DNA of 64,000 bases from Raja brachyura (taxonomy: Eukaryota): the NCBI GenBank assembly GCA_963514005.1, contig OY740791.1:51832001-51896000 (forward strand), in the 5' to 3' direction. The translations under genes and the position numbers were made by a program. Under the pieces are notes generated by a model. The model had not been told where the DNA came from. It saw only the letters and a program-made list of their open reading frames with translations, and did not search any database. Positions 1 to 64,000 of this stretch are shown piece by piece; within the stretch, counting starts at the first letter, position 1; every line of letters begins with the position of its first letter.

Positions 1-201
1 ACATGAATCTAATCACCTTATCAAGTGAATGTGTACAAGTACCCTTTAAAAATAGTTAATTCTGCAATTATTTTTCATTGTAAAATTGACATGTAACATA
101 CAGTATGCATGTAGTTTATTGTTAGGCACTGATTTCTCTTTAAAATTTCGACCATTTTTAAAGAGAATTGATGTGCATCTATGATACATGTGTGGTATTT
201 A

Positions 202-401
202 TTACACATTGTTGTAGCAGCCACTGCTGTCAGTTGAGTGTAGAAACTTCATTAAAGACTGTTGTTCAGCATCTCTATCTTTATTTCTTGCATAAGTGAC
301 CAGCAATAGAAAAGAGACCATAGACACTATTCGAATGATGAGGGGGTGAACTCTGGTAAAAAGATAAATCTGTGGCGAGGATTTTCCATGGGGGGTCAAT
401 G
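202..401 (-). CDS. Candidate terminal transmembrane/short-tail exon of gene A (Arg in the TM)
   Basis: Phase-1 TTCAG acceptor downstream of a pyrimidine tract; ALTPHGKSSPQIYLFTRVH-PLIIRIVSMVSFLLLVTYA-RNKDRD..YNNV*; minus-strand AATAAA at 115-120. Weak, because part of it is duplicated intronically at about 1030-1105. Confidence 0.3.
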
Positions 402-586
402 CTGAATCATTGGACGTGAGGTGATAATGCAAAAGAGAGAACAACTGAGCAGAACATGTTGTGATGTAATGTGTAGGAAAGAACTGCAGATGCTGGTTTA
501 AATCAAAGATAGAAACAAAATATGGAGTAACTCAGTGGGACAGGCAGCAACTCTGGAGATGATGTAACACAGGCTGAGGAACTTAC

Positions 587-856
587 CGTTCACCTTAAGA
601 TAGATTGAATTGGTCAGCTTGAGGCTGTTTCGATGAAACAATCCACATGTCCATTTCCTTCTCACCGTCTGAGCTCTTGGAATAATCAACTGCAAAGACC
701 ACACTTTCTCCCTTGAATCCTTTAAAAATTTGTCTCCCACAATTTTGTCATCACTGTTGATCCAAGTGAGTCTCATTGATTCAGCAACACCAGACACAGA
801 GCAGGTCAGGGTAACTTTGTCTCCCTCAGTCACTGCATCAGATGGTTCAGATGTAA
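587..856 (-). CDS. Gene A Ig domain D8 exon (C2-like, WxC motif; repeat of D4)
   Basis: 270 bp, phase 1-1, CAG/GTAAGT; EGDKVTLTCSVS..LTW..KWTCGLF. Confidence 0.88.
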
Positions 857-1641
857 CTGTGGAAACAAGAACATCATTGGGGATTTTGAACAGCAGCCAG
901 AGTTTCTACTCTATTGATTTCTTCATCAATCCCCTGATATCCCTACCACTGACCTAAAGGACAATTCATATTGTTTAGAAACTCTGTGTTATTGTTTACT
1001 ACAGTGAACAGCAAAATACACAACTCAAATGTTGAGGGGTGATCTCCAGTAAAAAGATCAATCTGTGTAAAGGGGTTTCCATGGATGGTCAATGCTGAGT
1101 CCCAGAAGGTGAATGAAAACACTTAATAATGTAAATGGTTACATTTATATTGTGCAACTTGAGTTTCCACAATCAATGACACCATCTCAAAAACACTGCA
1201 CAATAAACAGCTGCTGCCCACAGCACTACCCAGGTCCACTGTGCTGGAGCCAAACCCTTCCCCACACTGACACATTCCAATGGCAGGATGCCACCCAGAG
1301 TTTCCTGTAAATGACACATGATCCTGAATATACCCTCATTGGATCTTCATTGGGGTTTATTTCTTTCTACGATGGACCCATTTCCAGCGGGTGAATCATC
1401 TTCACATTATTGCCCTTAAATATGAAAAGGAAAATGCTTTAATGCCATTTGCTGGCTGATTGTACCATTTCATGATTAATGTTGTGTTGAGTAAAATGCA
1501 AATAAATATCTGGAATTCTGGAGATGAATCAATTATTTAAAAGATGAGAATATTTGGAGTAATTTGCACAGAAATTCAACGCATTCAAAGTGGGACACTA
1601 TTCAAACGAATCATAAACACTGGCAGCATTCAGTCTTCTAC

Positions 1642-1980
1642 CTGTAACTGTGATTAGTTCAATGGTCACATATTTATTTGATCCCATGAAACATGTGTAA
1701 ACTCCAGCATCTGCAAATCGCACGGGGACAATCCTCACATGGAAATCCTTGCCATTGACATTTCGCTCTATGTTTTCCAGTCGATTACCAAAGTAGCTCC
1801 TGTTGACATGTATCTGCTCAGACCTGTGAGAAGAAGCTATTTCTTTCTCTTGATTCTGGAAAAGTTGTGAACTCCAAGTCCATTTGGTTTCACTGAGCTC
1901 AGGAGAAGCTTCACAGATCAAGTTGAGTTCACTGTAATCTGTGACTGAACGATAAACTGTGTACGTCTTGTTATGTAAAT
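1642..1980 (-). CDS. Gene A Ig domain D7 exon (V-set; repeat of D3)
   Basis: 339 bp, phase 1-1; LNLIC..WTW..VRIVPVRFADAGVYTC. Confidence 0.9.
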
Positions 1981-2489
1981 CTGCAAGAGAGGGACAGGAA
2001 ACAAAGAAATAGATTTCCACAGATGCTGAGATACAATGTTGTGAGTTTCCACAGAGACAATCCCCCGGCTCCGGGATGTGAGACGAGAGTGTCCTAGAAT
2101 GTCAGATCACTGAAGTGAGTGAAGAACAACACCTGACCCATGAGAATGGCTCAGAAAAGACCCAAATCATTGAACAGCTGTACTTCTATCTTTAATTAAC
2201 TTTTATTTGCCACCTCCATTCTATACAGAAGACTACTTGCTTCTCTGCATTGATGGATTTTATCCCCTTTGATTCATACAAGCAAAATTAAATAAATACC
2301 GTGGTTCTCCTGTGTGGCTCCATCAATCTTAGTGCCACCATTTTATATTTACCCATGTCCCAGGGTAAAGGCAATGCCCACATCCTGCAGTGAAAGTCCA
2401 CGGTGGAGACAGTGCTCACTGTACAATATGTGGAACAGTTTGATATCAGGAACTATTTAATACCTGCTGCAAGGCAGCTTTGGACTCAC

Positions 2490-2753
2490 CCTGATCCACT
2501 TCAACATTGATGTCTCCAGTGAGAACAATGGAGCCATTTTCTTGCACTTCCCATGTGTACAGATTGGGATTTCCTGCTCCAACGTGTTGGACCATCAGAT
2601 AGACGGTGTTATTCAGACAGATCTGATCAGTGTTGTTCCTCCTATCCTGCTGAGATGGTTTCCAGTGAAGACTGAAGGTATCAGGGAGTCTGGAGATGGT
2701 ACAGCTGAGGGTGATGTCACTGCCCATTACTGGCCTCGGTGAGTCTGTCTCAA
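2490..2753 (-). CDS. Gene A Ig domain D6 exon (C2-like; repeat of D2, F-strand Cys replaced by Trp)
   Basis: 264 bp, phase 1-1, CAG/GTGAGT; GSDITLSC..LHW..LYTWEV. Confidence 0.88.
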
Positions 2754-3196
2754 CTGTGGAAACAGACACATGATGTGTGGTTCAGTTCCCCACCAGCTTT
2801 CTGAACTGCTGTGGGCAGAATTGGCTTTTTTCTGCAAACAGGCAGTCGGCGAATGTTGAGCAGCCGTTCTCAGTCATGTCATCAGCACTTCCAGTTAATG
2901 ACCACCTGCCCCCCTTGTCTCCCACCTCTACCCGCTGCTCCCAAACAACATCATCCAAAAACATTGAGCAGATTCCACAGATATGTTCCCAGCACCAGCT
3001 TTGCCTGCGCCACCTCTCTCAATCCTCCCGTGGTCTCTGTGCTGTTGATGACTTGACTAGCAATGGCCTGGTGAAGCAAGGTCACTGTTGCTGACCTTGT
3101 GGAACCTGCAACTGAGTTTGGGCCCTCTCTGTGGCCAGGACTTCACTTTCCCTGACATTTGGTAATGGAGGTCAGTTTGTGGGAACACCTAATATA

Positions 3197-4801
3197 CAGT
3201 GGCTTGCAAAAGTTTTCACACCCCTTGAACTTTTCCACATTTTGTCATGTTACAACCACAAACATAAATTATTTTATTGGGATTTTATGTGATAGACCAA
3301 CACAAAGTGGCGCATAATTGTGAAGTGGAAGGAAAATGATCCATGGTTTTCAAATTTTTTACAAATAAAAAACTGAAAAGTGTGGCGTGCAAAAGCATTC
3401 AGCCCCCTTTACTCTGATACCCCTAAATAAAATCCAGTGCAACCGATTGCCTTCACAAGTCATCTAATTAGTAAATAGAGTCCACTTGTGTGTAATCTAA
3501 TCTCAGTATAAATACAGCTGTTTGGTGAAGGACTCAGAGGTTTGTTAGAGAACATTAGTGAACAAACAACATCATGAAGCCCAAGGAACACACCAGACAG
3601 GTCAGGGAAAAAGTTGTGGAGAAGTTTAAAGCAGGGTTAGGTTATAAAAAAATATCCCAAGCTTTGAACATCTCACGGAGCACTTTTCAATCCATCATCC
3701 AAAAATGGAAAGAGTATGGCACAACTGCAAACCTACCAAGACATGGCCATCCACCTAAACTGACAGGCCGGGCAAGGAGTGCATTGATCAGAGAAGCAGC
3801 CAAGAGGCCCATGGTAACTCTGGAGGAGCTGCAGAGATCCACAGCTCAGGTGGGAGAATCTGTCCACGGGACAACTATTAGCCGTGCACTCCACAAATCG
3901 GGCCTTTATGGAAGAGTGGCAAGAAGAAAGCCATTGTTGAACCAAATCAATAAGACGTCCCATTTGCCGTTTGCCACAAGCCATGTGGAGGACACAGCAA
4001 ACATGTGAAGGAAGGTGCTCTGGAGACCAAAATTGAAGTTTTTGGCCTAAATGCAAAACACTATGTGTGGCAGAAAGCTAACACTGCACATCACACTGAA
4101 TACACCATCCCCACTGTGAAACATGGTGGCGGCAGCATCATGCTGTGGGGATGCTTTTCTTCAGCAGGGCCAGGGAAGCTGGTCAGAGTTGATGGGAAGA
4201 TGGATGGAGCCAAATACAGGGCAATCTTGGAAGAAAACCTGTTAGAGTCTGCAAAAGTCTTGAGACTGGGTCGGAGGCTCAACTTCCAGCAGGACGACAA
4301 CCCTAAAGATACAGCCAAAGCTACAATGGAATAGTTAAGATCAAAGCATATTCATGTGTTGGAATGGCCCAGTCAGTCCAGGCCTAAATCCAATTGAGAA
4401 TCTCTGGCAAGACTTGAAAATTGCTGTTTTCAGACGCTCTCCATCCAATCTGACTGAGCTTGAGCTATTTTACAAAAACGAATGGGTACAAATTTCAGTC
4501 TCTAGATGTGCAAAGCTGGTAGAGACATACCACAAAAGACTTGCAGCTGTAATTGCAGCAAAATGTGGTTCTACAAAGTATTGACTCAGGGGGACTGAAT
4601 ACTTTTGCACGCCACACTTTCAGTTTTTTATTTGTAATAAAATTTGGAAACCATGTATCATTTTCCTTCCACTTCACAATTATGCACCACTCTGTGTTGG
4701 TCTATCACATAAAATCCCAATAAAATACATTTACGTTTGTGGTTGTGACGTGACAAAATGTGGAAAAGTTCAAGGGGTATGAAACCTTCTGCAAGCCACT
4801 G
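3197..4801 (+). mobile_element. Tc1/mariner DNA transposon, IR-DR type, full length but inactive
   Basis: TA on both flanks; TIRs of about 210 bp starting CAGTGGCTTGCA; transposase remnants at 3574-4584 with a stop at 4006-4008, a deletion in WSDETK and frameshifts. Confidence 0.95.
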
Positions 4802-4845
4802 TAAACGTAATGTTTACAACACTTTCTGCTCATTCGTTGACTTAC

Positions 4846-5190
4846 CTTTGATCCCAAATAGTTCCCACTCTCTCAGGATTTTCCCACTGGGCTGTGTCTG
4901 ATTCCAGGTGAACAGTCCCTCAAGTTGAAAGTTGGGCTTCCTGATCCTCAGATTAAGGGTACCCCAATCCGCAAACATAATCTGGGAAATGTTTGGTATT
5001 TGATTGTACTCGTCACTCCATTGTACGGCCCACCGCTGATCTTCTCTGTGAAAAGTGGCCAATCGCTTTGTGGTTTGTTGCCCTGAGTTTGGCCTCCATT
5101 CCCAGACAATGGGGCCATTTCCAGGACTGTCTGGTCCTTTCAACACATAGTTGCCTTCCTGGTGGAGAAAGTAAATGGAATCGCCACTTG
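4846..5190 (-). CDS. Gene A Ig domain D5 exon (V-like, cysteine-less; repeat of D1)
   Basis: 345 bp, phase 1-1, CAG/GTAAGT; IYFLHQEGNYVLKGPD..VWEW..LRIRKPNFQLEGLFTW. Confidence 0.88.
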
Positions 5191-5732
5191 CTGCCAGAAA
5201 AGCAAAACAAAGTTTACAATCAGACAACGATGTCAGTCTGATCTGTGTCATGAGGAACATTGTGGATAATTGTTTTTTAAATAGTGTGAGTTATAATTCA
5301 TAGAATCAAATAACATGGAAACAGGCCCCTGTCCCAACATCCATGGTGACCAGTTGGCACTCTTCCATATTTGTCTCATCTCTCATGGCCTATTACCGTC
5401 AATGCTTGTGTGATTTACCCAACACTTTTAATTACAACTATATTTTACAAGCAGTGAAGTACATGAAAGATTTCCATGGAACGGCTTCACTTTCCACAGC
5501 ATCATGAAGATGTAACAATCACACAATTAACATGGCACATGGAAAGGGAAGTTTCAATATTCACCCAGGGCCACGGAGTTATCCCACGGTCCATATTCCC
5601 AGGCACTGCACCACTGCAGATTCTCCCACACAGGCTATAAAGGAGGAGTGAGTGCTGGCAAATAGGACAATAATGTCACATCAAAATGTGACCAAAATTT
5701 TAAGTATGAAGAGCAAATCCTGAGTCACTTAC

Positions 5733-5993
5733 CACTGGGCTCCTGATAGTACGGGACAAAAAGCCGGGGCAGGTGTTGATGAAACAAACCACATCTCCAG
5801 TTCCCTCTGCCCCTCTCAACTTTCTGAATAACCAGACTCAGTGATTTCTCTTTCTCGGTCAGTGTCTTTTCTCCAACACTTTTGTCATCACCATTGATCC
5901 AAACCAGTCTCATTGACTCAGTGACGTGTGACACAGAGCAGGTCAGGGTGATGGTATCTCCCTCAGTCACCGCATCAGACGGTTCAGCTGTGA
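5733..5993 (-). CDS. Gene A Ig domain D4 exon (C2-like, WxC motif)
   Basis: 261 bp, phase 1-1; EGDTITLTCSVS..LVW..GNWRCGLF. Confidence 0.9.
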
Positions 5994-6071
5994 CTGTGGA
6001 AACAAGCAGGTTGTTTACATTTTAAACAATTAGTTCATTAGTGAAAACACTGGCAGCATTCTGTCTCCTAC

Positions 6072-6440
6072 CTTTCACTGTGATTAGATCAATGGTGAGC
6101 AATGGAGAACTTCCCTCATTGTTCACTAATGTGTCTGTTCCAAGAAAACATTTGTAACATCCGGCATCTTGAAACATAACGGGGACAACCCTCAAACTGA
6201 AATCCTTGCCATCGTAGGGTTTCACTGACTTCACCAGTCGATTCCTGAAATCGTCCCTTTTGACATTGATGGGCTGAGAGTATGTTGCTGATGCTATTAC
6301 TTGCTGCTGTTGTTGTTGAAGGCGACGTGATGTCCAGGTCATGACAGTATTGGAATCCCCATGAATGTTATAGCAAACCAGGTGAAGTTCACTGTGATCT
6401 GTGCTGGAGCGGTAAACTGTGTATTTCCTTTGATATAAAG
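6072..6440 (-). CDS. Gene A Ig domain D3 exon (V-set)
   Basis: 369 bp, phase 1-1; LHLVC..MTW..FSLRVVPVMFQDAGCYKC (DxGxYxC); 78-bp intron to D4. Confidence 0.9.
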
Positions 6441-7434
6441 CTGTATTGGAGAGACAGAGGATAACTCATTTCAGTATTACAGTTGCAACCACATTCTCAT
6501 AAATATTTGCGGTGTTTTGTTCAGCTGGTCAAGCTTCAAATGTAAATGAATTTTGCATCAACACTCATCAGATCTTAAACAAAACACAAACAACATTTCC
6601 TGCAAATTAGTAAATTGCAGTAAAGCTTGGATATTTCACAGACTGTCCGGGAATCTCCCGGGATGGAATGAAACCTCCCGGAGACTCCCGAGAGCGGACT
6701 GGGAGGTGAATCGCTCTGTCAGTCTGCAGGTGGTGGTGCAGGTTCAGGCTGCGGACAGAAGCAGCCCAGAGGATGCCTGCACTGGGACTGACCCGGACAG
6801 GTTGGCAGTTCAAGTGGGTCGGGTCTTCCCGTCCCATCATTCCCATTATTCCCATGATCCCTCTCCCATTCACACCCGTTGATTCCCTGCCCTTCCCTCT
6901 TCCCCGGGTCCTGCTCCCAGCCGAATGCTGATCTGAAGCCCGAGTCTGCAGCAGCTGGAATCACTTCAAACAGCAGCAGGACTCGGAGAGAAGGGTCAGT
7001 GAGGGGAGAGGGGACGGATTGTTGTTCAGTGCTGATGTGTGCACCGGGTCCACCAGTGTGAGTGTGAGCAGCAAGTGCTGGTGGTTGTCATGGTGACTAC
7101 ACTTTCTATCTGACACTTTGACGTGAGTCCTGTATCAGTATCTCAGTCTCAGATACTGGAGCATTGATGGCAAGTTAAACTGACAAAATACTTTACTGAA
7201 CAATAGTTACAGAAATACATCCTCACTCCTGTGCTGTGTGTCTGTCACACAGAGACAAGCAGGCAGCTGCTGCACACAGAGACTTTCTGGAAACTTCTCC
7301 CTGATCATTGCAGTATTTTATATACCGGAGCAGTTGCTTGTCTACAGTTCTTCATGGAGCGCACACATCATATTACAAGAAGCACCGTGATACAAGTGTC
7401 TACTTAATATCTAATGGGAGGTGTTTACACTTAC

Positions 7435-7704
7435 ACGTGTTTACAGTAAAATCTACATTACGTGTGTGAACGATGTTTCTGTTTTCCTGCACTTCACAGA
7501 CATACAGCTTCCCATCCTCCACTGTAACATGTCGGATCATCAGATAGACCGTGTTCTTCAGGCGGATCTGATCAGTGTTGCTCGGGTTCTGCTGGGATGA
7601 GTCCATGGGTCTCCAGTGAAGACTGACTGTATCTGAGAGTCTGGAGATGGTGCAGCTGAGTGTGACATCACTGCCCAGCAGAGGGCGCTGTGAACTTGCC
7701 TCAA
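7435..7704 (-). CDS. Gene A Ig domain D2 exon (C2-like)
   Basis: 270 bp, phase 1-1, CAG/GTAAGT; GSDVTLSC..LHW..DGKLYVCEV with both canonical Cys. Confidence 0.9.
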
Positions 7705-7961
7705 CTGTGAAAAACATATCAATGAGATTCAGGGTGAGTAGTGGTGTGTACAGTCCAATGACTGGGCTCAATCTCACCTCAGCTGAAAACCTAGACCCGC
7801 CCCTCATTCTTCTAAACTCCAGCAAGTCCAAGCCCAGAGCCACAAACACTCATCATACGTTAAACCAATCATCCCCTGGGGCATTTTCATAAACATTTGT
7901 TTTATTTTCATCACTTCAGACCCGCACTGCAATCTCTGCACCTTTGTGCTGGTTTGCTTTT

Positions 7962-8192
7962 AGAAACAGAGAAACATAGAAAATAGGTGCAGGAGGAGGG
8001 CATTCGGCTATTCGAGCCAGCACCGCCATTCATTGTGATCATGGCTGATCATCCCCAATCAATAACCCGTGCCTGCCTTCTCCCCATATCCCTTGATTCC
8101 ACTAGCCCCTAGAGTTCTATCTAACTGTCTTAAATCCATCCAGTGACTTGGCCTCCACTGCCCTCTGTGGCAGGGAATACCACAAATTCACA
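7962..8192 (-). mobile_element. CR1/HER1-like LINE 3' end, interrupted by DIRS copy 1 and resuming at 11915-12135
   Basis: (AGAAACAT)-type tail plus AAATAGGTGCAGGAG; colinear with the uninterrupted copy starting at about 48724. Confidence 0.85.
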
Positions 8193-11100
8193 ATTTTACT
8201 TCGGAGGAACGTGAGTGACCACGTGAAGAAGCCCCCCAGGTGCATGCACATCCTTACGTCAGATGCATGGCGCACCGAAGGGCTGGATAGCGCAATTCCA
8301 CCAGCGGTAAGTAATAAACCGGCAGGTAAGTGATTTTTAAACTTTCTGACTGGCTCAGGAGCCAGCGGGAGTATTTTCAAGATGGAGAAAGTTGTATAAA
8401 ATTCTGCCATCCGTAGAAGAGCTTTACTCGCGGGACCGCGGTTAGTACTCGCAGATCGGGTAGGGAGAAACGCCGGTTCCAACGCTAACTGCAGAACCGC
8501 CGGCTGCTCAACTGCCTCCATTAACTCCGGTGCCTCAGGGTGCTGTGGCCACTCCAGCAGGGAGAAAGGCTAAACAAAAGTCAGTCAGGCCTGTTTATTC
8601 TGACGAGTCTGACGAAGATGACTCCCCACCTTCCAACAAGAAGGTCTGGGGACGTCTAGACCAAATGGAACAGATGCTTCAAACTATGATGAACCATGAA
8701 GTGTTCCAATCGGGGTCGCATACTCCCAGGATTCCCCAAACAGCCTCAGGCAGAGGCCCATATGGCGAGGAGGACTTGAACGCCTATGAGTTCCAATGGG
8801 AATCATCCTCACCAGCACCTTGTTTAGGGCTGGTCGAGACCACCCTAGAGCAAGACTTGGGAGAGCCAGGGCAGGAGGATTCTGACCCTGAAGTTGGTGT
8901 CACTGCTTTTGTGCACACACCAAGACACATGAGCCATGCGCCAGGTGTCCCAGATGTGGCTAGAAATGTTGCCATTCTGGAGGGAACTGGTGAAGCAATG
9001 GAGGAAAATCTGGCTTGCAATATAAACTACATGGCCTCTCTAAACTACACGGATTCCATCATGGAACAGACGACAATGCGTTACCAGGTACCTGTTAACT
9101 GTGCGTCGCTCAAGGTGCCCACCGTGAACTCGGCTATCTGGGCATAAATGAGCGCATCGATGAGGGGGCAGCTCCGTTTCCAGAGAGTCCTCAAATTAGT
9201 GGGGGCAGGTATCACGGCTTTTGGGAAAATGGTCCAAGGGGCACCAATGTCGGGAACACAGCAGGATATGTTGGCCCTGCTGTGCAATGCCCATTTCGAG
9301 ATCAATTGTATCCGGAAGATTGCCATCAAACCAACGTTAAACCCACGCTTTGCAGCTCTTTTTAGGTCCTCTAATATTCAGGCACCAAATTTCTTATTCG
9401 GCGAAGACCTGCTGAAACAGGTCAAAGACCTAGAGGAAGAGACCAAAACCATTGGTCTCATGAAAACCTACATACCCTCGGCAGGGATACCACCTCGCAG
9501 GTCTTTTTCAACCAGACGGGCGTCAGATGCTGGAGCAGGCCCAAGTAGAGTGTTACCAGTTGGACGGCATCCATATCCACCTGCGTACTCCAACAACTAC
9601 CCCAACATGGCCAGGAGAGTGAGAAGCTCAAGATCGACTATGGAGGTACGGGTAACTGATTCAGTCCAGGATAAATCCTCTGAGGAACAACCTCCGGTTG
9701 GGGGTAGGTTTCAATTGTTTTATGATGAATGGTGCTGCATAATATCTGATCTGTTTATACTGGACAGCGTCTCAGGGTCTCGAATTGAGTTTATGTCAGG
9801 AATAAATCCACCTGCACAAAATATGCCTAGCCGGGTATTGTTTTTTTCTGGACCAGAAACTCTGCAGGTGGATGATGAAATTGGGGTTTTATTCCAAAAA
9901 GGGGTAATTGAGAAGATGGTATATCATCCTCAACAATTTGTGTCCAATATATTCCCCAGACAGAAAAAAGATGGTGGGTGTGGAGTCATTCTAGACCTAA
10001 CCCAGTGGTAATTGAGAAGACGGTATACCATCCTCATCAATTTGTATCCAATATATTCCCCAGGCAGAAAAAAGATGGTGGGTGTCGAGTCATTCTGGAC
10101 TTAAACCAGTTAAATTCCTATGTCCAGTATAGGCATTTTAAAATAGATACTTTCAGTACTGCTAAACAGCTGTTATCAAAAGGTTGTTATATGGCAACCA
10201 TTGATCTGAAAGATGCATATTATTCAGTACCAATTCATCATCAGTACCGTAGATACTTGAAATTTAGTTGGATGTGACATCTGTGGCAACTTAAAGCGTT
10301 TCCCAATGGGTTAACCTCAGCTCCTAGGTTGTTCACAAAATTGTTAAAGCCAGTTCTGGTGCAACTTTGTGCCCAGATTCACATTGTGATGGCTTATTCA
10401 GATGATATATTAATTACAAGCAACACTCAGGAAGCAGCTGAGGAGTTGGTTTCAGCAACCAAACACCTGTTTGAGAGGTTAGGTTTTCTCATCCTTCCAA
10501 CAAAATCCAAGCTAGTACCATCCCAAAAAATTAACTATTTGGGGTTTGTCGTTGATTCAGTTGATGTGTCAGTGACTTTGCCTACGGCCAAGACTGTTGA
10601 AATCGTGGAGGTCTGTAGCAGTCTCATAGAAAAGCAACAACCCTCCATCCGGAAAGTAGCCAGTGTTATTGCCTCCTATTTAGGGCAATTTTCAGAACAA
10701 CAATCTATCGGGTCTCACCTGTTAGTGTCCCGATTCATGAGAGGTATCTTTAACAAAAACCCTCCTAAGCCTAGATATACAGAAATCTGGGTTGTCAGTA
10801 TAGTTCTCACACTGCTTTGGCAATGGGCTCCAATCACATCACTATCTTTTCAGAAGTTAACATTTCAAGTGGTTATGCTCATGGTGCTAGTATCAGCGCA
10901 CTGGGTTCAAACATTGCAAAAGTTACGGCTGGATAGCAGGTATTCTTCTGTAGATAACATGACGTTTTATGTATATGATTTAATCAAACAAAGCAGGCCA
11001 GGTATGGCCGGAATGAAAGTCAGCTTTAAAGCATACCCCGTTGACCAAAGGCTATGTGTAGTTACGCACCCGAGTCTATATATCAAGGTAACTAAGAGTC

Positions 11101-11914
11101 TCAGAGGCTCTGAGACAGCAATGCTTATCAGCCATAAAAAAAACTAATAAAAAGGTGTCAGTACAAACTATTTCTAGTTAAAACAGGTTTTGGATTGTGC
11201 TGGAGTAGACACTCGTGTGTTTAAATCTCACTCCACCAGAGCGGCATCAACATCTGCAGCTAAGGCACAGGACGTTCCTCTAGATCAAATCCTTGGGGCC
11301 GCAGGATGGTCTACGGAGGCGACCTTCTCCAAGTTTTATGACAAACCTGTCCTGACAGAGCAAGGTTTTGTGCATGCTGTTTTGGGTTCCGTTTTATTTA
11401 TTTTCTAAATTTCATTTGTAATTTCCCACTGGGATAGAGAGGTTATTACAGTTTTTGTTTATTATTAAAAAATGTTTATTGAAAAATTTGAACAATGTTC
11501 AATACCTTATTTGTTCACTCCTGTGTCAACTGAAGCAGTGTGTCGTATGGAATGGATCTATGGCATGAAATCACAGAGCTTTGAAATCTTCACGTAGTCA
11601 CTCACGTGACTCCGAAGTAAAATAGTAAGATTAAACGAGAACTTGCCAGTTTGAAGTTTGATCTTTATTTTGTGAGGAGTTACGATGAGGGATTACGTGC
11701 CCTCCGCTCCCGGCCCTCATAATCGCAAAGATCATCTGGTAGTTCTAGTCTTCTGAGTCTTACTATATCACTTTGACTATAGTTACAGTGTTTTCATGCC
11801 GCTGCTTTGAGGTATGATGCCTGGCGGGGCTTCTTCACGTAATCCTTCATCATAACTCCTCATAAAATAAAGATCAAACTTCAAACTGGTAAGTTCTCAT
11901 TTAATCTTACTATT
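8193..11914 (+). mobile_element. DIRS1-like tyrosine-recombinase retrotransposon copy 1 (internally deleted, degenerate)
   Basis: gag-like 8530-9600; RT (IDLKDAYYSV, YSDD) 9640-10670; YR C-terminal half (HSTRAAS..AGW..FY) to 11408; internal complementary region at about 11587-11699 matching both termini; ATT at both ends. Confidence 0.92.
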
Positions 11915-12299
11915 CTCTGGATGGAAAATATTATTCTCACCTCAGTCTTAAATGGCCTCCCCTTTATTCTAATGCTGTGGCCCCTGGTTCTGGACTCGCC
12001 CAAAATTGGGAACATTTTTCCTGCATTTAGCTGTCCAGTCCTTTTATAATTTTATATGTTTCCTTAAGATACCCCTTCATCCTTCTAAACTCCAGTAAAT
12101 ACAAGCCTAGTCTTTTCAATCGTTCCTCATATGACATTTGTTGCATTTTGTTGCACTTGTTGCATTTTTTACTGTACCTTTCATTATTATTTACTCTGAA
12201 CTTTAGCTGAACAATTAATGTGTTTTATCCAAATGTATACGACAATTAACTAATATAAATCTAAATCTGAATATGATATTGTTCAGACTACACAGACAT

Positions 12300-12575
12300 A
12301 GTGTTATTGTTCCACACGTTAGCAGTGTTCACACATTCTGTGCACATAACACTCTTGACACTCATGCTGCATCCTGAGATTATATGAATTCAAGTGTTTC
12401 AGAGGTATGTACATTAGATTTAGCTCCTCGGGAACTGGTGACAGAAGGTCCATGGAGTGTAGTTCTACTCCACAATGCCTTTGCATTGTCTGCACCGATC
12501 TTCAGTGTGTCCCTCAGCACTTACTCCTGCAGCCTAGAATATTCTGCAATGGAGATTTTGCTGGGGAAAGCATGA
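12300..12575 (-). mobile_element. Tx1-like LINE 3' fragment (old)
   Basis: Minus strand reads RLQE*VLRDTLKIGADNAKALWSRTT, resembling a Tx1-type ORF2 C-terminus; related to 19950-20240. Confidence 0.5.
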
Positions 12576-13427
12576 AGATCAAAGGAGTTGGATCCAATTT
12601 CTCATTCACTCTCTCAGCAAACGTTAAGCAATGCACTAATCCCAATCCCTTTACACCTGTGGAGAATTATCTACAAGAGGCAAAGGCCTTGTTCGTCATC
12701 TGCTTAAGCTCTCAAACTGTTGGAACGATTCTGAATGGCACCAACTTTTAGATGTAAACACATTTATTAACATTGAATATTACATTTTTTTTAATAATGT
12801 AAGTGTCTCTAATTCTACAAAGACGATTAGTCTCCACCCAGGCACCGGATCCGGGAGCAATTTTCCCAGTGCCAGTGTTTGGGAATATCAGAGTATTCCT
12901 GCTCCAGTGCTGGTCTTCACGTGGAGAAGTGAAGGAGAGTGCTGGCAGATTCACCGCAGGAACTGCCAGCATGTTCGGGAATTCCTCGTTGTGCAACGCG
13001 TGGTTGGAAGTCCTGAACCTGTTCATATTCACACAGATAAATGCTGGCTGTTCACCGTGGAATTCCTGGTGCAACCGTCAACACTCTGACCAGTGAATGC
13101 AACAAAGTTTAGATGTAACTGGATTTGTAAATTTGTCCCTGTGATGTCTCCTCCGACCGTCCTCTAGGTGGGAACTCTCTGATGAGTATACGTTCCACAG
13201 ATGGATTTCCTCTGGGATCTCAACCAAGTGAGGCATGGACCTGTTTCACTGGGTAACATTGAGCAGCAATGTCACTGGGGAATCTCACCCCAGGCCCACA
13301 GAATGAATGAAGGAAAATCTTTCCCCCAATTGTTTGAAGAAGTCTCACAATTGCCGTCATATTTCATCATTACACGTAACATTATTTACAGAGAAGCACA
13401 TTGTTGATCCGAGTCTCGCCCACTCAC

Positions 13428-13769
13428 CTTTGATCCCATATATTTCATATAGTTTCAGGATCCGATTCTTCAGCTGTTTTTCGGATAAAGTGAACAATCC
13501 CGACCATTTAAATGTGGGTTTTTTTATTACCAGATTCACAGTATGGTCATCCACATCCACCTCCCTGTTCTTGTCTGTGTTTGCCCAGCCATTACCCCAC
13601 TGTTTGCTCCACATGCCCCTGCCCAGGACGCGGAGAGTTACCACTGTCTGTTTTCCCCGCCTTGAGTGTGGTTCCCATTCCCAGACAAGAGTGTCACTTC
13701 CAGGATTGTCCGGTCCTTTTAACACAATGTCACCTTCATTATCCAAGAAATAAATCTGATTTCTGATTT
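13428..13769 (-). CDS. Gene A Ig domain D1 exon (V-like, cysteine-less)
   Basis: 342 bp, phase 1-1, CAG acceptor and GTGAGT donor; IYFLDNEGDIVLKGPD..VWEW..NLVIKKPTFKWSGLFTL; homologous to the D5 exons. Confidence 0.85.
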
Positions 13770-15112
13770 CTGTTGGAAAGAGAAAAAAATGAAGGAATAA
13801 CATTTTAAGCACATTTTCTCCACTCCATGTCTGTAAACATTAATTTTGAATTTCATTTATTTCCAGAATTCTCCACAGGTGTAAAGGGATTGGGATTAGT
13901 GCATTGCTTTAACGTTTGATCTCCCACAGAACCTCCAGTGAGACGGACACAGATATCTGTCTGGAATAACCTGGCCTGATCCAGGGATATCTCATGACAT
14001 GAGAAGAGTGAGTGGGAGAAAGACGGAGGTGGAAGGGCGTTTGTGTCGGGTCTCCAGCCGGTTTTCCTTGTGACGGAGTTTCCTGATGTGGGTGGAGGTC
14101 AGGCGGATCCTGTACACACCGCATCCCCGGCACTTGTCGGACAGACCTGGAACAGAATAATCATGCTCCTGCCTCCCTCCCTGCTCCTCATTCCACAGTG
14201 ATTTACAACATAGAACAGTTCAGCACAGGAACAAGCCCCTCGGCCCCCTGTGTCGAGCATAATGCCAACTCTTATCTGCCTAGACATAATCCATATCTCT
14301 CCCTGCACGTCCATGTGCCTATTAAAAAGTCTCTCAAATCCCATTCACACATCTCCCTCCATCACTACCAGCAGCATGTTCCAGCCACTCACCACTCTCT
14401 GTGTAAAATACTTGCCCTTCACATCTCCTTCACACTTTGCCTCTCTCACCTTAAAGCCATGCCCTCTAGTATTTGATATTTCCATCCGGGGGAAAAGATT
14501 CTATCTACACTGACCTTGCCGCTCATAATTTGGTATAATTCTATCAATCCTCACTTCAATGTCAAACATTCCAGAGAAAACAATCCAAGTCTATCCAACC
14601 TCTCCCTGGAGCTAATACCCAGTAACACAGACATCATTCTTGTAAACCTTCTCAGCCCTGTTTCCAAAGACTCTGCATTTTTCCTCTAATGGGGCATCCA
14701 GAACTGCTTGTAATGCTTGGAATCCGGCCTAACCAAAGTCCTGCAAAGCTGCATCACATCCTGACTTCCTGACTTGTGCGTGTTCCTCAAGCAACCAGAC
14801 AGTAATAAATAAAACTTGCTTCTTGTTGTCGGGGGGGGGGGGGATTAGTGGGAGGAGATAAAATTGTTTGTTGTCATGCACACTTGTCATTCAGCCCGCC
14901 GGGGAATGTGTGTGTGTGTCCCATGCTTTAAAAGTGATTTACTATGCCCCAAGCCGTCTGTCCCCGCGGCCGGGGTGGGGGTGAATCACCCGGTGTGGGT
15001 GTCAGGGTCCGGGGGTTGGAGGGGGGGGGGTGGGGAGGGGCAGACGGCTCGGGGCAGAGTAAATGCGGAACGCACAAAACACCAGAATCCGTGGAATGTT
15101 TCAACCGAAGAT

Positions 15113-15305
15113 GGCCACAAAAGGCTGGAGTAACTCAGCAGAACAGGCAACATTTCTGGACAGAAGGAATGGGTGACTTGTTGAGACGATTCTTCAAACC
15201 TGAAGACAGAGTCTGAAGAGTCACGACCCGAAATGCCACCCATTCCATCTCTCCAGAGATGCTGCCTGTCCCACTGAGTCACTACAGCATGTTGTGTCTA
15301 CCTTT
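15113..15305. repeat. Penelope-derived palindromic short repeat (related copies at about 470-570, 20300-20420 and 46735-46930)
   Basis: GCTGGAGTAACTCAGC..CAGGCA(G)CAT(C)TCTGGA arm with its inverted copy around CTGAAGA..CCCGAAA. Confidence 0.55.
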
Positions 15306-15351
15306 GCTGTCAGTGCTAGTTTTCTCAACTTCCAGAGCCTCTCGGCATAAG

Positions 15352-16172
15352 TGGGGGAGAGAGAGAGGAGAGAGAGAGGGGGGAGAGGGACAACAAGGGA
15401 GAGAGAGAAAAAGGGAGAGAAAGAGAGGATAGAGAAGGGATAGAGAGGGGGGAGAGAGAGAAGGGGCAGAGAGTAGGGTGAGAGAGAGGGGGGAGAGAGA
15501 GAAGAGGGAGAGAGAGAGAGAGAAGAGGGAGGGAGGGAGAGAGAGAAGGGGGAGAGGGAGAAGGGGAGAGAGATAGAAGGGGGGGAGAGAGAAGGGGAAG
15601 AGAGAAGGGGAGAGAGGAGAGAGGGGAGGGGGGAGAGGTGGAGAGAAGGGAGAGAGAGGAGGAGAGGAGGGAGAGAGAGAGGAGGGAGAGAGAGAGGAGG
15701 GAGAGAGAGAAGGGAGAGAGGGAAGGGTAAGAGAGAGGGGTGAGAGAGGGGTGAGAGAGAGAGGATGGGAGAGAAGTGGGAGAGGGGGGAGAGAGAGGGG
15801 TGAGAGAGAGGAGAGGGAGAGGTAGGGGGATATAAAGGAGGAGGAGAGAGAATAGGAGAGAGAGAAGGAGAGAGAGAAGGAGAGAGAGAAGGGGAGAGAG
15901 AAGGGGGAGAGAGATAAAGGGGGAGAGAGATAAAGGGGGGAGAGAGATAAGGAGGAGAGAAAGACAGAAGGGGAGAGAGGAGGGGGAGGGAGGAGGGAGA
16001 GAGGAGGTGGAGAGAGGGGGGAAGAGAGGGGGGAGAGAGGGGGGGAGAGAGGGGGGGAGAGAGGGGGGGAGAGAGGGACCGAGAGGGGGAGAGAGGGAGA
16101 AGGGAGAGAGAAGGGAGAGAGAGAGAGAGCGGGAGAGAGGAGAGGGGGAGAGAGAAGAGGGGAGAGAGAAGT
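15352..16172 (+). repeat. Polypurine (GA-rich) low-complexity tract, about 820 bp
   Basis: Almost only G and A on the plus strand; source of spurious L/S/P-rich ORFs. Confidence 0.95.
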
Positions 16173-17229
16173 GGTAGACGGGGGTGTGGGGGTCATTTTC
16201 CCACACAAGCCATAGGTGACTGGGCAATCTGAACGCAAGCACCAAGTTGTAAGCGGCCGATGGTGCGCATCCCTCGGGACAGCCTCCATTCTCCCATGGC
16301 CACCCTCCGCAGGCTGTGGGTCGGGTGGAGCGGAGGTGTGGGGTAATGTTCATCTCTCCACAGTGATGTGATGGACGCGGGGGACTGGGCCAATCGTTGA
16401 CAAGTCCCGCCCCCAGCAAAGTCATGTCCGTTATTTGACTTTTTTGTTGAGGGGCATTTCCCAGTGCCAGTGTTTGGGAATATCAGAGTATTCCTGCTCG
16501 TTGGCTTGTAGGTGATGCCGCCTTTCGGGTAGGTAGCATTTCGGCAGAGCAACCATTCGGCGAGTTTGCTTTTAGGCGATGCAGCCTTTCGGTGAGTCGC
16601 TTTTAGGCGTCCCGCCCTATCGGTTAGTTTGCATTTAGGCGTCCCATCCTTCGGTTAGTTGCGTTTCGGCTTCTTTTACATTTGGTTATTCGGCTTCCAC
16701 TTCTTTGATTCGGCTTCTGTCCATCGGCGCCACGTCCGGGTACCGGGGGACTTTACCAAGTGCCTTACTAAAATTACTGTAGACAATGCCATGTAAAATT
16801 CATGCCTACTGTCTTTAATTAATCTGTTTTGTTCCAAGTGGGAGTCAATTTTATACCAAAGAATATTTTCCAATTGTTTCCTACCATTGTCATGTGAATC
16901 ACAGTTTTTTGCTGAATTCTCTACCCCATTTTAAACAAATAAACCATTTTAACTCCCATTCCCATACTGATCTTTCAGTCCTTAGCCTCCTCCTTTGCCA
17001 GAGTGAGGCAACACACAAACTAAAGAAACCACACTTCATATTTCTCTTGGCTATCTGACAACTTAATGATATGGACATTGAATTCTTGACTTTCAGAAAA
17101 CAAATCCCCAAACAATCCACCCCACCTTTTTACTGACATTTTATTTAATTTCATTTTGTTTTCCCTTTTCCCTTGCTCCTCTCATCCCTGGAGATATCTG
17201 ATACCTCACCTACATCCCCTAACTCCAGT

Positions 17230-18600
17230 TTCAGTTTCCTTCATTCATCCTTGTTTGCTTTCTCCTTGTTTACCGTCTTGATTTTAATGTAAATATAAGA
17301 AGCCTTGGAACGTTCTTTACTCCAAATCGCCATTACCATTTTGTGGCTTATTTTCTCCCTTCTAATCACCCGCTTGAGTTCTTTCTTCCTTGCTTCATAT
17401 TCCTCAATGGCCCTCTCTGCTATCATACTCTTGAACCTTGCATGTGGTTCCTTTCTATTTTTGACAAAATTTACAAATGTTTTTGGTCATCCAAGGTTCC
17501 CTTACTTTGCCAGTCCAATCCCTCTTCCTTACTGCAACTTGTCGGTCTTGAGTTTGGATCAACTGACCTTCAGACAATTCTCAATCTCAGACTTAAAGTA
17601 ACTTAATAACAACTGCTCTGAGTGTACCTTACCAAGCTCTTGCCTAATAATGGTGTCATGTGCCTGACTCAAATTAATGTCTTGTCACACAGTCCAGACT
17701 TATCCCTATTCAAACCAATCTTAAAACATATGGAGTTGTATTAACTATCTCCAAAATATTATTTCACTGAAACATCAGTCACCTGGCCAGACTCATTTCT
17801 GAACACAAGGTCCATTTTGGATTCCTTTCTCACATTGCACTATCCACAGCTGTTACAAAAAAATCCCCCAAGACATCCCTTTGTGTAATCTTTCAGTAAT
17901 CTGTGTCCACATCTGTTCCTCTATTTCTTGCTCGCTCTTGGGGGACCTCTCGTACAATTCCATTAAATTGCTTGCACTTCTCTTATTTTCACATGGCTCT
18001 ACCCATATCACCTCAATGGACAAACCTTCCAGTGTGTCCTCTCAGAGTGCCAACAAGATAGTTTCCCTGATTAATAGAGCAATTCCCCCATCTTTTTCCC
18101 ATAGAAACATGGATCATTGAGCTGCTAGTCATGCCCCTGTCACAACCATATTTCCACAATGATCACAACATCATCGTCCCCAACAGCGATCTAGGCTCTA
18201 AGTTCATCTACTTTGCCCAAAATACTGCTTGCAAATAAACATACCTGCACCCATCAGTTTCACTATATAACTTCACCCTCTATCTGTCCTTCCTTTGAGA
18301 TTTTGTTATCCTCATCTCCACCTTCCCATCACCCCCCTGCCTCTCCAGTTTAACTCTCCTGGTAACACTAGTGCACTTCACCGCAAACATATTGGTTCCC
18401 CTCCATTTCAGATACAAACTATCCCTCTTGTAGAGGTCATGTCTGTCCCAGAAGAGATCCCAATGGACGAAAGATCTGAATCTCTGCCCCCTGCACCAAG
18501 TCCTGTGCCACACATTCATCTGTCCTTTCTTCCAATTCCTATCTTTATTAACACATGGCACCGGGAGGAATCTGGAGATGATGAGCCCAGTGAGCCTTGA
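17230..18600 (-). mobile_element. Old CR1-like LINE fragments
   Basis: Degenerate ORF2-like (RKKELKRVIRREK..YIYIKIK) and ORF1 esterase-like (HWDLFWDRHDLYKRDSLYL) peptides. Confidence 0.55.
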
Positions 18601-19551
18601 CAATCATCTGTGTGTGTTTGCCAGCCACAGGTAAGATCGTGGAAGGGTTGGAGAGTTGTTAATGTAGTGAGACTCATGTCAGTGGTAGTGAAACTATCAG
18701 ACCTCATCCCTTTTCCTACCCATCCCATTTGTGCCAAAGTGCCCACTGCCTTCTGGCTGCTAACCGTCGTCCTTGAGAATGTCCCACAGCTGCTGGGAGA
18801 CCTCTTGGAACCTGGAACCCAGGAGGCAACACACCATCCTGGAATCTGGATTACTGCCACTGAATCACCTGTCCGACCCCAAATATTCTGGGATTTGAAT
18901 GGAATGGAATTGCTGGCTGGAGAAAGGGGTTGTGGTGGGACTGAAGACAACAGGTTTGGGATTCAAAGTGTTCAGTTAGGGGGGAATTCTACTCATCCAG
19001 TCCTGGATGACCCACATGTAGTCTGGAAATGTGGAGACCATGGAGGGATCAAGGGAGGTGCTAGCAAGGTCGACCTGGTGTCCACAGTCAAGTTGTGGAA
19101 GCAACGGTGAAACTTCAGCTGATGTCACCGAAAGGCAGTGTGAGGATGAGAAATAGGAGAGGTCCATGGTAGATTGTCGGAGGCTGCCCGATGGAACTGT
19201 GCCGGAGCGTGAAGTGAAGACATTGCGGGTAGTTCTCGGCTGCGATAGGATCAATAAGTCAAGGGCAGTTCCACCCGACTGGACTGTGGTGGGGAGATGT
19301 TGGGGAGGATGGTGTGGACAACTATGTCACACTGCTCACCGGGGGCCATTTCTGACTTTGAAAAGGACCATGTTGGTGAAGGAGACGGGGAGGGAGCTAA
19401 TGGGAGAGGCTCAGAAATGGAGCTTCAGCAGGGATGGTGTGGTTTTGTGGGACGTGGAGAGGAGAGCGAGATTGACAATGGGGTGCGGGTTTACACAGTC
19501 AATGATAAAGTAATGCAACGTGATTGTGACCGGTGAAGAGAAAGCACTTAC

Positions 19552-19651
19552 TTTGGTTGGAAACAGGTCGAAGCAGGAAAACAATGAAACCGTACATCAA
19601 ACCACCTGGCAAACTGCTGCAGAAAAACCTGGGTCTCATCTTGTGGATTCC
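19552..19651 (-). CDS. Gene A leader (signal peptide) exon; ATG at 19639, MRPRFFCSSLPGGLMYGFIVFLLRPVSNQ
   Basis: Acceptor TTATTTTCCACAG and donor AAA|GTAAGT; phase-1 end matches the D1 exon; hydrophobic core LMYGFIVFLL. Confidence 0.7.
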
Positions 19652-19949
19652 CTGTGGAAAATAACATAAAGTTTTAGACTGAGCCTGTTTGAGACACAGA
19701 TCTTCAGTACACTTGGAGTCACGTTCATAGCTCACGGAAGGTGGCAACACAAGTAGTTAGGATAGTGAAGAATGCGTATGGTATGCTTGCCTTCAATGCT
19801 AATTCCATTGTACATAAGAGTGAGGAAGTGTCTTTTTTGTTTCTAAAGTTAAAACATTTTATGCAATTCTTCTGTTCTAGTGTTGCTCACTGTGGGTCAA
19901 AGGCTGGATTATAAGGACAGGAACGTTGCCCCATCTCCCACACGCTGTT

Positions 19950-20240
19950 ACTTTGCTGAGGAATGAAGCATTGATATGTCAAAGTGAGGTCCAACAGGGA
20001 ATGTTGCCACCTGACCCACTACAGACTGCAGGAAAATGTGCTGAGGGACGCACAGAAGCTTGGCGCAGCCAACATAACAACTTTGTGGGGGAGGACCACA
20101 ATCTAGGGACCTTCTCCTGCTGGACATTGAGGGATGAGTCTGGTGGGAACACCCCTCATACAAGGGAAGGAATATCACCACATGAGTGGTCAGGTTGTTT
20201 ATTGTAAAGATAAATGTTAATGCTATTGAGTATGACACTA
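19950..20240 (+). mobile_element. Tx1-like LINE 3' fragment (old)
   Basis: Reads ECCHLTHYRLQENVLRDAQKLGAANITTLWGRTTI*. Confidence 0.5.
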
Positions 20241-23200
20241 TTGAATGTGGAGACACTGAAAGTATCTGAAGATGTTTTTATGTTGTTTTAGATTTGTATA
20301 AAACAAGGAACTGCAGATTCTGGTTTACCAAGAAAAGGCACAAAATAATGGAGTAACTCAGCATGTCAGGTAGCATCCCTGGAGAACATGGCTAGGTGAT
20401 GTTTTGGGTTAGGACCGTTTTCTTCAAAAATCATTTTGTAAATTGTTTTTATTCTGCCTAAAGTTTATTTTTAAATTTTAAAAGAAATGTGAGGTTAGAA
20501 GGGCACAAGGTGTAATTACTGTGTTTTCCAAGCTCATTCAGAAGATAATATATATCTGACAGATCCCAAGTACAATGAGGGATTCTGCCTTTCTCCATAT
20601 CACATTCAGGACCGGAAGCAAAATTCAGAGCAATGGTTAAGGCTGCATTAAGTGCTATCATGCAATTCAACCCCAATGATTCGTCTATTTTGAGCTCTGG
20701 GCTGTTTAACTTCTTGTTTTTTTCTCAACTAAGGGGAGTAGGCTGCATCCGTGGCTGACAAGAGAAGTTAGGGATTTTATCACTTAAAATCGTATGCTAT
20801 TCTTCCTAAAATAGTGTTATGATATTATTAAAAATCAACAGTAGTAGTCATAATTATCAAGCATTTAAATTTAACACCCCACCCCTATATAAAAATCCCT
20901 TAAGGCAAATATGGAGCTGGAACCATTAACATCTTTTTTTTTTAACAACTGAAGTCGGTAGATTAATAGCCATGGTAGTGTGGCTTACACTAACTACACT
21001 AAACATAGCTGTAGTCACCCTTTTCTTTCTGCACATCACTAACACCATTAACATTTTTTATTTTTATTTTGTTTCTTATATTTTATATAATGTACTATAT
21101 TATTTCAGTTATGGTTGGCATTATACAGTTGGTTTGAAGAGATATGTATGTAAGATAAAGTTACAAGTATTAAAATTCATCGATCTGATGCATGGGTATG
21201 AGGTTTGGATGGATATGCTGAGACATCTACTCCATTATAATCCACCTTAATAACAAAATGCAAGATATTAATATGAAAACTGGGGGTGATGGAATCACCT
21301 TCTGCAGTTGGAATATAAAGGGAATTAATGAACCAATTAAAAGAGGTAAGGTTTTATATCATTTAAATAGACTTAAAACAGACATAGTCTTCCTTCAAGA
21401 GACACACCTTAAAAAGGATGCGCAACATGGACTAACAGCAAAATGGATTTCTAAAGTACATCATTCTTCATTTACACATAAGTCTAGAGGGGTTGCAATA
21501 CTTATTCGTAAAGGCATACCATTTAAACATAGCTCAATAATAGAAGATACTGAGGGTAGATACATAATAGTTACGGGTGAATTATATTCAAAGAAAGTCG
21601 TTCTTATGAACATATATGGACCTAACTTTGATAATCCGCTGTTTTTTAAGAAAATATTTAATACTATTCCTATATCTACACAACATAATCTAATAATTGG
21701 GGGTGATTTAAACTGTACTTTAGATAATTATCTAGATAGATCATCAACTAAAAGGAAAGCTATATCTAAATCAAGCGAATTCATAAATTCTTTTATTAAT
21801 ACTGCAAATGTTAATGATGTCTGGAGAACTGATAATCCCTCTGGTCGGGAATATTCATTTTATTCTCCTGTATTCGGAACCTATTCAAGAATAGATTATT
21901 TTTTAATAGACTCAAAGTTAATTCCATTTGCGTATGACTCAAAATACCATAATATTATTATTTCAGATCATGCTCCATTAACCATTAACATTTAAGATAA
22001 AATTAAAGGGTATAACTAATAAATACTCTCAATGGAGACTCAACCCTCAAATATTAAATGATAAGGCTTGTTATGATCATCTGGTAAAACAGATTAAATT
22101 TTTTTTTGAGACTAATGACAAACCTGGAATTTCTTCGTCACTTCTTTGGGACACATTTAAAGCCTTTATGCGTGGTGCTATAATATCTGCGCAAGGACAC
22201 CTTAATAAGGAAAACCGAAAGACTCAACAAATGTTGGAAAATGAAATAAAGCAATTAGATATTGAAAATGCAATATCTCCATCTAAGGTGATATATAATA
22301 AAATTACAATATTAAAATATAAGCTAAATAAAATATACTCAAATCATGTTATTAAACTTTTTCAACAAACTAAAAAAGTACATTTTGAATTCGGGGATAA
22401 ACCACAAAAACGCCAGCTTAGAAAATTAGATGAGGAAAAAATGATATATAAAATCAGATCTGAAAAAAGGAGAAATATTAACTTTACCAAAAGATATTAA
22501 TGACAGATTTCTGTATTACTATCAAAAACTTTACTCAACTAAACTGACTGGACAATCAGATGGAATGGAAACATTCCTACATGAATATCATATTAAAGGT
22601 TTAGATCAAGAAGGCAGAGACTTGTTAGATGCTGAAATATCAGTAAAATACATTGAGGAATCAATCAGATCGTTGAAAAATGGAAAAGCTGCTGGCCCCG
22701 ATGGCCTAAGTGTTGAATTTTATAAGAAGTTTCATGACTTGATTTCCCCATGTTTACAAACAATATATAAATATGCTTACGAACAAGGAAAGTTACCAGA
22801 AACTCTAAATGTGTCTACAATCACACTAATTCCTAAAGTAGATAAGGATCTAGAAGATCCTGGGTCATATAGAGCAATTGCTCATCTAAATACTGATCAA
22901 AAAATATTAACTAAAATTTTATCTCAAAGGTTAAGTTTAGTGATTAATAAATTAATACATCGTGATCAAACAGGCTTTATTCCCAAACGTTATTCCACTT
23001 ATAACTTGAGACGTCTATTCAATATCATATATTCAAAAAGAATTAATGATATTGAATTAGCTGTCATTTCATTAGATGCGGAAAAAGCATTCGACCAGGT
23101 TGAATGGCCTTACTTATTCAAGATAATGCAGAATTTTCAACTGGGGGATAGATTTTGTAAATGGGTTAAAATTTTATACTCTAACCAAACAGCAAGAATA

Positions 23201-35029: not shown

Positions 35030-37345
35030 AGGTAATAAAAATAGAGGAGGTGGAGAGGCTTTTCAGAAGACAGAAAAGCCGGAAATCTCCAGGACCTGAC
35101 AATGTTTTCCCCTCTACTCTCAAGCTTGTGCCAAACAACTGGCACCTGTCTATACAGACATTTTTAACCAGTCCCTGCAAACATGTACAGTCCCTGCCTG
35201 CTTCAAAGTCTCCACTATTGTCCCTGTACTCAAAAAGGCAAGGATTACTTGTCTTATTGACTACAGGCCTGTCGCACTGACCTCTGTAGTCATGAAGAAC
35301 CTTGAAAGGCTTGTGCTAGCCAAGCTGAAAAATATCACAAACCCCCTGCTGGACCCTATGCAGTTTGCATATCGGGCCAATAGATCTGTTGATGCAGTCA
35401 ACCTGGGACTGCACTTCATCCTACAGGACCTAGACTGCCAGAGGACCTATGCGAGGATCCTGTTTGTTGATTTTAGCTCTGCATGCAACACCATTGTGCC
35501 AGAGCTACTACACTCCAAACTTTCCGAGTTGACTGTGCCTGAAACGGTACAGTCTGTTGGTGGATCACCAGCTTCCTGACAGACAGGAAGCTGCATGTGA
35601 GGCTGGGAAAGCACATCTCGGACACACAAACGCTCAGCATGGAAGCACCACAATGCTGCGTACTCTCTCCTCTCCTCTCATCTACACCAACGCATGCACC
35701 TCTCGGACCTCCTCAGGCACCTATGTCAAGCTTCTCAAGTTTGCGAATGACACAACCCTGATTGGACTGATCCAGGATGGGGAGGAATCTGTCTACAGAC
35801 AGGAAATGTCACAGCTGGCATCCTGGTGCCATCGCAACAACCAAGAGCTCAATGCTCTTAGGACAGTGGAATTGAATGTAGACTTTAGGAGAGTTCCCCC
35901 TCCCTCACCTCACCCCTGGAAATCATCATCTCCAAGGACCTTAAGTGGGGGGCCACCATCAACTCCACAGTCAAAAAGGCACAACAGAGGATGTACTTCC
36001 TACGGCAGCTGAGGAAACACAATCTGCCACAGACAATGATGGTCCAATTCTACACGGCCATCGTAGAGTCTGTTCTCACCTTCTCCATCATGGTCTGGTT
36101 TGGCTCAACCACCAAGCACGACACCTGGAGGCTGCAGCAAATCGTCCAATCAGCTGAGAAGGTTATTGGCTGCAACCTTCCCTCCAAGATACAAGATACA
36201 TTTATTTGTCACATGTGCCAGTTGGCACAGAGAAATGTGATCACCATACAGCCATACAATAAAAATGAAGAACACAACACACGATAGAGTTCAACATAAA
36301 ACATCCCCACCCAGCAGAATCAAAGATTTCCCACTGCAAGGGAAGGCACCAAAGCCAATCATCTTCCTCTAATGTTCCTGATGTTCACCCGTTGTCAGGG
36401 CCTCCCGAGCCCTCCGCTGTCGCCACTCCGGGCGGCCCAATGATCAGGCCCGCTCGCCGGGATGTTGGCACACCGATGTCGGCAATAGAGGACCTCCTCC
36501 ACTGCCTGGACACATGAGTCGGGCACCTTCTACCAGAGTCCGCGGCTCCCAAAGTCCGCAGGCCGCGCTGGGCGGAGATGCAATGCTGGCGACCCTCGGC
36601 AAAGGACCCCAGGGACTCCGCGATGTTGTTCAGCACTGCCCGCGCTTGAAGCTTCCCAAACCACAGCTCAGCGAATCCAGCGCTGCACCGCCGCTGTTGA
36701 AGCTCTGGTCCGGTCCCCGGCAGGACGCGAGGTTGGGGAGGGGGAGGACACAACTCGGAGACGTAGTCACATCCTCGCCAGGAAGCGACTGGGAGACAGT
36801 TTCCCCCTTACCCTACCCCCTTCCCCCACATAGAAAAGTTAAAGATTCCCAAAAACGAACTGTAAAGTGACTAAAAATTAAAAAAAAATTGAAAAACAAA
36901 TGGACTGTAGGCAGAGGCTGCCTTCAATATGGTGCCCCTAGTGGATTGATGAACTATACACTGCAAGAGCCAGGAAGCGAGCGGGCAAGATCATCTCAGA
37001 CCCCTTTCACCCTGGCCAAAAACTCTTTGAATCACTTTCCTCTGGAAGGCGACTCCGGACTGTCAAAGCTGCCACAGCCAGACATAAAAACAGTTTTTAT
37101 CCACGAGTAGTTGCTCTCGGATAAACAGCCATAAATCTGTAGCCTGCCTTTGATCTGGTATTTTGTTGGTTCACATGCTTGATCAATGGGGTTTTATCAT
37201 TAATGTTTTATTATTATTAATGTTCAGTGTTTTCTAAGTCATTCGTAACTGTCACTGTATGTCATGTTTTTACTTGTGGGCAGAGCATCAAGGCAAATTC
37301 CTTGTATGTGAATACTTGGCCAATAAACTTACTTACTTACTTATT
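35030..37345 (+). mobile_element. Rex1/Babar-like LINE, 5'-truncated, interrupted at about 36187-36945 by another non-coding retroposon
   Basis: [47 protein letters not shown]; tail CAATAAA(CTTA)n; colinear with 51253-52080. Confidence 0.85.
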
Positions 37346-39984
37346 GAAACATTCAAAAGAGGAGCAGGAGTGGATTATTTGGCACTTTGAGCCTGTTCCA
37401 TCATTCAACACAACCTTCTCTATCAATCCCATATTACAATTCTCTCACTATTGATGCCATTTGTGTCAAAAAAAATCTATCCTCCACCTAACTGGATTCA
37501 GTTACTTGTTATCGACCATTTTCTTCCATGGGGTGAATTAGAAGGGCTAACTATATTCAGAATGAAGAAAGTTTTCCACATCTCAGCCTTTCAGGTCTTA
37601 TGTGTGCGATCCCTTGTTCTAGATCCTCCAGTCCCTATAAAATCTTTACGTATGGATTTTTTCTAGCTCTACCTGAATTTTGTTTGATTTAGTGAGGTCT
37701 CGTTTATGCCTTCCAAATGCCAGTGACTACTGGCCCAGTGGCACCTCCTCTCCTCACAGGTTAGCCCTGCCATTCCAAGAATCAGTCTGGTCAGCTTTGG
37801 CTGAATTCCTTCTGTGGCAGGAAAACCCTTTCTCGGGTAAGGAGAACATAACAGCGCACTGAAGGGGTGGCCTCAGGAATATCCTGTAATATGGCAACAA
37901 GACATCTTGTTACTGTGCTCAAAAACTCCAGATGAGAAGACCAACAAATATCACTTGTCTACTTACTATGAGCTGCATCACATGTCTGCATTCAGTGACT
38001 AGTGCACAAAGACGCAGCTATCTTATCAATATTACTGGGTCAATCACAATTCATATAGTTCTCAGTCTTTCAGCTTTTCATCAAAATATCATGTTTATCC
38101 ACAATATTATGGATAGGAAATGTAATATTCCTTGTTGATCCTTTATGCATGACTTTATCAAAGACCACCTGAAAATTCAACACATCCACTTCTCCCTGAA
38201 ACAAAAAAAAAACTGCTGGAGGAACTCAGCAGCTCTGGCAGCGTGTGTGGACGAATATGATTAATCCAATAATTTCTTTTTTTTAAAGATCAAACATTGT
38301 TTTGGAAAACAGAAACACCAAACAATGTTATATATTGAAATCTTTTCTTACAGCAGGTAGAAAACAGGATATTTGAAATGTGGGAAAGAATAAAGTACAT
38401 TCGAATAGTCAAGAGAAACACCACTATTTTAGATTTTAATCAGTCCGATGTAGCAAACATAATGACATTTGCTCCCTTTTAATCAAGACACCATCATTGC
38501 AATAGGAGAACACATTTCAAAATAAAATTTGAAGAGGTACATCAGTTTTGCAAACTACATTTCACTCATTTTATCCCGTTCATTTAATCCACTATTACCA
38601 TTGAAGAATAATGTCTGAGGTTTACTGTACCTTCTGCACAGGAACTTGTGTGGCATTCCAGCGAAGCAGCAACGTGGCTTTGAGCCCAGCACAGGACAAG
38701 CAGAAGTTCCGTCACTCTGCACAGTAACTGACGCTGCCTCTTGTCAAACTAAATGACACTCCCCCGCCAGCTCAGCGTTCCAGCACCACTGGCGTTGATA
38801 CAAATGGTTTAAGATATAGAATTATACAACTAGTAAAGAGAGAGATGTTCAAAATGGGAAAGTTCTGAGCTCAAGGACATTTCATCTAGAATCGAACTTG
38901 CACCTTTGCGATTTTGAACATTTCGAATGGATCTCAAATGGGAGAGCTCCAGGTGCTTTGCTGCATTCTGCTGGGCCTGATGTTCCACGAGAGAGCACAA
39001 GCAGTCCAGGGGGGTCCTGCCATTTCATGATGAAAAACCTCCAGAGACAGTTGTGTTCATTAAACATGCTGGCAATTCCATTTCACCCATTAGGATAAAC
39101 TGAACCATTCCCGGAGAGAGGACTGGTCCTGGTGAAAGGAGAAAGAACATACTGTTTCCTCACTTGCCCCTTCATGGGAAGGAGCCCACAGATTTCACCA
39201 TGGGAACCTTTCACTGTACTAATGAATGGCCACAATTATTGGTCAGCTGAACAAAATCTCGAATGTCATTAAAAGAAGCAAAGAGTACAGAGTGTACACT
39301 GGGTGTAGACCTCAGCATCCATCATTGGGAGTGGCTTGGTCACATGACCACTCACTGAGATGGCGTAACCCCGAAGGATGTGTCTGCCAGGCTTTTTTCT
39401 ACAGCAGGTAGAGAATGAGCCAACACAAGGGATTGACCTACTTGACTTCCTCCTCTCCTGTCCATCTGCAACAGGTGACTCATTTGACCATGGCTTTATA
39501 ACATGATATGATAACAGAAGAGCATTGCACAGTTCTAATTGAAGACAATGTTTGTCATTACCAAAGTCATCCCATGTTGCTCTGACTGGCACAAAGGTAT
39601 TTGGTGTCATCTTCCCAAAGGAGCTGCAGAGTCTGAGACATTGACTACGTTCAAGGTAGAGGACGATTGACTATAAACTCTACAAAAGTCAGGAGACGTG
39701 GGGAAAGTGGGAAGGTGATGTTGAGACCAATATTGGATCAACTGTATGGGCCTGAAAAATTGTACTCCCTCAGACTTTATTCCTTGGAGTGCAGGATGCT
39801 GAGTGTTGATTTTAAAGAGATAGTTGAATTGTTGAGGGGAATAGATAGGCTGAATGAACAGGGCCTTTTACCCAGTGTGAGGGTATCAAGAACCAGAGGA
39901 TACAGGTTTGAGGTGAGACGATAAGGCTTAATATGAACACGAAGGGCATATTTTACATTGAAAGGGTAAAGGATACAAACAAAA

Positions 39985-40595
39985 CGAGTTGAGTATAGAA
40001 GCAAACAGGTCCTTCTGCAGTTGTACAGGGCCCTAGTGAGACCACACCTGGAGTATTGTGTGCAGTTTTGGTCTCCAAATTTGAGGAAGGACATTCTTGC
40101 TATTGAGAGAGTGCAGCGTAGGTTTACAAGGTTAATTCCTGGGATGGCAGGACTGTCATATGCTGAGAGAATGGAGCCACTGGGTTTGTATACTCTGGAA
40201 TTTAGAAGGATGAGAGGGGATCTTATTGAAACATATAAGATTATTAAGGCTTGGACACGCTAGAGGCAGGAAACATGTACCCGATGGTGGGAGAGTCCAG
40301 AACCAGGGACCACAGTTTAAGAATAAGGGGCAAGCCATTTAGAACGGAGATGAGGAAAAACGTTTTCACAGAGAGGGTTGAGGATATGTGGAATTCTCTT
40401 CCTCAGAGGGTGGTGGAGGCCGGTTGGCTGGATGCTTTCAAGAGAGCTAAATAGGGCTCTTGAAGATAGTGGAGTCAGGGGATATGGGGAGAAGGCAGGA
40501 ATGGGGTACTGATTGTGGATGATCAGCCATGATCACATTGAATGGTGGTGCTGGCTTGAAGGGCCGTATGGCCTACTCCTGCACCTATTGTCTAT
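39985..40595 (+). mobile_element. CR1-like LINE 3' portion
   Basis: [22 protein letters not shown]; 3' UTR ending CCTACTCCTGCACCTATTGTCTAT. Confidence 0.9.
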
Positions 40596-41570
40596 AAAGG
40601 GTAGTAGGTATATGTGATGAGCTGCCAGAGAAGGTAGTTGAAGCACGTACTAAAATTTAAATTAAAAGACATTTGGACAGGTTCATGGAAAGGAAATGTT
40701 TAGAAGGATATGGGGTAAATGGAACTAAATTTGATGAAGAAACTAGATCAGCATGGACGAGTTGCAGCTATTTCTGTGCTGCATGACTCTATGGTTCCAT
40801 GACTCTGACTAAGTCCTGATAGTTGTGTGAGAGCATCTTCACCAAAAGTATTGCAGAACTTCAAGAAGGCAGCTCACCACCATCTTCTCCAAGGCAGTTA
40901 GGGATGGAAAATAAATATTGACTTTGATGCTGATATCAAGATACTGAGTAAGAACTAATTGGAATAAATATTCTCCTTTGCATCTTTGTGGTAGATTATC
41001 TGCCACAATTTATCCCAATCACCGACAAAAATACTTGAGCTTCTCTGTCTGGTAGTTACTATCCTTATAATAAATGCATCGTCAGCACACACAGATATGT
41101 TCTGTTCTCAAAGTACACAAATAGAATTATAAGTAATTATTTTTAAATGTAAAGGGTAAATAGAGAAGTTGTATCTGAAGATAATGTCAGCGTAAAAGAG
41201 GAAGGATCTGTGTTAGTTCCAGTTTTCACTTCTGCTGTGAAACTCAGCAAGTGTCCCAACAGGGACATTTGCACTAGAGAAGACAGGGGGTGGTCCCAGT
41301 GTTTAGAATATGAGAGTGATGGACAGTGTGAGTTTCAAGGGGCAATGAGATGAATTACGAAGATAAAAATTTAGGAGCTGGGAAAAACATAAAAACAGAG
41401 GGTGAAGCAGCAATAAAAAGGAACTTTATTTCTCTGCAGAATGCACACAATATGGCGGGGGGGGGGGGGGGGGGCAATGAGTTGTGAACACGGATTAAGG
41501 AAGGAGCCTCATTAGATTTCTTCTCACGATGCGGACAAGACTAACTGTTGAGCTGATGATGAGGTGCCCT

Positions 41571-43620
41571 TTCTTTTTTTTAATAATATTTTTATTAGAA
41601 GTAATCATTTCACAATGCTAAAACAAATTTACAAATACCAACTTAATTCAGTATTTATACAAATAACATATTGATTATTATTATCTTCTGTTTTTTAGAA
41701 ATAGAGAGAAAAAGAAAAAAGAATAGGTTTTAAATCAATAAAGGTTGTGATTAAATAATGATTTTGATTATATAAAAAAAAGAAGGGGAAAAAAAAACCA
41801 ATTAATATATATCTATTTAATATATATGTTTTTTTAAATGAGTATAAAGGATTATATATATATATAAAAGAGAAACAACAAAATATATTGTAAATAAAAC
41901 TATTACAGATGATAATATCAATAGAGACATGTATACAAATCCCAGTTTGAAAATGAATTATTTTCATCAAATCCTGTCGGGTACCCATCGAGTTGTGATG
42001 CCAAGAACAGCTACCCCCTCAAATATTGTATATATGGAGACCATATCTGTTCAAAGATTTCATATTTGTCCATCAGGACAAATCTAATTCTTTCCAAATT
42101 CAACGTCTCCGACATCTCTGCTGTCCACATTTTAATTGTGGGGGATAATGTTCCCTTCCAAAATTTCAATATTATTTTTTTCCCTATTATCAAACAGCAA
42201 TCAAGGAAATTTCTTTGATTTACTGTTAATACCAAATTTGAGTCCGAAATTCCTAATATTATTAACTTTGGATCTGGATCCAGTTTAACTCTAAGAACTT
42301 CAGAGATAACTCTAAAGATTTCTATCCAATAATAATTAAGTTTTGAACACGTTACAAAACTATGTTTTAAATTGGCTTCTAAATTCTGACACTTATCACA
42401 AATAGAAGAAATGTTTGGAAAAATTCTATTTAATTTGGTTTTCGAATAATGTAATCTATATAATACTTTAAATTATATCAATGTATGTCTAGCATTTAAC
42501 GAACAACGATGTATACGTTGTAAACTTTCTTCCCAAGTTTCTTTCGTTATAGATAAACCTATTTCATTTTCCCATGTTTGTCGATATATTTCTGTTGTTG
42601 GATTCTCCCTATCCAAAATAATATTATATATATATAAGCTATTAATTTTTCTGTATTTGGGTGCTTATTAAACAATTCATCTAATAATCCTGGTTCTTTA
42701 TTTTTATAATTTTGTGTGTTTGACTTAATATAATCTCTAATTTGTAAATACCTAAACAAGTTATGTGATGGCAATCCATAGATATCTTGTAACTCCTGAA
42801 ATGAAAGAAATCTTCCTTTTCTGTAAAGGTGTTCTATCCTTTTAATTCCTAAATCATCCCAATGTCTAAACCCCCTATCTAATATAGAGGGTTTAAATAA
42901 AGGGTTATTCATAATTGGTAGGCTAAGTGACAAATTATCTAAATGTAAAGTCTTAACTATTTGTTTCCAAATGCGTCTATTACTATGAATTATAGGGTTG
43001 TCCCTATAAATGTTTTTTTGTACTTCCCTTGGCGCAAAAAGAATCGAACCTACATTGAAAGGTAAACAATCTTCCTTTTCCATCTTTAACCACATTGGTT
43101 CATGATCCAAATTTACCCACCAAAAATTCATATTCTTAATCTGAACTGCCCAGAAATAATATAAAAAATTTGTAAGTGCTAATCCTCCATTTATCTTGGA
43201 TTTACATAAATGTTTTATACCTATTCTATGATTTTTATAGTCCCAAATAAAACTATTAACAATGTTATCAATTTTTTTTTTTAAAGTTTTCGGGAGATAA
43301 AAGGGAATAGCTTGAAACAAATATAACAGTTGTGGTAAAAAAAACATTTTTATAGCATTTATTCTACCAATCATAGATATAGGAAGTGTTTTCCAATATA
43401 AAATATTTTTTCTAAGTTTATTTAATAATTGAGGATAATTAGATTTAATTAATGAGTTATAGGATTTAGATACATGAATTCCTAAATATTTAAATTTGTC
43501 TGTAACTATTTTTAGTGGATATTATTGTAATATATTTAATTTTATTCCAGTTATAGGCATAATATCACTTTTATTCCAATTGATTCTATATCCAGAAAAT
43601 GTACTAAATTTAGTTATAAC
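41571..43620 (-). mobile_element. L1-clade LINE 3' 2 kb, same family as 20700-30559
   Basis: MIGRINAIKM, PIMNNPLFKPS, HPNTEKLIAYIY shared with the other copy; T-run and TTTATT at the left end. Confidence 0.9.
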
Positions 43621-44640
43621 ATAAATTTAACATAGGTGATTCCATCCAGATTGTTTGCTTAGGAATCAATTATTTAGGATGTGGGCCTCACTGCTCAGGC
43701 TTCCATTTTTAGCCCATGAGGATGTGAACATCCTTATTTAGCCAGTGAATGATGCTCCCACAATGCTCTTGATAGGAATGAAGGAACAGCAATGGATTTC
43801 CAAGTCATGACTGGAGATGCACCCACAGCATGTGGTTATCCCATGGGCCTGTTGCCATTGTCTTTCTTGGTTGACGGGATCACTGATATGAGAGGTGTTA
43901 TTGAAGTTGCCTTGGCAATGAACATTGAGACACCTTGCGGTGGTTGATTGAGACCGAAGACACTGTACACAGTGGTGGAAACAAAGAAGATGACAGTAGT
44001 AGATGGGGACATGCTCTGTCCTGGATGATGTTGAGCTTCTTCAGTATCGCTGGTGTTACATTCATCAAGGCATTGCATCTTCCTGAATTGTGTTTTGCTG
44101 CTGATGGAGAGGTTTTGTGGTGTCAGGAATTGCTTGCCCCATGATAACAAGAAATTAATCACCTTTCCTTTATCGATACTGCTTCTTAATGCTGCAACTC
44201 CCTACCTTGTATAACTGTGGGAGTACTCTCACCGGAAGGAATGGAAAGGTTTAGGAAAGCAACCTACCACTGTCTTGAGTGCAATTAACAATGAGGGGGA
44301 AATCACTAACCTTGACAGTGATGCTCAAATTGTCGAGAATAACTGAATGAGTAAAGAAATGCTAAACAAGTAAAATCAAGAACACCTGGATTAATGATAT
44401 TGAAATACTTACAAATACTATATAATTTTGGAGGTTCCACAACACTTCTAAAGGGAGCAGTGTCAATATAACCTCTTCTCAATCTCTCTTTAATCCCCAC
44501 TACCCAGCTTCCTAACAATCTTAACCATCTTTTATTTACTTTTGTCAAAATCCACAGTGAAATTGTTCAGTTTAAAGTTATCTAAGCTTCTCCTCTCCCT
44601 CTTGTCACTAACCTCATGTTCCCAAATCTCACCTGACAAA

Positions 44641-45075
44641 GAAACAGAGAAACATAGAAAATAGGTAAAGAAGGAGGCCATTTGGCCCTTCGAGCCAGCA
44701 CCGCCATTCATTGTGATCATGGCTGATCATCCACAATCAGCAGCCTGTGCTTGCCTTCTCCCCATATCCCTTGATTCAGTTAGCCCTAAGAGCTAAATCT
44801 AACTCTGTCTTGAAAACATCCAGTGAATTGGCCTCCACTGCTTTCAGCGGCAGAGAATTTCACAGATTCACTACTCTCTGGTTGAAAATTTTTTTCTCAT
44901 CTCAGTTTTAAATGGCCTCCCCTTTATTTTTCGTCAAGGGAAAAAAACTGCAGAAGGACCTCTTTACTCCTATACTCAAATCCTCTCATTATGAAGGCCA
45001 ACATGCTATTAGCTTTCTTCATTGCCTGCTGTATCTGAATGTTTACTTTCAGTGACTGGTGTACAAGGACACCCA
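44641..45075 (-). mobile_element. CR1-like LINE 3' fragment
   Basis: AGAAACATAGAAAATAGG tail and 3' UTR matching the other copies. Confidence 0.8.
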
Positions 45076-45953
45076 CTGATCAGTAACTCCCACATGCTGC
45101 ATTATGAACACATACTGTAGCTTCCCTTGCCATCTCCAGCCAAGTACTGTTTATATTTTCATAGCCCATATACAATTCAGAGATTCATGATCAATGATCA
45201 AGCAGATTGTATTTAGAAAAACAATCATATTCTTCAGCACTTTCACATTTTATAAAACTATTTGTCAGGATTGAACAGAATTATAACAATTTACAGGTCT
45301 ATTTGTGCCACTCCAATAATGTGACCAAGCATTTCTGGGTGTGGATTGTGCTTGCAGAAAGGGCATGTATTTTCTCGTCACATACACATACGAGGTGTGC
45401 AATGAAACAAAAAGTGGCAATGCTTGTGGATTGTGTTAAAAACTACAAAACAGAATGAATCAGAATCACATATTCATATATTACATATTTTTGAGAGAAA
45501 AAAACAAAAAAAAAATAGCAATTTAAAAAAGACACCACACGACCCAACTATCTGCCCCCATCACCACCCTCGGCAACGCGTTCTTGGCACCCACACGCTT
45601 GTGAAAAAAGTACTCTTACACATCCCCTTTAAACTTTGCATCCCACATCCTCCCCCCCCCATCTTTATCTTAAGGCAATGCCCTCCAGTATTTGATATTT
45701 CCATCCTGGGAAAAAAGTTCAGAATATTCACCCTGTCCTGCTTTTCCTTAGGATTGTTTGCATTCACATCTAAAATGATCCCTCTGGCCATATTTACAGT
45801 TCTCCCTAACCCCCAGTGCTCTGAGCCCCAGCTTGGCCATTCCCCCAGTACAAAACATAAAAGCTACAGCAGTTGGAAATAAAAATTCAGTTCACAAAAC
45901 AGTTTCATTCTACATTTCCGTCTCAATGAGTGGAACTTTTTTTTCTGTTTCAT

Positions 45954-46022
45954 TCACATCTTTGTTTGTGCTATTTGTGCATAGATGACAGATGAATCGT
46001 TGTTCCTTGAAGGAGCCAGGTA
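45954..46022 (-). CDS. Gene B terminal coding exon with ITIM 2 and stop
   Basis: Phase 0, TTCTCTCTTTTAG acceptor; YLAPSRNNDSSVIYAQIAQTKM*. Confidence 0.78.
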   Translation of the reverse strand, partial: YLAPSRNNDSSVIYAQIAQTKM

Positions 46023-46155
46023 CTAAAAGAGAGAATAACAATTACGTTTATACAATTTGTTGGCATATATTCTTATATCAGCAAAAGTTGCAGAAGATTC
46101 CAGAAATTGAGAATGCGCTACTTGATATTTCACCACAAGGAATGAATGTACTGAC

Positions 46156-46199
46156 CATATCTGTCTCTTGGTTGGAGGGTGATTTTCCATCACGGTGCC
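46156..46199 (-). CDS. Gene B cytoplasmic linker exon
   Basis: 44 bp, phase 1-0, CACAG acceptor and ATG|GTCAGT donor; GHRDGKSPSNQETDM; bridges the phases of the two ITIM exons exactly. Confidence 0.7.
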
Positions 46200-46623
46200 C
46201 TGTGATAGTTGGAAACATCACAATTAAAGGATGATACTGGTGGATCACACTGACAAAGGATGTGATGATGGAATACAAATGTCTGAAACGTATAGCTTTT
46301 CACTTCATGATAAAGGATCAGCAAGACATTGATGTTCAGAAATCTCAATTGCAATCTCTCGTTGTGACTTCAGCTCATATGTCAGTGCTCAGATCTCTCG
46401 AGGGGTCTTGAACCCACTCAGAGCAAGTTGGAGTATCAACGGAGTCTCAGCTGACTGTCCTAGAACATGTCAATGGGTAGCGTGAGGGACATAGGCCCAG
46501 GAATGCTGAATGCGGTTCTAAGATGCCCAAACATTCAAGATTTCAGACCCAGTGCCAACTATCAGTAACTTGATAAAAATAACTAAAACATGATTTAAAA
46601 AAAAAAGAAAAATAGTGATTTAC

Positions 46624-46686
46624 CAGTTGCCGCTTTTTTCTGGAAGGCGATAGATCCATAATGGATATCTTCTGTTTCTGCAGAGA
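46624..46686 (-). CDS. Gene B cytoplasmic exon with ITIM 1
   Basis: 63 bp, phase 1-1, TTCTTCATTTCAG acceptor and G|GTAAAT donor; SAETEDIHYGSIAFQKKAAT. Confidence 0.75.
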
Positions 46687-48723
46687 CTGAAATGAAGAAT
46701 CAATTTATATAAGTGTCAAGGCCTTCATTTAGTATAGGAAGGAATGGCAGAGGCTGGTTTAAGCCGAAGATGGACTCAACATGCTGGAGTAATTGAGCGA
46801 GGCAGGCAGCATCTCTGGAGAGAAGAAATGGGTGAAGTTTTGGATCTGAAGAAGTGTCTCGACTCAAAACGTCACCATTCCTTATTTCCAGAGATGTTGC
46901 CTGTCCCGCTGAGTTACTCCAGTTTTTTGAGGCCTTCGTGTTGACTAGACTAGATTAGACTGCTGAAGTATATTATTGGTTGAGTGCTATCCAGTAAAGG
47001 AAAAGTATAATACATGAATACAATAAAGCTGTCAACAGTGCATAGATCAAGGAAAACAGGTACAACATTTAGTGATATATGGAATATTGAAATCCAATAA
47101 GGTCCGATTACAGAGAGCAAAATAAGAATGGGATTACTTCTAAATTAAATTAACATTGAATATTGTTCCAACAAATTTGTCTCTTTAGTTGCCTGGAGCT
47201 TTGGGGAAGAATTTCTAGCACTTAGGTTTGTAGGGGAATGGCCAGGCCCATGGAGATTCGGCATTGAGGCAGCAACCAGTCTAACCTGAGGGCAACATCA
47301 ACCAGGCTGTTTGATGGTCAGCATGACAGGAGTGGCCATTCCAATGGAGGGGTGGCACCATGCGAGTGATCAGGACGACCATTGACTAACTGAGATACTT
47401 GACGAAACGGCACCTGTCAAGTAAGGCACATGCTGGAGAACTGAGCTTTAACTGTGCTGATAAAATTAGAGACTGATCAACAGTTTCCAAGCTTTCATCA
47501 TGAATATTGTTGCCAGAGGCTGATGTTGTACAGCAAGGATCTTTGCCTCACGATCTTCAGGGTTGGTCTAATTTTCTCCTACTTTTGAATCAATATCTGA
47601 AACGAAATAATTGCATGAAGAGAGGAAGCAGGACTTGAGACGAGTTGAATTGCTCTTAAATGGAGCTAGAAGCAACACAATACAAGCAACCCAAATGGCC
47701 TCCTTTCATGCTGTAACCCTCAGTGATTTTCTCAAACGCCACTGTTGAGCCATCAGTAACTCAGGGCTCAGCCTCCAAAGGCACACACCCACAGGTACGA
47801 TCGTGTACTGCAGTTCTGTGACTGAGGTTGCAGTGAGCTTGGATCCTGTAGGTGATGAAGATTAAAGACACCCATTGCTCCTGCCAATTAGCTGCACTCC
47901 AGGGGAGGATTGTTGAACTGAGGTGAGAGACGGAGACGGGATTTAATAATAATGATAATAATAATATATTTTATTGTCATTAACATAAGTGCAACGAGAT
48001 TTGGTTTGCAACTTCGAGATTTCAGTTTGCAACCACCGAGAACAAAGTTTGTAAAAATGAACATTTGACCAGTAACATCAACACAGACTAAAGTGCGAGG
48101 CTGGGGGAGACAGTCCAGGGGGGTGTGGGGGTACTCAGCAGGGCCGGTTCAGAGCCGCTATAGCTCTGGGAATGAAGCTGTTCCTGAGTCTGGTAGTGCG
48201 GGCGTAGAAGGCCTTGTAACGTCTGCCGGAAGGGAGTAGTTTGAACAGTCAATTACAAGGGTGAGAGGAGTCTTTATGTATGCTGACGGCCTTCCTGAGG
48301 CACCGTGTGTGGTAGATGCCCTCCAAGGCTGGTAGCGGTGTCCCAATAATCTGTTGCGCTTTATGGACAACGCGCTGAAGAGCTCTCCTCTCCGCCTCCA
48401 TGCAGCTGAGATACCACACAGAGATGACAGTAATGACAAGTCATTGCTTGACCTTAGTGTGAACTGGGATGGACTAACTGGTTGGAATTATGAACTGCCT
48501 GCAATTGTGCAGCAGATGGGAATTTAGTTACATTTCATAAAGCTGTTAATTTTGAGAGATTCTCCACAATCCATCTCATTTGGCAGGATCGGGAAGTGTA
48601 TTGCAACCTAAGATCCAACAGTACAACAAATCTCCAAAAGATCCCATCATTGTATAAAATCATGAGAGGAATAGTTCAGGTGGATGCATAGAGTCTCTTG
48701 CTCAGAGTGGGAGAATTAACGTA

Positions 48724-49945
48724 GAAACATAGAAACATAGAAAATAGGTGCAGGAGGCCATTTGGCCCTTCGAGCCAGCACAGCCATTAATTGTGATCAT
48801 GGCTGATCGTCCCCAATCAATAACCCATGCCCGCCTTCTCCACATATCCCTAGATTCCACTAGCCCCTATAGCTCTATCTAAATCTCTTAAATCCATCCA
48901 GCGATTTGGCCTCCACTGCCCTCTGTGGCAGGGAATTCCACAAATTCACAACTCTCTGGGTGAAAAGGTTTTTTCTCACCTCAGTCTAAAATGGCCTCCC
49001 CTTTATTCTAAGACTGTGGCCCCTGGTTCTGGACTCGCCCAACATTGGGAATATTTTTCCTGCATCTAGCTTGTCCAGTCCTTTTAGAATTTTATATGTT
49101 TCTATCAGATACCCCCTCATCCTTCTAAACTCCAGTGAATACAAGCCTAGTCTTCTTAATCTTTCCTCATATGACAGTCCCGCCATCCCAGGGAACAATC
49201 TTGTGAACCTACGCTGCACTGCCTCAATCACAAGGATGTCCTTCCTCAAATTAGGAGACCAAAACTGTATGCAATACTCCAGATGTGGTCTTACCAGAGC
49301 CCTATACAACTGCAGAAGAACCTCTCTACTCCTATACTGAAATCCTATTGTTATGATGGCCAATATTCCATTAGCTTTCTTCACTGCCTGCTGTACCTGC
49401 ACACCAACTTTCAGTGACCGTTGCACAAGGACACACAGATCTCGCTTCCCCCCTACCTAACCTAACCCCATTGAGATAATAATCTGCCCCCTTGTTTTTG
49501 CCATCAAAGTGGATAACCTCACATTTATCTAGATTATATTGCATCTGCCACGCATCTGCCCACTCACTCAACCTGTCCAGGTCACCCTGCAACCTCCTAA
49601 CATCCTCTTCACAGTTCACATTGCCACACAGTTTTGTGTCATCCACAAACTTGCTAGTGTTGCTCCTAATTCCCTCTTCCAAATCATTAATATATATGGT
49701 GAACAGTTGCGGCCCCAACACCGAGCCTTGCGGCACTCCACTCGCCACTGCCTGCCATTCTGAAAAGGATCCATTCACTCCTACTCTTTGCTTCCTGTCT
49801 GTCAACCAATTTTTTATCCACGTCAACACCCTACCCCCAATACCATGTGCTCTAATTTTAGTCACCAGTCTCCTGTGCGGGACTTTATCAAAGATTTTCT
49901 GAAAGTCTAGATACACTACATCCATTTTACTTGTCACATCCTCAA
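48724..49945 (-). mobile_element. CR1-like LINE 3' 1.2 kb
   Basis: [27 protein letters not shown]; (AGAAACAT)n tail. Confidence 0.92.
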
Positions 49946-51252
49946 TTAAGAACCAGAGTCGCATAGGTATAAGGTGAAGGTGGAAAGATTTTATAGGAAT
50001 GTGATGGGTAACTGTTTCACGGATAGGCCACGGGTTTCACGGTGTATGGAATGACTGCCAGAGGAGGAAGTTGAGGCAAGGCCTATTGTGATGTTTAAGA
50101 AGCAATTAAACAGGTACATGGATAGGACAGGTTAGAGGGATATGGGCCAAAAGCAGGCAGGTGGGACTAGTGTAGATGGGACATGTTGGTCAGTATGGGC
50201 AAGTTGGGCTGAGGGTCCTGTTTAACACTGTATGATTACTCTATGACACTATTTAGTGAAAATCTTCCTCTTTCATATGGTCTCCCAAAGTGTAACACTT
50301 CACATTCCATCTGCCTTGTATAAACCCATATTTCCAACAGATTTATATCCTGCTGTATCCTTCGACACTTGAGTTGTCTTTAAGTTTAGATCATTTAGAT
50401 TAGTTTAGATTAGTTTAGTTTAGTATGAAAACATTATAACCATATGTAATCAATGATTCTGTAGTCCGTAGGATCAGGCTTGGTGATTCTGCAATGTTTA
50501 AATTACTTGTTTTCAAAAGTTATTGGGTTCATACTCTGCTCCATGTTACTAGTACATGATCATGTTGGGTGGATCTGAGCACTTCTAAAGGACTATTACA
50601 TTGTCACAGATTACCTGGACATTAGTCAAAGACCCTCTGAGAATACCACATTTATCTTAGAAGCACAAATTTAAATTTGACAAACTAAATTTATGCAAAG
50701 GTAGACATGATTAATCTATTGCATCATTTCCCAAGCAAATGTAGTCAATGGTTTGAATGGAATTCTTTTGTTTATAAAGAAAAAACAATGAGCGTAAATA
50801 AGTATCAGTATGACTTTAAGAATTGAGTGCTCCATGTGCTGGTGACCGTGGTGAATTGTTGCTCCAGGCACTGCTGTTTAGTTGAGAGCTACTGCCTTCA
50901 GTAAAGAATGTTCTGTTCATACCGTGGTATCTCTCTGATAGACTCCATGTGCCATAACATATAAGGACACACTCCAGATTGGAAGAGTATCTGAACATAC
51001 AATTGAAACTGACACTCCACTGTCGTATTGTGGGATTGATGCCACATTGGATGTACCACCCTATCAGAGATTAACATTGTGATTCTTTGTAAAACTAAGA
51101 TCTTTCTGCCCTCTCAGTTGGACACAAGTGATCTGAAGTCAAAGGAGATTGGTCATGACAACATTGCTATCTTAGACAAAATAGCAAACTGAAATAACAA
51201 ACTGAAAAAAGTGAAATCCACCTTCTCAACAACAGAAACACAAACACATTTA

Positions 51253-52080
51253 TGGACTGATCCAGGATGGGGAGGAAGTGACACAGCTGGCATCCTGGTG
51301 CCATCGCAACGACCTGGAGCTCAATGCTCTTAAGACAGTGGAATTGATTGTGGACTTTAGGAGAGCTCCCACTCCCCTCATCCCACTCACCATGCACAAC
51401 ACCACAGTCACATCTGTGGAATCTTTTAAGTTCCTGGGAACCATAATTTCCAAGGACCTTAAATGGGGGGCCACCATCGACTCCACAGTCAAAAGGGCAC
51501 AGAGGATGTACTTCTTGTGGCAGCTGAGGAAACACAATCTACCACAGGCACATGGTCCAATTCTATATAGTCATCGTAAAGTCCGTCCTCACCTTCTCCA
51601 TCATGGTCTGGTTTGGCACAGCCAACAAGCACCACATCCGGAGGATGCAGCGAATCGTCCAATTAGCTGAGAAGGTTATTGGCTGCAACCTTCCCACCAT
51701 TGATGAACTGTACACTGCAAGGGCCAGGATGCGAGCGGGTAAGATTATCTCTGACCCCTCTCACCCTGGCCACAAACTCTTTGAGTTACTTCCCTCTGTA
51801 AGGCTACTCTGTACTGTCAAAGCTGCCACAGCCAGACACAAAAACAGCTTTTTTTCCACGAGTAGTAGCTTTACTCAATAACCAAAAATCTGTAGCCTCC
51901 TTTTGCTCTGGTATTTTATTTAATTCACGTTTAATCGATAATGTTCTATTGTTAATGTTTAATGTTATGAGATTCCTAACTGTCACTGTATGTCATGTTC
52001 TCACTTGCGGGCGGAGCACCATGGCAAATTCCTTGTATGTGAATATACTTGGCCAATAAACTTATTCATTCATTCATTTA
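51253..52080 (+). mobile_element. Rex1/Babar-like LINE 3' fragment
   Basis: LELNALKTVELIVDFRR, FKFLG, SHPGHKLFELLPS; tail CAATAAAC(TTCA)n. Confidence 0.85.
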
Positions 52081-52181
52081 ATCTCAGTAACTGTTCTTTT
52101 CTCTTTTTTTCTCAATGAGAAAATTGTCATTGCCAGTTTTTAGAATCATATGCTCATTAAGAACTTCATCATGCACCTTAC

Positions 52182-52295
52182 CTCTCCTCTTACGAATTCC
52201 CAGAAACACCACCACTGCCAGGATAATGAAGAGCAGAGAAGTCACGATGCTAATAATAATGACAGTAATAATAATTTTTTCTGGAGAGGAATCAC
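52182..52295 (-). CDS. Gene B transmembrane exon
   Basis: 114 bp, phase 1-1, CAG/GTAAGG; DSSPEK-IIITVIIISIVTSLLFIILAVVVFLGI-RKRR (uncharged TM plus basic stop-transfer). Confidence 0.9.
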
Positions 52296-52746
52296 CTGTC
52301 AGAAGAATAAGCACAGATGTTACTTTGAGTTTCTAAACCATCATTCCAAAGCATTTCCAATCTTCCAGCTGTAATCATGTGGCCTAGTTTATAATTAACC
52401 AGCAGAGTCCAGAGGTCTTGGACTTACTTCCTGATCCAAGTTAACAGACCTCGCTCAGGAAGATCTGAGAGCTTTAATTGTCCTCAGTACCCATCAGTTA
52501 ACGACAGGAAACAAATGACACAAGGTTATTGTTCCTGCTTTCAATTAGGCAATCCCGTCTGGCATGAGATGTGTGCAATAGCTGGATCCAAGTGGGCTGT
52601 GATGCTGCCCATTGTCCAACGGGTTCTATATTTATAAACTCAAACAGCACGGAAACAAGACCTTCCCCATTACTTGCCTATGCCAATTAAGATGCCCTAT
52701 CCACGCGAGTCCTACTTTGACCCGTTTGGCACATATCCCTCTAAAC

Positions 52747-52938
52747 CAGTGGTTCTTAGCGTGGGGGTCGTGACCCCCTGTGGGGATCATTTGGGGCTTT
52801 GCCAGGGGTCATGAAGGTGACATAAATAACATATCAATTTGTTGAGCACATGTTTAGGAACCTAATAAAGGTACATACTACATACAGTAATTTATCTTTG
52901 TATGTGCGTAATGGTGCCAAAAAGGTTAAGAACCACTG
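52747..52938. mobile_element. hAT (Charlie-like) MITE, 192 bp
   Basis: TIR CAGTGGTTCTTA / TAAGAACCACTG; perfect 8-bp TSD CTCTAAAC; inserted in a CR1 tail. Confidence 0.9.
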
Positions 52939-53027
52939 CTCTAAACCTTCACTATCCATGCACTTGCCAAAATGTATTTTAAATGTTGTTATCGTACATG
53001 CCTCATCTAACTCCTCTGGCAGCTATT

Positions 53028-53492
53028 GCAAGGTTAATTCCCGGGATGATGGGACTGTCATATGCTGAGAGAATGGAGCGGCTGGGCTTGTAAACTCTGG
53101 AATTTAGAAGGATGAGAGGGGATCTTATTGAAACATATAAGATTGTTAAGGGTTTGGACACGCTAGAGGAAGAAAACGTGTTCCCGATTTTGGGGTAGTC
53201 CAGAACCACAGTTCAAGAATAACGAGTAAGCCATTTAGAACAGAGACGAGGAAACACTTTTGCTCACAGAGAGTTGTGAGTCTGTGGAATTCTCTGCCTC
53301 AGAGGAGGCTGGTTCTATGGATACTTTCAAGAGAGAGCCAGATAGGGCTCTTAAAGATAGCAGAGTTGGTGAATATGGGGAGAAGGCAGGAACGGGGTAC
53401 TGATTGGGGATGATCAGCCATGATCACATTGAATGGCGGTGCTGGCTCAAAGGGCCGAATGGCCTACTCCTGCACCTATTGTCTATTGTCTA
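53028..53492 (+). mobile_element. CR1-like LINE 3' fragment
   Basis: Colinear with 40130-40595; ends CCTATTGTCTATTGTCTAT. Confidence 0.85.
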
Positions 53493-55518
53493 TTTCATAT
53501 ACCCAGCACCTATCTGTGTGAAAAAGTTGCCTCTCAATTTCCTATTAATCCTTCCCTTCTCAGTTTTATTCCCTTACCCTGGTTAAAAGACTCTGCATTC
53601 ACCCCATTTATTCCCCACATAATCTCATACATCTTTATAATATAATTCCTCACTTTCCTGCCCTCCACAGAATAATGTCCTTCTCCCTATAGCTCACGCC
53701 CTCAGGTCCTGGCAACGTCCTCATAAATCTTCCCTGACTCCTTCCAGTTTAACAAAATCTTTCCTATAGCAGGGTGACCAAAACTGAACACAATACTCTA
53801 AATGTGGCCTCATCAACGTCTTGTACACTGTAACATAACATCCCAACTTCTATACACAATACTTTGACTGATGAAGGCAAGCCTTTTTGACAGTATGCGT
53901 GACAAATGCTATAATGTATGCGACAAGGAATGCCCAAAATAGCAGAATGGTACACAGATTGTAGTGCAATGTGAAGTAGTATAAAAAAAATTTTTTGTCT
54001 GAAAATACTTTGACGAACTCTCACAAATAATTTTCAATCAGCAACCTTAATTATATTCATCTTTCCACAGATGCTCTCTGACCTGATGAATGATTCCAGC
54101 ATTCTGATTTTATTTCATATTTAAGCAGACGTAGTTCTTTTTCATTTGATTGCGTACTTGACCAACCTATTGCTATTCTATTGCAATGCAGCAGAATATT
54201 CTGCTGAATGTTTTGTGTATAATCTTTCATTTCTTGTAGTAAGGTTGACCAGTTCATCAATGCTGCACAGATGCCAATCTGTTCACAAACCCATTTAGTT
54301 TAAGGCTCCGTGATGGACACTTCAGACTGGGCAGCAGCCGGCTGTAGTTAGACCAAAGGACGGGCAGGCTTGTGTAGCAACTCCTTGGAGGTCAAGGTTC
54401 AAATTCAGATCTGCCCCAACGGAGTCTGATGGAAACTGTGATGAGGATGCGCACATGGGAAGGCTTCTCCACCTTACAGCATGGAAGAGATGTCAAGGTG
54501 AGTCAGAGATCCCATCTCCAACCTCCTGCACGGCTTTCTGTAGAGCCATGAGCACAGGTTACCAATCATAGGGTTGGGGACACAACAGTGGGAGAGGGAG
54601 TGGAGGTGGCCTCTCCCTGGTGCAGCGGCTGCTGGAGCAGGGTTCTACTGTCACTGAGGCACGGGTAGAGGAAAACCAAAGTCTTCATTCCTCAGTGGAC
54701 TCTCAGACGACTGCAGTCAGAGCTCTGTTGTTGTCACACGGGGGGAGACTGCTGCTCTGCAGAAGAAAATCAACACCAACCAAGAGCACACAGTGACCAT
54801 CAGGAATCAAGCTGCTGCTGCCAGGGAGAGTTTTACATGTGTTGGTGTATTGAAGCAGCAGGGTCGGCAAAACAAAGCTTTCCCGAAGGAGTGTTAAAGC
54901 AGAAAGCATTAAATGATGTTGGATATTTATTGAGTTCACTTGACTTCTGAGCCATTGAATGAAAGTGCAGATGGAGACATGAGGAAGGGCTTGATAAAAT
55001 ATATCTCAAATGCAACAGTGCTCATTGTGTGTCTGAACTTTGTCCTGAATTCATGTCTGTGTGTGACAGGACACACCCATCGCCACATTGACAATGACAC
55101 AACTCCTCTGTTGTTTTAGGCCAAAAATGTCCAAAAGCTAATTTTGAAATTAATTCTCACCACATTTGTGATCTTGAGGAGGTAGTCATTGGATACTAGG
55201 AGTAACTACCCCACACATTTAATGCCCAAGGAATGGGTGAAATCCAATTTCTGGACAAATGTGTCACATTTATCTACAGTAGCAGCAAGCTACCGACATC
55301 TACATATAGTCCTGAGAATGTTTATTTTTTCTTCTCCAGTTTTGTGGATTCAGATGTTACTGATGGTGCCAATGTGGGAACCACAGACCCTTCCACACAG
55401 CGGGCAGGAGTTACCAGAGATACTAATCACAGTGGGTTATGAAATATGATATGTTAGAAGAAATAAATAACATTACGTTTCTGTGGAAATTACAAAGAGC
55501 AGAAGACAAGACACTTAC

Positions 55519-55791
55519 CATTGTGCTGCAATGACTTCAGATCACACAGAATTAAAACCTTGGGAGTATTTTGATGAAACAAACCACATGTATGATTCCT
55601 TTTGTCTGCAACAGCTTTTGGAATGATCAGCTTTAAAGATCTCTCTTCCTGCCTTAGCTCCTTGGAAATTTCCTCTCCCACTATTTTGCCATCACCATTG
55701 ATGCAAGCAAGTTTCATTGACTCAGTGATCTTTGACACAGTGCAGCTCAGGGTAATGTTGTCTCCCTCAGTCGCTGCGTTAGATTGTACAG
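55519..55791 (-). CDS. Gene B Ig D8 exon (C2-like, divergent)
   Basis: 273 bp, phase 1-1, CAG/GTAAGT; EGDNITLSCTVS..LACING..NHTCGLF. Confidence 0.85.
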
Positions 55792-56896
55792 CTGGAAAAC
55801 AAGAAATTCACTGAGAATTAAAACAACAGCTGGAGTTTCTGCCCAAGGTGTTTTTAAACCCCGATGCCTGTCGAACTAACCCAAAGGATCACTGACAAGC
55901 TTTTGTACCGACGTTGAGAACAACAACTTTAAGAATAAGCACCAATTCACACAACGCTCCCACTGGACACAACACCCTGCAGCTACAGATAGTCCATGAA
56001 TTGCAGCCTTTTTCATACTTCAAGATGACTCCAAAAATGAATCAGCAACTTCAGGGGGAAAAGAGGAATTTGCGGATTATTTGAGGAGCATCTGAGTGAG
56101 ACGTTCAGAATGGTGACCACTATTGTTGAGACGGGTTACTCTGCAAACAGCACGTAACACACAGAGGACCCAAGTTACAGACTTCTTGGATTTATATTGG
56201 GATTGGTAGTCTGCTTGGGCAAGCTTCAAAAATGTTTCTTCACAATTTAAAGGGATCTTCCATGAGCAGGAAACAAACAAATGATTAGAACCAAATGCAA
56301 GTGAGTTCCCTTTAATTTATTTCATTACCGGTTCTCACTTGAGCCTCTCTGCTCCCCTCCCCCCCTCCACCCTCCTCCAGACCCCAACGCCATCTCATCA
56401 CTTTCACCCAATCAAGAATCCCACGCACCCATCACCCAACAGCCTCTCCACCCATTGATCACATGATCGGACAGCACCATCCACCAATCAGTCGACACCA
56501 CCCACTCCCACCAGTCAAATAAAAGACAGACGGCCAGTCCGAGACACCACCCACTTCCCACCACCACGACTGTCAGCAGCGACCCTCACCCCGAGTCTAC
56601 TTCCCGTTAATGGCCCAACTCCCAACACATAGTAATGGTGCTTCAAACTCAGGGAATCCACAGGTGGAGGAGTGGCAAAGGGATTTTTTTTTTAATTTGT
56701 GATTTAACATGAGTTTAATCGGGGCAATTTTTTAATGAGTAAAATAAAACTATATTTGAGTAGCAGTTTTATTGAAGTAAATTTTTTTTCAGAGTAAAAT
56801 TTTTGGAGAAATTTGTGCTGAAATCAAAGTCTGCATGAAAGTGAGTACTTTAGCCCAATGACTTTAGCATTCATGTTCCAACATTCAGTCTCCTAC

Positions 56897-57235
56897 CTGT
56901 AACTGTGATTAGATCAATGGTGACATATTTATTTGATCCCATGAAACATGTGTAAACTCCAGCATCTGCAAATCGCACGGGGACAATCCTCACACGGACA
57001 TTCGTGCCATTCACATTTCCCTCTGTGGTTACCAGTCGATTCCCAAAGTTACTCGTGTCGACATGGATCGGCTCAGACCTGTGAGAAGAAGCTATTTCCT
57101 TCACTTGATTCTGGAAATGTTGTGAATGCCAAGTCCATTTAGTTTCACTGAGCTCTGGAGAAGCTTCACAAATCAAGTTGAGTTCACTGTGATCTGTGAC
57201 TGAGCGATAAACTTTGTACGTCTTGTTGTGTAAAT
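56897..57235 (-). CDS. Gene B Ig D7 exon (V-set)
   Basis: 339 bp, phase 1-1; 18 of 113 aa differ from gene A D7; DAGVYTC. Confidence 0.9.
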
Positions 57236-58031
57236 CTGCAAGAGAGGGACAGGGAACAAAGAATTAGATTTCCACAGATAGTAAGATACAGATAATCTGA
57301 ATTTCCACAGGGACAATCCCCGGCTCTGGGATGTCAGCTGGGAGGGCCGCACTGAGACAGGGAAGTAGGCTGGGAGCTGCAATATATATATTGTTCAAAC
57401 GCAGGGCTGTGCAACAAAATCCATCTTCCCCAGCCACACGCCCAGCAAAGTGATACTGGTGGACTGGAGATAATAAAAAATCTGTTACCCAGTCTCAGAA
57501 ATCGATTACAGTGAAATGTTTATCACACATTGAACTGGGCATCATTGTACCTCTCAGGTTGTTATACAAGGTGAGTCCTACAGAGAGAGGGACATGAAGG
57601 AACATTATTTGGACGATGGGAGCGCTCCTGAATGTCAGACAATAAGATCACTGGAGTGAGTGACAAACAACACCCAACCCAAGTAAATGATTCCGCCAAC
57701 AACTGAATCTTGGTACAGCTGCACATTATCTCTAATAAGTTCATATTTCCCTCCTCTATTCTAGACAGAAGACTACTTGCTTCTCTCCATTGATGAATGT
57801 TATCCCCTTTGATTCATGCATGCTAATTGAAATTAATCCCTTGGTTCTCCTGTGTGGCTCCATCAATCATAGTGCCACCATTTTATATTTACACCATGTC
57901 CCAGGCGTAAAGGCAATGCCCACATCCTGCAGTGAAAGACCACGATGGAGACAGTGCTCACTGTACAATATGTGGAACAGTTTGATATCAGGAACTATTT
58001 AATCCCTGCCACAAGGCAGCTTTGGACTCAC

Positions 58032-58304
58032 CCTGATCCACTTCAACGTTGATGTCTCCAGTGAGAACAATGGAGCCATTTTCCTGCGCTTCCCATGTGT
58101 ACAGATCGGGATTTCCTGCTCCAACGTGTTGGACCATCAGATAGACGATGTTATTCAGACGGATCTGATCAGTGTTGTTCTTCCTGTTCTGCTGAGACGA
58201 GCCTCTTGGTTTCCAGTGAAGACTGACGGTATCTACGAGTCTGGAGATGGTACAGCTGAGGGTCATGTCACTGCCCATTACTGGCCTCGGTGAGTCTCCC
58301 TCAA
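58032..58304 (-). CDS. Gene B Ig D6 exon (C2-like, F-strand Trp)
   Basis: 273 bp, phase 1-1; 3 aa longer than gene A D6; LYTWEA. Confidence 0.88.
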
Positions 58305-59548
58305 CTGTGGAAACAGACACATGACGTGTGGTTCAGTTTTCACAACCAGATTTCTGAACTACTGGGGGCAAAATTATCTTTTTCCTGCAAACAGACAGTC
58401 GGCCGAATGCTGAGCAGCCGTGCTCGGTGATGGCATCAACACTTCTAGGTAGTGACCACCTGTCCCCCTCGGCCCCCTAGTCTCGCACATCTACCCGCTG
58501 CTGCCGAACAACATCATCAAAAGAGATTGAGCAGCTTCCACAGCTATGTTCCCAGCATCAGCTCTGCCTCCCCCCACCTCACGCAACCCTCACATGGTCT
58601 CTGTGCTGTCAATGACTTGGCTAACAATGGCCTGATAAAGCAAGGTCACTGCTGCTGACCTTGTGGAAGCTGCTACAGAGGTTCGCCTTATCTGTGGGTA
58701 GGATTTCACTTTCCCAGTGTCAGGGCCAGTTTATGTGAATACCTGACCTCAACATGGTCATCATATTGGTTGAGCTGACAATCACACTCGGTGACAGAAA
58801 ATGAAGAAGGGAAAACTGAAAGTTAATTTTAATATTTTAATATTTTAACAATTTACAGAATCCAATATGTTGGAACACAGATCTTAGATATTGATGGAGC
58901 TAAAATATAAGCATTTTGACAACATGCTCCAGGAGCAACACCTCATCTTTGGTCTGGGCAAGTTGCTACCTTCTATTGTCAATATGGAACTCCCATCTCC
59001 ATAAGGATTAATACCGTCTGCCATCATTGTTTTCCGTTTCCTCTCTGTGTAGAGAGTGTGTCGCAGTCGGCCAGAACCACATCATCAACAAATTGCTCAG
59101 CTACAGTGGCTTGATCTTATCCCACCTGCCACATGTCTTCTCTCCATCAGGAGAAGTTCCCTGGTTTCACCACATTTCAATGCTGCCTGGGCTGCCGTCT
59201 TTCTCAAGTCTTTCCCAGAAATCTTGACTGTTTCTCCTGACTTGCTGACATTTTCCAGCCATTTCTGTTATTGTATTAGAAAGGGTGGTAGGGTGGAGGT
59301 GTGGGGGTAACAGAGCAGTAAAATGGCTAAACATGTCATTAAACATTTTGATGTTTCAACATCTGTCAGTCTTGGCCGTTTCCAAATTGTGGGGATATTC
59401 ATCAATTCATTAACTCTGCAGCATTGTTTGTACAAAACTCATCAAATAACTGACCCAATTCCAACATTCTGTCACAAATTTGTGGAAAACGTTAGAGAAA
59501 AACACATTTATGTTCCTTGTGCACCTTTCTGTTCCTTGTCCAACATAC

Positions 59549-59887
59549 CTTTGATCCCAAATAGTTCCCACTGTCTCAGGATTTTCCCACCAGGCTGTGT
59601 CTGATTCCAGGTGAACAGTCCTGCAACTTGAAAGGTGGGCTTCCTGATCCTCAGATCAAGGGTACCCCAGTCTGCATGCATCCTCTGGGAAAGGCCTGGT
59701 ATTTGATTGTACTCATCACTCCATTGTACGGCCCACCGCTGATCTTCTCTATGAAAAGTGGCCAATCGCTTTGTGGTTTGTTGCCCTGAGTGTGACCTCC
59801 ATTCCAAGTTAATGGCGCCAATTCCAGGACTGTCTGGTCCTTTCAGTACAAAATAGCCTTCCTGGTGGAAAAAGTAAATAGTAGTCC
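59549..59887 (-). CDS. Gene B Ig D5 exon (V-like, cysteine-less)
   Basis: 339 bp, phase 1-1, CAG/GTATGT; close paralog of 4846-5190. Confidence 0.88.
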
Positions 59888-60228
59888 CTGCCAGAAAAGG
59901 AAAATAGAGTTTTAAATTCGGACGATAACTTCTCAGTATGATCTGTGTCCCAATGAATACTGTGAAATTGTTTTCTTTAGAAAGGTTGTTAGTTATAGTT
60001 AATAGAATCATAGAATCTTCTAGCATTGAAACAGGCCCTCTAACACAACCCAGCGACGTCGACCTGTGCACTCTTTCATATTTGTCACATCTGTTTGGTC
60101 AATTGTCTGCAATGCCAATGTGATTCAAGTGTGATTTGCCCAGCAGTTTTAAATAAATCTATATTTTACAACAAGCAGTGAAGTACATCCAGAGAACAGC
60201 TTAGCATTGCGTCATCAATGTAACGTAA

Positions 60229-61817
60229 CGGTACCCGGACGTGGCGCCGACAGACAAGAAGCCGAAGCTAAGAAGTCGAAGCCAAAGAAGCAAAGGGAAA
60301 CGAGGCGGAAATGCTAATAAACCGAAAGAGTTCGAAGACGAAACGATTACTAACCGAAAGGATGGGACGCCTAAATGCAAACTAACCGAAAGGGCGGGAC
60401 GCCTAAAATCCAACGAACCGAAAATCTGCATTGCCTAAAAGCAATGGCCGCTCTGGCAAAACGCCACCTACCAGAAAGGCGGCATCGCCTACAGGCCAAA
60501 GGACCGACTGCCGCTCAACAGAAACGTCCAATAACGGACATGACGTTATGGGGGGGGGGGGGGGGGGGGTACTTGTCAGGGATTGGTCCAGACCCCCGCA
60601 TCCATCACATCACTGTGAAGGTATGGGTCACACAGTGACACAGCTGGGTCACTGTGTGACAGCAGTCTCACCGGCTGGGTCACTGTGTGACACCAGTCTC
60701 ACCGGCTGGGTCTCAGTACAAAACGCCACCCATTCCGTCTCTCCAGAGATGCTGCCTGTTTTGTGCGTGGGAGCTTGGGTGCGTTCCGCAATCACCGAGA
60801 CAGTAATAAATAAAACATCTGTCCCCACACCCTGTGTGGGTGACGGGGTCCGGGGGTTGGAGGGGAGAAATCACCCTGGTGAGGAGATTGGGGTCCGATG
60901 GCGGTGCATCGCGGTCAGTGACTGAGGGACGTTCCCGCGGGTGGAGACGGAGGAGAGAGAAGGGGGAGAGAAGTGGAGAGAGAGAAGGGGGCGAGAGAGA
61001 AGGGGGGGGAGAGAGAAAGGAGGGAGAGAGAATGGAGAGAGGGGGGTGAGGGAGAGAGGAGGGGAAAAGAGGAGGAGAGAGAGAAGAGTGGAGAGAGAGG
61101 AGGAGAAAGAGTAGAGGGGAGAGAGAGGAGAGAGAAGAGGGGAGAGAGAGGAAAGAGAAGAGGGGAGAGAGAGGAGGGGAGAGAAGGGAGAGAGAGATGG
61201 GGAGAGAGAGATGGGGAGAGAGAGATGGGGAGAGAGGGAAGGGGGAGACGGGAGCATGGGGTTCATTTTCCCACACAAGCCATAGGTGACTGGGCAATCT
61301 AAACCCAAACACCAAGTTGAAAGCAGACAAAGGTGCGCATAGCTCAGGACAGCCCTCACTCTCCCGTGGCCACCGTCCGCGCGGGCTGTGGGTCGGGTGG
61401 AGTGGAGGTTTGGGACAATGTTCATCCCTCAACAGTGATGTGATGGACGCGGGGGTCTGGACCAATTGCTGACAAGCCCCGCCCCCCGACAACGTCATGT
61501 GCGTTATTGGACATTTCTGTTGTGCTGCAGTCGGTCCTTTGATCTGTAGGCGACGCCGCCTTTCAGGTAGGTGGCGTTTCCACAGAGTGGCCATTCGGTA
61601 AGTTTGCTTTTAGGCTATGCAGCTCTTCTGTTCGTTAGTTTTATGCGTCCCGCCCTTTCGGTTAATTTGAATTTAGGCGTCCCATCTTTTCGGTTAGTAG
61701 GCGTTTTCTCTTCGTAATCTTTCGGCTTATTGGCGTTTCGGCCTCATTTCCATTCGGTTCTTTGGCTTCGACTTCTTTGGTTCGGCCTCTCGTCCGTCGG
61801 CGCCACGTCCACACACG
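60229..61817. mobile_element. Foldback-like non-autonomous DNA element copy 2, with long imperfect inverted arms and GA core
   Basis: About 390-bp imperfect inverted repeats (60237-60620 vs 61430-61810); GA tract 60950-61250; AATGTAAC on both flanks; absent from the paralogous gene A intron. Confidence 0.75.
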
Positions 61818-61924
61818 AATGTAACAATACATCACAGTTAAGCTAGAAGTTTTATCATTTGACAAGCACATGAGATTGGCATCAGAGGAGAGCAGAAATG
61901 GTAGACAGTTACCACAAGCAATGA

Positions 61925-62233
61925 TGTTTGGTTTAGTTTTGTTTACGTTAGTTTGAGATGCAGTGTGGAAACACGCCTTTGTCCCACCAGGCGCATGATG
62001 ACCATTGATCACCCCACACAATAATTCTATCCTACACACAAGAGACAATTTACAGAAGTCGCTTAACCTACAATTATGCAAATCATTGCAATGTGGGAGG
62101 AAACCGGAGGATCTGGTGAAAAGCCCCACTATCACAGGGAGAGCATACAAACTCCATACAGACAGCACCCGTGGTCTGGATCGAACCCGCGTCTCTGGCA
62201 CTTTTCAGCAGCAATGCTACCGCTGCACCAGCC
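61925..62233 (-). mobile_element. tRNA-derived V-SINE (HE1-like)
   Basis: A box TGGTGCAGCGG, B box GGTTCGATCC, V-domain TGTATGGAGTTTGTATGCTCTCCC..CTCCGGTTTCCTCCCACA, CR1-like 3' tail. Confidence 0.8.
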
Positions 62234-63650
62234 CTTGTGAATGTGTGAATTCAGATTATTGAACATATGGATTGGGGGAAGAGTTTGAGAGGAGCTCAGA
62301 CAAATGATGGTGTGGGGAGATTGTATGGACATTTCATAGTCTCCCAGTTTATTCAAACATTCAATGAGAAAAGTGCAGGAAGGGCTTGGTAACCCAACAT
62401 TGACCAATGAAGAAGGGGCAGGGGAGGGCAGGTTTATTTGCAAACAACCAGCAGCCATGTCCATTCATCGATGGCAACAGGAGACAGAAGGTGATGACAG
62501 AGAGTTGTTTTTGCACCTGGATGCCTGTTACTGACGGTGACTAATGGTGTCCCACAAGGATTGGTCCTGGGACCTTGTTGTAACTAATCTACACAAATGT
62601 CTTAGCAGTGGATTTGGGAGGCACGATGAGTGAAGTTGTTAATAGTGTGGACAGTGGTCTTATTCTGCAGAGAGATGTCAATGTGTTGGTGGAATGTGCT
62701 GGAAAATGAAAGATGGATCTTAATCCAGACATTTGTGAGGTGATGTGCCTCCCCTTTATTCTAAGGCTATGGCCCCTGGTTTTGGACATATACCATGAAT
62801 TACAAGGTCTGACAAAGTATTGAGAAACAGAGGGACATTGGATTATCCATTGATCCTTGAACGTGAAAACACAAGTAGATAATGCGGTTGGAAAGGCATA
62901 TGGGATAGTGTGTTCATCAGTCAGGACATTGATCACAGAAGTATCGAAGTTATGCGGCAGATGTGTAAACTTTGGTCAGGACTCAGCTGGAGTACTGTAT
63001 GCAGTCTGGTCACCAAATGACGGGAAGAATGTGATAGCACTGGAGAAGGTATAGAGGAGATGGACAGGATGCTACCTGGGTTGGAGCTAATGAGTTCTGA
63101 GAAGAGATTAGAGAAGCTACATTTATTCCCCCTGGAGTGGAGGTCTCTGAGGGGACATTATTGACATGTATAACTGGTTAACATCGGTGAAATGGGTAAG
63201 TGGCCCATTCCAATGCTGCATGATTCTATGTTTGCACAGTTTGTAACACCACAGGTTGCAGGACTGCTTATGTAAACAGCATTCCCCATCCAGGTATCCT
63301 GAACACTCCAGTGTCCAGCTGTGAGATGGTCTCTGTGTTCAGTATTGGTCAGTATGGGCATGATAGACTGTGGGCAGTGATTGTGGCAGTGGAATTGGTC
63401 CAGGGACAGGACTTAATGCTTGTCACAGCTCTGTCACTTTCCCAAGAGCATCAGTGACACATAGAAAGGTGAAGTTTCAATATTCACCCAGGGGCACGGT
63501 TATCCCACGGTCCATATCCCCAGGCACTGCACCACAGCAGAGCCTCACACATGGGCCGTGAAGGAAGAGTGAATATTGGCAAATAGTGCAATGTGACATC
63601 AAAATGTGACCCTGATTCTAAGTATGAAGAGCAAACCTTGAGTCACTTAC

Positions 63651-63911
63651 CATTGGGCTCCTTATAGTAAGGGACAAAAAGCCGGGGCAGGCCTTGATGA
63701 AACAAACCACATCTCCAGCTCCCTCTGCTTCTATCAACATTCTGAATAACCAGACTCAGTGATTTCTCTTCCACAGTCATTGTTTTTTCTCCAACATTTT
63801 TGCCATCACCATCGATCCAAACCAGTCTCATTGACTTGGTAACGTGAGACACAGAGCAGGTCAGGGTAACGTTGTCTCCCTCAGTCACTGCATCAGACGG
63901 CTCAGCGGTGA
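63651..63911 (-). CDS. Gene B Ig D4 exon (C2-like, WxC)
   Basis: 261 bp, phase 1-1; 16 of 87 aa differ from gene A D4; GSWRCGLF. Confidence 0.9.
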
Positions 63912-63989
63912 CTGTGGAAACAAGCAGGTTGTTTACACCTTTAATAATTAATTCATCAGTAAAACCAGTGGCCGCATTCTGTCTCCTAC

Positions 63990-64000
63990 CTTTCACTGTG
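63990..64000 (-). CDS. Gene B Ig D3 exon, 3' end only (continues beyond the window)
   Basis: ..ACAGTGAAAG|GTAGGAG identical to the gene A D3 donor; same 78-bp intron length. Confidence 0.75.

Follow-up and report, generated by a model that had tools for sequence, protein, structure and literature searches.

The 64,000-nucleotide stretch of Raja brachyura DNA analysed here (the window) probably contains two tandem genes, on the same strand, of a large IgSF family that is found in fishes and has no name, with proteins that are built from a CD4/LAG-3-like module and function as paired receptors; our confidence in this reading is fair rather than high. Common ancestry of the family with CD4 and LAG-3, perhaps also with teleost G6f-like, is likely. 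Around genes A and B the window contains transposons only, without flanking genes, and the sequencing runs containing the locus are all DNA.

Gene A extends on the minus strand from 19639 to 587 as a leader and eight Ig exons (D1 to D8), with AG and GT at all exon borders and every Ig exon in phase 1-1. An earlier note on this DNA had described a leader and eight phase-1 exons in one frame of 2548 nt, and splicing of the listed exons reproduced that length free of stop codons. The leader (19552..19639) is 88 nt long, begins with ATG, encodes a hydrophobic signal-like peptide and ends at a phase-1 GT donor; the N-termini of homologues map to it at 65-86% identity. It is followed by D1 (13428..13769), a cysteine-less V-like domain of the X type that belongs to the N-terminal subtype and clade; D2 (7435..7704), a C2-type domain (Ca) with the F-strand motif YVC and 88-90% identity to skate homologues; D3 (6072..6440), a V-set domain (Pfam V-set, 4.5e-07) with checked splice sites; and, after an intron of 78 nt, D4 (5733..5993), a C2-type domain (Cb) with NWRC. 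The series then continues with D5 (4846..5190), again cysteine-less and V-like but of the internal X subtype; D6 (2490..2753), a C2-type domain in which the F-strand cysteine is lost (YTW); D7 (1642..1980), a V-set domain (Pfam V-set, 5e-07); and D8 (587..856), a C2-type domain with KWTC and its donor at 587. The transmembrane (TM) segment and tail of gene A fall outside the window, past its start.

Comparison of gene A with itself by tblastn paired D1 with D5 (41% identity, E 3e-23), D2 with D6 (57%, E 5e-28), D3 with D7 (45%, E 5e-28) and D4 with D8 (58%, E 1e-26). The paralogy of D1-D4 and D5-D8 that had been pointed out beforehand is far above chance. By Pfam and local HMM mapping, gene A contains two copies of a module with the order X-C2-V-C2 (X-Ca-V-Cb). 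The previously proposed V-C2-V-C2 order is retained for each module, with the qualification that the X domains D1 and D5 lack the Ig cysteines, are not matched in Pfam and appear V-like by predicted fold only. The WxC motif, put forward for the C2 domains as a CD4/LAG-3 hallmark, proved to be confined to the second C2 domain of each module (Cb, the D4/D8 type, with NWRC, KWTC and SWRC), where it is kept family-wide; it is absent from the first C2 domain (YVC in D2, YTW in D6) and from D8 of gene B (NHTC).

Gene B was said to repeat D3-D8 some 55 kb away. D4-D8 do recur about 55-58 kb away, and of D3 the window includes only the last ~10 nt (63990..64000, minus strand as for all gene B exons), cut by the window end, with the donor AAG/GTAGGA at 63990. 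D4 (63651..63911) carries SWRC, has checked splice sites and is 81% identical to its counterpart in gene A, as are D5 (59549..59887, X type) at 81-82%, D6 (58032..58304) at 86% and D7 (56897..57235, V-set) at 84%. D8 (55519..55791, splice sites checked) is a variant Cb domain in which the C-strand W is changed to C and NHTC replaces WxC. By tblastn, amino acid identity between the two genes is 81-86% over D4-D7 and only 53% in D8; gene B D8 is 79-80% identical to the skate homologues P0086 and P0128. Over D4-D7, genes A and B diverge at a dN/dS of 0.53, which speaks against neutral decay of the copies.

Downstream, the gene B TM exon (52182..52295, splice sites checked) encodes a hydrophobic stretch, an uncharged helix followed by RKRR, and matches homologue P0128. 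The first tail exon (46624..46686) contains the ITIM IHYGSI and is 91% identical to an Amblyraja radiata homologue, the second (46156..46199) has checked splice sites, and the last coding exon (45954..46022, frame checked) contributes the ITIM VIYAQI and the stop codon at 90% identity to a homologue. From D8 through the tail exons the frame is coherent, without internal stop and with a stop codon at its end. In genes A and B alike, the splice sites, exon phases and open frames were all intact, those of gene B D5-D7 included. The earlier description of an ITIM tail lacking CxC is borne out by these two motifs and by a gene B tail with no cysteine, no Cx(C/H) (CD4) and no (F/Y)xxL(D/E) (LAG-3). 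In their tails the genes differ from CD4 and from LAG-3, and hence they are orthologous with neither.

In elasmobranchs (sharks, rays) and sturgeon, family members combine a short tail with a lysine in the TM, as in SGYLLVKLGIAVGL, or else have an ITIM tail, as gene B and many homologues do. The lysine combination generally signals association with an ITAM adaptor. Because closely related ectodomains occur both in ITIM-tailed members and in lysine-TM short-tail members, the family probably comprises paired inhibitory and activating receptors, to judge from these sequence features. The proteins would be type I membrane receptors in which each module is predicted to form two rigid V+C2 rods, with one beta-strand running across each domain border. 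The membrane-distal (N-terminal) domain of the family is fast-evolving and is probably the ligand-binding end. In gene B, as far as motifs can tell, engagement of the ectodomain would most likely lead the ITIMs to recruit SH2-domain phosphatases and so dampen cell activation, while lysine-TM members would pair with an ITAM adaptor.

From 1.84 billion proteins, a profile of the X domain picked out 40, nearly all of them from fish and labelled 'uncharacterized', and a profile of four-domain members retrieved more than 120 elasmobranch relatives. This agrees with the earlier expectation of a multigene family annotated only as uncharacterised, some two-domain members being labelled 'CD276 antigen homolog' by NCBI. 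In a domain census of 178 fetched proteins, X-Ca-V-Cb was found in 55 and the exact eight-domain order in 31, among them AGQ17915.1 of nurse shark, whose sequence probably comes from a cDNA; family members have one, two or about four modules. The idea that the family is lineage-specific had to be abandoned, as it spans Chondrichthyes (sharks, rays, skates and chimaera) as well as bichir, sturgeon, paddlefish and eel. The nearest relatives of the window's exons are from skates, not sharks (85-90% per exon). A tree of X domains sets the internal type apart from the N-terminal type, each in a clade of its own (SH-aLRT 92 each) that contains sharks and rays, and the internal type has the shorter branches. 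The module doubling is old, since it is common to sharks and rays. The catshark members of the family map to a record of 244.3 Mb and catshark CD4 to chromosome 16 at 86.75 Mb, so that in this species the family is probably on another chromosome than CD4.

Structural comparison was based on an AF2 model of the four-domain shark homologue P0012 (pLDDT 80, pTM 0.72), not of the window's own protein. In this model, strands 132-146 and 336-349 run unbroken through the borders from X to C2 and from V to C2; continuous strands across V-to-C2 borders are rare and typical of CD4/LAG-3 (PMC10768021). The best Foldseek matches were CD4 7t0r_A (5.7e-17), LAG-3 8dgg_A and CD4 1wio_A, and seven of the ten best were CD4 or LAG-3. 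VIA-align laid each domain of the model on its counterpart in CD4 residues 1-363, and four-domain CD4 scored Z 15.9-17.6, the next family 14.0; when each PDB cluster was represented by one entry, many families drew level through single V domains, with Z about 14. Superpositions on four-domain CD4 gave a large rmsd (12-22 Å) because hinge angles differ. CD4 D1D2 and D3D4 alone fit the V-Cb rod at low rmsd (2.6-3.5 Å) over nearly the whole chain, the rat D3D4 fit being 2.6 Å over 170 of 177 residues. CD4/LAG-3 molecules carry the F-strand WxC in D2 as well as in D4 (PMC10768021). The single-exon D1, counted by the earlier note as a difference from CD4/LAG-3, is none, as D1 of shark CD4 and LAG-3 is likewise unsplit by an intron (PMC10768021).

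Sequence comparison was less uniform. A 16-sequence family profile searched against PDB sequences matched LAG-3 first (6e-13, four LAG-3 entries leading; next family 2e-9), in alignments that include WxC. A batoid V-Cb profile placed B7-H3 (CD276, 3.4e-9) and MXRA8 above LAG-3 (7.5e-7), an X-Ca profile matched no solved-structure family, and a profile of the window's own Cb copies gave weak matches to PD-1 (3e-4) and CD4 (9e-4). No CD4-specific family was matched in the Pfam scan, and the nearest named ESM Atlas clusters, given without alignments, include g6f-like and CD4. The CD4/LAG-3 link thus appears to be supported mainly by structure and more weakly by sequence. Homology is likely but unproven, since B7-H3 outranks LAG-3 in the V-C2 profile and the X-C2 half matches no solved structure; of the earlier verdict, related to but not orthologous with CD4/LAG-3, the lack of orthology stands, while kinship is to be read with this reserve. 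Tentatively, and with somewhat less than even confidence, we propose that the family represents an undescribed third branch of the lineage of CD4/LAG-3 (or CD4/LAG-3/G6f-like), older than the split of cartilaginous and bony fishes, which did not remain one co-receptor gene but grew into a modular family with two to about sixteen domains, made up of paired inhibitory and activating receptors. If so, it would show how the ancestral CD4/LAG-3 module was used before its tie to MHC class II.

It is conceivable, if on the unlikely side, that the family is an independent branch of the IgSF and not especially akin to CD4/LAG-3, with V-C2 pairs nearer to B7 (CD276/PD-L1), nectin/CAR/JAM or SLAM/CD2 and a CD4-like layout that is convergent or generic for V-C2 arrays. 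The rank of B7-H3 in the V-Cb search and the NCBI name of some two-domain members point this way, as do an alignment of PD-L1 with the family profile over the whole V-C pair (7.7e-8), the ties among single V domains, the absence of a CD4-specific Pfam match and the X domain alone, which fits best on SLAMF6 (NTB-A), CD48 and NITR11 (Z 12.5-14.0). The lead of the four LAG-3 entries argues for CD4/LAG-3 instead, together with the family-wide WxC of Cb, the rare border-crossing strands, the fit of the CD4 halves to the V-Cb rod, and the structure searches, in which CD4 and LAG-3 came first and B7-H3 and PD-L1 were absent among the matches listed. The 4Ig form of B7-H3 does have a V-C pair duplicated in tandem; B7-H3 is not known to have a cysteine-less V domain or WxC.

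Overlapping with the explanation we prefer is the possibility, which we regard as doubtful, that the family is the expanded cartilaginous and early ray-finned fish counterpart of teleost G6f-like. G6f-like was reportedly found to be similar to CD4/LAG-3 (by Ohashi et al. in 2010). In the ESM Atlas, clusters named g6f-like belong to the top named neighbours of shark P0012 (0.97) and bichir P0173, with first rank for P0173 in features as well as in structure; these rows come without alignments and serve as leads, and teleost G6f-like was reached by no alignment-based search. G6f-like is a thrombocyte collagen receptor of teleosts that has four Ig-like domains and a single TM, its tail containing YxN as well as an ITAM that is split over two exons, and it signals through this ITAM of its own (PMC3528668). 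Consistent with such a counterpart, the relatives in bichir, sturgeon and paddlefish have a YxN motif, IYEN(C/V) or IYDNV, at their end, and a bony-fish profile matches eight-domain elasmobranch proteins at about 1e-150. On the other side, no ITAM was present in the tails examined, those of the bony-fish relatives included, and gene B combines eight-domain-type exons with ITIMs, without ITAM or YxN.

Two further readings can be given little weight. Gene A might be split, D1-D4 forming a product of four domains that may be secreted, with D5-D8 belonging to another transcript or remaining unused; we consider this improbable. Its basis is the Leucoraja erinacea model XP_055498699.1 (P0119, 509 aa), which covers the leader to D4 and then runs into the D4-D5 intron (match 5693-5538), which leaves room for a gene A product with four domains. 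The D4-D5 intron of 542 nt is however broken by many stops in all three frames, the phases of D4 and D5 fit, their junction peptide is the same in annotated eight-domain homologues of many species, the eight-domain order recurs in the 31 proteins mentioned above, and D5-D8 is stop-free with dN/dS of 0.53 against gene B. The MDIRs (modular domain immune-type receptors) of clearnose skate are reportedly (Cannon et al. in 2006) a modular multigene IgSF family with activating and inhibitory members and several domain subtypes, and pIgR is the fifth PDB match of the family profile (2.3e-9). Identity of the present family with these already described receptors is nonetheless very improbable, as MDIR domains are described as CD300/TREM/pIgR-like (PMC3031540), the domains here lack the extra CD300-type cysteines, and searches of a collection including NCBI nr gave no Raja eglanteria or MDIR-named match, though skates are the closest relatives.

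With 4Ig B7-H3 the family shares a tandem V-C duplication, the best PDB match of the batoid V-Cb profile and a name used in automatic annotation, but B7 proteins are ligands without ITIM tails. Like the paired IgSF families (CEACAM1-type, LILR/KIR, SIRP, NITR and MDIR), it forms multigene clusters with ITIM-tailed beside basic-TM short-tail members and a fast-evolving membrane-distal domain, and like CEACAM and SLAM molecules it has an N-terminal V-like domain without a disulfide; the paired families differ in domain types and order, and in the PDB search of the family profile none of them rose above generic Ig level (CEACAM1 4.8e-8 over 24 residues, CD22 1e-6). G6f-like resembles the family in its four Ig-like domains, single TM and tail tyrosine motifs and differs in having its own ITAM, whereas the family has ITIMs or a TM lysine and many copies. 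With CD4 and LAG-3, the family has in common that the domains follow the order V-C2-V-C2 and occupy one exon each, with borders in phase 1, that rigid V+C2 rods are predicted in which a strand crosses the domain border, that the membrane-proximal C2 domain carries WxC, and that one V-like domain per module is without a disulfide. It departs from them in that the cysteine-less V domain comes first in the module rather than third, the first C2 domain has YxC instead of WxC, the small-residue hinge after D2 is lacking, and ITIM tails or a TM lysine take the place of Cx(C/H) or FxxL(D/E). The family is also a large multigene one, with its module doubled here and present once or about four times in relatives, whereas CD4 and LAG-3 are single genes.

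All Ig-like exons of the window lie on the minus strand. The exon limits of gene A, one of its two tandem Ig receptor genes, were set from the splice acceptor and donor sites of phase 1 that flank the open segments, and AG and GT borders at phase-1 sites were found for the Ig domains D1 (13769-13428), D2 (7704-7435), D3 (6440-6072), D4 (5993-5733), D5 (5190-4846), D6 (2753-2490), D7 (1980-1642) and D8 (856-587). The leader exon of this AG/GT-bounded set (19639-19552, minus strand) was located by mapping homologues. Together the lengths sum to 2548 nt with zero stops, confirming the reading in the earlier note of a leader and eight phase-1 Ig exons in one open frame. The internal paralogs proposed in the same note were also recovered, with all four pairs matched at E ≤ 3e-23: D1 and D5 share 41% amino acid identity (E 3e-23), D2 and D6 57% (5e-28), D3 and D7 45% (5e-28), and D4 and D8 58% (1e-26). 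The transmembrane segment (TM) and tail of gene A lie outside the window, past its start.

The D4-D5 junction of annotated homologues ('EPSGSG.SIYFFHQEG') agrees with the gene A prediction ('EPS-A-SGDSIYFLHQEG'). A four-domain isoform of gene A ending after D4 is possible, because the Leucoraja model P0119 (509 aa) stops after D4 by running into the intron; however, the D4-D5 intron of gene A is short (542 nt) and has many stops in all three frames. The read-through in P0119 hints at either a secreted D1-D4 isoform or an annotation artefact. The start of the gene A D4-D5 intron (5693-5538, minus strand) has 71% amino acid identity to the C-terminal read-through of P0119. Every sequencing run in which the locus was found is DNA, and the contigs from these runs span the introns and contain no splice joints within the gene; very deep coverage was seen only at a Tc1-type element and at a repeat at 470-669. 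The D3-D4 intron is 78 nt in both genes (6071-5994 in gene A and 63989-63912 in gene B, minus strand). It contains a stop in gene A and is open and in frame in gene B, where its retention would add 26 residues.

Pfam assigned D3 and D7 to V-set and D2, D4, D6 and D8 to generic Ig families (ig, Ig_3), while D1 and D5 had no Pfam match and lack both Ig cysteines. Given these calls and the cysteine-less, unmatched D1 and D5, the repeated module is best written X-Ca-V-Cb, with X the cysteine-less V-like domain and Ca and Cb the first and second C2 domains. The WxC motif that had been ascribed to the C2 domains generally is present in Cb (NWRC, KWTC, SWRC) but not in Ca, where its place is taken by YVC in D2 and by YTW in D6. 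D6 of both genes (2491-2751 and 58033-58302, minus strand) keeps its B-strand cysteine and has the F-strand cysteine changed to tryptophan, leaving the B-strand cysteine apparently unpaired.

Gene B had been described as repeating D3-D8. D4-D8 are present in the window, but only about 10 nt of D3 fall inside it. Identity between the two genes is 81-86% across D4-D7 and only 53% in D8, and dN/dS across D4-D7 is 0.53. The D8 of gene B carries NHTC together with a C-strand Trp-to-Cys change, a variant common to skate homologues. With an Amblyraja radiata homologue as guide, the remainder of the gene was mapped on the minus strand to D8 (55791-55519), a TM exon (52295-52182) and three tail exons (46686-46624, 46199-46156 and 46022-45954). 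The nine exons of gene B are in frame and closed by a stop codon, and when translated they give a TM helix free of charged residues and a cysteine-free tail that carries IHYGSI and VIYAQI, in agreement with the claim that ITIMs replace a CxC motif.

This tail belongs to the first of two kinds seen among homologues, a long, ITIM-bearing tail that follows an uncharged TM and contains HLYSN, I(H/Q)Y(A/G)S(I/L) and V(I/V)Y(A/E)Q(I/V). The second kind is short and follows a TM helix that has a lysine at its centre (e.g., SGYLLVKLGIAVGL). Both kinds are present in elasmobranchs and sturgeon, and sturgeon also has ITIM-tailed and YxN-tailed members. At the level of sequence, the two tail kinds are the signature of paired inhibitory and activating receptors, which would recruit phosphatases or adaptors through their tails or TM segments.

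The 64-kb window contains no further genes, only transposons. A Tc1/Sleeping Beauty-type transposon at 3195-4770 (ORFs 3574-4334, plus strand) lies within the D5-D6 intron of gene A; it matches Pfam HTH_Tnp_Tc3_2 and HTH_SB and is extremely high-copy, with a summed contig depth of 1e5-1e6 in the DNA runs. A DIRS-like retroelement copy at 24889-28803 (minus strand) matches a tyrosine recombinase (Phage_integrase), and a DIRS-like fragment with an RVT_1 match occupies 8530-11147 (plus strand) in the D1-D2 intron of gene A. A LINE at 21258-23617 (plus strand), with apurinic endonuclease and reverse transcriptase ORFs, sits in an AT-rich block (GC 0.32). Long CT-rich low-complexity blocks, one per gene region (15282-16425 and 60713-61594, minus strand), yield spurious 'SLSPL...' ORFs of 290-370 aa. 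A GC-rich minisatellite at 33984-34846, with several open frames on both strands and repeated PGFRELRCSSGGLGFGSCGAPAAAW-like units, lies at the strongest excursion of GC skew in the window.

A profile of three X domains searched against 1.84 billion proteins gave 40 matches, 22 of them below 1e-10. Every match looked up was a fish protein labelled 'uncharacterized' or 'hypothetical', from catshark, horn shark, sawshark, epaulette shark, manta, sawfish, numbfish, skates, elephant shark, sturgeon or eel. A 16-member four-domain profile brought in over 120 additional elasmobranch proteins, many of them about 1000 aa in length, and a bichir/sturgeon profile matched eight-domain ray proteins at about 1e-150. 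The family is thus not lineage-specific, as had been supposed, but extends over sharks, rays, skates, elephant shark, bichir, sturgeon and eel. The expectation that it would be annotated only as uncharacterised held, database labels being 'uncharacterized' or automatic names (obscurin-like, CD276 homolog, CEACAM5-like). Literature searches on locus names, on obscurin-like and nurse shark, and on LAG-3 family and cartilaginous found the family nowhere described, and the main text of Venkatesh 2014 does not mention obscurin. The receptor family is real, widely distributed and apparently undescribed.

In a domain census, 178 fetched proteins were mapped using HMMs derived from the domains of the window genes. 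The X-Ca-V-Cb architecture was found in 55 of them and the exact doubled order X-Ca-V-Cb-X-Ca-V-Cb in 31; two-domain X-Ca-TM and V-Cb-TM forms, a catshark member of 1710 aa with nearly four modules and an eel member of 2139 aa were also present. Among rays and skates, either module half was seen with its own TM and tail, as X-Ca-TM (P0013, P0157, P0160) or V-Cb-TM (P0155, P0158, P0164). The nurse shark protein AGQ17915.1, deposited as 'obscurin-like', is an eight-domain member and is probably cDNA-derived, as PMC10768021 cites a nurse shark CD8beta entry whose accession comes immediately before it. The closest relatives of the window genes are Leucoraja, Amblyraja and Rhinoraja proteins (85-90% per exon), so the window derives from a skate-like batoid. 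In a quick-search tree of X domains, internal (D5-type) and N-terminal (D1-type) domains formed separate clades, each with SH-aLRT 92 and the internal one with much shorter branches. Since both clades include sharks and rays, the module doubling predates the shark-ray split on this tree. Between orthologues, conservation is lowest in D1 and highest in Ca.

Both CD4 and LAG-3 are key molecules of T cells, and cartilaginous fishes were formerly believed to lack CD4 entirely. Hallmarks of the two are the V-C2-V-C2 order, the unusual WxC carried by D2 and D4, a G strand of V that continues into the A strand of C2, placement in a conserved genomic region, and tails with Cx(C/H) or (F/Y)xxL(D/E) (Takizawa et al., PMC10768021). 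The single-exon D1, taken in the earlier note as a departure from CD4/LAG-3, does not set these genes apart from shark CD4 and LAG-3, which also lack the D1 intron (PMC10768021). In catshark, members of the family are found on a 244.3-Mb record and CD4 at 86.75 Mb of chromosome 16 (supplement of PMC10768021); linkage is improbable, since a chromosome that ranks sixteenth would hardly reach 244.3 Mb.

Against PDB, the top four matches of the 16-sequence family profile were LAG-3 entries (6e-13 to 6e-11), followed by pIgR (2e-9), and the alignments of both LAG-3 rods cover V(F-G)+Cb of the profile and include WxC. A batoid V-Cb profile ranked B7-H3 (3.4e-9) and MXRA8 over LAG-3 (7.5e-7), a Cb profile from the window copies only was non-specific, and an X-Ca profile matched no PDB structure. 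The AlphaFold model of the four-domain member P0012 (pLDDT 80, pTM 0.72) has strands at 132-146 and 336-349 that span both V-to-C2 borders; a two-domain X-Ca member was modelled poorly by AF2 (pLDDT 55). With the P0012 model, CD4 or LAG-3 made up 7 of the 10 best Foldseek matches in PDB, and VIA-align placed four-domain CD4 first (Z 15.9-17.6 over 316-327 residues; next family 14.0), although with one representative per PDB cluster many single V domains tie near Z 14. The V-Cb rod superposed on rat CD4 D3D4 with an rmsd of 2.6 Å (170/177 residues) and on human CD4 D1D2 with 3.5 Å (175/178 residues).

The nearest named ESM Atlas neighbours of one shark member and one bichir member include 'g6f-like' as well as CD4 clusters. 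On thrombocytes, G6f-like serves as a collagen receptor; it has four Ig domains and contains YxN and an ITAM (PMC3528668). Searches with sturgeon P0024 and with a bony-fish profile reached no teleost G6f-like, CD4 or LAG-3. Siglec/CD22 (1e-6), SLAM/CD2 (alike only in X-domain structure), CEACAM (a match of only 24 residues) and MDIR (whose domains are reportedly of the CD300/TREM/pIgR kind, PMC3031540) were considered and set aside.

Taken together, the family is large and old, with a CD4/LAG-3-like four-domain module and either ITIM tails or a TM lysine. It would add a candidate innate-type regulatory receptor system of sharks, rays and sturgeons and, for the origin of CD4/LAG-3, provide out-group material for the CD4/LAG-3/G6f lineage. 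The earlier view that these genes are related to but not orthologous with CD4/LAG-3 stands as to orthology; relatedness is probable. The genes have the CD4/LAG-3 architecture and probably a shared ancestor with CD4/LAG-3, but strictly speaking they fall outside that family. CD4 and LAG-3 have WxC in both D2 and D4, whereas here it is present in Cb and missing from Ca, and the CD4 and LAG-3 tail motifs are absent from the gene B tail. The two-domain X-Ca-TM and V-Cb-TM members, for their part, resemble the two-domain CD4-2 of teleosts.

What the first reader, a model, noticed from the sequence alone, without database searches (positions are those of the whole stretch)
45954..52295. Gene B has a canonical two-ITIM inhibitory tail hidden in micro-exons missed by the ORF track
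Seen: the TM exon plus exons of 63, 44 and 69 bp join with consistent phases (1-1, 1-0, 0-stop) to give RKRR-VSAETEDIHYGSIAFQKKAAT-GHRDGKSPSNQETDM-YLAPSRNNDSSVIYAQIAQTKM*. Known: IHYGSI and VIYAQI fit the ITIM consensus (I/V/L/S)xYxx(I/L/V), and tandem ITIMs recruit SHP-1/SHP-2. CD4 signals through an Lck-binding CxC motif and mammalian LAG-3 lacks canonical tyrosine ITIMs, so a CD4/LAG-3-like ectodomain on a true ITIM tail is a notable combination. More exons may lie in the 5.5-kb intron.
Basis: partly seen in the sequence, partly recalled or inferred. Interest (0 to 1): 0.75.

Follow-up and report, generated by a model that had tools for sequence, protein, structure and literature searches.

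The report
Hidden ITIM tail of skate receptor
Three tiny exons behind a skate immune-receptor gene do encode a classic two-motif inhibitory tail, and that tail is shared by a large, still unnamed family of fish receptors whose neighbouring gene carries the matching activating form.

Summary
On the minus strand, the TM exon (52295-52182) and exons of 63, 44 and 69 nt (46686-46624, 46199-46156, 46022-45954) have AG/GT borders and phases 1-1, 1-0 and 0-stop. They encode IHYGSI and, near the C terminus, VIYAQI. The ITIM consensus alone is not rare here (18 matches against 24.9±5.1 in shuffles). Homology is decisive. A profile of 26 tails from related shark and ray proteins scores 32.3 and 32.7 bits on the 63- and 69-nt exons. 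The next best of 3,795 fragments scores 3.8, and the best of 60 shuffles 16.6. The 44-nt exon fits between them in order but scores only 2.1 bits. Gene B is neither CD4 nor LAG-3. It belongs to a multigene family of V-C2 repeat receptors, annotated only as "uncharacterized", with ITIM-tailed members and members with a TM lysine and a short tail. LAG-3 is only a remote relative. No family-type extra exon lies in the 5.5-kb intron. No RNA evidence could be obtained, and the closest skate gene model stops before the TM exon.

The parts
63651..63911 (-). D4-type C2 Ig exon of gene B (261 nt, phase 1-1) with SWRC (the WxC motif). The earlier exons of the gene lie beyond the window edge.
   Evidence: Sequence, ORF, alignment with the other D4-type exons, 80% identical to skate protein P0070.
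59549..59887 (-). D1'-type V-like Ig exon without cysteines (339 nt, phase 1-1).
   Evidence: No Pfam hit. A profile of three such exons finds only 40 proteins among 1.84 billion.
58032..58304 (-). D2'-type C2 Ig exon (273 nt). The F-strand Cys is replaced (LYTWEAQ).
   Evidence: 85-86% identical to skate proteins P0088 and P0070.
56897..57235 (-). D3'-type V-set Ig exon (339 nt).
   Evidence: Pfam V-set E 2.4e-6.
55519..55791 (-). D4'-type C2 Ig exon (273 nt), with HTC where relatives have WxC. Read-through of its donor gives GKCLVFCSL-stop.
   Evidence: 79% identical to L. erinacea P0070, whose model ends with the same read-through.
52182..52295 (-). Stalk and transmembrane exon (114 nt, phase 1-1). 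The TM segment is uncharged and ends in RKRR.
   Evidence: Weak tblastn matches to relatives' TM segments (E 0.2-1).
46687..52181 (-). 5.5-kb intron, mostly transposon fragments. No family-type tail exon was detected in it.
   Evidence: Retroelement ORFs. Repeat-level depth in all runs. Profile of membrane-proximal tail segments: best 3.9 bits anywhere in the window.
46624..46686 (-). Cytoplasmic exon 1 (63 nt, phase 1-1): the membrane-proximal ITIM IHYGSI in an acidic context. An alternative in-frame acceptor lies 9 nt downstream.
   Evidence: 32.3 bits on positions 4-21 of the family tail profile. Its 3' border matches the cassette-exon border seen in Mobula isoforms X1/X2.
46156..46199 (-). 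Cytoplasmic exon 2 (44 nt, phase 1-0): linker GHRDGKSPSNQETDM. Its donor GTCAGT is the weakest splice signal.
   Evidence: Only 2.1 bits, but at profile positions 21-35, exactly between the other two exons.
45954..46022 (-). Cytoplasmic exon 3 (66 nt plus stop, phase 0): the distal ITIM VIYAQI, with 8 residues between its tyrosine and the C terminus.
   Evidence: 32.7 bits on profile positions 38-58, running to the profile's end.
44923..45953 (-). Putative 3' UTR, up to the first AATAAA on this strand (at 44928).
   Evidence: Pattern scan. Not verified by reads.

Best explanation
Gene B is an inhibitory member of a large, unnamed family of fish immunoglobulin-superfamily receptors built from repeated V-C2 domain pairs. 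It probably has eight Ig domains, five of which lie in the window. Its mRNA most likely joins the uncharged transmembrane exon directly to three micro-exons. This gives a short tail of about 60 residues with a membrane-proximal ITIM (IHYGSI) and a distal ITIM (VIYAQI) near the C terminus, 40 residues apart. Shown here: the exons are present and intact, their phases fit, and their order and sequence are homologous to annotated tails of relatives from sharks, rays and, in looser form, ray-finned fishes. Inferred: when the receptor is brought next to an activating receptor, a Src-family kinase phosphorylates both tyrosines. The tandem SH2 domains of SHP-1, SHP-2 or SHP-2L then dock and dephosphorylate nearby signalling proteins. 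The downstream neighbour, gene A, has D1'-D3' domains 81-89% identical to gene B's and a diverged membrane-proximal domain (51%). An earlier finding reports that gene A carries a TM lysine and a tyrosine-free tail, so the two genes look like a paired inhibitory/activating couple.
For: Translations and splice borders. The tail profile built from 26 distinct relatives scores 32.3 and 32.7 bits on two of the three micro-exons, the next best of 3,795 six-frame fragments scores 3.8, and the maximum over 60 shuffled windows is 16.6. The three exons cover profile positions 4-21, 21-35 and 38-58 in order. Independent tblastn of relatives' tails hits the same two exons (E 4e-5 to 0.09). Of 107 family proteins examined, 23 have both tail motifs by a strict pattern and 34 have at least one. 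The species include S. canicula, Mobula, Narcine, Rhinoraja, Leucoraja, Heterodontus, Pristis, Chiloscyllium and Carcharodon. Mobula isoforms X1 and X2 differ by exactly an 18-residue ITIM cassette that ends where the 63-nt exon ends. Of 34 ray-finned-fish relatives, 14 also carry an ITIM consensus in their last 70 residues. The TM segment has no charged residue, whereas about 20 family members have K in the TM and short tyrosine-free tails. [quoted passage not shown]
Against: There is no transcript evidence. No listed run is on record as RNA. The three 'RNA?' runs laid on 46601-52300 cover only the transposon parts, with depth 0 in the five bins that lie wholly in unique sequence, the TM exon bin among them; the depth in the bin 46601-46790 that holds the 63-nt exon was not resolved and belongs most likely to the repeat beginning near 46760. 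No joint from the TM exon to the 63-nt exon is among the 15 joints listed; 812 more were not shown. The closest skate model, L. erinacea P0070 (79-85% identical over the last four Ig exons), ends by read-through after the D4' exon and has no TM or tail. The 44-nt exon has a weak donor (GTCAGT) and no significant homology of its own. Gene B lacks the YxN and AEYMSV-type tail segments that most long-tailed relatives have. The 40-residue spacing between the tyrosines is longer than the 23-30 listed for Siglec-7, CEACAM1, LAIR-1 and LILRB1 in a table of PMC7226588. Phosphorylation and SHP binding are inferred, not shown.
Confidence: 0.72

Rival explanations
1. The TM and tail exons are leftovers that gene B no longer uses. 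The gene would then make mainly a soluble, tail-less eight-Ig protein that ends by read-through after the D4' exon.
For: The closest annotated relative, P0070 of L. erinacea, ends in the same read-through peptide (GKCLVFCCL there, GKCLVFCSL here). Transposons fill 5.5 kb between the TM exon and the tail. The family's membrane-proximal tail exons are missing. No RNA was seen.
Against: All four downstream exons are open, keep AG/GT borders and compatible phases, and keep both tyrosine motifs at family-consensus level (32 bits each). A gene model that stops early is weak evidence. A soluble isoform and a membrane isoform can coexist.
Confidence: 0.13
2. The tail is expressed, but the two tyrosine motifs work mainly in another way. 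They could be YxxΦ sorting signals for endocytosis, or docking sites for SHIP, Csk or another SH2 protein, rather than a tandem SHP-1/SHP-2 site.
For: YGSI and YAQI also fit YxxΦ (read from the sequence). The tyrosines lie 40 residues apart, more than in the receptors listed in PMC7226588. Relatives combine these motifs with a YxN motif of the Grb2-binding type described for G6f-like in PMC3528668.
Against: Both motifs have the hydrophobic residue at position -2 that defines an ITIM. The layout of a proximal ITIM plus a distal motif near the C terminus is that of Siglec-5, Siglec-7/9, CEACAM1 and LAIR-1. The family also contains charged-TM partners, as inhibitory/activating receptor families do.
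Confidence: 0.12
3. Gene B is the skate's CD4 or LAG-3 orthologue, or a recent hybrid of the two, that has acquired an ITIM tail.
For: The V-C2 repeat layout, WxC in the D4-type domains, and LAG-3 as the best single-stretch match among solved structures.
Against: It is one of many tandem paralogues with eight rather than four domains. It has neither Cx(C/H) nor (F/Y)xxL(D/E). Its tail is split over three exons, unlike LAG-3. D2-type domains have YxC. Passages of PMC10768021 say that shark CD4 and LAG-3 are already identified, with one of each per genome as the default.
Confidence: 0.03

Closest known systems
Unnamed fish (V-C2)n receptor family, present in databases only as 'uncharacterized protein', e.g. 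Rhinoraja longicauda LOC144599921 (XP_078267312.1), Leucoraja erinacea LOC129701493, Scyliorhinus canicula LOC119965406 (XP_038652085.1); also nurse shark 'obscurin-like protein' V9NJF3
   Same: The same cysteine-less D1-type V domain (profile E down to 6.5e-147). The Ig exons are 70-86% identical to skate members. The tail has the same two motifs in the same order.
   Different: Gene B has the short tail version, without the YxN and AEYMSV-type segments. Its last C2 domain has HTC instead of WxC, and its D2' domain has lost the F-strand cysteine.
LAG-3 and CD4 (CD4/LAG-3 family)
   Same: V-C2-V-C2 order and WxC in the F strand of the D4-type domain. The family's D3-D4 unit aligns with both D1-D2 and D3-D4 of LAG-3, with WxC aligned (i-E 1.7e-5 and 7e-4). 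CD4 is matched at E 3e-6.
   Different: It is a multigene family, with the domain unit doubled or more. D2-type domains have YxC. There is no Cx(C/H) and no (F/Y)xxL(D/E). The tail lies in three exons. CEA scores as high overall (6.4e-14). Pfam sees only generic Ig models.
Tails of CD33-related Siglecs, CEACAM1 and LAIR-1
   Same: A membrane-proximal canonical ITIM plus a second tyrosine motif close to the C terminus. Seen in print: Siglec-5 LHYASL and TEYSEI (one passage of PMC2722167); CEACAM1 VTYSTL and IIYSEV, and LAIR-1 VTYAQL and ITYAAV (table passage of PMC7226588).
   Different: The ectodomains are unrelated beyond the Ig fold. The tyrosine spacing is 40 here, against 23-30 in those receptors. 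Common descent of the tails was not tested.
G6f-like (G6fL) of teleost thrombocytes and mammalian G6F / G6b-B
   Same: Four Ig-like domains, a single TM, and a YxN motif in the tail (passages of PMC3528668). The nearest named clusters in the ESM Atlas for relative P0018 are 'g6f-like' and 'G6b-B' (score 0.96), which is a lead only.
   Different: G6fL signals through an ITAM. Gene B has no ITAM and no YxN. No protein named G6f-like turned up in three word searches, and the Pfam G6B model gave no hit.

Membership tests
ITIM-bearing inhibitory IgSF receptors (functional class) | Type I membrane protein with an Ig-like ectodomain and an uncharged TM segment | tested here: met
   Pfam Ig and V-set hits on the exons. 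The TM exon translation has no charged residue in 27 hydrophobic positions.
ITIM-bearing inhibitory IgSF receptors (functional class) | At least one cytoplasmic (I/V/L/S)xYxx(I/V/L) motif | tested here: met
   IHYGSI and VIYAQI, both conserved in relatives.
ITIM-bearing inhibitory IgSF receptors (functional class) | The motif-bearing exons are part of the mature mRNA | tested here: inconclusive
   No RNA holder is on record. The runs laid cover only repeats, and no TM-to-tail joint was listed. Support comes only from homology and phase.
ITIM-bearing inhibitory IgSF receptors (functional class) | Tyrosine phosphorylation, SHP-1/SHP-2 (or SHIP) recruitment, and inhibition of an activating signal | not testable with these tools
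   This needs biochemistry. Only the presence of the SHP genes in sharks is taken from passages of PMC12151841.
Unnamed fish (V-C2)n receptor family | Cysteine-less D1-type V domain followed by C2, V and C2(WxC) domains | tested here: met
   Profile A1 finds 40 proteins, 22 of them at E<=1e-10. Domain order was read. Exon identities of 70-86% to skate members.
Unnamed fish (V-C2)n receptor family | Inhibitory subtype: tail ending in ..[ED]xI[HQ]Yx[ST][ILV]xF.. and ..[VI][VI]Yxx[IV].. close to the C terminus | tested here: met
   32.3 and 32.7 bits against a profile of 26 tails, with controls.
CD4/LAG-3 family | Four Ig-like domains in V-C2-V-C2 order | tested here: inconclusive
   The order is V-C2-V-C2, but the unit is repeated (8 domains in gene A and in P0070, 16 in P0001).
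CD4/LAG-3 family | WxC motif in strand F of both D2 and D4 (passage of PMC10768021) | tested here: not met
   D4-type domains: W404/C406 are nearly invariant in 26 relatives. D2-type domains: Y201/C203, that is YxC. In gene B itself the D2' domain has no F-strand Cys and the D4' domain has HTC.
CD4/LAG-3 family | Cytoplasmic Cx(C/H) (CD4) or (F/Y)xxL(D/E) (LAG-3), with the LAG-3 tail in a single exon | tested here: not met
   Neither motif occurs in the four translated exons. The tail is split over three exons.
CD4/LAG-3 family | Conserved genomic neighbourhood, and one CD4 and one LAG-3 per haploid genome as the default | tested here: not met
   Two tandem paralogues lie in this window alone, and there are many per species.
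CD4/LAG-3 family | Specific sequence or fold similarity above that to other IgSF proteins | tested here: inconclusive
   LAG-3 gives the best single stretches, but CEA has the best total score. A profile of the D4-type exons alone gives only weak hits to PD-1 and to the start of CD4 D1 (E about 5e-4).
G6F / G6f-like | Four Ig-like domains, a YxN Grb2 site and (in fish) an ITAM split over two exons (PMC3528668) | tested here: not met
   Gene B has no YxN exon and no ITAM. Relatives have YxN but ITIMs instead of an ITAM. The only link is an ESM Atlas lead.

The most novel reading that the evidence does not exclude
Genes A and B are one couple of an ancient paired activating/inhibitory receptor system of fishes. 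It is built on CD4/LAG-3-like V-C2 modules. Its inhibitory tail module (a YxN site, a proximal ITIM-type motif and a C-terminal ITIM) has been kept from sharks and rays to sturgeons, eels, tarpon and salmonids, and no paper in the searched library describes it. If so, it may be the cartilaginous-fish counterpart of KIR/LILR-type leukocyte receptors. It may also belong to the same old 'proto-MHC' IgSF group as CD4, LAG-3 and G6F.
Probability: 0.3. Interest if true: 0.8.

Novelty: new variant of a known kind. Interest (0 to 1): 0.58.

Why it matters
No paired inhibitory/activating leukocyte receptor family of cartilaginous fish turned up in the literature searches made here. That gap bears on how NK-like and myeloid regulation worked in the earliest jawed vertebrates. 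This locus offers a concrete, testable couple: an ITIM-tailed gene next to a gene reported to have a TM lysine, with 81-89% identical outer domains. It also places them in a family that spans sharks to teleosts. The V-C2/WxC modules hint at a link to CD4 and LAG-3, so ligand studies (MHC class II, collagen or other) would be informative. For genome annotation, it shows that the family's signalling tails sit in 44-69-nt exons that ORF-based screens miss. At least one public skate model of the closest relative stops before them.

Tried and rejected
1. The ITIM consensus as evidence in itself was rejected. It is no more frequent than in shuffles.

2. RNA evidence was not obtained. The look-up of sequencing runs listed no run on record as RNA. 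Read laying on 46601-52300 with X2, X5, X6 ('RNA?') and X17 (DNA) showed only transposon coverage in the first three. X17 matches 46601-46823 with 0 differences, while four unique intron pieces show 31 differences in 1,965 nt. That is too little and too uneven to count as conservation.

3. Extra tail exons in the intron were not found. tblastn with relatives' tails and a profile of 22 membrane-proximal tail segments found none.

4. Membership in CD4/LAG-3 was rejected on motifs, copy number and tail exon structure (see the membership test).

5. The G6f-like link could not be tested. Word searches with A2, P0024 and P0026 returned no protein named G6f-like. The ESM Atlas search on the tail alone gave no usable hit.

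6. The D4-type exon profile against PDB sequences gave only generic B-strand matches.

7. Literature. Searches found no paper on this family, its LOC numbers or V9NJF3. PMC4079198 only mentions a skate EST as a CEA homologue, and PMC4701786 had nothing relevant. Ohashi et al. 2010 on G6F-like was seen only as a reference entry. What I say about its reporting similarity to CD4/LAG-3 is recalled, not read.


Full report
WHAT IS THERE. The gene lies on the minus strand. Reading the region and listing ORFs shows five Ig-domain exons of gene B in the window: a D4-type exon (63911-63651), D1' (59887-59549), D2' (58304-58032), D3' (57235-56897) and D4' (55791-55519). All are in phase 1-1. They are followed by a stalk/TM exon (52295-52182) and, 5.5 kb further on, exons of 63, 44 and 69 nt. 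One search printed the borders: all eight acceptors end in AG and all donors begin with GT. The tiny exons were translated one at a time. The phases are 1-1, 1-0 and 0-stop. The only weak signal is the donor of the 44-nt exon (GTCAGT). A second in-frame acceptor 9 nt inside the 63-nt exon would remove three residues and leave both motifs. I never joined the exons into one sequence for any search.

IS IT MORE THAN CHANCE? The ITIM consensus by itself is not. The minus strand from 52181 to 44000 holds 18 matches in three frames, and 200 shuffles give 24.9±5.1. Homology settles it. A profile of the three D1-type exons of the window (A1) was run against 1.84 billion representative proteins and found only 40. 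Their sequences showed that several end in tails with the same two motifs. I cut the tails of all stored relatives that have both motifs (28, of which 26 are distinct), built a profile, and searched all 3,795 six-frame fragments of the 64-kb window. The 69-nt exon scores 32.7 bits (profile positions 38-58, to the profile's end). The 63-nt exon scores 32.3 bits (positions 4-21). The next best fragment scores 3.8. In 60 block-shuffled windows the best score averages 7.3, with a maximum of 16.6. The 44-nt exon scores only 2.1 bits, which is not significant alone, but it aligns to positions 21-35, exactly between the other two. tblastn with individual tails gives the same picture. The 3' border of the 63-nt exon is supported by Mobula birostris isoforms X1 and X2. 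They differ by one 18-residue ITIM cassette that ends at the same position, just before G-H-R. A Heptranchias protein, P0107, carries that cassette twice.

WHAT THE FAMILY IS. The relatives come from chimaera, many sharks and rays, sturgeons, paddlefish, bichir, eels, tarpon, salmonids and mormyrids. Nearly all are annotated 'uncharacterized protein' or 'hypothetical protein', with a few automatic names such as obscurin-like, VCAM1-like, CD276 homolog and CEACAM-like. They have 3 to 16 Ig domains in V-C2 pairs. I examined 107 family proteins; seven weak non-family hits were dropped beforehand. By a strict pattern, 23 have both tail motifs and 34 have at least one. About 20 have a lysine in the TM segment and a short tail without tyrosines. 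That count includes a few Mobula proteins that have an arginine in the TM together with ITIM tails, and these are not of the activating type. This is the make-up of a paired inhibitory/activating receptor family. In ray-finned fishes the tail keeps the same plan: a YxN site, a middle [LIV]x-Y-xx-[FIL] motif and a C-terminal [VI][VI]Y[AS][ST][ILV]. Of 34 proteins printed, 14 have an ITIM consensus in the last 70 residues. Most long-tailed elasmobranch members also have a YxN segment and an AEYMSV-type segment between the TM and the first ITIM. A profile of 22 such segments finds nothing in the window (best 3.9 bits).

THE NEIGHBOUR. Gene A (exons from 13812 down to 588 on the same strand) has eight Ig exons. 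Its D1', D2' and D3' domains are 81, 89 and 84% identical in protein to those of gene B, while the membrane-proximal D4' domain is only 51% identical. An earlier finding of this scan (s1-881413) reports that gene A continues into the next window with a TM lysine and a tyrosine-free tail. I could not see that exon myself. My own survey shows that such forms are common in the family.

IS THE ECTODOMAIN CD4/LAG-3-LIKE? Only remotely. Pfam sees generic Ig, V-set and I-set models and none of the CD4-specific ones. A profile of seven four-domain relatives (A2) against PDB sequences ranks CEA first (6.4e-14, the sum of many weak stretches). LAG-3 comes next (1.3e-12) with the two best single stretches (i-E 1.7e-5 and 7e-4). 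In these, the family's D3-D4 unit aligns to LAG-3 D1-D2 and D3-D4 with the WxC motif in register. CD4 follows at 3e-6. WxC is nearly invariant in the D4-type domain of 26 relatives, but the D2-type domain has YxC. Passages of PMC10768021 give WxC in both D2 and D4 as the family signature. They also give Cx(C/H) or (F/Y)xxL(D/E) in the tail and a single tail exon in LAG-3, and they state that sharks already have one CD4 and one LAG-3. Gene B meets none of these tail or copy-number criteria. The ESM Atlas puts relative P0018 nearest to clusters named 'g6f-like' and 'G6b-B' (0.96) and lists CD4 among weak structural neighbours (TM 0.35-0.45). That is a lead only, and three word searches returned no protein named G6f-like.

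EXPRESSION. No listed run is on record as RNA. I laid three 'RNA?' runs and one DNA run on 46601-52300, which spans the TM exon to the 63-nt exon and stays within the 6,000-letter limit. The 'RNA?' runs cover only the transposon parts and have depth 0 in the five bins that lie wholly in unique sequence, the TM exon bin among them; the bin 46601-46790 holding the 63-nt exon has some depth, most likely from the repeat beginning near 46760. No TM-to-tail joint is among the 15 joints listed, with 812 not shown. So there is no evidence either way. Against use of the tail, the closest annotated skate protein (P0070, L. erinacea) ends by read-through after the D4' exon.

MECHANISM. Shown: a type I receptor gene with an uncharged TM segment, and intact, phase-compatible, family-conserved exons for two ITIM-consensus motifs 40 residues apart, the second near the C terminus. 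Inferred from established knowledge of ITIM receptors: phosphorylation by Src-family kinases, docking of the tandem SH2 domains of SHP-1, SHP-2 or SHP-2L, and local dephosphorylation that damps a co-engaged activating receptor. Passages of PMC12151841 report those phosphatases in sharks with conserved binding sites. The layout of a proximal ITIM plus a C-terminal second motif is that of Siglec-5 (PMC2722167) and of Siglec-7/9, CEACAM1 and LAIR-1 (table in PMC7226588), where the spacing is 23-30 residues. The longer spacing here, and the fit of both motifs to YxxΦ, keep alternative readings open.

VERDICT. The CD4/LAG-3 framing is only partly right. The thing of interest is the family: an uncharacterized paired-receptor family found widely in fishes. 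I rate it a new variant of a known kind, of moderate to good interest.

Noticed in passing
window 498-13812, minus strand: Gene A is a tandem paralogue with eight Ig exons (D1-D4, D1'-D4'). Its D1'-D3' domains are 81-89% identical to gene B's and its D4' domain only 51%. An earlier finding (s1-881413) says it ends in a TM lysine and a tyrosine-free tail in the next window.
   Followed up: partly
window 55490-55519, minus strand (just past the D4' donor): Read-through of the D4' donor gives GKCLVFCSL-stop. The L. erinacea model P0070 ends in nearly the same peptide. This may be a soluble isoform, or simply an incomplete model.
   Followed up: partly
window 46677-46686, minus strand: There are two in-frame acceptors 9 nt apart at the start of the 63-nt exon (tttcag|TCTCTGCAG|AAAC). 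Either keeps both ITIMs.
   Followed up: no
window 46018-46022 / 46156-46160, minus strand: A third tyrosine (D-M-Y-L-A-P) sits at the joint of the 44- and 69-nt exons. Relatives have N or L at that position, so it is not conserved.
   Followed up: no
relatives P0117, P0124, P0130, P0141, P0142: Sturgeon, eel, tarpon and salmonid relatives keep a three-part tail: a YSN-type YxN site, an [LIV]xYxx[FL] motif, and a C-terminal [VI][VI]Y[AS][ST][ILV]. The tail module therefore seems older than the split between cartilaginous and bony fishes.
   Followed up: partly
window 24889-28803 (minus) and 8530-11147 (plus): Two copies of a large retroelement with gag-like, RT/RNase H-like and tyrosine-recombinase-like ORFs lie in opposite orientations between genes B and A. 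The family assignment (DIRS/Ngaro-like) is from memory and was not tested.
   Followed up: no
window 21258-23617 (plus) and 3574-4584 (plus): A LINE-like element with endonuclease and reverse-transcriptase ORFs, and a Tc1/mariner-like transposase ORF set inside a gene A intron. Both are named from the look of the ORFs only.
   Followed up: no
window 60200-61860 and 14860-16550: Two similar blocks, each a long CT-rich low-complexity core (translating as P/S/L-rich ORFs) flanked by inverted, related arms. One lies in the intron of gene B between the D4-type and D1' exons. They are probably one repeat family.
   Followed up: no
window 46601-46823 compared with 46923-51322 (run X17): The DNA run of 'organism F' matches the 63-nt exon and its flanks with 0 differences in 223 nt. 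Four unique intron pieces show 31 differences in 1,965 nt. This is too small and too uneven to call selection.
   Followed up: partly
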